A DNA stretch of 64,000 bases from the NCBI RefSeq assembly GCF_001447785.1, contig NW_015177038.1, positions 575,300 to 639,299 of the forward strand. The letters are read 5' to 3'. The position numbers were made by a program, and so were the translations under genes. Below, one piece after another: positions 1 through 64,000 of the stretch (position 1 is the first letter of the stretch; every line of letters begins with the position of its first letter). The stretch comes from Gekko japonicus. Lineage: Eukaryota. A model generated the notes under the pieces. That model was not told where the DNA came from and ran no database searches. It was given only the letters and a program-made list of their open reading frames with translations.

Positions 1-1579
1 GAGAAATATATACTTGGCTCATTCCTAACAAAGCTAAGCACAGAAGCAGCAGTCTTGAAAGGGCTTAATAGTGGGCTATATACCGTTCCCCTGAAGGAAT
101 GGCTGCAGCTTAAAGGATGCCATGAGGCTTTCAGAGATATCGGTATCATGTTAGATCTTTCACTTTTTGGCCCTGGTGTGAATAGAGCCAGGAAGGCAGC
201 ACAGGGGCCCTGCAGAACAGCCCCATCTGCATGCGGAAGTGTGAAGGAAGAAAAACCCTCAGCCACGGGCAGCAGGATTTCACACACAGCTCGAGGAGCA
301 TTTCCAGTGACCACAGGAAGCAGGAAGGGAGCTTTCATCTCTTTACTTCCTTTATACCTCGATTTTCTGCCCAATGGGGGACCCAGAAAGGCTGACATCA
401 TTCTCCTCTCTCCTGGTGAGGTAAAATTAGTCTGAGAGTATGTGACCGTGATTACCCAGCAAGCCTCCATGGCAGAGTGGGGATTCAAACTTGGGTCTCA
501 TACATTCTAGTCCAACACTCTGGCCTCTCATAGGAAAACACACACAGAATTCCAGCGGCACCTTAGTTTTCTGCAGCAGACTAGTCCTCTGGGGACAATT
601 CCTCTCACAGAGCACTCCAAGAAGGGCCTCTGCTGCCTAGCTCAGTATTTAGTTTCCCAGAAGTGGACCACCAGAGGCCTCAGGAGGTGGCTACAGGAAG
701 GGTTTGACATCGAAGTCCCATGGCGGAACCTCTGAACCCCAGTGCCAGGAGGCCACATCAGGGGAAGAGGCCTTGGCCTCTATGCCGTGTTGTACACACT
801 CCAGAGTAACGGTTGACTGCTGTGAGAGACATGATGCTGGATTAGATGGGCCACTGGTCCTCCACATTCTTATGTTTCGCCCTGGGTACAGGGTGGCACC
901 TTCCCAATTCCGTTTAATGAACATTGTCCCCACCCTGCCACTGGAGGCAGAATACCTGCGGGGAAGGGAAACACTTCTACCTATTGGAATGATCTCACTC
1001 CCCATTAATCAGGAGAGTGGAAGATGAGCGAGGTATTAAGCTCTCAAGTAATTTCACTCTAGGCTGTGGCTCCGTGGCCAAACACCATCACTACATGCAG
1101 AAGGCCCCAGGTTCTTAACAACCCAACATCTCCAGTTCAGGGTTCCCATACAGGAGGAGTTGGGAAAGATCTTTATCTGCCTAAGATCCTACAGGACCAC
1201 TGACAGTTACAGTTATCAATTCAGCAACTACTATGCTGCCTCTCCAAGGAACTTGCCTCAGGCGGCTTACAAAAGAAAGTGCAATACAAAACAAAGCATC
1301 TAAACATCATTAAATTAAAATCCAGCATTACAGCAGACTGCAGACCAGCAGACTTCAACCCCTTTGGACCCAGGAAGTGTCTTTTCGTGGGACATATCCT
1401 CTACTTCCCAGGCAGCAGCACGGGAACCACTGAGCTACAAGTGTGTGACATCAAAGTCCCATGACAGGAAGAGAAGGAACCAATTATATAACCTGACCTG
1501 TGTCAAGGAAAGAACTGCAGACAGCTGACCAATAAGGACAGGAAGCATACTGTAGTGAGCAACAAGCTAGCACGGGGGA

Positions 1580-1830
1580 GGGGGGAGATTGGACTGATAC
1601 CCCGCCCTTCACTCGGAGTCTCAGAGCGGTTTACCATCTCCTTTCCCTCCCCCTCCCCACAACAAACACCCTGTAAGGTAGGTGGGGCTGGGAGAGCTCT
1701 TTCAAGAACTGCCCTTTCAAGAACAGCTCTGACAGAACTATGGCTTGCCCAAGGTCATCCAGCAGCCGCAAGTGGAGGAGTGGGGAATCAAACCTAGTTC
1801 TCCCAGATTAGAGTCTGCACACTTAACCAT
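1580..1830 (-). mobile_element. tRNA-derived squamate SINE (Squam3-like); further copies at ~11846-12030, 25216-25452, 25936-26130, 34485-34752, 52118-52330, 58207-58482
   Basis: Recurrent motifs ATACCCCGCCCT...CCCAAGGTCA...AACCACTACACC shared among copies; the reverse complement gives a TGGTGTAGTGGTTAAG A-box-like and GGTTCGATTCC B-box-like head. Confidence 0.7.
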
Positions 1831-1832
1831 TA

Positions 1833-2030
1833 TTTGTTGTTGTTCAGTCGCACAGTCGAGTCCGACTCTTCGCGACCCCATGGACCAGCTCCCGCCAGGC
1901 CCTCCGGTCTTCCGCCATCCTCTGAAGTTTGCTCAATTTCATGTTTGTTGCATCTATGACACTGTCTAACCATCTCATCCTTTGCCGTCCCCGTCTTCTT
2001 CGACCTTCAATCTTTCCCAGCATCAGGCTG
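1833..2030 (-). mobile_element. RTE/BovB LINE 3' fragment
   Basis: Translates to LMLGKIEGRRRRGRQRMRWLDSV...RRAWRELVHGVAKSRTRL, the BovB ORF C-terminus, followed by a CTGAACAACAAC tail. Confidence 0.9.
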
Positions 2031-2184
2031 CTTGCATTACAGACTGGATACTTCCATCTGTCACCCAATGCTTCTCTCCTACACTTGCCACACCAGAACC
2101 CCTTTTTTCCTCCAGAAGATCAACTTTCTGGGGAAGAGGTCTATGACAAAACATATGCACAGAGCACCGAGAAGGTCAAATGGA

Positions 2185-2390
2185 CACATGGAGCTGCCTC
2201 GTGGTGACTCAGACTATTGGTCCATCAAGGTCAATATTGTCTGCTCAGACTGGCAGCGGCTCTCCAAGGTCTGTACGCAGAGGTCTTCCTCCCCAGCACA
2301 CAGTACCTGATACTTTAAACTGGAGACGATGGGGACTGTACCTGGAACCTTCTGTGTGCAAAGCAGAGGTTCTTCCACCGAGGCAGGGGT
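2185..2390 (-). mobile_element. tRNA-derived SINE, second family (Squam2-like); further copies at ~1060-1210, 25480-25660, 28780-28975, 33010-33215, 36855-37010, 38560-38770, 47195-47378, 47750-47945, 51908-52110
   Basis: Shared GGCTCAGTGGTAGAGCA...CATGCAGAAGGTCCCAGGTTCAA head and ATAAGGCAGCTTCAT tail across copies. Confidence 0.65.
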
Positions 2391-2596
2391 GAGCCAGGCC
2401 ACGCTCAGCAGAGGAAAGAGAAAGCAAAGCCAAGTTGTATTTGTGTAGCGGTGGGGGGTAACCTAAACCTACCCACCCTAACAGAATCCCCTCCCACCAC
2501 TTGAGTGAGCCTGCCATCCTGAGCAGGAGGTATGCCGCCTTCACTCTTGATGCACGTGCACACCAGCAGCAGGTCCTTACAAAAAGCAGCACTCAC

Positions 2597-2679
2597 ACCA
2601 CAAACAGGCAGTTCTATAGGTCCTTGCGACTCAGCGGCAGATGGGGTTCCAAGACCCACTTGAAGGTCAGACCCCTGAG
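2597..2679 (-). CDS. possible internal exon of gene A (AQGSDLQVGLGTPSAAESQGPIELPVCG)
   Basis: TCTTCAG acceptor, GTGAGT donor, open in phase 1 with the KRAB-A exon; no domain match. Confidence 0.3.
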
Positions 2680-2965
2680 CTGAAGACCACCGGAGTTCAC
2701 AAGAACGAGTTAGCTGGAACAATTAAGACAGCTTCCAACGTGCTTTGCCTCCAGATAAGCTTATACTATTACACAAAGGAAATGCGCATACGTGGATTTG
2801 TGCAATCTGCTCAACAGGTTTTGCAGCTGCTTGGATTGCTGCTTCTTTAGAATGTATATATCCTGAGGAGGAATGCTGCATAGAACGCCTTACGCATGAC
2901 GGACAGGTTCTTCAAATTGTGGTCAGCACTAGAACCCAAACCAGGAAAATTCCAGAGAGAGGCTG

Positions 2966-3737
2966 TGTAATGATTTCATGTTTAACTCTGTGTGTGTGGC
3001 TTTAAAAGTTTGGTTTGCATGGCTGTGATGATAATCTAGAGTGCTGGAATCAGGCAAGTGATATGATTGGTGAGTGACAGAGAGGGGGAGGGGTTTTGGA
3101 ATGGATGCTGTGTGGAGGATTTGAATGTCTATCAAGAGGGTCAGTTAGATATGACAGTTGAAGATCAGTTAAGTTCTGATTTCTGTGAGAGAAGCAGAAG
3201 TTCTGTGTATGAGAGGAGTGAGACCCATCCCTGTGTGGGATGAGTTTAGTTCTGGGGTCTGAAGGAGAGACCTTCTTGTGTGTGATATGAGAGTTAAGTG
3301 CTGTGTCTGAAAGAAAGTGACAAGCAGTTCAGTGTTGAAACAGTTATAAGCTGAGTGTCTAGGAAACAGTAAATATTATATGGACATGAAGGAAAAAGTG
3401 TTACAAAGTTACCTAAGGAAAAATCCCTGTCAGTAGGGAGCAGACTGTGTGTTATACCTACTTTACTAGTTACATGGTTCTACCCTCGTATTTATGCTTT
3501 CTTTAAATAAATCCTATTTCATTCAAGTATACCAGCTCTGGAAAGAATCCTTTCTCAGACCACATAGTTCCTCGAAAGCTTAAACCCTCAATATACCTGT
3601 ATCCAGTGATGAATATAATATTATAATGGTTTGGAAAGCCTTAAATTTCCTGGTGGCAGCCGTATTACCCAGTAGAGAAAAACATAAAGAACACTTTTAA
3701 AGGGAAACCAGACCTCCCCAGTAAAGGGGTCGTCACA
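2966..3737 (+). mobile_element. solo LTR (772 bp, Gypsy/ERV type)
   Basis: Termini TGTAATGA...TCGTCACA, 5-bp TSD GGCTG (2961-2965 and 3738-3742), internal AATAAA. Confidence 0.8.
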
Positions 3738-5243
3738 GGCTGCTTCCACACAGAGACTATTCTCTGTGAAGTCCCTATTGCTGCAAATGCAGAAGCATTC
3801 ACAGAACATGCATGTGACATATTTCCCAGCACTCTTCTTGCCTCGGATCCCCGTGATCACCATTTCTTCCACACACCACTTTTTTTAAAATGAGGAACTG
3901 CTAACTTGCTATAGCATTATCATGATCTATTGGTCCCTGGCTTTCATTTAAAAAAAATTAAGTCTCTGGCCCTTTTGGTTGTAGAGTTATAAGGGCAAAT
4001 GTGCAGCTTGCACTTTCCCCCTTAACTCCACAACAATAAAGAACTACAGACTGGGGAAAAGGTGGGAGCCAGTAGTTCATAACCAGAGAATGTTCCATAA
4101 TGCTTTAGCAGTGCATCAATCATCGATTTTTAAAAACAGCCTAGAAAAGGCATCCAGTGGCACAGGGCAAAATGGCAACCATGGGGGCAGGATCAGCAAA
4201 AATGCACACCTTTCCAACCATACGGCATCCAAAGGCACTTTGACTACAATTAAGCTAGTAACAAACCAGTTCTGGGCAAGGGAGAAAAAACATAGAAGCA
4301 GGGTCAATTTAGAAGACAACGGCATGCCGATGCTTCCAAAAGCAGCACTGCTATAAAGCAGCCAAGGCGGAGAAAAACATCTGCGTGAAAGAAGCCAGGG
4401 TGCCTGAGTGTCCAGGATCTTGATGCAAATTACTTCTATCCAGGCTCTCAACGGTATTTGGGAATCTGAACATTCAAAAAGACAACTTAAGCAACACTGA
4501 GAGCAAATGCAGTGTTGGGTAGGGACAGAGTATGAACTATAACCTTGTTAACTGCCAATTCAAATCTCATCTCCAACATAAATTCACCGAGTGGGCTTAG
4601 GAGAGCTGCCATCCTTTGGCCCACCTCAACCCCAATGTATAACATGACAACACCGCTGATCTACCCAATAAGGCTTTTTTTTAAAGTACATTTTCAGTAC
4701 ATGAAGCTGATTACTAAAATGAATGTCAATTAATATGCCAAGGGGCTCCACAAGTCCACCGGCTACATCATCAGTGAAGTTGGCCCACTCCATCAGCTGC
4801 AAGTGCCAGTCATGAAGCCCTCCATGAATTGCAGAAGACTTGGCCCATGTAGGGGTCAGTCTTCCCATTGGCTTTGCAGAGTCAGTGTAGGAGCCCTTCA
4901 CATCACTTCCAGAAGCCCCATGCCAAGTGAAGCCAAGCCAACCACTCCCCAAAATCCTCCATCACGTACAGGGGACAGTCTCCTCTCACTGGTCACCAGG
5001 CTTCTGAGAAGGAAAGAAGCCAAAGAAGTCCCTCTAGCCAGATCTTCTTGAAAGATTCATTCTGCCCTCCAGAGGCTGGTATGATGGGAAAGATCCTGCC
5101 TCTTTGCCCATTATACTATTGGGGTTATGATTTCTGTGTATATTTGGGGGGGGAAGAGGATTTGGTAACCTGTCTTAGGCCAAGAAACCAAGTGCAAAAG
5201 GAGCTCAGTACGAAATGGAAAGGAGGTGGAAATGCATCCTTAC

Positions 5244-5331
5244 CAAGAGACATCAGTGTCTCGTAGCTCTCCTGCATGACATCTCGATACAAGGCCCTCT
5301 GACGTGGGTCCAGATACACCCACGGCTCCAT
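5244..5331 (-). CDS. gene A: coding part of KRAB-A-type exon (exon 5367-5244), MEPWVYLDPRQRALYRDVMQESYETLMSL
   Basis: C-terminal half of KRAB-A; acceptor CCTCCTAG, phase-1 donor GTAAGG; ATG in TCCGCCATGG context; in-frame TGA upstream within the exon. Confidence 0.8.
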
Positions 5332-5550
5332 GGCGGAACGGAGGTCTTCTCAGAAGCCCACCAGCACCTAGGAGGCAGAAAAGGAATCACACTCAATACA
5401 TAGAACATCAAAACAGCAAATTATGCATGAACAGCTCACACAACTCATAGCTAAGAGGTGGTGCCCTATTAGGGGCCACAAAGACTACATGGGATGGAGA
5501 CTGGCTGTGAAACTCCTATTGAAAAATTACAGACTACTATAAGAACCCTG

Positions 5551-5758
5551 GCCCTGACCCGGATAGCCCAGGCAACCCCAATTTCACAGATCTCAGAAGC
5601 TAAGCAGGGGTTCGCCCTGGTCATTATTTGGATGGGAGACAACCAAGGAATACCTGGGTCGCTACACAGTGGCAGGCAATGGCAAACAACCTCTTTTCGT
5701 CTTTTGCCTTGAAAGCCCTACGAGGTCACCATGTCAGCTGCAACTTGACAGCAAAAAA
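5551..5758 (+). mobile_element. 5S rRNA-derived SINE; further copies at ~6150-6342, 9175-9315(-), 16412-16612, 16641-16822, 26912-27085, 32625-32820(-), 44055-44115, 56150-56315(-), 63175-63362
   Basis: GATCTCAGAAGCTAAGCAGGG...TTGGATGGGAGAC matches the 5S internal control region; non-5S tail GGCAATGGCAAAC...GCCTTGAAA...ACTTGACAGCA. Confidence 0.8.
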
Positions 5759-7149
5759 GGATAAGAATCCTGAGAAACCCAGGTTTCCATCCAAAAATAA
5801 CGCCCCCCACAACTTTCTAGACCTCATGGTTAAAAGATGAACATGAACATCCAGTGATGAACCCCCAATTCCCACCTCCCATATTCTTCCCCCCCCCACA
5901 CACTATGCACAAAGAAATTCTGTTCTATATGATATCCAAAACTCTTCCTCCAAATGAACCACCAGTCAAATTCTTCATGAATCCATACAGTTTGTTCCAA
6001 CGGTATGAACAGAAATGCACAGACAGCAAAGGTTATGACCTGCCTTAATATCTATCGAGAGCTAAAGAAACAGATTTTCTTCCCCGATCATATCAGAATA
6101 TTGCTAACAAACAGCAAATTAAATGGACAAGTAGAGAGTTGACAGACCAGCCTATCTGAGCTTCTCAGAGCTTGGAAGCAAAGCAGGATTGGGCACAGTT
6201 AGTACTTGGATGGGAGACCGCCACAAAAGACCTGGGTTGCTATGCAGAAGAAGGCAATGGCAACCCACCTCTGCTCATCTCTTGCCTTGAAAACCCCATG
6301 CTTCTAGGATCACCATGAGTTGATTGCAGCCTGAAGGCATACAATCATTGTATTACAGAATGTGATTCAAGCCCTCTGGCAGGGATTTAGAAAAACCATT
6401 TTGCAATGTACCAGAAGTTTCAATAGGTTCCCTGTTCTCATAGGGGTGGTTCAACACACAATAGACACAAGGGCATGCTTAAGGCTGTGTCTTCTAACTG
6501 GTTCATACAATTACCAAATAGTTAAGAGGTGCCTGGGTATTTGCAAAACAAGTACTCAAGGCATTACTAGAAAAGTGTGAAAATGGGACATTGTTTACAT
6601 TTGAACAGCTGAACTACAGGCAACCGTGGAAGTTCTGCCTCAAAATTTCAAGAGGCCACTCTTTTTGAAGAGACAGGCAAAGCCCAAATTCAGATCAACA
6701 CACAACACAGAGGGAGAAAGCCTCTTCCTATTGCACTGTCTAATCCAAAATGGCCACGCAAAGTTCAATTTGCCTCTTGGGGCAAACACAGATGCCACAA
6801 AACACCCATAGGTTCCCCCAAACATGGCACATAGGAGCTTCACAGAGGCTCTTGGAAAATGGGTTGCTCACACACACACATCCTGCAACAAATTGGGGGG
6901 GGGGGGTTAAGCAGCATCCACCTATTATGTAACAAAAGATGCTTGGGGGCTCCAGATGTAAAACACCCATTGTCCCGTATGCTTTGATACATGGCTTTCT
7001 ATAGCTAATTTCATCACAGCATTTGAACTGTATTGGGCTGTGTCCTCTACATTACATTTTTGATACATTTGTCTACGATTGATTTGGTTTTTGTTGAGCA
7101 CAGCTCATTTTCTTTGATACTAACAGTAGCAGATACAATTTTAAGAAAA

Positions 7150-7260
7150 ATCCTTTACTCAGCTTCTCCAGCAATGGTAGATCAAGAAACACCCTAAACT
7201 CTTCACGGAATCAACAAGGGATAGATTCATCCCCATCCAAAGTGGGCGGCACAATCCCTT
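7150..7260 (-). mobile_element. old L2 LINE ORF2 fragment (another L2 remnant at ~42640-43080)
   Basis: Degenerate translation resembles PTLDG...LVDSVKSLGVFLD, typical of L2 ORF2. Confidence 0.55.
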
Positions 7261-7576
7261 CTAGAATGTCAGCCTTACCAACACCAGCATCACCACCACC
7301 CTGAGTTCACTTTCCCCTTTACTAAAAGTGCCCAACACTCCAGCAGAGAGCAAAGCAAACTAAAAGTGCAACAGAATGACGTCAAACGAAACTCCCCCCA
7401 CTCCAATTTTCTGAGCACACGGAAACTAGGCCTGGCTGATGCTCAAAAGAAATGATGCAGACAACAAAAATGCCTCTTCATAAATGCTGAGGGCACCTTC
7501 TCAAATATCCTCACGCTTTTGAAACAAATTTTAACCCGCAGAGCACTAGGAATCACGGGTTAAAAGACTCTAGTAG

Positions 7577-9041
7577 TTGGACTTCCGGTTTTGTCGCTTC
7601 AACGATGGCCGCGTCTTCTCGGAGCTCCGAGAGATGTGTGCTGTGAATTAGTGGCCGGGGGGGGGGCTGCGATGGTCCGCATCCCCCCCTGGAGCTCCGC
7701 GAGTGGGCTCCTAGCCATGGGGCTTATGGAGAGTGGCCTCTTCGCCAGCACGTTGCTGGGGAATTGAGGCGCTCTTCTGCCCCGACAGTCCGGCTGCTAT
7801 GCGTCCGAATGGAACTAGAGCTGCTGATCGGGACAAGCGTTGGAGATCGAGCGTTTAAAATGTAATCTGAGCAAGGTCTTATGACCAACAACAAACAGTG
7901 AGTTGAGTAAAAGCGAAATACCAGCAATTTAAAAAGCCAGCCCCCCCCCCCGGAACGGCGAGAAAAGCGAGCAGGGGAGGGGGCCCTCCCCCCCGCATAA
8001 ACTAAAAAACAATTTATCAAGGGGGGCGCGGAGGTGGGAGATGGAGCTATGAGCGGCAAACGACTAGAGCAGGGAACATTTTCAGAATAAAAGCGGCTAC
8101 AAACCTTTGAGACTTTGGCATGTTTTATCGGTGAATGTAAACAATCCCCCAAGATGGCAAGAAGATGTGCGGAGGGAGGCGGGGCCCAAGCTTCTTCAGG
8201 AAGAAGAACGGGTAGGTCAGATGACCAACCATAGATTCTTCCCCAACCAAATCGGGTGACATCTGCTGGCCGAATGGAAGCGGTTTCTAAAGGGACAATT
8301 TCTTTTGCAACGGAGAGGCGTGGTGCCATGGATCAGGGCAAATGCGGAACTGTATGAAAAGCTTGAAACTTGTCGAAGCTTTAGCGGGATGGACTGGTGA
8401 ATAGACTAGCAAGCAGGCTGAAAAGCGGATAAATGGAGTGGAGGACTGATAGCGGTTTTAAAGTCTGCAAGCTAATGGAGTGGAAACAAGCGCATGTCCG
8501 ATGGAATAAATAAGTGCATGGAATTAATAAGCATACGTCCGCATGTCCGATGAAATAAAGAGAGACTCTTTGATCCAAGGCAAATGAGGAGGCGTGGACT
8601 ATTCCTGGAGAGGCAGTACGCAGTAGACGGCCAGTACAGAAGATGATGAGACAACATGGAAAGAAGAGGATAGAGAGGCGTGACTGTTCGGGCTGAGGGA
8701 ACTGTGGGCTCATAAATGCTGGTTCTTGGGGGAAGGAGGGCTGTTGCCATTGCCTTTAAAGGGTTTTGTTTTATGTTTGATAACACGGGAATTGTTCTCT
8801 GTCTAGTCTTAATAAGCGAGTTATGTTAACTGAGATGATGATTAGGTGAACTCCTCATCCTGGAATGCAACTGCTAAAGAGTAACAATATTTTCTATAAT
8901 ATTTTGCAAGTAGATTTTGCAAGTAGATTTTCTTTTCTGGTTTCCATAGTTTGTAGTGTTCCCTTCCTTTTTTCTTGGTAGTTTTGTCGTTTATTTAGAA
9001 ATGCAAATTTAAAAAAATCCCCTTCGGGGGGCTTAAAAAAA
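7577..9041 (+). mobile_element. non-autonomous L1-mobilised retroposon, ~1.46 kb
   Basis: 15-bp TSD AAAAGACTCTAGTAG (7562-7576 and 9042-9056), TT/AAAA site, A tail, CpG-rich 5' end starting GGACTTCCGG...GATGGCCGC, no long ORF. Confidence 0.85.
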
Positions 9042-11309
9042 AAAAGACTCTAGTAGCCAAGGGACTTTGACCCAAAACCCTGGAGAGCTCTCCACTTGAA
9101 AAGGCAACCCTGGGTTAGAGGGACCTTTTGCCTGACCCCTGTGTAAGGCAGCTTCTTATGTTCATTAATATAATAATTGTGTGCCATCAAGTCACAACCC
9201 ACCGATGGTGACTCTAGGACCACGGGGTCTAAGGCAAGAGATCAGCAGAGCCGGTTTGCCACTGCTTTGCTCTGCGTAGCAACCCTGGACTTCCTTGGTG
9301 GTCTCCCATCCAGGTCTTCACCACTGCCTACCCTTCCAAGCTCTGGCAAGAGTTCTCATATGGAAGCTAAATAGGAAACCACTTTTGCAAACAGTTTAAA
9401 GCAATTACTGCTACAACTGGCAGACTGGTATTTCCTTGCATCTACACTGCAGCATTTTATATCAGTTTGCTGATACTATTAACCTTTGAAATAATCAACT
9501 GAAACGCTGGATGTTTCGTACGAAGATTGCCAACAGGGTTCGACCAACAAAGCATTTTTTTAAAAAACCCTATACGTAGTTAAAAATATGATTTAACTGT
9601 TACTCTTAGGCCCAGACTCTCCAGAAATTTTGCTTTAGCAGACACTGCAGGCATAGCATTAGCCTTCTCACTGCAAAGTCTAGAACCTTGTTTGTTCAAA
9701 TTTTTGAGGAAAAGAACTGCAAGTAAAGAAATTCCAGACGCTGGCAGGTGCTTCTCGCCGCACTGTGGCCACCGGCACAGAGAATACAGTCCTGCTCTAG
9801 TTTCCCTGGGGGGTGAGCAGCAGTGCTGGATGAGACCAATGGCCTATCTAGTCCAGCATCCTGTTTGCAGCCCTGGCTAGACAGTTGCCATGGGGAAGCC
9901 TACTGCCTGCTCCCCAGCATCTGACAAATGTGCGTGAGAGCAAGAAGTTGATGCACGTTTTGCATGTATGCTGGGGAACACAAGCAAAGGAGAGCAGGCG
10001 AGGGGGGGTGTGCCTTTATGGCTTGGCTTCTCCCTGGTCTCTGTGGTCCCATATCTCTCTGGGATTTCTTTGCCACTTTTAATCCTATGCACACTTGCTT
10101 TAGAATAACCCCTATTGGACACAGCAAGGCTTACGTCTGAGTAAAGATGCATAGGATCAGATTACACCACACGTGTTTATCTGTGGAGACAACCAGGTGG
10201 GATAAAACAATATTACTGAATTTTCCATGCTTAACATTTAAAGAAACATCTGGAGAGGTGTAAAAGGGTGTATCTGCAAAGGACTATTAAGTCCAGAGTC
10301 TAAAATGGCCTAACTGGACCCCCTGTGAGCTCCACAGCCAAGCAGGGCTTTGTGCCCAAATCCCTTGAGTCCAAATGCAGGCTTTAATTCAACCAGACTG
10401 GCCTCAGCAACTAGTTCACGGTTGTGTGTCATGGACTGATTCCAGCCTTCAGTGGGCTTAATCCCCCAAAACAAATGTGTAAACTACTATCACACTGCTT
10501 CTCATTTAAGAGATATATAACAGAAGAGCTATGCAATTCCCAAAAAGGAGGGGTTAAGCAGGCAAACAGCGATCTCCTACTACCCAACCCAGCCCTTTTG
10601 AAACAGATTTGTGGTGTGACAATCTCGATTCAGAGAGGCCGTCCCTCACACAGCCTGCCCTCGATAGCCATGCAATGGTTTGCCAGGCTGGCACCAAGGA
10701 AATCCAAGGAGCCACTCAGGGTGCTATGATCAGAAGTGGGCACAGACAGGAGGCAGCGGAAAGCAGGCTTGCAGCTATAATAACTTCTCTGATCCACACC
10801 ACTGCTGCCAGGGTACAAGGTGAGTTCCGGGGACACTGGAAGAGCTGTACGGTTCATCTTCTCCCCAGACACTGGTGGCACGGCAGGTGGTACCCTAAAC
10901 CCGCCCTCCCCCAACCCTGTATGGCTATCAAGCCCGGCCTGAGCCAAGACCCTGCCAGCTTGCTCCCGACAGGCATACCTGCTTGGGGCACCAAAATACC
11001 TTCAGTCAGGGGCACCGACAACAGACGAACACTTTGCCAGTGTGAGCTGTCATCGTTTATCACTTTCTTTCCAAGGCTGTGCCTTTATCAATGACAACCT
11101 AACCCTCCACCGAAAAACTCCAGGTGTCCTCATTTCCTTATTATGCTTTACCCAGCAGCAGTTAGGGGCAGGGCACTTTGGACTCTGTGCCCCTGCTTAT
11201 CCCACAGAATCCCCCCGAGGTACCTCAGAAGCAATTTAAGTCACTCAATGCTGGAATACACGCCAAGACTTCCAGCAAAAGAGACAGCACCAGCTCCAAA
11301 GGCTGCCTC

Positions 11310-11600
11310 TTCCGCTGTTGAACAGCTCATTGTATTAGAAAGTTCCTCCTAATATTTTGCCAAAATCTAAATTCTGTGTAATGTCTACCAGTTAGTCTGG
11401 AGCGAAAGAAAATGGGTCTTTAACTTCTTCTATGCAGCTGCCCTTCGGGCACTTCATCAGGTTTCCCTTTGGTCTTAACCTTCTCTTCAGGCTAAACATA
11501 CCCTGTTCCTTCAGCGCGTGCTCAGAAGGCTTGCTGTCCAGATCCCTTACCATGCCAATTACCCCACTCCACTTGCACTCTAGTTTGCTAACATCCATCT
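11310..11600 (-). mobile_element. CR1 LINE ORF2 3' fragment
   Basis: Degenerate LKEQGMFSLKRRLR...KGSCIEE..DPFSFAP. Confidence 0.75.
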
Positions 11601-12139
11601 GTGGCCTCTAGCTAACCACTGTGGGAGAACAGGGCTCAGTGAGCCACTCCTTGGATCCAGCCAAGTCTATTCTTATGTTCTTATGAGACACACACCTTCC
11701 TGCAACTGGTCAAATGCCTCACACAGTCCCTCTTCAGATTTTAGCAACTGCACCAGAAAATCTAAACAGTAATGCCACTCTAGACTACTCTAATGCTACT
11801 CGAGATGCAATTTTTAAAAACAACCAAGGTATCTGCATCGTGTTAGAGCCAGCATGGCATAGTTGCTAAGAGCAGCAGACTCTAATCTGGAGAACCGGGT
11901 TTGATTCCCCACTCCTCCACATTAAGTCTGCTGGGCAGACCACAGTTCTCTTCACATTCTCTCAGCCCCACCTATCTCACAAGGTGACTGTTGTAAGGAG
12001 AGGAAGGGAAGGTGACTGTAAGCCCCTTTGAGACTATTACAGGTACAAACAAGGCATAAAGACAAACCATTCTGAGACACTAACACATTTACTGCAGCAT
12101 ATGCACTGTGGACTGGAGCCCATTTCACTGGACACACAA

Positions 12140-12258
12140 ACTGGGCATGCCCACAAAAGCCCATATCAGAACAAGTCAGTCTCAGAGGTCCCAGAGCACA
12201 TTTCACTGGGCATGCCCACAAAAGCTCATATCAGAACAAGTCAGTCTCAGAGGTCCCA
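12140..12258. repeat. two-copy tandem duplication, period 65 bp
   Basis: ACTGGGCATGCCCACAAAAGC.CATATCAGAACAAGTCAGTCTCAGAGGTCCCA at 12140 and 12205. Confidence 0.9.
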
Positions 12259-12899
12259 CCAAACTGCTGGTTTTGGTAAAGGAGAGACCTCTGGAACGTT
12301 AGGACTGGAGATTTACTACTCCTTAAACTGTGCCCCAAACCTACCATCTCACTTCACCTATGAAAGAACCGACCCTTTCTTTCCTATCGTCACCTTCCAA
12401 AGTCTCCTTCATTACTAGAGACTTTTCACAAGCAATTAGCATTCTTGCCTCCATACACCACCAACACCTTCTCATTTCTTTTAACTACAAGACTTCCCTC
12501 CCCCATTTCTTTGGCACAGCACATTTAGTTTACCCAGCTGTACACAAGCACCATCACACAACTTGCAGCAATATTTAAGGCGAAAAATAAGCCCAGACGC
12601 TCCTGGTTTTGGAAAAGGGGAATATGAAAATTAAACAGCAAGGCAGGCAACAGAAGTGGACTGGAGCAAGAGAGGGCTGGCCTGGAGAACCAGCGCTGCT
12701 CGGTGGGTTTATTTATTCCCGTCCATGCCATCCGCAATAAACGAGAACCAACCCGTGCCTCCAGCCAACTGCATCAACAGCTCAGCAATTAAGGGGCGGC
12801 CACAAAAAGTTGTTTGCCTGGGGATTCGACGGGCACCTTAACCCTTAACCTGTCCCGTATAAAGAGAAATTAAAAACTCCTATTGCACGAGCAATTCGG

Positions 12900-13480
12900 T
12901 TTAACAAAACGGGGTGGGGGCTTCCTTCTCCTCCCCCCCTTCCTTGTTTTCGCCCCCTCCCTCTGGGCAAGGCCTCTGCCCCTCCCACCGCAAAGAACAC
13001 CCTACTGGAGACTTAATCTCCCATTTACCCAGAGAGGTCCCCCTCCCCCGCGAGCAAGGGGGTTTATTTCAGCCAGCCGCTCCACACCTTCCGTCCCATT
13101 CACTGCAACACAAAAAGCGGGAGGGGGGAGATCCAGGCCAGTGGGTGCCCCAGCCCTCCAGGCCTAGCTCCTGCCGCCCCACCCTCTACCCCGCAGCCTC
13201 GCCGTTGATCACCTGCAAGCAATCGGTCCGGTCCGGGGCTTCCGCAAGTTTTCTTCCCGGGGGTCTTCGCTATTGCGGGGAGCAGCAGCCGCCACTTAAG
13301 ATTAATCCGGATGTGCAGCGGCGGCTGACTCAGGAAACTCCGCCTAGCTGATGGGGGCCGCCGAGCGGCGACTGGGAAAGAAGTAACCTTCTCGGCTTTC
13401 GCAGGAAGAGGAGCCCTCTAGCGGGCATGGCCTCAGTCAGGCGACCTTATGAAGGCTGCCTTTGCGCGCCGAACCATGGA
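12900..13480 (-). promoter_or_regulatory. CpG-island promoter / first exon of gene A
   Basis: High CpG and GC content; candidate minus-strand donor CAG|GTGATC near 13212. Confidence 0.65.
13409..13427 (-). promoter_or_regulatory. CTCF-like motif
   Basis: Minus strand reads TGCCCGCTAGAGGGCTCCT. Confidence 0.5.
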
Positions 13481-14010
13481 AAGGGAGTGGATCCCTCTCG
13501 CCTTTAACCCATGAAATTCAGCGCTGGGGGGATTTTAAAAAGAAATCTGAAAAAGTGACGGACACCGCTTCTGAATGGCTGTGGATCTGAAGCGCTCAAC
13601 CGAGACAGTTTTTCCCTAAATGTAATTCCTTTGACAGCCATTCGAATTCTCAGGGCTTAACTAACTGATACCGTTTCCCTATGCAAAAGAATCCCCCGGA
13701 CGTTCCAGTTCTCGGCCTGTTTCAAACGAACAAGCTAGATCGAGGCGGTTTTATGCATAAGTCTTTACTCACCTTCCAGCGAGCGGGCCTTACTTCTTCC
13801 CAAAATGTAGAGTAAGCCCGCTTAATTACAGAGTCAGCAGCGTCACTGAACTCGGGCTTACTTAGGAGTAAACAAAATGACGCTGGACGGCTGCAGTGTG
13901 CATTTGCTCTCAGAGTGAGTCTCCATGCATTCATGTCATTTAAAACAGTGCACTATCTAAATCCAAGTAAAGATGCTTGGAAGCTATAAAGGCACCAGCA
14001 GTGTTAAAGT

Positions 14011-14250
14011 TAGGGATGCCAACCGCCAGGTGGGACCTGGGGATCCCCCAAAATTACAGCCCATCTTCGGGTTACAGAGATCAATTCACCTGGAGAAAAT
14101 GGATGCTTCGGAAGGTGGATTCTGTGGTATTGTACCCCAATGAGGTCCCTGTCCTCCCCAGGCTCCATCCCCAAATCTCCAGGAGTTTCCAAACCTGAAT
14201 CCAACCACCCTACTCCCCCATCCCCCGCCAGTGGCAACCTGGCAGCCCTA
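14011..14250. mobile_element. non-autonomous DNA transposon with TAGGGTTGCC-type TIRs; also at ~38845-38948, 49735-49942, 58684-58877
   Basis: TAGGGATGCC...GGCAGCCCTA ends; shared internal CCTGGAGAAAATGG...CCCCAAATCTCCAGG. Confidence 0.7.
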
Positions 14251-15209
14251 AAAGTTTGCTCCAGCAGCTGAAGCCCCACTATGAAAAGCATAAGAACATA
14301 ACAGTTGGTGTACTGATTCAGACCATCAAGTAAGCCCCAGTATCCAGTTTCTAACAGTGGCCAGTCCAGTGCCACAGAGAAGTTTGCAAGCAAGAATGGT
14401 GGACAATAGCCCTGGCCTGCTGACTGCTTCCCCCGGCATTCTTCACCTGAACTTGGAAGTCCCATTCGGTTATCATAGCTAGTTACAGACAATGATATCC
14501 CAGTCTTCCCTAAATCTTCCCATCCCCCTTTTAAAGCCAGTGGTTGTCACCACCACATCTAATAACAATGAGTCCCACAAGTCAACTACCTGTAATAGTT
14601 CTTCTGTCTCTCTTAAATCTACTGCCAATCACTAGTATAATGGAGATGTCCATTCTTTGTCCAGAACACCTGGGAATCGTATACTGTCTCTGGACAGTAT
14701 AGTAGAAGGTACAGAGAACCTGGGAAGCTTCGCTCAGTAATACTACCACTATTTGTCTTTTAAGTACTCTTTTATAAATGTACCAAAGAAAATATTCTCC
14801 AGTATTCTTAAATGAAGACTACTATTTTCCCCCTTGTTTTCACCCTTTTAAGGGACTTGTGTGTTCCAATTGGCATCTGACAAATATTAGATCATCTTGG
14901 TTGCTGTATTTTCAATCGTATCATTTTTCCTGCTTCTTGCCAGATTGCCAGGGATGCAGTCTGATACCAGCTAGCCATACCCTGTGCCTACTGAAGTCAG
15001 CTAAGCATCCTACATGGGGTGGAGACAAAGAGGTCCCCCTCCCTTTAACCTCCAGCATGATAAACAGTTCTGGACAGCTTCTGCAATATGTTGGTTTGAT
15101 TGGTCTTAATAAAAGGTATCATATGTGCTTTGTTATACACCAGTATGGCTACCTACTTAAGTATATGTCATAAATGTCATAACTCCTTGACACAGAGAGT
15201 GCTCCATTT

Positions 15210-15345
15210 TTCTGTGTTATACCTCTGAGGATGCCAGTCACAGCTGCTGGCGAAACATCAGGTCCTACAATGCCAAGACCACGGCCATACAGCCCGGAAA
15301 ATCTACAACAGCTAATGAACTCCAGCCATGAAAGCCTTCAACAAC
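15210..15345 (+). mobile_element. Penelope-like element terminus with minimal hammerhead motif
   Basis: ACCT-CTGAGGA-T-GCCAG..CTGGC-GAAA-C-ATC-AGGT followed by AGACCACGGCCATACAGCCCGGAAA. Confidence 0.7.
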
Positions 15346-15638
15346 ATATTGTATATTTACTCTTAGCAGATTGATTACTCTGTTGATTGAATTTTGTGCC
15401 AGACCTTCCACACCAGCACCTTTCAGTTGTCTGCATCCACCCAAGGGATGAATGTTGCATACGTCTGAAGAAGTGAGCTCGGGCTCGTGGTGCTGGGAAA
15501 GTCTTTAAGGTACCACCGGGCGCCTGGTTCGTTTTGCGGCTACCAACACTGCCACCCATCTGGAATTGTCTCTGAACATGAAGGTTAGCTCTTGATAGAG
15601 ACCTGTCCTTCATGAAGCTATCCAGTGATGTTTTAAAG

Positions 15639-15959
15639 CAGGGGTCCCCCAACATGGTGCCCGTCCTCCAAACCTTTTCTGACATCTACCAAGTGTTTTT
15701 AAGAAGTGGGTAGGGCCTGGGAGGGCTTTTGCTCCCACAACAGTTTGAATGGCTATTGGAAATTTCATTGGCTGTGCAGATTTTTTTTTAATGTTGCTTC
15801 GGCGGCAACTGCCACCACAGCACAAGAATCTTCACTGTGTGACTGAAGTAAAGCTATGGCAACCATTTGTGGCTGGCTCTGCCTCCTGCAGCAGCCATTT
15901 TGTATGTTGTCTCAGAATTCCAAAGGTGCCCATAGGCTCAAAAAGATTGGGGGGCCCTG
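15639..15959. mobile_element. hAT-type non-autonomous element; related copies at ~57940-58531 (SINE-interrupted) and 61332-61711
   Basis: CAGGGGTCCCCAA...TTGGGGGGCCCTG termini, 8-bp TSD TTTTAAAG. Confidence 0.8.
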
Positions 15960-17069
15960 TTTTAAAGCCATCTTAATGACCTTCACTATCTCTTGTAGTT
16001 AAGAGAACAAATTGGCTTGGAGGAGGGGGGCCTATCTAGGCCTGCTGCTGTGCCTTTAACAGAGATTGGATCTGCAGAAATCAGCAGGTAAAGCTTTTCA
16101 TGGGATGGAGTTAAACATGATCACCTGCTAATTGCTGCAGATCAAACTGCTGTTAAAGAGACAGCTACAAGCCTAACTGGTTGTTATCTTTAAGATGTCT
16201 GAGCCAGAACTTTAAACAGTTCTGCAAACAGAACAAGACTGGCTTTCTAGAATACTTGCTATCTTATTCTCATTCCAATTTCAATGAAGATGTCAGTTCC
16301 CTGTGCCATGGTGGTGAAAAAGGCAAATTCTACACTAGAGATTATTTTTAGAAGGATTAAAAACAAGATAACTAGTATCATAACATCTTTATATAGCTCT
16401 ACAGCTGTCTAGCCCTGACATGGATAGGACAAGCTAGTTGGATCTCAGCAGTAGTCAAGCTGGGTTGGCCCTGGCTAGTATTTGGATGGGATTCCTCCAA
16501 GGAATACCAGGGTCATGACATAGAGGCAGGCAATGGCAAACAACCTCTGAATGTCTCTTGCCTTGAAAACCCTGTGGGGTCACCATAAGTCGGCTGCAAC
16601 TTCATGGTACACAGGCACAGCTGCCTAATAGTTCATCCTACTACCCCAGTCTTGTCAGGCCTTGGAAACGAAACTGGATTAGCCAAGGTTAATACTTGGA
16701 TGGGGGACCACCAAGGAAGACTGGGGTTACTATGCAGAGAAAGGCAATGGTAAACCACCTCTGCTTATCTCTTGCCTTGAAAACCCCTTCTAGCTGGTGT
16801 CTCTGTGAGTTTGTTGTGACTTACCGGCACACAGTTATTATTTAATTCATTTATACCCTGCCTTTCTCTCCAATAAGAATGCAAAGCAGCTTACATCATT
16901 CTCCGTTCTTCCATTGTATCCCCACAACAACCCTGCGAGGTAGGATAGGCTGCGAGAGTGTGACTGGCCCAAGGTCACCCAGCAAGCTTCCATGGCAGGA
17001 GCAGGGATTCATACGTGGATCTCCCAGATAGTAGTCCAACAGTCTTCACCACCACACCACACTGGCTCT

Positions 17070-17381
17070 CAGTTCTGGTCATCATATCTCAAAAAGCATG
17101 TTGCAGTGCTAGGAAAGGTGCAGAAGAGAGCCCCCAAACTACCAAACGTTGGAATGATCAAGGGGTCACTAGACAACCAGGATGCCCAAGTAGTGTTTTG
17201 GTCCCTGGGTGAAGAAGTTGTTCCAAATCCAACCTCAGACACATCTCATTTTAGATCTGGAAAAGGAGCAGAGAAAAGCATCTAAAATGATTAAGGAGTT
17301 GGAAGGAACATCTTTCCTGTGAGGAAAGGTTTGAGGATTTTTCTTTTTACAGAAACAACAACTGGGGACGGGTCATGATAG
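17070..17381 (+). mobile_element. old CR1 fragment (continues after 19963)
   Basis: QFWSSYLKKHVAVLGKVQKRAPK-like CR1 ORF2 relic; the GDMIEVYK-like motif is split across the LTR insertion. Confidence 0.6.
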
Positions 17382-17611
17382 TGTTATCTTCCCAGATATA
17401 CCTGTGCTAAACTCTCTCTCCAAAAGACCTGGAGGGATCCGGCAACCAGAAAGGCAGTAAGACCAGGGTCTCACACCCCACATGGGTCTGTCACGGGCAG
17501 GCAACATGGATCCAGAAAAGACTCCATTTTGGAACCAGCCTAACAGGCTCAGGAGGAACCGAGCCAAATATGAGTACCATCACTATTCTTGAGAAGTTTA
17601 AAAATGATCCC

Positions 17612-18438
17612 GTTGGCGAAATGGGATAAAATGAACTTGTCATTGATGGGAAGAATATCAGTTATAAAAATGAATGTCCTACCACGTTTGATGTTCCTGT
17701 TTCAAACAATACCAATACTTAGCAAGACTGATTTGCTACTTAAGTGGCAACAAGAAATTATCAAAGTTTGTTTGGGCAGGCAAGAAACCGAGAATTAAGA
17801 TGAAAATACTTTGTGACGCCAATGAAAGAGGAGGATGGCAACTACCAAATCTTAGACTATATTATGAAGCGGTCTGTCTAACCTGGATGGAACAGTGGAT
17901 GAAACTAGAGAATGATAAGTTATTGGGGTTAGAAGGCCATGATTGTAGATTTGGTTGGCATGCATACTTATGGTATGATAAGACAAAAATGGATAGCTTT
18001 TTTAAGCTTCATGTGGTAAGAAAAGCATTGTTTTTGGTATGGATGAGATACAAAAAAGATTTTCGTGATGTAAGACCATTGTGGATTGTACCAGTAGAAG
18101 TGTTAACATCTTACTCAAGACATAGAGACAAGGATTGGTTGCCGTATAAAGACTTAATTAAAAAAAGAGGGAACAGAATGGGTAATGAAAAAGCAGAATG
18201 AAATTGAATATGAATATGAATGGTTGAAATACATGCAAATTTATGATCTTTTTAGATCAGATAAAAGAAATTATGGTTTTAGAGAGGAAAAAAATGAAAT
18301 GGAAAATGTTTGGGAGAGTGGAGGGGGAAAAAATATCTCTAAAATGTATAAAGTGTTGTTAAAATGGTATACAGAAGAGGAAACGGTGAAAGAGCAAATG
18401 ATAAAATGGGCAATAAATATGAATAAGGAAGTCTTTAT
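17612..18438 (+). mobile_element. L1 LINE ORF2 C-terminal region, 5'-truncated, two frameshifts, runs into gap
   Basis: LSLMGRISVIKMNVLPRLMFLFQTIP and ERGGWQLPNLRLYYEA motifs. Confidence 0.92.
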
Positions 18439-18765
18439 NNNNNNNNNNNNNNNNNNNNNNNNNNNNNNNNNNNNNNNNNNNNNNNNNNNNNNNNNNNNNN
18501 NNNNNNNNNNNNNNNNNNNNNNNNNNNNNNNNNNNNNNNNNNNNNNNNNNNNNNNNNNNNNNNNNNNNNNNNNNNNNNNNNNNNNNNNNNNNNNNNNNNN
18601 NNNNNNNNNNNNNNNNNNNNNNNNNNNNNNNNNNNNNNNNNNNNNNNNNNNNNNNNNNNNNNNNNNNNNNNNNNNNNNNNNNNNNNNNNNNNNNNNNNNN
18701 NNNNNNNNNNNNNNNNNNNNNNNNNNNNNNNNNNNNNNNNNNNNNNNNNNNNNNNNNNNNNNNNN
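18439..18765. other. assembly gap (327 N)
   Basis: N run. Confidence 1.
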
Positions 18766-19091
18766 CACTATTCTTGAGAAGTTTAAAAATGATCCCCTGT
18801 TGGTGTAACTTGATGTAACTTGTTATGATCTATTAATTCGTTCTATTAATTTATTTGTTCCATTGCCTTCCTTATTGTTCCTGTGTTATGCCAATAAAGG
18901 TCTATGTATATGTATATATGAGTACCAAGTGCAAACACTTACACAGGATCCCATGACTAATACAATCAACAGAGACAGCCATCCTCACCATCCAACTAAT
19001 CCCTAAATCCTATCTCCTCTGACCCCGGCACCACCCTGGTAAACTGCACTGTCTCCTTCAAAGTAATTTCGAGGGTCTAGCACCCTTCCCC

Positions 19092-19721
19092 GTCCAACAC
19101 TGAGCCACTCACACATGGAAACACAAACACAAGTGACTTTCCCAACCTCAGAAGTTGAAACCAAGCATCCTGCATATGCCCAGCTTAATCTTGCTACTCA
19201 TTACACCCCAGGCCAGCCCACCCCTGGCTCCCCAAAACATATTTAAACTGGCACTCCACACCCCAACCTTTGTACAACTCTTCTTGGGTGCCCATAAGAG
19301 TGTATCCTCGGACTCTGAGCCTTTGACACAAACTGCTGGTCGGCTATGTCCTCCTCCTGCCACGTGGATTCTGCTCACTTCAGGATCAGGTAAATATCAC
19401 CCTAATGTCCAACACTGAGCCACTCACACATGGAAACACAAACACAAGTGACTTTCCCAACCTCAGAAGTTGAAACCAAGCATCCTGCATATGCCCAGCT
19501 TAATCTTGCTACTCATTACACCCCAGGCCAGCCCACCCCTGGCTCCCCAAAACATATTTAAACTGGCACTCCACGCCCCAACCTTTGTACAACTCTTCTT
19601 GGGTGCCCATAAGAGTGTATCCTCGGACTCTGAGCCTTTGACACAAACTGCTGGTCGGCTATGTCCTCCTCCTGCCACGTGGATTCTGCTCACTTCAGGA
19701 TCAGGTAAATATCACCCTAAT
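19092..19721. repeat. 315-bp tandem duplication (2 copies)
   Basis: 19092-19406 vs 19407-19721; one substitution seen. Confidence 0.95.
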
Positions 19722-20058
19722 TTAAAACCAACCCCCTTCTTGTCACTATCGATCACCTCTCTGTTTCTTAGCTCTGTGTGTGTTGATCTGTTGTTATTAT
19801 TTTTATGTGAGTGAGTAGTGTGAACTTTGCATGTATTCACAATAAAACTCCATCCAATCAACAGTCTCTTCCTTCCACTGGTATCCCTCGCAATTTTACC
19901 CTCGTATGAATAGAGTATTAAAGAACCCTTGTACACATGTGTGCTGCCCTGCACCCAAGGCAATAGAAGCTTATAAACTCATGGCTCCTCGGTGACGATG
20001 ATGGGCAGTGGATTCAAAACAGACACGAGGGCTTCTTCAGTCAAAGAGTGATTAACGT

Positions 20059-20300
20059 CTCTTCACCCAAAGAGTGATTAACACATGGAATTCACTGCCA
20101 CAGGAAGTGGTGGCGGCTACAAGCATGGACAGCTTCAAAAGGGAATTAGATAAGCATATGGAGCAGAGGTCCATCAGTGGCTATTAGCTACAAGGTATAG
20201 ATAGGGGCTCTGGGGCAAGTGATGCTCTGTCTTCTTGGTGCTTGGGGGGGGGGGGTCAACAGTGGGAGGGCTTCTAATGTCCTGGCCCCACTGCTGGCCG
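20059..20300 (+). mobile_element. CR1 3' fragment
   Basis: FTQRVINTWNSLPQEVVAATSMDSFKRELDKHM then CR1 3'UTR. Confidence 0.85.
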
Positions 20301-20576
20301 TGTAACAATAGAAGCTTATAAACTCATGGCTCCCCGGTGACGATGATGGGCACTGGGCAGTGGATTCAAAACAGACACGAGGGCTTCTTCAGTCAAAGAG
20401 TGATTAACGTGGAATTTATGAATGTGTGAAATAGCACTAGGTGATGCTGATGCAGATTCTTGTTTATTTCCTCCATTGTGACAAACTGTCAGTTTGTTCC
20501 TGCACTTCCTGTTTGTTTTTACTAGAACAGTGTGATGGGCAGAGGCTTGCCTTTCAGAACACAGCAAGAGTCACAA

Positions 20577-21069
20577 CACACAGGAACCTATAGAAACTTG
20601 CCAATTTGTTGTGTGCACTTAATACAGCTGTGCGAAAAGGTGCACTTCTCCTCGCTGTAAGTGCATTCCCATTGATAGTATCAAGCTATCTCTGCTTCAA
20701 AGAGATTTGCTTGATGATAGCTGCCATCATCTTGTTGACTAAGATTACTGATGCAATCCATGGCATGCATTCCATTGATCTAGAGCCCAGCAAACCAGCC
20801 CAAGCATCTTGTTCACTGTACACAAGCGCAAATTTAGGCTGATGTGAGAAAATGTTGGCCTGGTGTGGAAACAAGGTCAAAACTGCAGTGAACAAGCCAT
20901 TCTGGTTGGCAGATGCATATAACATCAAGTAAGAAACAGCAAAAACCACATGATTCATGTTTACTGCCATGTTTCCCTCAACAAAATTTGCTGTGTTCCA
21001 GTCCATCTCCCCCCCAGAAAGGAACTCATCATAGCCTCCGTATAGTATTGCCCACTGACACATATAATA
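20577..21069 (-). other. TSD-flanked insert with near-intact reading frame, origin unassigned (candidate endogenous viral element or retrocopy)
   Basis: 12-bp direct repeat CAAGAGTCACAA (20565-20576 and 21070-21081); ~164 codons with one stop. Confidence 0.55.
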
Positions 21070-21191
21070 CAAGAGTCACAAGGCTTGTGTGACTCACTAG
21101 AGAAGTTCACAGGTAGGAGAGTTTGTGATCTGGTCAGTGGAAATATTAGCTGGGAACTTCATTCCTATGGAAACAGCAAAAGGAGTGTTTT

Positions 21192-21411
21192 CAGTGGTGG
21201 AGAGTGCTGTCAAGCCGCAGCCAACTTATGGCAACCCTGCAGGGTTTTCAAGGCAAGAGATGTTTCAGAGGTGGTTTTGCCATTGCCTGCCTCTGCATCA
21301 TGACGCTGGACTTCCTTGGAGGTCTCCCACCCAAATACTGGCCAGGGCCAACCCTGCTTAGCTTCTGAGATCTGACAAGATTGGGCTAGCCTGGGCCATC
21401 CAGGTCAGGGC
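21192..21411 (-). mobile_element. full-length 5S-derived SINE with TSD
   Basis: 11-bp TSD AGGAGTGTTTT (21181-21191 and 21412-21422); 5S box motifs on the minus strand. Confidence 0.85.
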
Positions 21412-23879
21412 AGGAGTGTTTTTACCTAACAATAAGGAGTAGCTTGCCTCCTGATCCTATTTAGCTGAGTTCTCCCTGGATGGCTTCAAATGGTACAAGC
21501 TGGGAGAGTGAACAGAAAGTATAGGAATCCCGTGCTTCCCAGTTCTTCTGCAGCACTCTCAGATCTTACATTTATTTATGTATTTACATATCAATAGGCC
21601 ACTTTTTCTCCTCTGTTGGGACCCAAAGCAGCCTACAACATTGTTCTCACATTCCTCAGTTCTTACCCTCACAACAACAATCCTAGGCTGAGAGAGTTGA
21701 CTGGCCAAGATCACCCAGCAATCCTGTATTAAAGGGGAAAGACATTTTTTCTTCCTCTAGTCTAGGCTGTTTATTTGTTGGCTTCTTTTCTGTCCCACTT
21801 TTCTCCCTAGTGGGTTCAAAAATGGCTGTTGGCAACCCTACGTGTATGCCACAAATTCATCTCTCATTGAGAAAAGAACAGGCTCACCAACAACCTAGAG
21901 AAAAAAATATATCTTGCCCCTTTAATAGAGGCTTCATACATGGGAAAGGCAGCTGAAGCTTTTCAAGGCATAGAGGTGACTTTCACCTGATAAATAACAT
22001 GCCTTGAAGCCTTTGTTAAAGGGACAGGACATTTTTTTCTCCAAGTGGTTGGCAGCCCTAAAAAAGTTCCCTGGCCTAAATCTATTGCCCATCAACACAA
22101 TTGTAAGTCGTAGTATTATGGGCGAGGGAGAAAAAAATTATTCTCTACCCACTTTCTCCACCTCATGCATAATCTTACACATCATTATCTAATTACCCTT
22201 TTTTTTCCTCCCCTCTAATGCAAAAGCCTCAAAGTCTTTTCTCAAAGGGAAGCTGCTCCAACCCTTTAACTACAGAAACATAGAGCTGGAAGGGAGTTCA
22301 AGGTTCATCTAGTCTAACCCCCTGCACAATACAGGAAATTCATAGCTACGCCCCCCAGTGACCCAGCTTGTTCTATGCCCAAGGGAAGGCAAAAAAACCC
22401 TCCAGGATCCCAGGGCCAATCTGGCCTGAAGAAAATGGCTTCCTGACCCCAAAGTGGCAATCGGCATTACCCTGGGCAGGTCAGAAAGGGACACAAGAAC
22501 TGAGCATTAGCTCGTCCTTTCCTGCCCTCTGTCTCACTCTCTGCCTCAATTCATAGTGAGTCAACATGCTGGGTGCTTTTCTTAATCTTTAAAAAAATGA
22601 ATCTCAGATGGGATTTCAACCCACAACTCCCTATGGGTACCAAAACACCCAGCAAAGGGGAAATCATGGCCTGAAGTATGGCAGCTAAGAGCACTCAGCC
22701 ATCCTGTCACTTGAATAACTCCCTCATCTCCCCAGTCCCTTGATCATTTTAGTTGCCCTGGTCTGTACCTTTTCTAGCTGTACAATATCTTTCTTTTTAA
22801 AAAAAAAAAAAAAGATGGCCAAAACGTGTCTTCAGTTCTGGAGTAGCAGGAATAAACAGAGTGCCTTTGAGCACTTGTACAATGCCTTTCCTTCATGCTA
22901 ATTAATTACAGTGCAACAGGCCACTGCTGGGATTAAGGGGTGGGACTCTATGTCAGTGGGTAGCCTAAAGATAGGTTTTGAACGTTGACATTCCTCTTTT
23001 TACAAAATGAACTTTTAGGAATGGAGGTTCTGAATGGTATTTAAAATCCTGGGGAAAGTGCTGGAAAGCAAAGGAACAAAAAATTCCAGCAATGTTATGA
23101 AGAAAATGTGAGGATTGCAACACAGCTGATCCTGTAAGAGGTCTGTATACATTAATTTCTAACAAAAGAGATGCTGGTGCCCAGTGCTGCATTTAAACCT
23201 CACTCTCTTGCCTTCTGTTCCCAAAATCCCGTATTGTTTATTTAGAGGCTAATTTGTTTAGTAGGTCAAGAAATGCATTCTATATATCTCCAGGGACTGC
23301 CTTCTTCTTTTTGAAGCCACATTTTCCCCTATAGAAAGTACTTCCAAGGCAGGAATTAATGTGCCACTTGCAAGGCAATTGCCGTGTGAGATGCTTCATT
23401 TGTGTGCATGTATCCATGTGGTACATGGAATGGGATAACTCACAGCCAATTGCATCTTCCTACTGGAACATGTGCCAGTGGGGTGGGACTGTATTTTTCT
23501 TGTATAGAAGTGTTTTCCACATAGGAAAAGGTCATGCCATCATGTGCCCTGGCTCAAAGTTAAACTTAGAAAGTGGCATTGTATTAATTGGAGACTGACC
23601 CCCACTGTAATACCGTATATCTCCATATGTTACCAGCATCTATTGTCAGATATTAAAAAAATTAAAATTCCAAGATGGTAGTCCCCTTTGTCAACAACAA
23701 CAACAATAATGTCTTATTGCAGCTAAATACCTAAAAATGCACCAGCTTTTGTGAGCCCACTTCAGGTACATGACAAGTGTTACGCCCATGCATCTGGCAA
23801 AATAGGCTCATGACAACTTACACGGCAGTGAATTTGTTAGTCGTTACAGTGCCACCAAGGTTTTATTATGGGGGGGGAT

Positions 23880-24700
23880 AGAGTAGCGCTGTGCGACCAT
23901 TCCCACGTCACAAAATACACGTGTGTGGAAAGAACTGCGTGTATGAAAATGAAAAACGCCTCTCTTTCCTCCCCCATCTCCCCGCTAGTTAGTTAGCGAC
24001 GCCTAAAATGTACTGGGGATTGAGGCACTACCGTGCTGGGTTCTTTGGAGGGTTTCTTGTTTACCTCTCCCACTGTCCACGTTTGTCTTCACGGCGGCGA
24101 GTGTTGTAGCGGGGTATGCTTTTCTGCTGGCACAGGAAGGGGCTGGAGGAGCAGAGAGAAAGATGAAAAGCTGGATGCAGCGGTGGGGAGGGGGCAGGAA
24201 GGAGGGATCAGTCAGAGCCGACAGATCGGAAATCGCGAGGCTCCAGACTTTGGAGTTGTTGGCAAGAGAAGCCTCTTTGTGATCTTGCAGCTTGGACTGG
24301 GCAGCCGGTGGTACGTCTGCTTCCACGGCCGGATCTCTGCCACAGGTGTGGGGGGAGAAGGGAATTTCTCATGTCTGACCGAAGTGGAGACTGTGTGTCG
24401 CCCGCTCAGTGGGCACAGCCCGGTAGCCCCGGAGGCTCCCAGTGATCAGTTCCCCTCTGAGCAGCGAGGGTCTCCGGGTAACCGTGGCGCTGGGTAGAGA
24501 AGCGTCTTTGCCCCCCAAGGGCCATTGTTTTTACCCCCTCTTCCTACTTTTCCGTTGTTTGAGGATGCTAGATCAGCTGACGAGACCGAGGCTTTTTTGC
24601 CGCACCACTTAGGAGACGTTAACTGTACGGAGCAAACCGCATTTCTAGCGAGGGCAACTTCATGTTATGGTATGAAAACCCTGCCGTGTACGCAGTAACT
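23880..24700 (+). promoter_or_regulatory. CpG-island promoter / non-coding first exon of gene B
   Basis: CpG-dense; candidate donor CGG|GTAACC at 24477. Confidence 0.65.
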
Positions 24701-26285
24701 GTATCTGAAGATGACACACACGTGGGGCTGTGTGTACATGACACAGAATGGAAACGCCTGCATGGGCTGTCATCACAGATGCTAATCTCAGCGCAGTTTT
24801 TTACACTGATTCCTAAATGAAAATATAAGACAAATTGTGAAATGTGATGTTTTGTTTTGTTGTCTGAATCGTTTCCCTTTCTTTCATAGATGGTGGCTGC
24901 CCTGTTGGTTTCAAAGACAGGAAGTCTATGAAATAGGTAGGACAATACCTATGTTTTTGGACTAGTATAGGTGTGAAATATGCCAACCTTCTCTGTCCAG
25001 CAAAGTATTCTGTGAAGAAGAAGAAAACCCCAGGGTTTTGTTTTTTGTTTTTTAATTGCATGGCATAACCTGTTAGATAGGGACAGGAAAGGCCAATCCT
25101 CTTTTGCTGGTAAATCTTCTTGCCCTAAAACTGTCTTAGGGACAGTCCCTTAACAGTCTTTCATTTTCTGGTATTTGGACACTGAGACTATCAGAAGTGT
25201 TGGGGTTTTTTTTTGTTTTTATACCCCACTTTTCTCTATCTTTTATACCCCACTTTTCTCTATCAAAGCAGCTTAAAATCGCCTTCCCTTCCTCTCCCCA
25301 CAACAGGCACCTTGTGAGGTAGGTGGGGCTGAGAGAGTTCTGAGAAAACTATGACTGGCCCAAGGTCACCCAGCAAGCTTCATGTGGAGGAGAAGAGGGG
25401 AATCAAACATACTTCTCCAGATTAGAGTCGGCCACTCTTAACCGCTACACCACATTCGCTCTTTGCACTACACCAGCCTATGTATGTCTCATGGTGCCTT
25501 ATACTGAATCATATCATTAGTCCATTTATTGTCTAGTCTGATTGGCAGAGGCCCTCCAGAGTCTCACACAAAGAAAAGTCTCTCCCATTTAACTGAAGGA
25601 GTCAGGGATTAAACCCAGGAGTTTCTGCATGCAAAGCAGATGCTCTTCCACTAAACCACAAATGCAAGAAGAACTCATTCATTCATTTCCCCACAATTAT
25701 ACCCTGCCCTTCCCCAAAGGAGCTTAAACTGATTAGGTATTCTCATTTATTTTCCTTATATCAAACCTGTGAAAAAGGTTAGGCTGAGAGAGAATGTCTG
25801 GTCCAAAATTACCCATCGAGTTTAATGGTATAGGCAAAGATTTGAACCCAGGTCTCTCCAGTCCAGGTCCAGCACTCTAACCATTATACCTGTCAATAAT
25901 TTGATGGTTTATAAGATAATGGTGTGTTTTAAACCAGCACAGTGCAGTGGTTAGAATGTCAGAGATTTGGGAGAACCAGGTTCAAATTCCCATTCTGCCA
26001 TGGAAGACCACTGGGTGACTTCAGGCTAGCTACTGTCTCATCTTAGCCTACCTCACAGGGTTGTTGTTGTGGGGATTAAAACAGAGAAGGGGAGAATGGG
26101 TCCCCATTGCAGAAAAAAGTGGAGTATAAATAATTTTTGAAATGTGTTCAGAAAGGAAACCTGCCCAGCATTTCTAGTAATAGACTGGAGTCCATTTGAA
26201 ACCTGTTTCCCTGTTGTTTTTCTTTCTGAAATAGGCTGCCTTGTATCAGTACGCCAAGCCCTTGCATCCTGCTGAGAACGAAGGA

Positions 26286-26309
26286 ATGGCTACGGCAGAG
26301 CTGGCTCAG
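26286..26309 (+). CDS. gene B first coding micro-exon (MATAELAQ; exon 26235-26309)
   Basis: Pyrimidine tract + TAG acceptor, GGAATGG start context, CAG|GTAGGT phase-0 donor; typical pre-KRAB micro-exon. Confidence 0.65.
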
Positions 26310-27327
26310 GTAGGTAGGAGGCCTTCCAAATATTATTTGGGGGGCTGCCTTTTGGGAGGGGGGGTCATTTGCCACTGCAGGTAGAAAGAGGGACTGTAGT
26401 AAGAACTGAGTAGGACACACAGCCTCCTTGGAACTCCTTAAGATACTGGCAGGATCTCTGGGTTCATCTTTGGCAACTTTATTTACAATTCATCTATAGT
26501 GCTCAGACAGGCATTTTATCTATGACAAGCTATGTTCAATCCCCAGTCCTTTGCAGAGGAAGGGAACAATGCAAGTATGAGAAGTCAATGTATACTTTGT
26601 TTACAGCTGGGATCAGAGGAACAGAATAAGACATATCCTGTCCAGCTCCGAGATCAATCCACAACTATTTATTTATCCATTCATTCATTCAATCCTACTT
26701 TTCTGCCACAAATTGGCTTGGAACACAGCGCACAGAAATGGAAAGACAATGGAAGCGACAGTTAAAATTCAGTTAGATATGTTCCTTGTAGAGGAATGTG
26801 CCTGACTGGTTCATGCCTTCCAAGGGCTTAATTGATTGCCTTGAAAGATAGCTTGATAAAATGTCTTGGGGTTTAGGTAGGCCGTACATATGCCCCAAGG
26901 AAGAAGGCAGCATAGCATAGCCCCACCTTGTCAGATCTCCGAAGGCAAGCAGGGTCAGTATTTGGATGGGAGACCACCAAGGAAGACTTTGCAGAGGAAG
27001 GCAAAGGCAAACCACCTCTGCTTCTCACTTGCCTTGAAAGCCCCTTGCTGGGGTTGCCATAAGTTGCTTGTGACGTGACAACGCTTACCTACATGCATAT
27101 GGCCCAGTTAGGGATATGGTATGGGTGGCTGAATTCAGCTTCCTAAAAACCTGGACTTTCAGCTTTAAATAAAAGATCAAGTTTCTAGTCCTTATTGCTG
27201 TGAATGTATTCTTCAAAAGTTGTGACTGATCGCTACTGACATTTCAGAGACCGGAGAAGTGGCTGAATAAGACTTCCGGGGTTTGAGGTGGAGGTATTGC
27301 TCTTTACACTCCTCTTTGGCTAGCATA

Positions 27328-27547
27328 TTTGACCTGCTCCATCTGTGACCTAGGCCAGCTTACCCCTCATTGGGCAACCTGGTAGGCCCCAGTCCCCCGC
27401 AGCTCACTGTATTGATGCTGAAGTTAGTACAGACAGACACCCAATCAGCATAGCTCACAGCATCCCAGAACTCCTGAGCACAGGTGATCTGCCAGCCTCC
27501 AGCTTCCCCAGCAACTGGAATGACAGGCTCCTGCCACCATGCCCAGC
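27328..27547 (-). pseudogene. RN7SL: 7SL (SRP) RNA retropseudogene, 3'-truncated
   Basis: Minus strand GCTGGGCATGGTGGC...CAGGAGTTCTGGG...GCATCAATA...CCAGGTTGCC...GGAGCAGGTCAAA is collinear with the 7SL Alu and S domains. Confidence 0.9.
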
Positions 27548-27778
27548 TACCCCCTTGACTAGCAAAACTGGAATAAAATGACAACGAATAGTTGCATAAA
27601 TTATAATGCCCAAGAGGAAATTGTGCAAATGGGGCCAGGTGGTTCTTGGTGTCCTATGTGGACTCTTTTTCGCATGGAGTACATGTGCCCTGGGGCACAG
27701 GTATTTACACCTTGCAGTCAGCCTGGGGAGACTGCTGCCAGAGCTGCAGGCACTGAATTGGAGCCATTGCTGTTTCAG

Positions 27779-27893
27779 GAGCTGGATGCATCTGAGGAGG
27801 ACGACGAAGAAAGGGAGAAAATGTCGAGTTTGCCGGATCCTGTGCAAGCATCCCTCATAAGCAATAGGGAAGAGGACTGTGCAGCATCCCCAG
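27779..27893 (+). CDS. gene B exon, eroded KRAB-A (ELDASEEDD...LPDPVQASL...AASPG)
   Basis: TGTTTCAG|GAGCTG acceptor, phase 0 to 1, donor GTAAAG, in frame with neighbouring exons. Confidence 0.7.
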
Positions 27894-28022
27894 GTAAAGA
27901 TTTCATGTATATTTGAGGCTCTGCCTAGCCTCTGGACAGCTGAAGATGGGATAACACATAGAATTTCTTGGCAAATGCTTCTTCAGGAGTGATACCTTGC
28001 ATATCTAACAGCACCCTTCCTC

Positions 28023-28515
28023 ACATAGAATCATAGAATGTTAGAGTTGGAAGGTACCTAGCTCAGGAAGGATGGCTCCAGAGCAAACTAATGTATGCAG
28101 GAGCCATATCACCTGCTCACAACTTTAATGCCAGGAGCTCACAAAGTAGAATTTTTGCTCACAAGACCCCGCAGCTTAGAGGGAACATAGCCTACAACAT
28201 ACCCGAAAGATGGTCGTCCAGCCTTCGCTTGAAAACGTCCAGCAAAGGAGCATCCACCACTTCCCGAGGCAGACTGTTCCACTCCTCAACCACTCTTACA
28301 GTTAGGAAGTTTCTCCTGATATTTAGCCGGTAACGACTCCCTTGTAATTTCCACCCATTAGAACTAGTCTTGCAATCCGGAGCAAGAGAGAAGAGATCTG
28401 TTCCATCTTCTACATGACAGCCCTTCAAATACTTGAAGACTGCAATCATGTCCCCTCTAAGCCTTCTCTTTCCCAGGCTAAACATACCCAACTCTTTCAG
28501 CCTTTCCTCATAACA
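28023..28515 (-). mobile_element. CR1 3' end interrupted by a partial hAT MITE (28059-28190)
   Basis: ORF 28192-28491 GMFSLGKRRLRGDMIAVFKYLKG...; ATTCTATG-type tail at 28023-28040. Confidence 0.92.
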
Positions 28516-29337
28516 TATATTCGGCTGGCACCAAGTGTGCTAAGTTTCTGGTTCCAGCTAAAGAGATAGTTGTTTAAGTGCACTTGCTCTCTTTTATTTA
28601 GATTATGCCCCTATCAATTTTTAACATTCTCTGACTTGTTTCACATTTAGTCTGTTTTGATGTGGTTCACAAGAGAGACCAAATGGGCAAAAAGCTAGAG
28701 TTTAACCTGCTGCTCTTTTTTTCTTCTTGTGTCACTCAGTTTTAATTTGAAGTCTTGACCTCTCTGTCATTCTTTGAACCTATGCAGCTGCCTTATATTG
28801 ACTCATACCAAGTGGTCTTTCAAGGTCAATATTGTCTACTCTGACTCACAGCAGATCTCCAGGGTCTCAAGGTCTTTTCCCATTACCAGATCCTTTTAAC
28901 TGGAGATGCCAGGGATTGAACCTGGGACCATCTGCGTGCAAAGTGGGTGCTCTGCCTCTGAGCCACAGCCCTACCTTTCCATGTCCAGGACAACGTTTCC
29001 TGTGTTTTGTCAAATTAAGCCACAGGCTCCCCTCCTGGAGATGCCCTTCCATCAGCTCCTTTAAGTTTTACCTTTCTGATTCTTCTCCCACCTGAGACCC
29101 AGAGATTTTGGTTTCCCAGCCGGTCATGGAAACAAACCTGCCAGATTAGAATTGTTGTATGGTTAGAAGGACCACCATACCTGGTCACCTCTGATTTTAA
29201 TTAATGAAAAATTGTTTGGCAGTGCAAGTGCTTTTGCTCCAGTCCTTCTGTGCTGGTTCAAGAATTTCATGTCTAGCAGGGGAATAGGAATGCTCCCCCC
29301 CCCCCCCCCCGGCGGGGCTTTTTTTCAAAATGCACAG

Positions 29338-29517
29338 GATCACCAAGATCTACAGGGATGCCCCAACCAGAAGGGGAAGAAGCTCCCTGGGGTCTCTATC
29401 TCCACTGCACAGAGGAAGCGGAGAGCCCGAGAACCAGCAATGGTCCAGATGAGGACAACAGCTGGGACTCCCAGGAAGTCTTTGTGAGCTCCCCTTGCTC
29501 AGTCTCCTCTTACCCAG
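29338..29517 (+). CDS. gene B exon, KRAB-B-like / linker
   Basis: CACAG acceptor, CCAG|GTCAGG donor, phase 1-1; PQPEGEEAPW resembles KRAB-B LEQGEEPW. Confidence 0.7.
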
Positions 29518-30422
29518 GTCAGGAGCTCACCCAGCAACAAGTGCCAGAGGCCGCCTGCTGTCATCTCTGTTCCTCCCTTTTTAAATGTTCGGGGGGGACC
29601 AGAAGGGGATTTTCCACCACCACCCTGTAGACTTAAGAACATAAGAGAAAGCCATGTTGGATCAGGCCGATGGCCCATCCAGTCCAATGCTCTGTGTCAC
29701 ACAATGGCCAGAACCCACGAAACCCAGGCGCCATCAGGAGTTCCACCCACTGGGCTACCTTGAAAGTCAAGAAGGGCTCCTGTTTGTTTAAAAAACTATG
29801 TGACAGGTTCTCCTGTCCCTATGTTATACTCACAACAATCCAGTGAGGAAGGTTAGATTGAAGGCAAGTCACTGGTTCAAGGTCATCCAGGGACCCTCAT
29901 GGTGAAGTGGAGACCTGAACTTGGGTCTTCTAACTTGACTCCCTAACCACTCTTACCACACTGGCTCATGAAAATGCTATTGTTGACACCAAATGCTTTT
30001 TTCAGAATTCAAAACCCCAAAGACTGGATGTGCCCATAGAATGGTCTGGCAACACCTGAGGTTGCAGTCTTTTGCTGAAGCTAAGCAGGTGTGGATCTGC
30101 TTGGTAGCCAGGTGAGAGACCGTGGGGAGCCACACTTCAGAACAGAATATCCATATAGCAAATATTTTAAGACCGTTCTAGAGAACACAAGCATTGGGGT
30201 GCAAAGTTTCATGCCCCAAAATCACAGTGTGGTGTTTCCCAACTTTCTTCCATTCCGGGAAACCAAATGTTGTTCTCTTGAAGCTCTGTGTTTTAGTGTG
30301 TTCTGTAAGGGGAAGCCTAGGCAGGATCAGATCCAAAGTGCCATGTTGTGGGTTGGGGTGCTGCATCACTGAAGCAAAACACCCTGGAATGCTGCATCAC
30401 CCACGTGTGGATTTCTTTTCAG

Positions 30423-31852
30423 GGAGTGAGAACGAAGAGGAGAATCCAGGCGGTGTGGAGTCTCAGGTGCCTTTGTCAGGAGGCTGCGGAAGGAGTGTAT
30501 TTTGGGAATTTAAGAAAGGGGAAGCCCATGAGAAGAAGGGGAAAAGTTATCTTGGAGAAAGATGGACTAGCCCAACTTCCTACATAGAAATCCTTGGAGG
30601 TGCTCAAGACTCTGCGGCCCACCAGGGACCCAGTCCCTATAACAAGGAGCACGGGAATATCCTTACGGCAAGGCCCTCCAACCTCATTACCCGGCAGAGA
30701 CTTCATAGGAGCAAGAAGCTCCACCGGTGTGCCGAATGCGGGAGAGGCTTTGGTGTCTTTTCAAACCTCATCCGCCACCAGAGGACCCACATTGGGGGAA
30801 AACCCCACAAATGTCCCGATTGCGGGAAAGGGTTCGGACACAGCTCGGCCCTCGTCACTCACCGGCGTATCCACACGGGGGAAAAGCCGTACGCGTGCAA
30901 CGAGTGTGGGAAAAGCTTCAACGTGGTGTCCAACCTCCTGCGGCACCAGAGGAGTCACACGGGAGAGAAGCCTTACCAATGCCCTGACTGTGGGCGCTGC
31001 TGCAGCCAAAGGTCTCACCTGATCACCCACCGGCGCCTCCACACCGGGGAGAGGCCTTACCAGTGCCTGGAGTGCAGGAAAAGCTTCAACGTTAGTTCTG
31101 ACCTGATCAAGCATCGGAGAATCCACACGGGCGAGAGGCCCTACGAGTGCCGTTACTGCGGGAAGCGCTTCAGCGGCAGCTCCAACCTCATCACGCACCA
31201 GAGGCTCCACACTGGCGAGAAGCCCTACGTCTGCCCCGAGTGCGGCAAAAGCTTCACAATCAGCTCCAAGCTGATCACCCACCAGCGAATCCACGCGGCA
31301 GAGAAGCCGTTCGATTGCACAGACTGTGGGAAAAGTCGCACTGAAAGGCCCTGCCTCGCCAGGAACCAGCCGAGCCCCTACCGCCGGGAGAAACGCTTCA
31401 AATGCATTGACTGCGGGAAGAGCTTTACCACCAGCTCCTACCTCATCACCCACCAGCGGATCCACACGGGGGAGACCCCCTACATCTGTGGGGACTGTGG
31501 GAAAAGCTTCACAGTTATCTCCAACCTGGCCAGGCACCAGAGGATCCACACGGGCGAGAAGCCCTACAAGTGCCCAGACTGTGGCAGGAGCTACAACCAG
31601 CGGGCCCACCTGACGACACACCTGAGAGTCCACACAGGGGAGAAACCTTACGTCTGCTCCGACTGTGGGAAGAGTTTCAATGTCAACTCGTCCCTCACCA
31701 AGCACCGGAGAATCCACACTGGCGAGAAGCCCTACATGTGTCCCGACTGTGGGAAAACTTTCAGCCAGAGCTCCAACGTCATCACTCATCAGAAGCTCCA
31801 CCACAGTGGTAGCCTCCTTGGCGGCCCCATCAGGGTCCTTCAGATCCAATAG
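30423..31852 (+). CDS. gene B terminal exon: C2H2 zinc-finger array (12 intact + 1 degenerate finger)
   Basis: TTTCTTTTCAG acceptor in phase 1; CxxC...HxxxH repeats with TGEKPY linkers; TAG stop; spliced product 582 aa. Confidence 0.95.
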
Positions 31853-32196
31853 TTCTTCACATTTCTATGGAGGGACTGTTGCCCGTCTGATAACCTGGCT
31901 GCCTTTCATGAACATAATGGGAGGTGTCTTCCTTTGCCTTGCTTCTGCTGCCCGCCTCCTGTTGCATTGTGGGAAGCGATTCCCCTCTTCCTTTGCGGTG
32001 GTTCGGATCACCTGCTGCCATTAACTGCTCAGGTTGGGGGAGGGGAAGATGCACTGAAAGCTTCCGCGTGACTTCCTATCAGAGCCTCCAAACTGGCTCG
32101 AACCCGTCACGTGGGGGTGGCCGCAGCCAGTTTGCTGAGTTCACAGCAGAGAATCCTTCTAGCTTGGAGGCGTGGATGTTCTGAATTCAAGGGAAG

Positions 32197-32352
32197 CAGC
32201 GTCCCCTCTAAGCTGTGCGTGTGAGCGGCCACTCATTAACCAGGAAGCCCCACTCAGCAGCAGACTGCCCACTTTAAGATTACAGCAGTTCCATTCTGCT
32301 CAGGGTGTGAACTGCTCCACTCAGTAGAAAAGAAAAATGAGAGGGAACATTG
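32197..32352. mobile_element. hAT MITE, short variant, in the presumed gene B 3'UTR
   Basis: CAGCGTCCCCTCT...AGAGGGAACATTG TIRs; 8-bp TSD AAGGGAAG. Confidence 0.85.
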
Positions 32353-35300
32353 AAGGGAAGCCCTCCTGTCTGTTCAATATGTCCTGTTAACTACAAGGCA
32401 ATTTCACTCAGGAGAGGAATCTCCTTTTGCTGAGGGAATGATGTGGGGGGGAACCTCCAGACCCACAGAGACTTTTTGGCTCGGGAGAAGTTCTTAAGCC
32501 TCCAGCAGAACCAAATAATTCTTCTGCTTTATGAAGAAGCACTTGCGCTTTTACCTTCTAGGAAAAAGAACCATGGCACTTCTTTCTTTTTCTTTGGGTT
32601 TTTTTTTTCTGTGCGTGTCTGCACATGGAAGTCACATTGACTTCTGGTGACTGACCCCTACTGGGGGTCTGGAGGATATTCAGAGAGGTGGCTGAAAAAA
32701 GCCTGCCTCTGTCCTCTCGACTTGGTATTCCAAGGAAGCCTCCCATCTAAGTACTAATTACAGTCAACCCTGCTTAGCTTCCAAGATCTGACAAGGGCAG
32801 GCTTGCCTGAGCTATCCAGCTTGGAGTGAACTGTGGCACTTTTAAACCGTTTTGAGCACTCCCCATTGTCCTTTCTGGGATTTAAGATAACAACACCTGG
32901 TCCCGAGCTATTCCTTTGGGTCGGGTGGTGGGGAGATCAGCCCCTTGGGTAAAAATGACTTCTAGAAGTTGACACTGTCCTCCAAAACAGGAGAGAGGAG
33001 AGATGTCTGAGGTCTGTGGCTGCGTGGTAGAGCATTTGCTTGGCATGCAGAAGGTCCTGGGTTCAAACCCTGGCATTTCCATCTAAAAGGATCAGGTAGT
33101 GTGTGACGTGAAAGACCTTTGCCTGAGAGCCTGGAGAGCCACCACCAATAAGAATAGGCAATCGTGATCTTGATAGACGCCAACAACCTGACACAGTATA
33201 TACGGTAGCTTCATGGGGAATGTTGTGGTGGATTTCATGGTAGGCATGTTTGGTGCCTGTCATATGATAATAAAAGGATGATTTTGTTAGTCATGCTGTA
33301 TTTTTTTTCTTTATTGGTTTAGCTGTGATGCACATGGGATTATTGCACTGTTTCCACCTGACTTGTTCATTCTGGAGTCTTTGAATCACTGTAGATTTTA
33401 TGCAGTGATTGTATTTGCCATGGCTTCACCCGTGTTTCTTCTAGCAAAGAGTTGACCAAACATAAGGGGACATGCGCTGGGAATCTCTTCACAAAAGTTT
33501 GCTATCAAGGCGGACCCTGCCTTGCTGTGGTAACATAGCTAAGCTTTACCCAGGTTTGGTCTCAGGAGCTCTCCAAGTAACACACCATAAAGCAAAGGAA
33601 GGCTTTAGGGGAGAAATCCAAGAAAAGGTATAAGAACAAGGTGTATAGTTCAGTGGTAATGCAAAAATAACAAAAACTGACAAGCTACACTTACATACTG
33701 ATGCCCTAACACCACACAGTTGATTCTTAAAGCAGAGTTCCAGAGCATAATACAAATATCATCTTGGCAGCAAAGGGGCTAGGAAAGAAAGGGTAAAAAA
33801 GGAATACGGAATGATTCTTCTCTCTAACCATACTTATAGAAAAATGCTGGCTGTAACCTCCTGACCTCCTCAGCCAATCACTGGACAGTATCCATGGAAC
33901 TTTCCAGGGTGAGAGTGAGCTCCCCCTCCCATTTCAGCTGAACTGTGTGAGTTAATGAGCAGATGGGCTTGAGTAATGGGGGGGGGCTAACACCAGAGAA
34001 TAGTGGAAATGGCTAGAAAATGCCACTAAGATGGCCAGGACTGGATTAAGGCCAACTGATTCACTAAGCACAGTGCCCCCTTGGCCCTCCCATTGCTTAA
34101 CTGACAAGACATAAGACTCAATAAGTGCTGAAAGTGAAATAAAAGATTTAAAATTCAGTTTTCTTCCAGGCCAGACCCCTTAACTATATTAAATATAATT
34201 GTATAAAAATTATTTATTTAACACTAAATAGCAGTAAGCAATATAAGCACACACACACACACACAAAACCCTCATTGGTTCCCCCCCTTCCCTTGGTGCC
34301 CTAAACACATGCTTATTTTGCTTAATGGTTAAGTAAGGGCTTCTCTCTTGAAAGTTGCTATATAAAATGTGATGCTACTCTTTGATGACAATACTGATAT
34401 TTGACTGAGCAGCAGTGTCAGGATTGCAAATTCTGCTCTGCAAAGCATTCAAAATTAATGCAGAGTAAATTCAAATCCTGTGGAGGAAGAAGAAGAGAGT
34501 TGGATTTATACCCTGTCCTTCACTCGGAGTCTCAGAGCATCTTACAATCTCCTTCCCTTCCTCTCCCCCCAACAGACACCCTGTGAGGTAGGTCGGGCTG
34601 AGAGAGCTCTCTCTCGAGAACTGCCCTTGAGAGAACAGCTCTGAAAGAACTTGTGACTAACCCAAGGTCACACCAGCAGTTGCATGTGGAGGAGTGGGGA
34701 ATCAAACTCGGTTCTCCCAGATTAGAGTCTGCCGCTTTTAGCCAGTACACCAAATGTGTGGTGCACTGCCTTAAAACCTCCACTTCCACCCTTAGCTGTT
34801 TAAGCAATAAGCTTTATGCAAACATCCCTATTTTGCATAAACCACTATTGATTGCATTCTTCAATTGAAACAACTCCTTGGGGTGGCAGGGGACATTACA
34901 TGGCACAGGGAGTGCATGGGTCAAAATATGTATCTGGAGAGCATGGAAGTTCTGTTTTGGCACACTGGGAAGTTAAAATGGCCCAGGAGCAAGCCAAACG
35001 GAACACACTCTGTAGTGTTACATGCCAGCGCTGCAGGGGCTGTTCAGCCCAATGGCACCAACAGTGTGCATTGGGCATACTGATCTCCTGCTCCCCAAAG
35101 CTGGTAGGGGTGCAGGAGGAGACAGTGGCTTAGCTGACACACCAGTCATTGCCACAAAAGTGTCCAAGCCGAGTGGCTGCCAAGGTGCTGGCAGAGCTGC
35201 TGGGGCTTGGCTCTGATTGTGCCTGGCAGCTAGCAAACCTCCAGGACAGTCGTCCACCAGGAGCTTTCCCTGTAAGTTAAATGGTCCACACCTTGCTGTG

Positions 35301-37309
35301 AAGCAAAGAAGATCAGTGTTGCATAAAGGTTAAAGAGTGTCAGATTAGTATCTGAAAGACCCAGGTTCAAATCACTCTGCCATGAAGCTTGCTGGGTGAC
35401 CTTGGGCCTCCAACTAACCTGCCTCAGAGGATTGTTGTGGAGATAAAATGGAGAAAAGGAAGAACTGTGTATGTGGCCCTGAGCTCCTTGGAAGATAACA
35501 ATGTACTAGAGAGATGTCCTATTTCCTGTCCTTGCGCACCTGACAGGGAAAGACATGAGCCCCCTGCCTGGCAAGGTTCCATATATCTGAAAACATTGTC
35601 TAAATATTTATGCATTCTTAAATATTTATATCCTGTTTTTCCAAAGAAAAGTTTCAAGCGTGGATCAAATGTAAATATCAGTAGCAAAGGCACAAGTCTA
35701 GGAACCACAGACGGCTGTAACTCTTTTTGAAACCCATATCACCACTGCTTTTATAAACTTCCATGTTACAACAATGACCGCCAGCATCTTTTGTTGCAGT
35801 GAATTCCATTGCTCATTATGTGTGGCTGTGCAAAGAAATACTCTCTTCAGTTTTCCCCGAATGTGCCACAAATCCGCTTAATCCAGTGATCCCAAGATAA
35901 CAAGACATCATCATAATCAATCACTGAAACAAATCCCAAATGTGGGGTATTTGCTCAACACCAACGTCAGAGGACAGTGTGCCTTTTGACTTGGGGGGGG
36001 GGGGCAGCTTGGACACTATAGTTTTATCAAACTTTTCCTCAAAGGGAAAAAGTTGTTTGTAGCCCTGCTTCTCCAAAAACAAAATTCAAAACTACAAACA
36101 CAATCCATTAAATGCCTTTATATTAAGATCAATTAAATGACACCCAACAGTGTGCATGCTTTTGCATTCTCCAGGAAAACTTCATCAGGCTGGATGTTAC
36201 AAAAAGAAAATAGTAAGGGGGGGAGGGGGCAGATTCCTCAGGTCATGAACTTACATCCTGGCCAAGCCAGCATGGTGTGTTAAAAGGCCAAGCAGGCATG
36301 CAGTTTGACAATGGTGCTGGTGTAAACTTGTACCCTGCTTGTTTGGAGCAAGCAAGGGACCATTAATGGTTGCTCTCCATTGTAAAAACAAAGTTCAGCC
36401 ATTGTCCCTACTGACTGTTTTAACATCAGGCGAGACTTATTGGCAGACTGCATTCCTTAAAGGAGTTCAGGGTGCCCCACTTCATCATCCTCACAACAAC
36501 CCTGTGAGGTAGGCTGGATTAAGTAAAGAAAGACTGTCCCAAGGTTGCCCAATGAGTTTTATGGCTTAGAGGAGATTCAAACCTGGGTCTCTCCCATTAT
36601 AATCCAGCATTTTAACAGATACACCACTCTAGCTTGTATGAGTATGTTCATAATAGCCTTTACATGCTTCTTTTCATGACCAGTGCTGTCTACCTTGTGT
36701 GAAAATTCTGCTTATGGAATTCACTTAAAAACCATAATAATAAAGGCAAATTCTAGAATCCTTACGGCTGTAAAAACACTTTATGGGAATAGGCTGCCCT
36801 TGTTTGCAAAGTCTTCAGTATTAATAAGGGAAAGAAAGAAAAGCCAGGGAGGGTGGAGTGGCTCAGTGGCTTAGCATGTAGAAGGCCCCTGGTTCAATCC
36901 CCATCATCTCCATTTTAAAGAATCCAGTAGGAAGTGATGTGAAAGACCTACTGGAAGAGTTGCCACCAATCTGCACAGACATTACTGACCTTGAGGAACC
37001 ATTGGCCGTTCACTCTCTCTCAGCTTAACCTACCTCACTGGGTTCTTGTGAGAATAAAATGGAGGAAAGGAGAACAAAGGCCAAAAGGTGCTTTGGGGTC
37101 GGGGTCCCCAATGGGGAGAAAAGTGGGGTATAAATATTTAAAAACAGAAATGAAATAAGATCCCTTGGACTCACAAGCAACTAGATGCAAAGAGGGTGAG
37201 ATCCTTACAAGTAAAAATGCTGAAACTGAAGCCCAGATTTTGGGGGTTCCCACCAGTAGTACACTTGGCTATGCTAGATGACAATACAGTCATCAGAAAC
37301 AGAAGTGAG

Positions 37310-37512
37310 CAATGCTCCCTCTAAGCTGTAGAATCTTGTGAGCAAAAATTCTCCTTTTGTGAGCTACTGGCATTAAAGTTGGGAGCGGGTGATTTGGCTA
37401 CTGCATAAATTAGTTTGCTCTGGAGCCATCCTTCCTGAGCTACGAGAAGAATCTGTGAGCTGGAGGCTAAAAACCTGTGAGCTCAGACTAACTCAGCTTA
37501 GAGGGAACACTG
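37310..37512. mobile_element. hAT MITE (~205 bp)
   Basis: TIRs CAATGCTCCCTCTAAGCTG / CAGCTTAGAGGGAACACTG; TSD GAAGTGAG. Confidence 0.92.
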
Positions 37513-37862
37513 GAAGTGAGGTACTTAAAAAAATAACTATAAAGTTTTTCATTAGGGTTGTTTGAACATATGACGCTTCTTTATACCAAGTCATACCGTC
37601 GAGCTGTTTGACACATTCTCACTCACTGACTGCAAGATCTCAAACAAAGTTCCACCTCCGGAGATCATTTTAGTGGAGATGCAACTCGAGACGTTCTATG
37701 CGCAAAGCCGTAAGAACGAAAGCCTAGCTTAGAATGAGTGGAATTACGGCTTTGTAACAAAACCAACGAGGATTTGCCAAGAACCTTGTAGTTGCAGCTT
37801 CTTAACCCTTTTCTACAGGAAATTACGTAAAAGTAGCAAGGTAACTAACTTGCTAGATGTTA

Positions 37863-37997
37863 GATCCAGGTGGGTAGCCGTGTTGGTCTGAAGCAGCAGA
37901 ACAAAGCTTTGAGTTCAGTGGCACCTTTAGGACCAACAAAGTTTTATTTATTTATAAAACTTTGGTCTTAAAGGTGCAACTGGACTCAAACTTTGTT
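37863..37997. mobile_element. Penelope-like terminal sequence in inverted (hairpin) arrangement
   Basis: GGTAGCCGTGTTGGTCTG start; arms ~37898-37945 and ~37956-37997 are reverse complements. Confidence 0.6.
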
Positions 37998-38089
37998 TCG
38001 CAAGATGTTGCATGTCTTATTATGGAAGCGGCATCAAGCATGACACCCTCTGCTACCCCACTGAGCTCAAAACCATTGCTTGCCCTCCT

Positions 38090-38535
38090 CTGCGCCGCCG
38101 AAGATGGTCCATGGGTTAAATCAACAGAGCGGTTGATCCTAGATGGGTACGGGAAACGGCGAAGGAAACAGTCAGGCCACCTTCCTGTCTTGCCCTCCTC
38201 CCTTTCCCTCGCCCCTCTCTTCCGGCAGTAAATTACAGTGGGGAAGTATCAGCAACTTGCAGCCTCGACTAAGAAGGCTGCAAAGGGACAGGTCGGTGGA
38301 TTCAGGGTCCTGGCGATTGTGCAAAATCCGGATAACCTGGCCGCGTCGAGGGCAGATCAGAAGCAGGAGACGGAGCCCTGGAAGAAGATCTCTCGCCTCC
38401 CAAGATCTGAGCCGGGGGTGTTCTCACCTGTGCAGATCATCCAAGCACCATCCTGTCATCGGGATTCCGCCCAGATCGCGGGCAGAGCCAAGTAGGAAGG
38501 CAGGGGAAAGGAGGGGAGTCATCTCAGATCGGGTA
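38090..38535 (+). promoter_or_regulatory. CpG-rich promoter / first exon of gene C
   Basis: CpG enrichment; candidate donor CGG|GTATGT at 38532. Confidence 0.6.
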
Positions 38536-40213
38536 TGTGGTCATTCTTTAGCACCCTGTCATATGAAGCTGCCTTAACACTGAGTCAAAACGCTGGACTT
38601 TCTCGTCCAGAATTATCTGCTCCCACTAACGAAGCTTTCCCCACCCAGATCTCTAGTAGAGACTGTCCCCAGCACTGCTGTCAGGGGTCCTTTAACTGGA
38701 ACTGTCAGGGATGGAGCTTGCAGTCTCTTGCATGCAAAGGAAATGCTCTGCCACGCTGGAATGCAGGGCCTTTTTGCAATGTTCTGGCTGTGAGAGAGAG
38801 AGGTGAATGCAGGTATTCTGTGCTTCTTTAAGCTTCGTCTCTAGCAGGTAACCCTTAAGATGCCATAAATGCAATTAAGTACCCCACCCTCTCCAGGCTG
38901 CACTCCCAAATCTCCAGGAATTTTCCAAAGTGGAGCCGGTAACCCTAATAGAGTCTGAAGGCAGAATTTGACATGTGCAAGGCACATGGGTTGATTAAGA
39001 ATTTTTTTAAAAAAGATGATAAAATGGGCTTTCCTGCTCACTAAAGACTCATCATTCAGTGAATGTGAGAGCAGAATAGTGTGTGTGCTTGGGGGGGGGG
39101 GGGGTTATCTGGAGTCGCTTAGCCCATGGGGAGCCCCAGAGCAGCTCTGCACAGTGCTAGGAACAAAATAGGGGTGTCACTGAAACAGGAAGGCTGGGTT
39201 GCATTTTCTAGTTACTGAAAGGAAGATGCCACAGCTCCAGCTCTCAGTCCTGAACTAGGAGGGAGGCATGTATTTTGAGAAATGCTGGAAAGAACGGCAA
39301 CATTCCTGGTTCTAGAGAAAGGGAACGGCTACTCCCGGGCTTCTGTGCTCTCACTGGGTGTATCACAGACTCAAGTCATGAGTTCCCTTTTTAGTATTCA
39401 TTCAGTCCCATAGCCTTGTCATTCTAACGTTCTTTCCTTACCAGGTCCAGGGTTGCTTTCCCCCCGTCCCCTGTCATTTCTGTTTTATTTGATACCACCT
39501 TCACCACCTTTTGTGCTATCCATAAACTGTTAACTTCATAAAGTATTTTGGAGATGGAAGGTAGCCAGCATATTACCTAGTCTACCTTCCTGCTCCAAGA
39601 TGTGTGAAAAGAGCCAACAGCAGTAGAGCTTTCGTTAGTGGGACAGTGTGGGTTGTGATGGGTGGAGTGAGGGGCTTGGGTGGGGGAAGTTCTGGGTCCC
39701 CGGTGTGAGTCCCCAGTTTTGCCACGAAAATTATTAGTTGGCCTTGGACCAGTTATTCTCCCTCAGCCTAACCTACACAGTGGTTTTCGGGGAGTGGGGT
39801 TTTGCGTAATTTCATATAGGAATGTCACCCTGGGCTTCTCAGAGAAAAAGTGGGATATAAATATGAAGGACGAATGTTTCATGAACTCGCTCAGGCAAAG
39901 GGTTTTACCTGAGGCTAGCTTCCTCGTGTATTTATTTACTTCATTTCTAATCCACTTTTTCTCACTGAAACTCAAGGCAGGTTACACAATTTAAAAAAAC
40001 CAATGCAATAAGAACGATATAATAAATACCAAATGGATTACAAAAGTTCAAGAACAGCAGGCTAAACACAGGCCAGCATGCTAAACAGTATAATGTGCAA
40101 GGAACAACGCATAGGAAATCTCATCCCTTTTCTTTCTGACAACATTCAGTAGCTGAAAAGTATACTGGCATGGCCTCCTTAAATGCCTCCCTCTAGGTTA
40201 AACATATTGCTTG

Positions 40214-40419
40214 CAGTGTTCCCTCTAAGCTGAGTTAGTGTGAGCTAGCTCACAGTTTTTTAGCCTACAGCTCACACATTTTTGTCTTAGCTCAGGAAGG
40301 ATGGCCCCAGAGCAAACTAATTTATGCAGTACCCAAATCGCTCACTCACAACTTTAATGCCAGTAGCTCACAAAGTAAAATTTTTGCTCACAAGACTCCA
40401 CAGCTTAGAGGGAACATTG
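40214..40419. mobile_element. hAT MITE
   Basis: Same TIRs; TSD (A/G)TTGCTTG. Confidence 0.92.
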
Positions 40420-41266
40420 GTTGCTTGCCCTGAATTTTTTAATTTCATCTTCGATGTCTTTATTGATTGCATTTTTCTCCCGTGCTTCCTCCACAGAACG
40501 CAAGGTATAGATCATATCATTTTTCACAACACCCCTGCATGGTAGGCCAGGCCCAGAGATGAGATTTTGCTCCAGGCCACCCAGTAAGCTTCCCAGTGAA
40601 GGTGAATCCTGGTCTCTGGAAGTCATCACAGCACAGTGGCCATTTCCCTGAGTGCCGTCTAGTTCAAGCATTCTGTCAAACAACAGACTTTTCACACAGT
40701 TCATCATACTACACTTAATAACATAAGAAGAGCCCTGCTGGATCAGACCACTGGTCCATCTTGTCCAGCATCCTGTCTCACACAGTGGCCAACCCATTGC
40801 CTTGGAGGGCCGAAAAGCAAGGCACAGAGGCCGAGACCTTCCCCTCATGTTGTCTGCTTTATACACAATCTGAGATTGATGCGGAAAATTTTCACAGCTC
40901 ATCATGCAGAATCTGGATTTTTACAAAAACTCTACCAGCTGGGTAGAACAGAATTTCCAACGGTTTTGAACTTCAATGCTGGAACAGATACATGTTAAGT
41001 GAATATTGTCCCCTTTTTTTGTGGTGGCTAAAGCTAATCACAGAACTTCCCATCAGAGCGCAATACGTTTCACGTGAGCTGATAGTGCATTATTTCTGCA
41101 CCTTTCCTAAGGATCCGATCACCACTGCGACAGTGGCTATATTGAGACTGTCAGGGAATGCGCTTCCACCGAGATCTTGGTTGGCAGCTGTTTTGGCATG
41201 GTCTTTGCACTTAGTAAAAGCTGAATTTCATTTGCAGTTCTGGGAGTGTGGAGAAGAATTTAAAAA

Positions 41267-42046
41267 ATGGAGGACCAGGACCCAACAGGATCCAAAGCAA
41301 AAGAGAAACCGGAGGCAGATCGCCCCATCGTCCATGTTAGCACAGCTGGAGACGTTCCAACAGAAACGGGTCCCCAGGACACTGAACGGGCACCAGATGA
41401 GGTGGCTTCAATAGAGACCAAACAGACAACCCCCGGGGAGGCTCCTCGAAAAGCTCAACAGGTACTGGAGGAGGTGGTCCTGCCAGAGACTGATCAGGCT
41501 CTGGAGGAAAGGACCCAGCAGCAGGACTTCCAGAAGGCAGCCAAATCTCGGAGGAAACCTCTGGTGCCTACCCGGTGGGATAACACAAAAACATTTCAGA
41601 CCTCCTTCCAGAGAACAGCTGACGCCGTCCACAGGGCTGAAGAAGACAGGGTGACTCGAACTCCGACAGATCTCAGCGGAGAAGCTACAGAAGCCTACAG
41701 CAGCTTGGGCCCCTCCCGGCAAACAAAGGATGAGCTCCTGGATGGAGAGGCCATCCGTCTGGAGCTACGGCGCCAGCAGTTCAGGCAGTTCTGCTACCTG
41801 GAGGCTGAGGGGCCCCGGGAGGTTTGCAGCCAGCTCCGGGACCTTTGCTACCGATGGCTGCAGCCAGAGAGACACACCAAAGAGCAGATCTTGGAGTTCC
41901 TGATCTTAGAGCAGTTCTTGGCCATTCTGCCGCAGGAAATGCAGCTCTGGGTCAGGAAATGGGACCCGGAGACCTGTGCCCAGGCCGTGACCCTGGTGGA
42001 GGTTTTTGCCTTGAAACTGCAAGAGAAGGAGAGATGGGACCAGCAG
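41267..42046 (+). CDS. gene C first coding exon with SCAN domain
   Basis: [55 protein letters not shown]; acceptor at 41237; CAG|GTGAGT phase-0 donor. Confidence 0.95.
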
Positions 42047-42362
42047 GTGAGTGTAGCTTATAGTGGCAATCCTGGCAAGCCCTGTAGCGAAATGCCCACA
42101 GCTGTGTGATTGTAGACCTGAGATCTATGAGTAGAGACCCACTGTTGGTATCATTCTTCCTCTTCTTAGAAGACTAACTAGACTGGGCTGGAAAACTGGT
42201 CCCATTTCCTTGCTGCCTGGCTTTAGTAGGGTTTTGAGCTGGGCCAGGGGGCTGCTCTTGGTTATGGGTGATGGTGGCAGAATTTGGCTTCACTCTTCTG
42301 GGGTGTTTTCTCTCTGAACCTTCTGGCCGTGTCCTAAACCGTGTCCCTGTTTTTTAATTCAG

Positions 42363-42474
42363 GTGCCAGGCCCACTGGAAAAGGTGGCAGCGAATTTCTC
42401 CAAAGCAAACCCCTTGAAAATGCAGCTGTACATGGTGGCCATGCAAGAGGGTGAAAGGATAGCCAGTTTGCTGG
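42363..42474 (+). CDS. gene C exon, degenerate KRAB-A-like (VPGPLEKVAANFS...QLYMVAMQE...ASLLG)
   Basis: TTTTTTAATTCAG acceptor, GTAAGG donor, phase 0 to 1, bridges the SCAN and finger exons in frame. Confidence 0.85.
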
Positions 42475-43815
42475 GTAAGGATGGACTTTGCCCTTGATTT
42501 GTGTTACAGAGTTCTCAGTGAGGAAGAATAAACCTCGTTGAGCCCCACGGGAAAGATGTTGGGGAGGTGGTGGGTGGTCACCCCTCTCAACATACTTTGA
42601 GGCTTTCAGAACAGCACAGTGAATTACAGCACCTGCCAGGGCCTACATCTATTTATTTCTTTAAAACATTTCTATCCTGCCTTATTTCCTTAAGGTGGAT
42701 AATGAAGCAACAAGAAGGTACAAACCCATGAAAACAATATGGTAGTCAGTCAATGATGAAAACAGCTCACAACATACAAACACAGCTGGACTCTCCACCA
42801 AACAGAATTTGGAAAAAAACCAACCAATTCTGCAAGCCTTCTTGAATACAGACAGTGCCTTCTGCACCCACTCTGGGAAGCCATTCCAAGGGACCAGCCC
42901 TGCCACAGGAAAAGTCTGCAACCCCATTGTTGCCAGACAGACAGTCCTGAGACAGGGTGCCACAACAAGAACACTGTCCAAAGAACACCTGGGAGATGTG
43001 GTTTGAAAAGTCTGAGGGCCTTAGGCTATCAAAGGGCTTTAAAGGTAATAAGCAGCACTTTGAATTGGGCCCAGAAGTGTCTTCAGCACTTCAGCCTGTC
43101 ATACATTGGGCCAGTTGTTTAGAATGGACTTGTGGTTGTTGTGGATATCAGGTTCAAGGGTGATCTTTAATTTGGGGACAGGGCTTTTGATAACCCTGTA
43201 TGGTTGGACCTCTAGTAAGAATGATGGTGTGCATTGTAGGGAGAAGAACACAGTGAGAGATGATTGGCCAACTCAGTTAACAATCCCCTTTCTTTTACTT
43301 CTTCCCCACAAACACCCAACATCATTTCTGAAGAGTATATTGAAATGAAGAAGGCAAATTGCTCATCAAAGCCTTTCTCCAGTTTTTTGTAGCAAGGAGT
43401 AAAATCCAGGTGTCAAGGTATTTCCTGAAGGCTTTCTGGATGCTCATTTTATGCAGTCCTGTTGTCTTACAAATACTTTTTAAAATGTTCTAAGACCCAA
43501 AACTTCTTTCAGTATTCTTATTCATCACATTTCTATCACACCCATGAGCTCAGGGTGGTGTACATGGTTGGGGCAGTCCTGTTTTTGAAAATATTACTTT
43601 TATTATCATTTGTAGTAGTTGTCTATATTGATATACAATAGAGTTCCAAACAACTTGATGCCAGAGTGTATTAAATCAAGTATTCATCTTCACAAATTGA
43701 CAGAGATTCACATGGGGGGAAAAAATTGATATCCAACACACTCGATATACTCTGTAGCTTACAAAACATTAAATTAATCTTGTGGTACTTAACTGTATTT
43801 CGTGTATGTTATAAT

Positions 43816-44021
43816 CAATGTTCCCTCTAAGCTATGGAGTCTTATGAGCAAATATTCTACTTTGTGAGCTACTGGCATTAAAGTTGTGAGCAAGCAATTC
43901 GGCTGCTGCATAAATTAGTTTGCTCTGGGGCCCTCCTTCCTGAGCGAAGAGAAAAATCTGCGAGCCGGAGGCTAAAAAACTGTGAGCTAGCTCACACTAA
44001 CTCAGCTTAGAGGGAACACTG
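43816..44021. mobile_element. hAT MITE
   Basis: Same TIRs; TSD GTTATAAT. Confidence 0.92.
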
Positions 44022-44324
44022 GTTATAATAATTAATAGCAGGAGGGAAGACAGCATAGTATAGCTCAATCTCATCAGATCTAGGAAGCTAAGCAGGGTTG
44101 GTATTTGGAAGGGAGAATACCTTGGCTCACAACCTGTAGTCTTGAGTGAGCTGGTCCAGTTGGACTCCAGGCCAGCCCTTGCATTGTACTGAATTTTAAT
44201 ATTGTTGCTGGTTATTTGCTTGTTTCATTATATTTGTGGTGTTTTCTTGTAAGATGCTTTGGGCCCTGCTAGGGAGAAAAGTAGAATGTAAATACTTAAA
44301 TCAGTGAATCCATTCTTCCAGCAG

Positions 44325-45313
44325 GTGATGTCCACATGAGTGAGAACAAAGAAGCGAATCTTCAGCCAGAAGGACCAGAGCAAGTGGATCCCAACCAGGT
44401 GTCGCTGGAAAAGGGCAAAGCAAAAGTCTTCCTGTTTCCCAAGATGGAAGGAGTGCCTGAAAGTCAGCAAGCAGTGAAAGACTGTGAGATTACTGGAATG
44501 GAAGAGACGTCTGGAAATCAGTGGCAACAGGGAAACCACCCAGAACAGGCAGTGGAAAAAAACTATCTTTCTGAAAGGGAGAAAAGTTTAAGTGAAAGCA
44601 CTTTGCAAGAGGGACTTGACCTAGATAGGAGAAAAAGGACAGGAATGGAGAGTGGGAAAAGCTCCAATCAGAGTGCTGACCCTCTTAAAAACTTGAATGT
44701 CCAGACTGGGAAAAGGCCATACAAGTGCTCCTATTGTGGGAAAATCTTCAACCATGCCTCAGCCCACTTGGTCCATGAGAGGATCCACACGGGAGAGAAA
44801 CCATATAACTGCCTGGAGTGTGGGCAGAACTTCAGTCGCAGATCACACCTTACCAGACACCACAGAATCCACACAGGGGAGAAACCGCATACCTGCTCCA
44901 AGTGCGGGAAGAACTTCAGTCGGAGATCACACCTTATTGAGCATGAGAGGACCCATACAGGAGAGAAACCATTTGCATGCTCCACCTGTGGGAAAAGTTT
45001 CAATTACCGGTCCCTCCTCAAAGAACACTCAAGGATCCACACAGGAGAGAAGCCATACAAATGCTCAGACTGTGGAAAGAGCTTCAATCGAAGAGAGAGC
45101 TTTATCATCCATGAGCGGACTCACACAGGGGAGAAGCCATATGAGTGCCTAGACTGTGGGAAAAGATTCAGTCAGCGATCAAACATTACTACCCATGAGA
45201 AAACTCACATGGGAGAGGGAAAATATAAATGTGCAGAGTGCGGGAAAAGCTTCTGCAATTCCACTAGCCTCCTTAGACACCAGAAAATCCATGCAGAGGA
45301 AAAGCCATGTTAA
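44325..45313 (+). CDS. gene C terminal exon: 7 C2H2 zinc fingers
   Basis: TTCTTCCAGCAG acceptor in phase 1; seven fingers; TAA stop; spliced product 626 aa. Confidence 0.95.
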
Positions 45314-46470
45314 AACATTCAAATGCGCAGGAACAAGGACACAAGGTGGTCTTTGCAGTACTGGGACACTTCAAATGGCAGGTGACAGGTCACATGACTG
45401 AGGGCACTCCATGATAACAAGTAAAACAACCTTGCATGTTGAAAGCTAGCATTTCAGGGAAATAAGTTTTAGCCTAGCCACTTCCTTCATGGGCAGAGGA
45501 GCATCCCAGGCCTATACCGTGATCTTCCTGCCCATTTGAATCCAAATTTACTAAAAGGGAAAGCTCTGTAAGTAGCCTGAGGTTAGACTGTAAGAAGGAA
45601 AACATAGTAGTGAAACTATTCACAATGGACTGGTAAGGAAAATGTCAGTGTATAAAACAACAACCTCCAAGCTGTAGAAACATCTTGATCCAGTTCCACT
45701 GACCTTGTGCCCCCATGTTGTTACAATGTCAGCTATGGAAGACAAAGATCAGCACTCATAAGCCATGCTGTAGTGCGAGAACTGAGGCAGATCTCTGATG
45801 CTGTTGTCTTTGATGGGACCAGACCCTTCCATGCTAACTCCCATCATACTGACCACCAGAAAACCTGGTTCAGGTGCTGAATATGGCGTGAACTGTCCTG
45901 GTGTTTTCTGCCTGCCCAATTATGCACTAGTAAAATAGCAAGGAAATGTCCCTGAGCTATTGAGAAACTTTATTTTATGTCTACATATGCAATTGCCAAT
46001 AGGTTATGTGATGTCAGTGGCTGTCTTGGTGGCATTCTTCTTTTATATATTGCATTTCTTTGCATCCCCACATGCTGGGTTTGGGGATGGGCACATCCTT
46101 GTGTCTCCGTTTGTGAGTGGGTGGTTGAGAAGTGTGCAGCTGCCTGCACATGATGGCATGCCATACCTTTCCTTCAAGCCCAGTCCGTCAACCTTTCCAT
46201 CCCTAACCTTGTTTTATATACCTTTGTCAAGCTATTACAAATGCAGTTCTCCAAAGTGAAAGGAGAAAAATACACTGCAGCTGCAAGGACACATGGAAAT
46301 GTCCCATAGTATTGGCTGGTGTATTTTCACTGCACCCAAGACTGTCTTCCAAACTAGTCTTTTACTCCTCTGTGATCCCCTCAAGTATCCACTATAAAAC
46401 ACAGCTCGATAAATTCATTGTAGCAAGGAGAGTGTCACATTCTAACAGGTGATTCCAGAGGAGTAGATGA

Positions 46471-46612
46471 CCGAATGGTCATCGTAAGTAATCAGTGGAA
46501 GGTGACGGATAACATAGGGAGAGTGCAGGGAGAATAGAAACCCGAATGGTCATCGTAAGTAATCAGTGGATGGTGATGGATAACATAGGGAGTGTGCAGG
46601 GAGAATAGAAAC
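46471..46612. repeat. 71-bp tandem duplication
   Basis: CCGAATGGTCATCGTAAG...GGAGAATAGAAAC twice, three substitutions. Confidence 0.95.
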
Positions 46613-49018
46613 ACATGGCATCCTGCCTTTTTCTCCTTCCCTTTCACTTAAATTTCCTCTCATATTCTAGTATGTTCTGGCCAAACAAATTCTCCAAACA
46701 AAAATATCTTTGTACTGAACTGGATTCCCTGGAAAGTGCTAGTTTTCTATGATGCCAGAAGCAGCATGGGAGAACGTTCTGTAGTCCTCTGAATGGGAGC
46801 TATTCTTGAAAGGTAAATTGCATGTTTAGGAAGTGAAGTTAATTGCTTTGCATTGTTGCAAGTAGTATTTTATCTGCCAACATAGCTCTGCCTGGGTCAT
46901 AATAGTGAGACAAAATGCATCCATGTATTTAAGAGCAATCTGTCACATGTTTATCCCCCCCTTCCTCCAAGGAGTTCTGGGTAGCATACATGATTCACAT
47001 TTCCTACATGACATTGATTCAGATTCATTGAGCTCCATGGCCAAGTGGAGATCAGAGTTCAGGTCTTCCCAGTCACTGCCTCTTAAGACAGATTTCTTAG
47101 ACAAAAGTGTATGTATGTGCCTAGGGCTGGGGAAAAAGTTTCATATACCAGAATCAAATTTTCAAGAGCCAGCAGAAGCTTGTTGGACACTGGCTGGGTG
47201 GTGGAGCATTTGCTTGGAGTACAGAAGGCCCAAAGTTCAGTCCCCTGGCATTGCCAATTAAAAAGATCCGGTAGTAGATGCTGTGAAAAAGACCTTGGCT
47301 TAAGACCCCGAAGAGCTGCTGCCAATCTGAATAGACAATATTGATCTTGATTCAGTATAAGGCAGCTTCATGTATTCAAATACGCTCGTGGTGACTCAGT
47401 TCCACTCTCCAATCCACTATCCCTGGGTAGTGTGTTTTTAAAAATAACATTCCTCTTAATCATCAGTATGAGACTTCTAGGTTGCACTCTTTTATACAGT
47501 TACTTGGGTGGAGGCCTTGTGCTACTCACGGGGACTTAGACCTGGTTCATGTGTGCAAGAGAATGAGAGGGCAGCAGAGATCAGAGCAAAGGGAAAGATT
47601 CTGCCCCCTGTCTTTGCTTGTTTTGCCAGTTTCCTGTTTGCCAGGGAGTTGTCAGCATAGGGAAACATCCCCAAATGTGATATTTCACCTGCGGTGTGAA
47701 GTGGTACTGTCCATTCTACCAACTCGACATTCTACTACTTGAGAGTACACAGAAAGCTGCCTTATACGGAGTCAGCCCATTGGTCCAGCAAAGTCAGTCT
47801 TGCCTCCCCTGACTAGCAGCATTTCCCTGTGAATCTCAGGTGGAGGTCTTTCCCATCCCCTACTGCCTGAGCCTTTTAAGAAGCATGTTGGGGAATGAGC
47901 CCTGGAACTGTCTCCATATAAAACAGGTGCTCTGCCACTGAATCACACTCCAACCTCACCCTTTTGCATGTGTGAACCAGGCCTTACTCCTGACATCACA
48001 TGCATAGAATTGGGCTACATGATAGAATGCCAGACATGAGTGGTTTCTACAGGCTTCTACTTGCTGTCAATTGCAGTTCACTATAAGAAATCTGTAGGAG
48101 ATCTGGGGGCAAAAGGGGGCCTTCGCTGTCCACTCAGATTTGTACTCTCTGTGACCGCCCTTCATTTAAAAGAACAGCTTCCAGCACTGTAAACACCATC
48201 TGTGGCTGTCACATCTGGGTATGAAGGTAGAATGCAGTGGTACAACACTAAGGAAGGGAGAGTGAAAGGCACCATTCCAGATTGGAAGTTTGAATGCTCT
48301 AAAAAAACACCTCTCTGCAAAGAGAAAAACAACAGGCTGGGCAAATCGTTGGAATATTACTTTTTGCTCTGATGTGCTAGTTTCCCATTCTGCAGAGAGG
48401 TTTTTGAGTGTGTTCTTAAGGCTGCTTCCACCCAGAGGTTTTTCTCTGCCTTCACTTCTTATCTGGAGCCCTTGGAGGGGAGGGAGCATCGGGGTGACCT
48501 CATGCTCCAATTGTCCTTTCTAGATTTTAACCACCCTCTGTATGCTTTTTCCCAAAGCTGCTTTAAATCAATCTGTTTGGAATGGCTTCAAGTACATCAG
48601 CACATCATGTGGAACAAATAGTACAGGGTTTCCTCCTACAAAGGACCCATCCACATCGGCTCTTGTTTTCCTCCCATGGGCCTCTTGCAGATGCCATTTT
48701 CCCAGTATTATTTTCCTGCTGTTCATTCTTACAAGCCTTGCTTTTCTCTACATTAAGGCCCCCAAATAGTTTACAATTTCCTTCTCCTTTCCTGCATTTT
48801 ATCCTCACAACAGCAGGCCCTTGAGGTCGGTTAGACTGAGAGAATGAGTGTTCGGCCCAAGGTCACCCAGCCAGGTTCTAGAGCATGAGTGGAGATTCGA
48901 ACCTGCATCTCCCACACAGAGTTCCCAAAAGCGGGGTGGGGGGTGGGGGGCGGATAATGTAAAAATTAAAATCACTGCAACATCCTCATCCTTTCCTGGC
49001 AGCCAAGAAGTCCTTCTT

Positions 49019-49034
49019 CCAGCAGAGGGCGCTG
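49019..49034 (+). promoter_or_regulatory. CTCF-like motif
   Basis: CCAGCAGAGGGCGCTG, close match to the CTCF core. Confidence 0.6.
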
Positions 49035-49349
49035 CTTGTTTCTGGCTGCCTAGAGGATTTTGCTTTTCCCGACTACCAGAACGGATGCTCTTCCTGGGTT
49101 GTCCAAAGGCTGCCAACTGGTGCGCTTTCTAACCCAAGCACGAAGTAAGTCCCAAGCACGAAGTAAGGATTATTTCCACACTGTATGTTGGGCGAAAGAT
49201 TCTGAGGAGTGGACCCTAGCGGGAACTGCCCCTCCTTGTATTGAACAAGCCTTTACATACGTAAATAAATGCTTTCAGGAGATATGCCAGAACGAAGGAG
49301 GCATTCACTGACAAAAGTAGACTGGAAAAATTGAGGGTGATGAGACCCA

Positions 49350-49730
49350 TCAGATGCGCGAGAAAAAGAAGCGTTGGTTTCTTTAAACTGAAAGAAAGTG
49401 AGCGGTGAGGCTTTTTCGTGGGAGGGCATTTGGTGCGTGCGGGGAGGCTGACTGATCCATCGGGATGAGANNNNNNNNNNNNNNNNNNNNNNNNNNNNNN
49501 NNNNNNATGTCCCAGTGGAGAAAAAAGGGGGGGGGGGGGGGGTTGGGGAACCCACGGAGTGGCTTCGAGGACGAGGACAGGTCGAGGAACGGCTACTTCC
49601 CATGAATGCAAAAAGGAGCCTCCGCGTCCAGAGGCCATGGGCTCCTGAATACCCGCCGCTAGAGAGGAATGGCGGTCAGAGACCTTAATCTCTTGTTGAG
49701 GGAGGAGGCTTCTCGGGGCAAGCTTGTTGG
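49350..49730 (+). promoter_or_regulatory. CpG-rich promoter / first exon of gene D (contains a 36-N gap at 49471-49506)
   Basis: CpG enrichment upstream of gene D exons. Confidence 0.55.
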
Positions 49731-50085
49731 CCACTAGGGTTGCCAGCCTCCAGGTGGTGGATGGAGATCTCTTGCAAGTTGCAACTAATCTCCAGCCCGC
49801 AATAGAGATCTGTTCACCTGGAGAAAATGGCCGCTTGGGAAGGTGGATTCTTTATACCCCACTGAAGTCCCTCCCCGAACACGCCCTCTCCTGGCCCCAC
49901 CCCCAAAATCTCCTGGTACTTCCCCAAGCTGGAGCTGGCAACCACTGTGGTGGGAAACCGGGTGCTGAACTAGGCAGACCCTCTTGGTCTGATCCAGCCG
50001 GGGCTTTTCGTGGCTGCTGATGGTGATTCGTTTTTCTGTTTCATTAAGGTAGCTTCTTTGGTCGTGAATGCATAGGGTCACCAAT

Positions 50086-50291
50086 CAGTGTTCCCTCTAA
50101 GCTGAGTTAGTGTGAGCTAGATCACAGTTTTTTAGCCTCCAGCTCACACATCTTTGCCTTAGCTCTGGAAGGAGGGCTCCAGAGCAGACTAATTGATGCA
50201 GGAGCCAAATGGCTCGCTCACAACTTTAATGGCAGCAGCTCACAAAGTAGAATTCCTGCTCACAAGACTCCACAGCTTAGAGGGAACATTG
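50086..50291. mobile_element. hAT MITE
   Basis: Same TIRs; near-TSD GTCACCA(A)T. Confidence 0.9.
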
Positions 50292-50502
50292 GTCACCATA
50301 AATCGGTAGTGACTTGACAACACATACATTAGATAAACGGGTAAGTATGAGAAGTCACGGGGGGGGGGGGCCAACTGACAGTATCATTTTCCATCCATAA
50401 AAACTAGTCTTCTTAAATATGCATTGTACCTTTACAAGGATCCATTACAGCACCCCTTCCACTTTCTGACTAGAATATAAAAACTCAAATCTCCATTCCT
50501 AC

Positions 50503-50582
50503 TTGTGTCTGATGAAGGGAGCTTTGACTCTCGAAACTAATATCCTGAACAACTTGTTGGTCTCTAAGATGCTGCTGGACAC
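50503..50582 (+). mobile_element. Penelope-like terminus with degenerate hammerhead core
   Basis: CTGATGA-A-GGGAG..CTCTC-GAAA then TTGTTGGTCTCTAAGATGC. Confidence 0.6.
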
Positions 50583-51695
50583 TAATTTAAATGTCCTTGG
50601 TTCAGGTTTCCCCACAGCACAACCACACTGGGTTTAATTCTTCAGCCATCTTTAATGCCCCTCTGCCATATAAGACTCACTTTTAATTTTTTATTTATCA
50701 TATATGCCTATCTTTTCACCCGTGCCATGTGCACACTGTTGTTTCTTTTTTCTTTTTTATCCATCTTTCTTCTTTTTTAAAAAAAACATAACTCACACCA
50801 GTTCAAAATAAAAGGTAGGCAAGCCAGCATCCTCTCAGTCACAGCCTCTCCAAACCCCTTTACAATGCAGAGGCTACAACATTGGTCCACTGTGCAAGGA
50901 CGTTGTAGGACTACTGCACTGTGCAAAGTGATACAGTTTTATGTACCAATTTGTAAAGTAGTGCAGGGCATTAAAACCAATACCTTTTCTCTGAGAAGGA
51001 ACTACTTCTATGAATGAGTTATTAAACTGTAGAATTCACTGCTGGAGGATGCCAGCAAAACGGGACTAGACAGATTCATGGGTCAATTGATGGCTACAAG
51101 CCATGGTGACTGAAAGGAGCCTCCATATCTAGAGGCAGCAAACTTCTGAATCCCAGTGCTGGGAGAAGATAGCAACAGGGGAGGGCCTCTGCCTCTGCAC
51201 CCTGATGTTTGACCCTCCAGGGCAACTGGTTGGCCACTCTGTGTAATGGGATGCTGGACTAGATGGACCACTGTTAGGCAAATTATTTTTCTGCACAGGA
51301 AGAGAAGGGCTTCACCAAGAAAGCACTTTGTATTGTTCTAGCTGCTGCGGTATTTTAGGGGGGCTGCCTGCCTTTTAAAATTTATTGGTATTTTATTAAT
51401 TAGTGATGGTTTCTGCTTGTTTTCCTTAAATGGGCCTTACTGTGTTTGTGTTTAAAGCCACTGGAGAACTTTCAGCGTGGGCAAAGAACTCTCCCACTAT
51501 TGCTCTCTAGTGTCATAGAAGTGTTTTAAATATGTTTTTTCAACTCCACACACGTGCAGAACAGGTGACACCACACTGATTTTTAGCCTTCCTTTACCAG
51601 GAGCTGGTCACTTTGTGGCAAGTAGCCGTGTTCTTCACTGAGAGAGAGGGATAGTTCTACTGGATCGAGGGCAAAAAGCGGCTAACAAGAACATT

Positions 51696-51723
51696 ATGCA
51701 GGACAAGAATGTGGCCTCTCTCG
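51696..51723 (+). CDS. gene D: coding tail (MQDKNVASL) of a disrupted KRAB-A exon (51601-51723)
   Basis: TTTACCAG acceptor; ELVTLWQVAVFFTE then a frameshift/stop, then LLDRGQKA...MQDKNVASLG; phase-1 GTAAGG donor in frame with 53859. Confidence 0.7.
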
Positions 51724-52997
51724 GTAAGGATTTTTCTACCATTAGTCCTTCTAAACATGGACATGTCCCTAGGCCCCCACTATCAAAAAATATCTGCCCA
51801 TGCATACAGCCCAGCCTTATGCACATTGATTCAGGAGATCCACTGGTCAGTGGAACTTACATCCCAGTATGTGTTCATACTGCATGTCTTAATAACTTAA
51901 GGAGAGAGGGGCCGTTGCTCAGTAGTGGAGTATGTGCTTCACACACACACATAAAATCCCATATTCCATCCCTGGTATCTCTAGCTAAAAGAACTGTAGG
52001 TAGCAAGGCCAGCAGAAGCACCTGCTTGAGCCTCTGCCAGTAAGAGCTGATGATACTGTCCTGGATACATGTGGACCAACAGCCCGGCTCGGTGCAAAAC
52101 AAGTTCTTATTTCTTTGAAGTAGTGTAGTATAGTGGTTGGACTAGGATCCAGGAGTCTTGGGTTCAGGTTTGAGAGACAGTGTAGTGTAGTGGTTAGAGC
52201 ATCAAACTAGGATCTGGAAGAAGCTGGTTCGAATCCCCACTCTGCCACAGAAGCCTGCTTGGTGACCTTGGGCCAGTCACTGTCTCTCAGCCTAACCTGC
52301 TTCACGGAGTTCTTGTTGGAGGGATAAAGCTTATCATGATATCAATGCTGAGCAAAATGACAAACTGAGATTCCTTCTCTGGCTCAAAAACCAGGCTTCC
52401 AAACTACGACTTCGTCCCCGAACAGTGCAATCAGTTATAATTATTCATTGATTTATTTAACCATTTCAGTGCCATTTTTGCCCCCAAAGCAGCTTACAGA
52501 AATTTCCCAAACATATTAAATTTATTTAGACAAGCAAGACAAACAACCCATTTTGGACACTGGCTGGACTGGCTGTCATAGGTCCCAGGCTGTGAGCCTT
52601 GGGCCAAGAGTCCTTGGGGTGTTGACCAAGGGCTCCTGTCTCTGGCCATGCCCAGACTTTTATACCTGCAGATCGGAAGGAGACAGAAGCTCAGCTAGAT
52701 GTGATGCAGCTGGAAGGATGTTCCCAAAGGGTCTAGCTAAATGATATATATGATGCGGGCTGAGTTCAGGGGTCCCCTGACCTGGCTTGTAGTCACATGT
52801 ACTGTTGGGGAAACTCACCTGCTGAAGTGCTCATTGCTTGCAGGGGCTCACGAACGCCGTGAGAGGGGAGGAGGGGCTTTAGGCTTCCCTCCTGCACTGT
52901 TTTCCCAAGTGGAAATGGCTGCAGACGGCCCCTGTTTGTCCCTTTCTCGGGCTTCACAAGTCCTGGGATCATGTGACTTAAGGATACGTGTAAGTGC

Positions 52998-53180
52998 CAG
53001 GGCTCTTTTTGTAGCAGGTACTCATTTACATATTAGGCAACACCCCCCCTAATGTAGCCAATCCTCCAAGAGCTTACAGTAGCCCCTGTAAGAAGAGCTC
53101 TGTAATCTCTTGGAGGATTGGCTACATTAGGGGTGTGTGGCCTAATATGCAAAGGAGTTCCTGCTACAAAAAGAGCCCTG
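52998..53180. mobile_element. palindromic MITE (183 bp)
   Basis: CAGGGCTCTTTTTGTAGCAGG...CCTGCTACAAAAAGAGCCCTG; arms complementary over ~80 bp. Confidence 0.85.
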
Positions 53181-53858
53181 CGTAACCCAAGAAAGGGGCA
53201 AACAGCCCCTCCCCAGCCATCTCTGCTTTGGAAAATGGCACGGGAGGACATCCTGAAGCCCCTTCTCCCCTCTCGCAGTGTTCACAAGCCCCTGTGAGCA
53301 ACAGGCATTTATTTATTGTGATTTATATCCCACCCTACCCTGCAAGCAGGCTCAGGGTAGCTCACATCACATCATCAAAGACAATTTAAAACATCAGTAA
53401 TCAGCGCCATATAAATAAGGTTAAAATTTAAATAATAATCTAAGTTCCTGATTGACAGTTTGGCAATTGGTGTAATTCAGTGCACACTAGTCTCATGCTA
53501 GAAGGTTGATGGATCAGGATAGATCAAGCCGAGTCCCCCCATTGTACATGTGACTGCAATCTGGTTTTGAGTCACATGCATTGTTTAGCTATACCCAAAA
53601 GACTCCCTCCTTCTGCTCCCATATTCTGTGTTTGTGAACATCCCAGAGGTATCCAATTGGTCTACATACATTTGCTGTTGCTGGCCTGTATACCTTTTGG
53701 TATGACCCAGCAAGATTTTTATGTCAGAGGGTGTGAATGTATATTAAGGAACAGCATATAGTTGCTTTGGTGCAGGCTTTCAGCCAATCCAATTTTAGCA
53801 ATGTTGGCCTTTGGTGTAAGAAGCAATTCACAGCTAGATTCTTTCTTTGTCTGAGCAG

Positions 53859-55504
53859 ATGATGAGCTGCTACATGAGGACAAGGAGGAGAGTTCTCAGC
53901 GGGAAAGTCCAGATTGTACAGAACCCCATGGGATGCTGTTGGGGAAGTCCCATGTCTCCCAACTGGGAAACACCCGTGAGAATCAGAATGGTAGAGTGCC
54001 ACAGCAGGAGTCTTCCTCAGACGACACATGGTGTAAACTCTCTCCTGGTCAAGAAAGGATCATTAAGCTGAATGCATCGTTAATTCAGGAAACAATATGC
54101 AAAAGAAAGCAAGAGCATGTGCATTCTAACTATGGGAAAGCTTTCACTCAGAGCGCCTGCCTTATTGGTTGCCAGATAAAACGTGCAGCAGGAAGGCCCT
54201 ATCCATGTGCTGAGTGTGGGAAAAGCTTCAATAAGAGCTCACACCTCACTGTGCATGAGAGAATCCACACAGGTGAGAAACCCTATGGATGTGCAGAGTG
54301 TGGCAAAGGCTTCTGTAGCAGTTCTAAGCTAATTTCACATCAGAGAATTCACACTGGAGAAAAACCATGTTTGTGTGCTGATTGCGGCAGGAGCTTCTAT
54401 TCCACCTCTGAACTCAGCAGACATTGGAAAATTCACACTGGAGAAAAACCCTATGTCTGTGACGAGTGCAGAAAAAGCTTCTCCAGCATCTCAGACCTCA
54501 GCAGACATCAGAGAATCCACACGGGTGAGCGATCTTATGAATGTCCCAGTTGTGGGAGAGGCTTCACCCAGAAATCACACATGATTACTCATCAGAGAAT
54601 CCACACTGGAGAAAAACCATTCAGGTGCCCAGAGTGTGGAGAAAGTTTCAGTATTAAGTCAGGTCTACAAAGTCATCAGCGAGTACACACGTCAGAAAAG
54701 CCTTATGTCTGTGTGGTGTGTGAGAAGAGCTTTGGTTGGGCCTCTGTTTTGCTCAGGCATCAAAGGATTCACACAGGAGAGAAACCCTATATGTGCCCTG
54801 ACTGTGGGGAAAGCTTCACTCAGAGCTCACACCTTAGCAGTCATAAGCGAGTCCACATGACTGAGAAGCCTTATGCATGTGTGGAGTGTGGGAAAAGCTT
54901 TAGGAGGACCTCAGAGCTCATTGCTCACCAGAAAACTCACATGGAGGAGAAGCCGTACCCATGCAGTCAGTGTTCAAAAAGTTTCAGTAAAAGCTCAGAA
55001 CTCCTGGCACATCAAAGAAGCCACATGGGAGAAAAGCCCTTTTCCTGCACCGTGTGCAATAAAAACTTCATTAGAAGTTCACAGCTAATTGCACACCAAA
55101 GAATTCATACAGGGGAAAAACCTTACGTGTGCAGTGAGTGTGGTAAAAGTTTCTGTTACACATCAAATCTGAACAGGCATAAAAAAATCCATACAGGGGA
55201 GAGAGCCTACAAATGCTCCACCTGCGGGAAAAGATTCTCCCAGAGATCAAACTTGACCAAACATGAGAGAATCCACACAGGTGAGAATCTTTATAAATGC
55301 AATGACTGTGGACAAAGCTTTACCGTTAGATCAGGCCTCCTTCGCCATCAGCAGGTTCATGCAGGGGAGCCATCTGCCCTTTTGAGTAGCACAGAAGAGA
55401 AACCTCAAGCATATCTCAAAACTCGAAGTGAAAACCTTCACTTGGAGCCCAGCAGTGCTACTAACAAAGCCAAGAATTCACTTGAGAGTGAGCTGTCACC
55501 ATAA
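53859..55504 (+). CDS. gene D terminal exon: 14 C2H2 zinc fingers
   Basis: CTTTCTTTGTCTGAGCAG acceptor in phase 1; 14 fingers; TAA stop; spliced product 557 aa. Confidence 0.95.
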
Positions 55505-57102
55505 ACACTACAGTGCTATGAAATCTGCATGCGGTAGAAACCATTGGACACAACCAAAGATGACTCTCTGTCTCTGGTAGGCAGCTGGTTGTAGAGGCAC
55601 ACAGAGAATGACTTCTGATGTTCATCTCAGTTGATTGGCAGCCTTGCAGGGGATAAGGGGATTCTTCAAGAAAAAAATTCCCATGTGATCTATTCACGTG
55701 ACATTTTTTCCTTAGCCCTTAGTCAGTATCTTTTAATATAATTTGATGCATTTCTTGAGCCATCTGGATTGTTCTTTTCAGAAATTAAACTTATTCCATA
55801 CATGCAGGTATCTCGGAGTTTTGACCTGGGGATATTCCTTGTTCCTTGCTTTTTGCTTGGGGCATTCTGGAATCAGTATGATGTGGGTTAATCCAGCACA
55901 TCTGGGGGAGGACCTCTGGGGATCAGCAAGTCCTTTGCAAGGATAGAGGACAAACCCTTGTCATGTCCATTCAGGTAATATGAAAATGGAGCCAGTTTCC
56001 TAAGAGCAGGAGGAGACTGTGTGCCTCCGGGAAGGGAACAGAATCAGCTGGTCTCCTGTTTATATGAGCAACCCCAAAGGTTTTTCCAGGCCCCTTCCTA
56101 CCCCTATTCAGCTGGCCACTGGCTAGAAGCTGTTTGTGGTGGTAGAAAGTGCCATCAAATGGCAGCTGACATTTTCAAGGCAAGGGATAAACAGAGGTCA
56201 TTTGCACAGAGGTCATTTGCCATTGCCTGCCTCTGTGTAGCAACCTTGGTGGTCTCCCATCCAAGTATTAACCAGGGCTGACCCTGCTTAGCTTCCAAAA
56301 TATGATGAGATTGTCTTAGCGTGGGCTGTTTAGGTGAGGGCAGAAGTTATTTACCGATAAGAATAGTTTATTGCTGTCTTTAGCACAAACTCCCTCCCAA
56401 TCAGGGATGAGATTGATTAGGACTTCGGTCAGGGCCTTTTGACTGGTGGCCCTATGAGAATAGCTGCTGCCTGAGACATGGACACACATACAGATAATAC
56501 CCACATTTTTAGGTCAGCTTGCTTTTAAAATGCAGCTGATCTGGTTCTCACTGTACTGTCTTGAGGACAGTAGAGGATGGACGCATATTTTTTAAGCCCC
56601 TGGAGGGGATTTTTTATTGCATTTTTTTAACACTACAAACTACAACAGAAAATGGGGGGGACTACATTTATGGGATAAAGAAAGATACCCACTACTGACT
56701 AAAAACCCAAGAGAGGAGATCATCTCACCAGTTTAGACATACAGTTAGTCTTAATCCCGTTAATCTTACTATTAACTGAGTCAAATTTAGCATTAACTTT
56801 TTCCAGTCATAAGTTTAAAATTTAACTGTCAAATAGAAACACCCACTGGACTCTTAAAATTCCTGTGCTTTCTGAACAGAGTCAGTCTTTTCTTTTTTGA
56901 GGATGGACGCATTTTGAAGGAGGGATGGCTGGTGCAAGGGCAGACATGGAGGGCTTGGGGGTCCACAAAAATGTCAATAAAATTGGGTGTTGCTGAATGT
57001 TTGAGATCTTCTTGGTGATCTATTTGAGGGTCTGCATGAAAAAAAAATCCTGTTTTAAAGTCAGTGTACACATTGAGGTCAGTCTACACATTAAAGTCAG
57101 TC

Positions 57103-57315
57103 AAAGAAGACGGGGACGGCAAAGGATGAGATGGTTAGACAGTGTCATCGATGCAACGAACATGAAGTTGAGCAAACTTCAGAGGACGGCAGAAGACTGG
57201 GTGTTGCTGAATGTTTGAGATCTTCTGGGTGATCTATTTGAGTGTCTGCATGAAAAAAAATCCTGTTTTAAAGTCAGTCTACACATTGAGAGGACTGTGC
57301 GACTGAACAACAAAA
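57103..57315 (+). mobile_element. chimeric BovB/RTE 3' fragment
   Basis: RRRGRQRMRWLDSVIDATNMKLSKLQR segment and CGACTGAACAACAA tail separated by a copy of flanking DNA. Confidence 0.85.
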
Positions 57316-59619
57316 ACACATTGAGGGGTGGAGAATATGGTACAGTCCTCTCTGGACTGTAACACTTGAGAAGGCATGGTTGCAAATGGCATGTTTCAAT
57401 GTGTGTCCATGTGTAAAAAAAAATAATGCACACAAGAATGGCACAGTGGGGAGAAGGCCAAGCAAGAGTGCTTGCTTTCTGTAAACAAAGAATGCAAAGT
57501 ATGAGAAAGCACATACTCATGCAGCTTGCATTCTGCAGTGAGAGCCTCCAGCTGTGAACTCTGGCATCCAGCTCTTCAGGTTTGCATGCGAATCCCGCAG
57601 TCCAGCTGGGGTCCATAAACAGTCAAGCTAGCTCTTTTCGCCATTCCACATGCCCATCCTGGATGCTACCGCCACTCCTGCAGGCAAGGGCTGGGCACTC
57701 TTAATATAAGTGGTTATGAAAGAACTCATCAAGTGATGATTAGTCTGGATTAAGCATTTTGATTAGTATCCCGTTGGAAGCCTTTCTTTATTTGCTCAAC
57801 CACCGCTACAAAGGCTGTTGCTGGAACACGGCACTCGTAGCTTAGCTGCTCCACCAGCTCCGTAGGCTACCTTTGTGTGAGCAAAGACTCAGTCCACACA
57901 AACACAGCAAACAGCATTAGGTACTTCTATGAGACAGTTGGGTACCTTTGGAATTCTGATACAGGGTGGTGGGTAAAGCCACAGAATGGCTGCTGCAGGG
58001 GGTGGAGCCGGCCACCAAATGGCTGCTGCAGCTTACCTTCAGTCACCCAGTGAAGATCCTTGTGCTGTGATGGCAGCTGCTGCCAAAGCTACATTTCTAA
58101 AAACCTGCATAGCCAATCAGGTCTCCAAGGGGCAATCAGAAGGCTTGCTGGGCAGAAGTCATACCTGGCCCTCCCTCTTTCTAACACACTTGACCAACCT
58201 GGTGAAAGAAGAGAAGAAGAAGAGATTGGATGTATACCCCGCCCTTCACTTGGAGTCTCAGAGCGGTTTACAAACTCCTTTCCCTTCCCCTCCCCACAAC
58301 AGACACCCTGTGAGGTGGGTGGGGCTGAGAGAACTCTGACACAAACTGCTCTTTTTCAAGGACAGCTGTGCCAGAGCTTGTGACTGACCCAAGGTCACAT
58401 CAGCAGGTGCAAGTGGAGGAGTGGGGAATCAAACCCAGTTCTCCCAGATTAGAGTCTGCGCACTTAACCACTACACCAAACTGGTGTGGGAGGGCATCAT
58501 GGTCCCCATGGGTACCACATTGGGGGCTCCTGTTCTAGAAGAACTACTTGTGGGGTCAGGTTTTACTTTTGCACTGTTCACTCATACTGTGCTAAATAAA
58601 ACAAGTGACAGCCCTATCTAAGGACCTGTTCCTCTTTGGGAAAGATTGCATCATATCGGCCCAGTTATGGCTGGAGACCTGATCTAGGGTTGCCAACCTC
58701 CAGGTGGCACCTAGAGGTATCCTGCTAATACAATTGATCTCCACGCAATCCAGATCAGTTCTCCTAGAGAAAATGGCTGCTTTGGAAGGTGAACTCTGTG
58801 GCATTTATACCCTGCTGAGGTCCCAGACTTCACCCCCAATATCTCCAGGTATTTCCCAACCCAGAGCTGGCAACCCTTGATAGAACTATTTGAAAAATTG
58901 GTTTTGATTTGAAGGATGTTGGTGGATGAAGACAGGCCTCTTCATCTGTATTTCTCTTTTTTTTCCCTCTCACACCCAAAATTCTTTATAAATGCTGATG
59001 TGCAGGCATTTCAGCATCCACTGAAGAAATCAGAACTTCACACACTGATGAGACAAGACAACCAACCCAAAATGGAGAGAGGCACCCAAAACTTTTCCAA
59101 AGCTGATGGGTATGTTGTTCTTCATACAGGGGTATTTAAAAAGAGAGCTAAAAGAGATTAGTTTCGTAAATATACTGAGTTTAGAGGGGTAGCCTGTGGC
59201 TTAGCCCTGGAGCACAAATCCTGCCTGTAGAGTCCCAGCATCTCCAGCCAATTTTTTCAGGGGGAAAATGCTACAGGAAGAGGATAAGAATAGTTTAAAT
59301 AAACTAAAGTACCTTTGATCCCCCTGATGCCCACCACATTAAGTAACGTCCATGTACGTACACTGTATAACAACGTCTAATGTTACAGTGAACACGTTTA
59401 TCCTGCCTGTACATGGCTGTAAAAAAGAGCCAACACGTGTTCATTTTATGAATGAAACCAGGAACCAGTACCTGATTGTGTGATGTTTGTTATCACGCAT
59501 TACGTATTAATAATATGCGCTGACTGTAACATGAGAATTATTTAACGCATCCAAAGAACAATCAAGCGTACATTGTTCATGTACTGTACATTCTTTCAGT
59601 GTAACTTGCAAGTAGGACT

Positions 59620-60233
59620 GCGATGAATTTGCACGCAGAAAGTGTCCTCCACGGGAGACCTTCACAACGCATGAAGCGGCAGAAAGAGAAGCAAGCTCCT
59701 CCGCAGAGGCGATCCCATTCCAGGGCTGTGGATTCGGCATAGTACTCTTCGGGGCTCAGCCTCCAGATGTCCCGAAAAGACTTCACACTACAATTCTGGG
59801 CAGTGTTGCAGCCCGGCTTGGAAATGGCACCGGTACAGGAAGGGGTTGGACCTACTGTAGCAAGTGGGTGTGCGTGGCTCGGACAGAAGAGCAGATCCGG
59901 GGCGGAGAAGAAGACACAGAACAAAAGGAGCAGAGAGTGCGCACCGTTCACGAGCCTATCATTTCTTTATTTTTTTAAAAAATAAATTATTTATGCCGAG
60001 CTGCTTCTGCTTTGGAAATATATTGTCGGAGAAGTTGCAGTCTCGCGTCGCCAGCCCCCAGCCCCGCCCCGCGATCTGGGCCTGAGCAGCCACTGACGAC
60101 GATCCGAGGGACGCTAAGGGCGGACGTTGATTCTCGCTTACACTCGGGGCCCGACCGGAGTGAAAACTGCCGCAGCCTGAAATCACCTTCTACGTGCTGC
60201 AGTCATTAACTACTGAACACCCGGACACTCCAG
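59620..60233 (+). promoter_or_regulatory. CpG-island promoter / non-coding first exon of gene E
   Basis: CpG-dense; GC box GCCCCGCCCC at 60061; donor CAG|GTAATA at 60233. Confidence 0.7.
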
Positions 60234-60682
60234 GTAATACTGCAGGAATTATTTGAAGAGAAAAGCAAGAACCTGGGGGCCGTTTATTTTTGCTAACATA
60301 CCAGGAAAGAAAGAAAGAAAGCAGTGAAGGGTATGAAGGGCCAATATGTCAAAAAACGTGGATGATCCTGCCTCCCAGAAATTGCATTTTAATATTCCGT
60401 AACCATAGCTGTTTCTTTCATCGAATCATCCAAATACATCTAGATTTAGACAACGTTATTTGAATAGGAGAATTAAGCAAAGTGGAAGTATTAATAGTTT
60501 GCCTTTAAAATTTCTACATTTAGCAGGATTCCTGCCTGAGGGTATCTTGGAGGATATTCTTGGATATAATGAGAAATGTGGTCCTTTATCTGTTAAAGGG
60601 GAATCCTTTGGAAGATATTCCAAATGGATAGCTGTGTTAGTGTGTAGGAGGAAAGTAAAGCAGGAGTCCAGTGAGTGCTAAC

Positions 60683-60888
60683 CAGTGCTCCCTCTAAGCT
60701 GTGGAGTCTTGTGAGCAAATATTCTACTTTGTGGGCTACCGGCATTGAAGTTGTGAGTGAGCAGTTTGGCTGCTGCATAAATTAGTTTGCTCTGGAGCCA
60801 TCCTTCCTGAGCGAAGACAGAAATGTGTGCGCTGGAGGCTAAAAACCTGTGAGCTAGCTCACACTAACTCAGCTTAGAGGGAACACTG
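60683..60888. mobile_element. hAT MITE
   Basis: Same TIRs; TSD G(T/C)GCTAAC. Confidence 0.92.
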
Positions 60889-62337
60889 GCGCTAACTCAC
60901 AAATGTTTATTCAGGAATAATTGTTTTTCGTCTTTAAGGAGCCACTGGACTGCTGTTTTATTTAGGAAGGTATGACATGTATCCACGGGGAAAGAATCCC
61001 ACCATTTCATAATAACAATATACAAATGAGCCATTTTGATTTATCTTAGCAACCCCTGCTAACGGATAACCTGAGTCATCTCATGTTAAATCTAGCTAGT
61101 TAGCTGTAAACTGGGATGCGCCAAATTCAAATGCCACCGCATTTGTGAGTTATTGGGTGGCTATAGGAGGTTTACCACCAGTACTCTTTGCAATGTGTGT
61201 GTGTTTGTGCAGGGGGGTAAGAGCAATGTTCTGTTCTGATATAACATTATAAGGATGACCGAGATAGTGTATGCAATGCTTTGAATATTCCAACGTGCAC
61301 TGTACCACGGTGAGATGTAGGCATGGTAGACTAGGAGTCCCCAACCTTTTTGAGCCTGTGGGCACCTTTTGAATTCCAACATAGGGTGGTGGGTACAACT
61401 TCAGAATGCCCACGTGGGAGGCGGAGCCAGCCAAACACACAGAGGATGCCCAAGTGCAAGGGATAAGAGGAGTAAATTTTAAAAATACACTGGGAAAGAG
61501 GAGGCAGAGAGAGAATAAAACCAGCAGTGTAGGGACAGCTGTTGCTGAAACGGTATTTTAATCTGCACAGCCAGTCAGATCTCAAGTAGGCAGTTAGAAG
61601 GCCTACTAGGCAGGAGCCCCATCCCCTTTCTAAAAACAGCACTTGGTGGGCACCAGGAAAGGTATTGGCGGGTGCCATGGCTCCCCCATTCACCCCATTG
61701 GGGACCCCTAGTGCTTGGAATGGCAGACTGGGGAGACTTGGGTATTCCATAAAGCTCATTGGGTGGACCTTCAGCTGTTTACTTTTTCTCAACCAAACCT
61801 ACCTCACAGAGTGGTGGTTCTAAGGATAAAATGGAGGGGGAGGGAGAAGAGCCATGTATGCTGTTGTGAGTTCCTACAAAACTAATCCAGGAAAACAGCA
61901 GAGAGATGTGCCCCGTGGCTAGTATATCTATGCGGTTTATTGGATTTGCTTTCAAGATGTTGGGTTTATGTTCTCTGATGTCAGGAATGAAGCACCGCCC
62001 CTTTAAGAATGAGAAAGTACAGGGCAGAGCAGATGAACTATATACAGAGAGCCTCAGGTTCAATCCCTGCTTTCTCCTGTTACGTGAGTCTTGAGTAGCA
62101 AATACTGCATTTCAGATTTTCTGCAGGCCAGGGGGTGGGGGGTTATGTGCTTTTCACTGCAGCTTCTGTGTGCTGTTCACAGCTCTGCTGAATTGACTTA
62201 AGAGGAGGAAGCCTTTGAGTATTGTATTTCTGAGAAGGACTAAGAAGCCTCACTCCCTGATCACTAAAAGACATACTTAGTACCCTTTTGGTTTCTGTAT
62301 CTATCTGTTTGTTTGCATTTGCCAAAACTAGTTCAGA

Positions 62338-62353
62338 ATACTAATACTAATAC

Positions 62354-62389
<36 letters not shown>
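62338..62389. repeat. (TACTAA)n/(TAA)n microsatellite
   Basis: Direct reading. Confidence 0.95.
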
Positions 62390-62390
<1 letters not shown>

Positions 62391-63471
62391 GGTTAAGAGT
62401 CCAGGCTGATCTGAGAAGATCTTTGTTTACAGCTTCCCTCGGCTGTGTTCACACTTAAGAAAACTTTTGTCTCTTCCATCTGCATTCTGCAAACAATCAT
62501 ATTCGCCTACCCTTGCAGGGTTGTAGTATAAATTACTGACATAGCATACATTAAATGGTAAGTAATCAAAAGTTGTCACATTTTATTTTGGTACTGTAGC
62601 CTTGCCTGGGAGAATGTAAACCATACTGAAGACCTAGAGCCCCTGCTTCGTAGAGGAGATCTCCTGGATTGACTTGATTATTTCCTACTTTTTTTCAAAT
62701 CACTCCTCAAAACACCTTTTCCTGTTCGGTCTTTGTTACGATCCCTCTCCCCTAGTGAAACCAAGGCTGCTTCCACAACTGAGGTTTTGCTCTGGGTTGG
62801 CATTCAAATTGGGGCATGATTTTACTTTGTTTTGTTTAGCATCTACATGATGTTCCAGTATTTTGCTGCAGTCTCTTGCAAACCTGCTTTGATACAGTCT
62901 TTTGGGAGTCAAAGCGTATTTGTAAACCATGTGGATGCTCTGTTGATATTGAGAATGCCTGGGCCTTTGCTGCTGCAGCAGCGAGAGCTCAATAGAGAAT
63001 CATCACCATGGGGCAGCAACCTAAGCAGGTGCAAGTGGAATAAATGAACACAGATTGTTCCCCTGTTTATCTCCAATTCCCTCCTGTCCTTTTTTGTTGT
63101 CTTCCTTATGCCAGATGATATATGGCAAGCTCCTTAGGGCAGTGACTGTCTTTTTGCACTCTGTATACATATAGCCTGGATAGCCCAGGATAGCCCATGT
63201 CAGAACTTGGAAGCTAAACAGGGTCAGCCTTGGTCAATATATTTGAACGGGAGACCATCAAGGGATACCAGAGTTGCTACACAGAGGCAGGCAGGGGCAA
63301 GCCACCTATGAAAATCCCTTGCCTACAGGGTTGCCATAAGTCAGCTCCGACTTGACAGCAAAAACTATATCAGTGGCACTGTGTAGATTATGATGGTGAC
63401 GTCTTGTTTTCAGTTGCACACCCAGTTTTCTCACTTCGTTTTTCTGTTGCACAGAATGGTTCATCTTATGA

Positions 63472-64000
<529 letters not shown>

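Follow-up and report, generated by a model that had tools for sequence, protein, structure and literature searches.

Do four neighbouring zinc-finger genes that all lack a canonical KRAB-A exon record one loss or several? The question is raised by a stretch of 64,000 nucleotides of the Gekko japonicus genome (contig NW_015177038.1), hereafter the window. A sequence-only reading had taken four of its exons for broken vestiges of KRAB-A, normally a 127-bp exon, and proposed that the cluster's TRIM28-recruiting TE silencers had decayed together and become domesticated transcription factors. Divergence and loss of KRAB in zinc-finger clusters are already known, and TRIM28-free variant KRABs are a known class. 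In the accessible part of Helleboid et al. (2019; PMC6745500), one of 18 tested human variant KRABs bound KAP1 strongly, and diverged KRAB-A boxes belong to old zinc-finger genes, often with SCAN, the old ones being under purifying selection. What could be consulted of PMC10547255 restates that variant KRABs without TRIM28 binding are old and under purifying selection.

Four candidate KRAB-A exons

What does the window contain? The plus strand carries four C2H2 finger exons (30423–31852, 44322–45313, 53859–55504 and one running off the window end), and there is a single SCAN exon. We call the genes A (minus strand, with exon e1), B (e2), C (e3) and D (e4). The coordinates, lengths and splice sites given by the sequence-only reading were accurate. 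Exon e1 (5244–5367, minus strand) is 124 bp long, and on the plus strand e2 (27779–27893) is 115 bp, e3 (42363–42474) 112 bp and e4 (51601–51723) 123 bp. All have AG acceptors; the donor is GTAAGGAT in e1, e3 and e4 and GTAAAGAT in e2. Splicing and start codons are, throughout, those predicted from these letters. It was also correct that no exon of the four encodes a full canonical 127-bp KRAB-A, as matrix scores, Pfam and exon lengths agree. Nor was a further intact KRAB-A, which would count against that reading, found in a six-frame scan of the window's 2208 stop-to-stop ORFs.

Are these exons derived from KRAB-A? We aligned them, with frameshifts allowed, to a matrix made from 205 KRAB-A boxes of fetched proteins. 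Canonical boxes score 94–131 and the 380 candidate AG...GT segments of the window average −59; e1 scores 47.2, e4 18.4, e3 −24.6 and e2 −32.5. Against 60 shuffles, z is 12.0 for e1, 9.2 for e4 and 3.9 for e3, pointing to KRAB-A ancestry above chance, and 2.8 for e2, where such ancestry is marginal. The KRAB-A origin claimed for all four is thus strong for three and weak for e2. By these scores the exons have the features of variant KRABs, namely KRAB-A ancestry with strong divergence from the consensus, e2 marginally so. Scored with PF01352 (gathering cut-off 20.4 bits), as had been proposed for each exon, the e1 product read from an internal ATG passes at 44.5 bits (model positions 14–41 of 42), while e2, e3 and three readings of e4 match no Pfam family at E ≤ 10. 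The human variant KRABs of PMC6745500, as described in its accessible part, resemble our exons in having a diverged KRAB-A in zinc-finger genes and an association with SCAN; they are still recognizable as KRAB, whereas e2, e3 and e4 lie below Pfam detection.

Could such exons still recruit TRIM28? Section 8 of Stoll et al. (2022; PMC9753469), the part consulted, gives 12 KRAB residues needed for silencing; in ZNF93 numbering the canonical TRIM28-binding set is D8, V9, I11, F13, E17, W18, L21, Y29, V32, M33, E35 and N36. Mapped by alignment, the set is incomplete in the e1 product (6/12 kept), in e3 (5/12) and in e4 read through (6/12); a reliable alignment of e2 to these residues was not obtained. 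Exon architecture and apparent ancestry are held in common with canonical KRAB-A/KAP1 repressors such as ZNF93. TRIM28-independent proteins would be plausible products of these exons, since they are KRAB-A-derived and lack many of the TRIM28-contact residues. The MLE motif, offered earlier as a yardstick, was not borne out as one: of 21 sauropsid KRAB-A boxes, 7 have MQE and 6 have MLE, so the two are about equally common. In the part of Liu et al. (2014; PMC3971581) available to us, the L of MLE is missing from the lizard consensus, and KAP1 binding is not to be assumed for lizard KRABs. Atlas searches returned generic zinc-finger and KRAB clusters only.

The half-KRAB of gene A and the post-SCAN exon of gene C

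If e1 carries a stop codon, is it broken? Its TGA, at codon 6, lies upstream of an internal ATG at 5331 in a strong context, TCCGCCATGG; the first 36 nt, TGA included, are probably 5′ UTR. The ATG opens a 29-residue half-KRAB, MEPWVYLDPRQRALYRDVMQESYETLMSL. We searched 1.84 billion representatives with it and found a distinct group within the best 150 matches. The 45 related proteins that we compared were chosen by the group motif; many of them are gene-caller fragments and not independent. Met stands at the e1 start position in 40 of the 45 and is residue 1 in 19, and an FxD/EV motif upstream of the half-KRAB occurs in none of them. The 21 distinct 28-mers of the group are 79–93% identical to e1, a range somewhat inflated by the motif selection; canonical KRAB boxes reach 71% at most, with a median of 50%. 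Names were available for 17 of the 26 representatives looked up, and these come from alligator, turtle, two snakes, an agamid lizard and many birds; all are sauropsid, with no mammal among them. Several are called ‘zinc finger protein CKR1(-like)’. In chicken, cKr1 was originally reported by Benn et al. (1991).

The CKR1 type is recognized by a Met at KRAB-A position 14 followed by an LD..Q.ALYRDVMQESYETLM motif, and e1 has both; aligned to the ZNF93 chain of PDB 7z36, its Met falls at position 15. The closest named proteins are those of Naja and Ophiophagus, at 93%. Gene A resembles the CKR1 and CKR1-like proteins (database names) of birds, crocodilians, turtles and squamates through its Met-started half-KRAB, and its assignment to CKR1 rests on 29 residues, the downstream exons being outside the window. 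We conclude that e1 is conserved and not broken, to judge from its 79–93% identity to the start of CKR1-type proteins, which were found in birds, crocodilians, turtles, snakes and a lizard. Since the named carriers span a crocodilian, a turtle, snakes, a lizard and birds, the half-KRAB appears to be older than the bird–lizard split. That split lies about 280 million years back. The protein identity would imply purifying selection on the variant domain of e1, and the deep conservation of the gene A half-KRAB would be as expected of an old host transcription factor, a view which these comparisons support.

The e1 product lacks D8, V9, I11 and F13, carries E17P and N36S, and keeps W18, L21, Y29, V32, M33 and E35; its TRIM28 binding would be weak or nil. 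It is cut at the N-terminus, unlike the human set of PMC6745500, in the accessible main text of which the word ‘truncated’ does not occur. A literature search that took in main texts and few subscription journals found no description of the CKR1 half-KRAB. Gene A probably has its promoter and first exon in a CpG island at 13000–13750 (CpG o/e 0.69–0.92), on the minus strand. That strand yielded no C2H2 motif anywhere in the window, so the finger array of gene A lies outside the window or is absent. Of the four genes said to have kept their finger arrays, then, B, C and D have near-intact ones within the window and A shows none there.

What of gene C? Its SCAN exon (41238–42046, plus strand) has a predicted start at ATG 41267, scores 129.9 bits with PF02023 and ends in phase 0; e3 follows, open and in frame over 37 codons plus 1 nt, and the finger exon (44322–45313), with seven canonical C2H2 fingers, is entered in phase 1. 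With a SCAN domain upstream of a finger array, gene C has the make-up of a ZSCAN gene. The squamate SCAN-zinc-finger genes of PMC3971581 likewise combine a SCAN exon with a C2H2 array and underwent a lineage-specific expansion in lizards; what was available of that paper does not describe their post-SCAN exon as a degenerate KRAB-A, whereas in gene C this exon is KRAB-A-related.

To place e3, we used a post-SCAN profile built from the ten squamate SCAN proteins without KRAB that our gene B and gene D searches had listed and from one protein with a SCAN remnant, chosen by eye; they come from geckos, snakes, a cordylid, a lacertid, an amphisbaenian and a monitor, and the profile contains no sequence of the window. 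Exon e3 matched it at E = 5.9e-8, the best of 540 sequences, and profile comparison with KRAB-A gave a probability of 92.7%. Leave-one-out recovered 9 of the 11 training proteins at E < 0.01; beyond the training set, the profile picked up one Sceloporus protein as well as many canonical KRAB-A boxes. Because a profile of other squamate proteins matches both e3 and KRAB-A, the degeneration of e3 appears to be old and shared among squamates, the gecko locus adding at most a further in-frame deletion. Of the silencing residues, e3 keeps V9, F13, Y29, M33 and E35. A tandem degenerate KRAB in proteins with both SCAN and an intact KRAB was also considered and is not claimed: a post-SCAN profile of 11 such proteins matched neither KRAB-A (3.5%) nor e3. 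Squamate degenerate post-SCAN KRAB exons, too, went unmentioned in the literature searched, again main texts with few subscription journals.

The probable lesion in gene D and the putative remnant in gene B

The claim that all four exons are broken comes down to e4: e1 is a conserved half-KRAB, e2 and e3 both have an open reading frame that keeps its phase, and e4 appears to be the only truly broken exon of the four. It has a 2-nt frameshift at a GA repeat, a TAG and a 2-codon deletion. Shift and TAG both follow from a single 2-nt excess beside the GAGAGAGAG run and are thus one lesion. Is the lesion real? The GA-repeat site is of a kind prone both to real slippage and to assembly error, and e4 might be degenerate yet coding and in frame, as e2 and e3 are, its frameshift an assembly error or a polymorphism. 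That one event yields both shift and stop would suit this explanation, as would the N gaps in the window, one of them at the 5′ end of gene D. Yet the region from 49300 to 51600, which includes a 36-nt gap, yielded no pre-KRAB exon of the usual kind with an ATG, and e4 in frame would still lack D8, W18, Y29 and N36. We consider an error or polymorphism unlikely, and with these four residues lost e4 would be a variant KRAB even in frame; read through, it has two conservative changes besides its six silencing residues.

The finger exon of gene D (53859–55504, plus strand) encodes 14 canonical C2H2 fingers (14/14). ATG 51696, within e4, and ATG 53933, in this last exon, are each in frame with all 14. 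Among 64 candidates scored, within set length limits, no orthologue of gene D was found, and a search with its linker gave four matches, all of low identity and covering 32–42% of the region. An apparent fifth, e4-like exon (score 88) turned out to be a flank overlap with e4 itself.

Gene B has a probable promoter in the CpG island at 23750–24750 (plus strand) and a pre-KRAB exon at 26235–26309, in which ATG 26286 encodes MATAELAQ, similar to octamers, such as MAAMELAQ, that stand before an intact KRAB-A in fetched proteins; the exon ends in phase 0. (Its similarity to the region 51200–51460 is weak, at z = 2.4, and was set aside.) The finger exon (30423–31852) encodes 12 canonical C2H2 fingers and one degenerate (12/13 canonical) and has no in-frame Met ahead of them, so the gene B protein needs an exon that changes phase 0 to phase 1.

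Is e2, which is barely recognizable, that exon, or is it a chance AG...GT segment, neither KRAB remnant nor perhaps exon? At the protein level its KRAB ancestry is weak: to the lack of any Pfam match are added a rank of sixth among the 380 candidates by the KRAB-A matrix, one unrelated candidate scoring higher, and E values of 6.3 and 62 against two purpose-built profiles. Chance is nonetheless quite improbable. Exon e2 is open over 38 codons plus 1 nt (3n+1) and so supplies the phase change that gene B needs; it has a typical pre-KRAB exon on one side and a KRAB-B-like segment on the other; and its DNA aligns with that of e4 end to end, both splice sites included, at a score of 47 against a maximum of 41 for 173 other donor regions. 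The KRAB-B-like segment (29338–29442) is the best of the 2208 ORFs with a nine-sequence sauropsid-type KRAB-B profile (E = 0.016) and is not matched by a broader 38-sequence profile; its end is uncertain, its donor, GTCCAG, is weak, and it may be skipped.

The gene B linker has its closest relative, at 75% identity, in a protein of Paroedura picta, the one orthologue among 59 candidates scored within set length limits. The two proteins share the first five fingers. As annotated, the P. picta protein is frameshifted in its linker and damaged in its first finger, carries a deletion and ends early, and would argue against domestication of gene B, although it is a single annotated protein to whose lesions assembly error may contribute. 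Orthologues of B and D may have been missed, since only 59 and 64 candidates were scored, within length limits. A homologue search with the whole finger exon of gene B was swamped by generic finger matches (8000 candidates, best identity about 59%), although KRAB and SCAN reference sequences were drawn from it, and exact look-ups of two single-exon readings of B and D showed them to be absent from the sequence collection. The near-canonical finger arrays of both genes would fit current function.

Probable separate histories and their meaning

Did the cluster, then, decay as one? A window without any intact KRAB-A, the near-intact fingers of genes B, C and D, a common ancestry of e2 and e4 at the DNA level and the deep conservation of e1 would all suit the joint decay of TE silencers into domesticated factors, but we regard it as very doubtful: the ages differ, the form of e1 being sauropsid-wide and that of e3 squamate-wide, so that only e2 and e4 may be local; the gene B orthologue is broken in another gecko; and KRAB-less zinc-finger genes are common in lizards. 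Anolis gene models, in Table 1 of PMC3971581 as available to us, comprise 723 ZNF-only (a count inflated by the fragmented assembly), 89 SCAN-only, 122 KRAB and 240 SCAN–KRAB genes. Squamate proteins made up 31 of the 120 matches listed in our gene B homologue search, and PF01352 was absent from 12 of the 31. As for domestication, it finds no support in B, whose sole orthologue found is broken, or in D, which had none among the candidates scored.

We think it probable that this is an ordinary squamate zinc-finger cluster in which canonical KRAB-A was lost at different times and by different routes in the four genes. Gene A would be of the CKR1 type, translation starting inside the KRAB-A exon to give a half-KRAB under long-standing selection, as its conservation indicates; this half-KRAB would probably be a protein-interaction helix with weak or no TRIM28 binding. 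Gene C would be a SCAN-zinc-finger gene with SCAN as its likely effector, its post-SCAN exon an old degenerate KRAB-A common to squamates. In B and C the exon phases are such that the KRAB remnant exon, placed after the exon with the ATG and before that with the fingers, would turn phase 0 into phase 1. Selection may hold the length (3n+1) and open frame of e2 and e3 while their residues drift, and reading-frame constraint would explain their retention with no adaptive role needed for the residues. In gene D, e4 would be mostly 5′ UTR, translation starting at ATG 51696 or 53933. B and D appear to have arisen through lineage-restricted gene birth and death.

The conserved CKR1 half-KRAB looks to be the remaining lead at this locus, the rest being separate histories of known kinds. 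It is possible, though we would not count on it, that sauropsids carry two derivatives of KRAB that have gone largely unnoticed: a CKR1-type half-KRAB with a different partner, and a degenerate post-SCAN KRAB-A invisible to Pfam. If so, the CKR1-type half-KRAB would have lost its N-terminal TRIM28 contacts before the divergence of birds and lizards, and a different binding partner would be probable, since the half-KRAB is still about 85% identical despite that loss. As a natural, strongly conserved truncation, it would divide the TRIM28 interface into two halves, so that the C-terminal helix of KRAB-A could be tested directly on its own. Many squamate ‘SCAN-only’ genes would then be SCAN–variant-KRAB genes. 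Pfam-based counts of reptile KRABs would overlook such degenerate post-SCAN exons, which may bear on the reconstruction of how SCAN and KRAB became joined.

Fingers of gene B and its orthologue

How intact are the fingers of gene B? Both histidines of the eighth finger (31316–31380) have been lost. We also compared gene B with its orthologue from Paroedura picta (XP_077180900.1). In the latter protein the linker is in a different reading frame from that of gene B, the first finger is damaged, approximately one finger has been deleted and the protein ends early. Judged by its sequence, this orthologue appears to be a decaying pseudogene.

Genes C and E

The last exon of gene C, the SCAN gene, has a NAGNAG acceptor (44319–44324), either choice of which maintains the reading frame.

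A fifth zinc-finger gene, E, is represented at the end of the window by a finger exon on the plus strand (63492–64000), with an ATG at 63499 that lies inside the exon, after an acidic linker. The gene E region includes a CpG island at about 59750–60250. A scan of the window detected no KRAB-like exon upstream of gene E, and its atlas search returned generic finger clusters only.

Interspersed and duplicated sequence

A short interspersed element occurs six times, at 28058, 37309, 40288, 43806, 50160 and 60686; its copies are 87–90% alike over the 130–140 bp compared. Four lie in introns of zinc-finger genes, and a further copy is located a short distance upstream of gene C. The intron of gene A contains a CpG-rich stretch (7250–9000) that by eye resembles the 5' end of a plus-strand LINE-1-type element. 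Elsewhere, the intervals 17660–18440 and 19100–19830 hold fragments similar to the 3' end of a LINE reverse transcriptase, next to an N gap (18439–18765), as well as about 315 bp that are duplicated in tandem almost exactly.

A chicken relative of the gene A exon

The Gallus gallus protein BAF62979.1 is a relative of e1, the KRAB-A exon of gene A, and is a chicken representative of the Met-started, CKR1-type half-KRAB group. [quoted passage not shown]

Follow-up and report, generated by a model that had tools for sequence, protein, structure and literature searches.

A single-copy, coding-like insert between 12-bp direct repeats in the Gekko japonicus genome behaves like a tailless virus-like insertion

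Virus-like insertions lacking homology to any known virus were reportedly found in the human genome by Kojima et al. 2021 (PNAS), with poly(A) tails and empty orthologous sites. The insert described here is like them in having been spotted by a sequence signature together with a putative target-site duplication (TSD) and not by viral similarity; unlike them it is reptilian and tailless, and its reading frame is nearly intact. Endogenous viral elements (EVEs) of beny-like and chuvirus-like origin have been catalogued in lizards, including TMV-like coat fragments of about 450 bp in lacertids, and Gekko is represented in the part of that catalogue used here by five rows, 0.2–1.2 kb in size, all with viral best hits (Barreat and Katzourakis 2024, PMC11521997). 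Our insert is, like these squamate EVEs, a short, decayed, coding-like fragment, but for the catalogue rows examined the best hit is clearly viral (E 1e-11 or better) whereas the insert has no viral hit, and its coordinates are absent from the five Gekko rows, for which the assembly may differ. EBLN and EBLX/P are TSD-flanked copies of viral RNA made by LINEs, some of them invisible to tBLASTn (bioRxiv 10.1101/2022.05.06.490909). The insert resembles such endogenous bornavirus-like elements in its TSD-like repeats and as a putative LINE-made copy; EBLN and EBLX/P have transcription signals and poly(A) and comprise whole mRNAs, whereas the insert is internal and tailless and gave no match to BDV_P40. 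A further parallel is with tailless retropseudogenes, which are TSD-flanked, internally primed RNA copies (Noll et al. 2015, PMC5322556). The insert likewise lies between TSD-like repeats without a tail, but the retropseudogenes derive from host RNA and have the target TT/WAAAAWW, and neither feature was found at the insert. A literature search, which cannot exclude an earlier account, returned no description of the locus.

The window analysed is a stretch of 64,000 nucleotides of G. japonicus DNA (contig G000:C17328 of our genome set). A sequence-only reading of the window had proposed a 493-bp insert bounded on both sides by an identical 12-mer, and this was borne out (Table 1); the 12-mer has only two exact sites in the window when both strands are checked. 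The proposed minus-strand frame does cross the insert, running from 21069 to 20578 through 164 codons with a single stop, and the other five frames contain 7–10 stops each. As in an internal fragment, the frame neither begins with a start codon nor ends with a stop; the nearest in-frame stops beyond the insert are at 21078 and 20556, 3 and 8 codons past the ends. Its 127-codon open stretch encodes a peptide of low charge, rich in Ala, Asn and Met, with two moderately hydrophobic segments. Also as first described, poly(A), terminal inverted repeats (TIRs) and LTRs are absent at the insert ends and there is no intron, while a small palindrome, GAGTCACA/TGTGACTC, is present at 21073–21080/21088–21095. 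To judge from its sequence, this inverted repeat would form a small hairpin at the putative pre-insertion site. The terminal inverted repeats and multiple copies that mark a DNA transposon or MITE were not found for the insert, and the 12-bp direct repeat is likely to be a TSD.

Table 1. Coordinates of the insert and adjoining features in the window
Feature	Position	Strand	Basis or remark
Left 12-bp direct repeat CAAGAGTCACAA	20565..20576	.	Sequence; runs X1, X2 list no difference here
Single-copy insert, 493 bp; 164-codon frame end to end	20577..21069	-	
Open stretch, 127 codons, 5′ part of frame	20689..21069	-	ORF reading, composition
Only in-frame stop codon	20686..20688	-	No difference in runs X1, X2, both covering it
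36 codons past stop, same frame	20578..20685	-	
Right 12-bp direct repeat CAAGAGTCACAA	21070..21081	.	Sequence
8-bp inverted repeat, 7-nt spacer, overlaps right repeat	21073..21095	.	Sequence
TTT, 11–13 nt upstream of left repeat	20552..20554	+	Loosely like RTE target signature; one case, weak

The window lies within a cluster of SCAN/C2H2 zinc-finger genes, and exons of such genes are the neighbours of the insert. Parts of the cluster occupy 30182–31852, 41264–42109, 44300–45313 and 53855–55504, with SCAN confirmed by Pfam, and about 200 kb farther upstream there are ORFs that by eye resemble olfactory receptors. The copy-number check suggested with the sequence-only reading showed that the insert is single-copy in the genome, as are both its flanks; the same DNA search recovers repeat copies down to approximately 80% identity. 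No parent copy was found in the gecko's own genome by DNA or protein search, within the limits of a fragmented assembly (2.49 Gb in 191,500 contigs), and a sensitive local search covering 298 kb of the contig did not reveal a paralogous empty site. A second-copy candidate at G000:C4053 (E 0.35–0.67) was rejected: it belongs to a stretch of high-copy repeat, and at the DNA level it is not similar to the insert.

The insert was also recovered from DNA runs of other individuals, in which it is about 2% diverged. Two of these runs, X1 and X2, come from one study and X5 from another. In X2 one contig extends across both junctions, in X1 two contigs cover them, and in X5 two raw reads fall on the left part of the insert. 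Within the insert, each of the contig sets X1 and X2 departs from the window at 11 substituted positions and by an in-frame length difference of 3 nt. A joint skipping the insert was found in none of the three DNA runs, whose contigs drop rare alleles. As expected of an EVE, the insert is thus integrated between host flanks, and this in several individuals; no host parent gene was found within the limits of the fragmented assembly. The runs listed as containing the stretch include no RNA run, and in RNA run X4 no reads fell on the insert, in a search that covered about 3% of the run and had no positive control. Differences between individuals were also seen around the insert. To the left of 20416, X1 and X2 carry a short tandem tail in place of the window sequence, which we take to resemble the end of a CR1-type LINE; as the sequence differs there, the window left of 20416 may be rearranged or misassembled. 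Positions 19961–20058 and 20306–20410 form a near-perfect local duplication. On the other side, about 190 unrelated bases follow 21130 in X1, and X2 follows the window; this is likely to be a polymorphic insertion at 21130, 50 bp to the right of the site.

One of 12 distinct substitutions in the insert was synonymous, against 20.9% expected neutrally (p=0.48), and the same 12 substitutions are incompatible with a dN/dS of 0.3 at p=0.006. There is therefore no purifying selection on the insert, which evolves neutrally now, and its divergence is not significantly different from that of the flanks (p 0.07 and 0.57). From the single stop, the lack of a frameshift and the identity of the repeats, with assumed indel rates, decay was estimated at approximately 2–3%, with a 95% upper bound of 5.5–7%. 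The insert is young, and at so low a level of decay our searches should have picked up a conserved cellular gene or a common viral one. At codon junctions, CpG occurs once against 9.3 expected and UpA 8 times against 15.2 expected; the CpG and TpA ratios are 0.18 and 0.62 in the insert and 0.26 and 0.69 in the window background. This poverty exceeds what such decay easily explains, and suggests that the source was already poor in CpG and UpA. Low CpG and UpA are typical of vertebrate genes and of RNA viruses of vertebrates alike, so that the bias is no discriminator between a virus and a host gene; the host background is poor too. Charged residues make up 12% of the insert peptide, lower than in all of five sets of viral structural proteins (17–22%), a point against a viral source.

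Searches for a source covered sequence, profile and structure databases. Scans of the insert frame with Pfam, NCBIfam and PHROGs gave no significant match, with Pfam CSG2 and Microp_apicomplexa_19 (E 0.008–0.04) and phrog_36027 (E 0.07) falling far below the cut-off. Nor was there a significant match in a sequence search of the PDB, or in a 5.8-billion protein set queried with three length and region settings, or in IMG/VR and metagenome contigs. Among 1.84 billion protein-cluster representatives there was no vertebrate relative; the sole match was P0001 (E 5.5e-6), a repetitive bacterial cadherin protein of 3281 aa, which we rejected because 11 weak stretches add up to its score. Rfam returned one match only, at E 0.43. 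AlphaFold single-sequence models of the peptide reached a pLDDT of 39–40, and with such an unreliable model as query Foldseek searches of BFVD and the PDB yielded nothing at E 0.001. The best BFVD fold match (E 1.6) was to a 137-aa orchid beny-like virus protein and was set aside, as this protein is a hydrophobic ORF2 and not a coat protein (PMC9781952).

The insert peptide was also compared with profiles of our own, drawn from 374 viral loci that had been selected with motifs. Family labels of these loci are our own; no chuvirus N was identified among them, and a chuvirus source is covered by the general searches of the 1.84 billion representatives and the 5.8-billion set. The peptide scored -0.3 bits with a tobamovirus-type coat profile (28 coats) and -1.9 bits with a divergent TMV-like coat profile (9 coats), and all 18 mononegavirus-like profiles (120 loci) gave scores below 0 bits that were equalled by shuffles. 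Toti-like (Ghabrivirales) capsid profiles, 16 + 7 in number, likewise gave only scores below 0 bits, and in BLASTP searches of the 1618 ORFs of the 374 loci the peptide and its reversed version performed alike. Several motif resemblances were rejected on these results: to a TMV-like coat (Pfam scan and both coat profiles negative), to bornavirus or rhabdovirus N (Pfam scan and the 18 profiles negative) and to the L-A totivirus capsid (toti-like profiles negative). For similarities noticed by eye to hantavirus N, rotavirus VP6 and hepacivirus NS4B, the Pfam scan was the sole coverage and was negative. These searches could be escaped by homologues near 20–25% identity. In the gecko's own genome, a search with Viral_helicase1 found nothing, and searches with TMV_coat, BDV_P40 and RdRP_2 also found nothing, the control being silent too. 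IMG/VR contigs L051, L055, L063, L072, L076–L078, L091, L105, L108, L115 and L117 encode divergent TMV-like coat proteins; they had been retrieved with a hepe/beny-type RdRp motif.

The earlier statement that no vertebrate or transposable-element protein is recognisable here thus agrees with our searches, in which neither known host genes nor known transposons were matched. Its proposal of an RNA-virus capsid or nucleoprotein gene was not supported: viral homology was not found, and the capsid and nucleoprotein leads failed in the profiles. The broader idea of a foreign coding fragment fared better, in that the insert is young, single-copy, coding-derived in appearance and parentless in its genome, and fell short in that no viral homology accompanied it. 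As viral homology was tested for and not found, membership among the EVEs is not established; the insert behaves like a tailless, TSD-flanked virus-like insertion. The reading that we favour, and to which we give about even weight, is that an internal piece of RNA from a vertebrate-adapted RNA virus, one belonging to an unsampled lineage, was retrocopied without a tail, probably by a LINE (RTE or L1). The viral origin of the insert is something that we infer and do not demonstrate.

A host-lineage source is the alternative that survives best, and we think it unlikely. The insert would then be a tailless retrocopy or remnant of a coding sequence whose parent is lost or missing, either a gene that is specific to the lineage and evolves fast or an ORF from a transposon that was rare and has died out. 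A TSD and a coding signature are expected equally from such a source, CpG/UpA poverty suits host genes just as well, a parent could be missed in an assembly of so many contigs, and transposon gag/ORF1 proteins can escape Pfam, as did 2 of the 10 control loci described below. Against it, there is no second copy at the DNA or protein level, the E=0.35 match being a high-copy repeat, and no vertebrate relative appeared among the 1.84 billion representatives despite a decay of only a few per cent.

The favoured reading, like that of a host-lineage source, supposes that the insert was once coding. The distinctly doubtful alternative is chance, an old, unique non-coding stretch with a stop-poor frame between two unrelated 12-mers. 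Repeats of this length are common, there being 21 exact repeats of at least 12 bp spaced 200–1000 bp apart in the non-exonic window. The eight stops that the sequence-only reading expected by chance overlook the choice of the best of six frames: with that choice, at most one stop was found at 103 of 2068 window positions, in 7 of 1048 GC-matched stretches (about 1% of matched 492-bp stretches) and in 64 of 5000 Markov simulations, and is therefore uncommon, not rare. No homologue was found anywhere and no empty site was seen, as would also be expected of chance, and a caveat against the favoured reading is that a scan draws such coincidences from very many windows. It is the combination of features, not any single one, that makes the insert stand out. 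The amino-acid composition of its frame is more protein-like than that of 99.7% of 7608 non-coding window frames, and lies at the 20th percentile among 495 real viral segments. Its TG/CA excess is greater than in 99.6% of 1268 windows and the 3-base codon periodicity of its frame greater than in 96% of windows, so that composition, periodicity and dinucleotide shift, against the chance reading, coincide in one frame. The maximal coding-like segment, located without use of the repeat positions, runs from 21051 to 20560 in the same frame (464 codons scored), and its ends fall within 18 bp of both repeats. The coding score is +13.9 bits over the insert, compared with -23.9 and -15.6 bits over the 150 codons on either side.

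A control set of host DNA argues further against chance. After masking of self-repeats, 590 kb of the 866 kb scored was left, giving 1162 windows. At most one stop was found in 114 of these, of which 27 in addition equalled or surpassed the insert in how protein-like their composition is. The 27 windows represent 10 loci, eight of which contain a Pfam gene or retroelement domain (one below the cut-off); the remaining two are long ORFs that look retroelement-like by eye. Clearly non-coding windows passing both tests numbered, by reading, 0 of 1162. Three of the 21 repeat pairs with a unique interior are equally stop-poor, the insert itself included; one of the other two lies within a LINE ORF2 and one is not protein-like, and 0 of the 20 other pairs are clearly non-coding and pass both tests. 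Because the threshold came from the insert itself, the control is supportive and provides no p-value. From its protein-like composition, the position of the segment ends near the repeats and the occurrence of passing controls in genes and transposon ORFs, the 493-bp stretch looks coding-derived.

On the favoured reading, a LINE reverse transcriptase of the RTE or L1 clade would have used a staggered nick to prime internally on foreign RNA, of which it copied about 0.5 kb; repair would have duplicated 12 bp of target, and the fragment, a fossil without function, would then have spread through the population. LINE involvement is likely, judged from repeat length and analogy. TSDs are reported to be most commonly 10–12 bp for RTE and to range from 7 to 18 bp for L1 (PMC6007223), and the 12-bp repeat falls within both ranges, with no TIR, LTR or intron, as in a tailless retrocopy. 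Tailless retrocopies are reported from the green anole (PMC5322556). A 3′ poly(A) and the L1 target TT/AAAA are absent at the insert in either orientation. The RTE target signature, a T run about 10 nt upstream and a TSD starting with A or T, is fitted only loosely: on the plus strand there is TTT at -13 to -11, yet the TSD begins with C, and on the minus strand the TSD begins with T, yet there is no T run at -10. Slighter in probability than the alternatives above is capture at the DNA level, with foreign DNA (from an unsampled DNA virus or a free cDNA) end-joined into a staggered break at the palindrome and no LINE priming, which would account for the missing tail and L1 target motif, for both ends lying inside the reading frame and for the 8-bp palindrome at the target, but which sits poorly with a clean 12-bp duplication without deletion, the usual outcome for target-primed reverse transcription (PMC5322556), and with the failure of searches in which vertebrate DNA-virus genes should usually be detectable.

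Published vertebrate EVE catalogues rest on similarity. To our knowledge, dsRNA and segmented negative-sense virus groups have almost no vertebrate germline record. It is conceivable, as a long shot, that the insert is a fossil of a reptile RNA virus of one of these kinds (dsRNA, or segmented negative-sense, for example amnoonvirus-like), a tailless RTE copy invisible to similarity screens. In one vertebrate EVE catalogue, dsRNA and segmented negative-sense viruses are reported to have left no EVEs, and its authors, citing Kojima et al. 2021, point out that EVEs without homology would escape such a screen (Blanco-Melo et al., PMC11089739); a single nairovirus EVE is reported in another (PMC11521997). 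Reptiles are known to carry very divergent RNA viruses, among them a divergent amnoonvirus-like virus of a gecko (PMC7354609). If the favoured reading is true, the insert records a vertebrate-associated virus lineage never sampled, and a TSD combined with a coding signature can reveal homology-free viral fossils in reptiles; should chance or a lost host gene account for it, the insert is of little importance.

Other elements were noted in and near the window. Decayed LINE ORF2-like frames, recognised by eye and without a Pfam match, lie at 17692–18830 and are broken by an assembly gap. A tandem duplication with a 315-bp period occupies 19092–19721 and includes exact stretches of up to 146 bp. 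Elsewhere on the contig, two flavin amine-oxidase ORF stretches (L370:5216–6061 and L404:9349–9840) are separated by about 200 kb. An apparently intact two-ORF LINE is found approximately 45 kb upstream of the window (L374:2899–7397); its first ORF is of 409 aa and its second, for endonuclease/RT, of 1093 aa.
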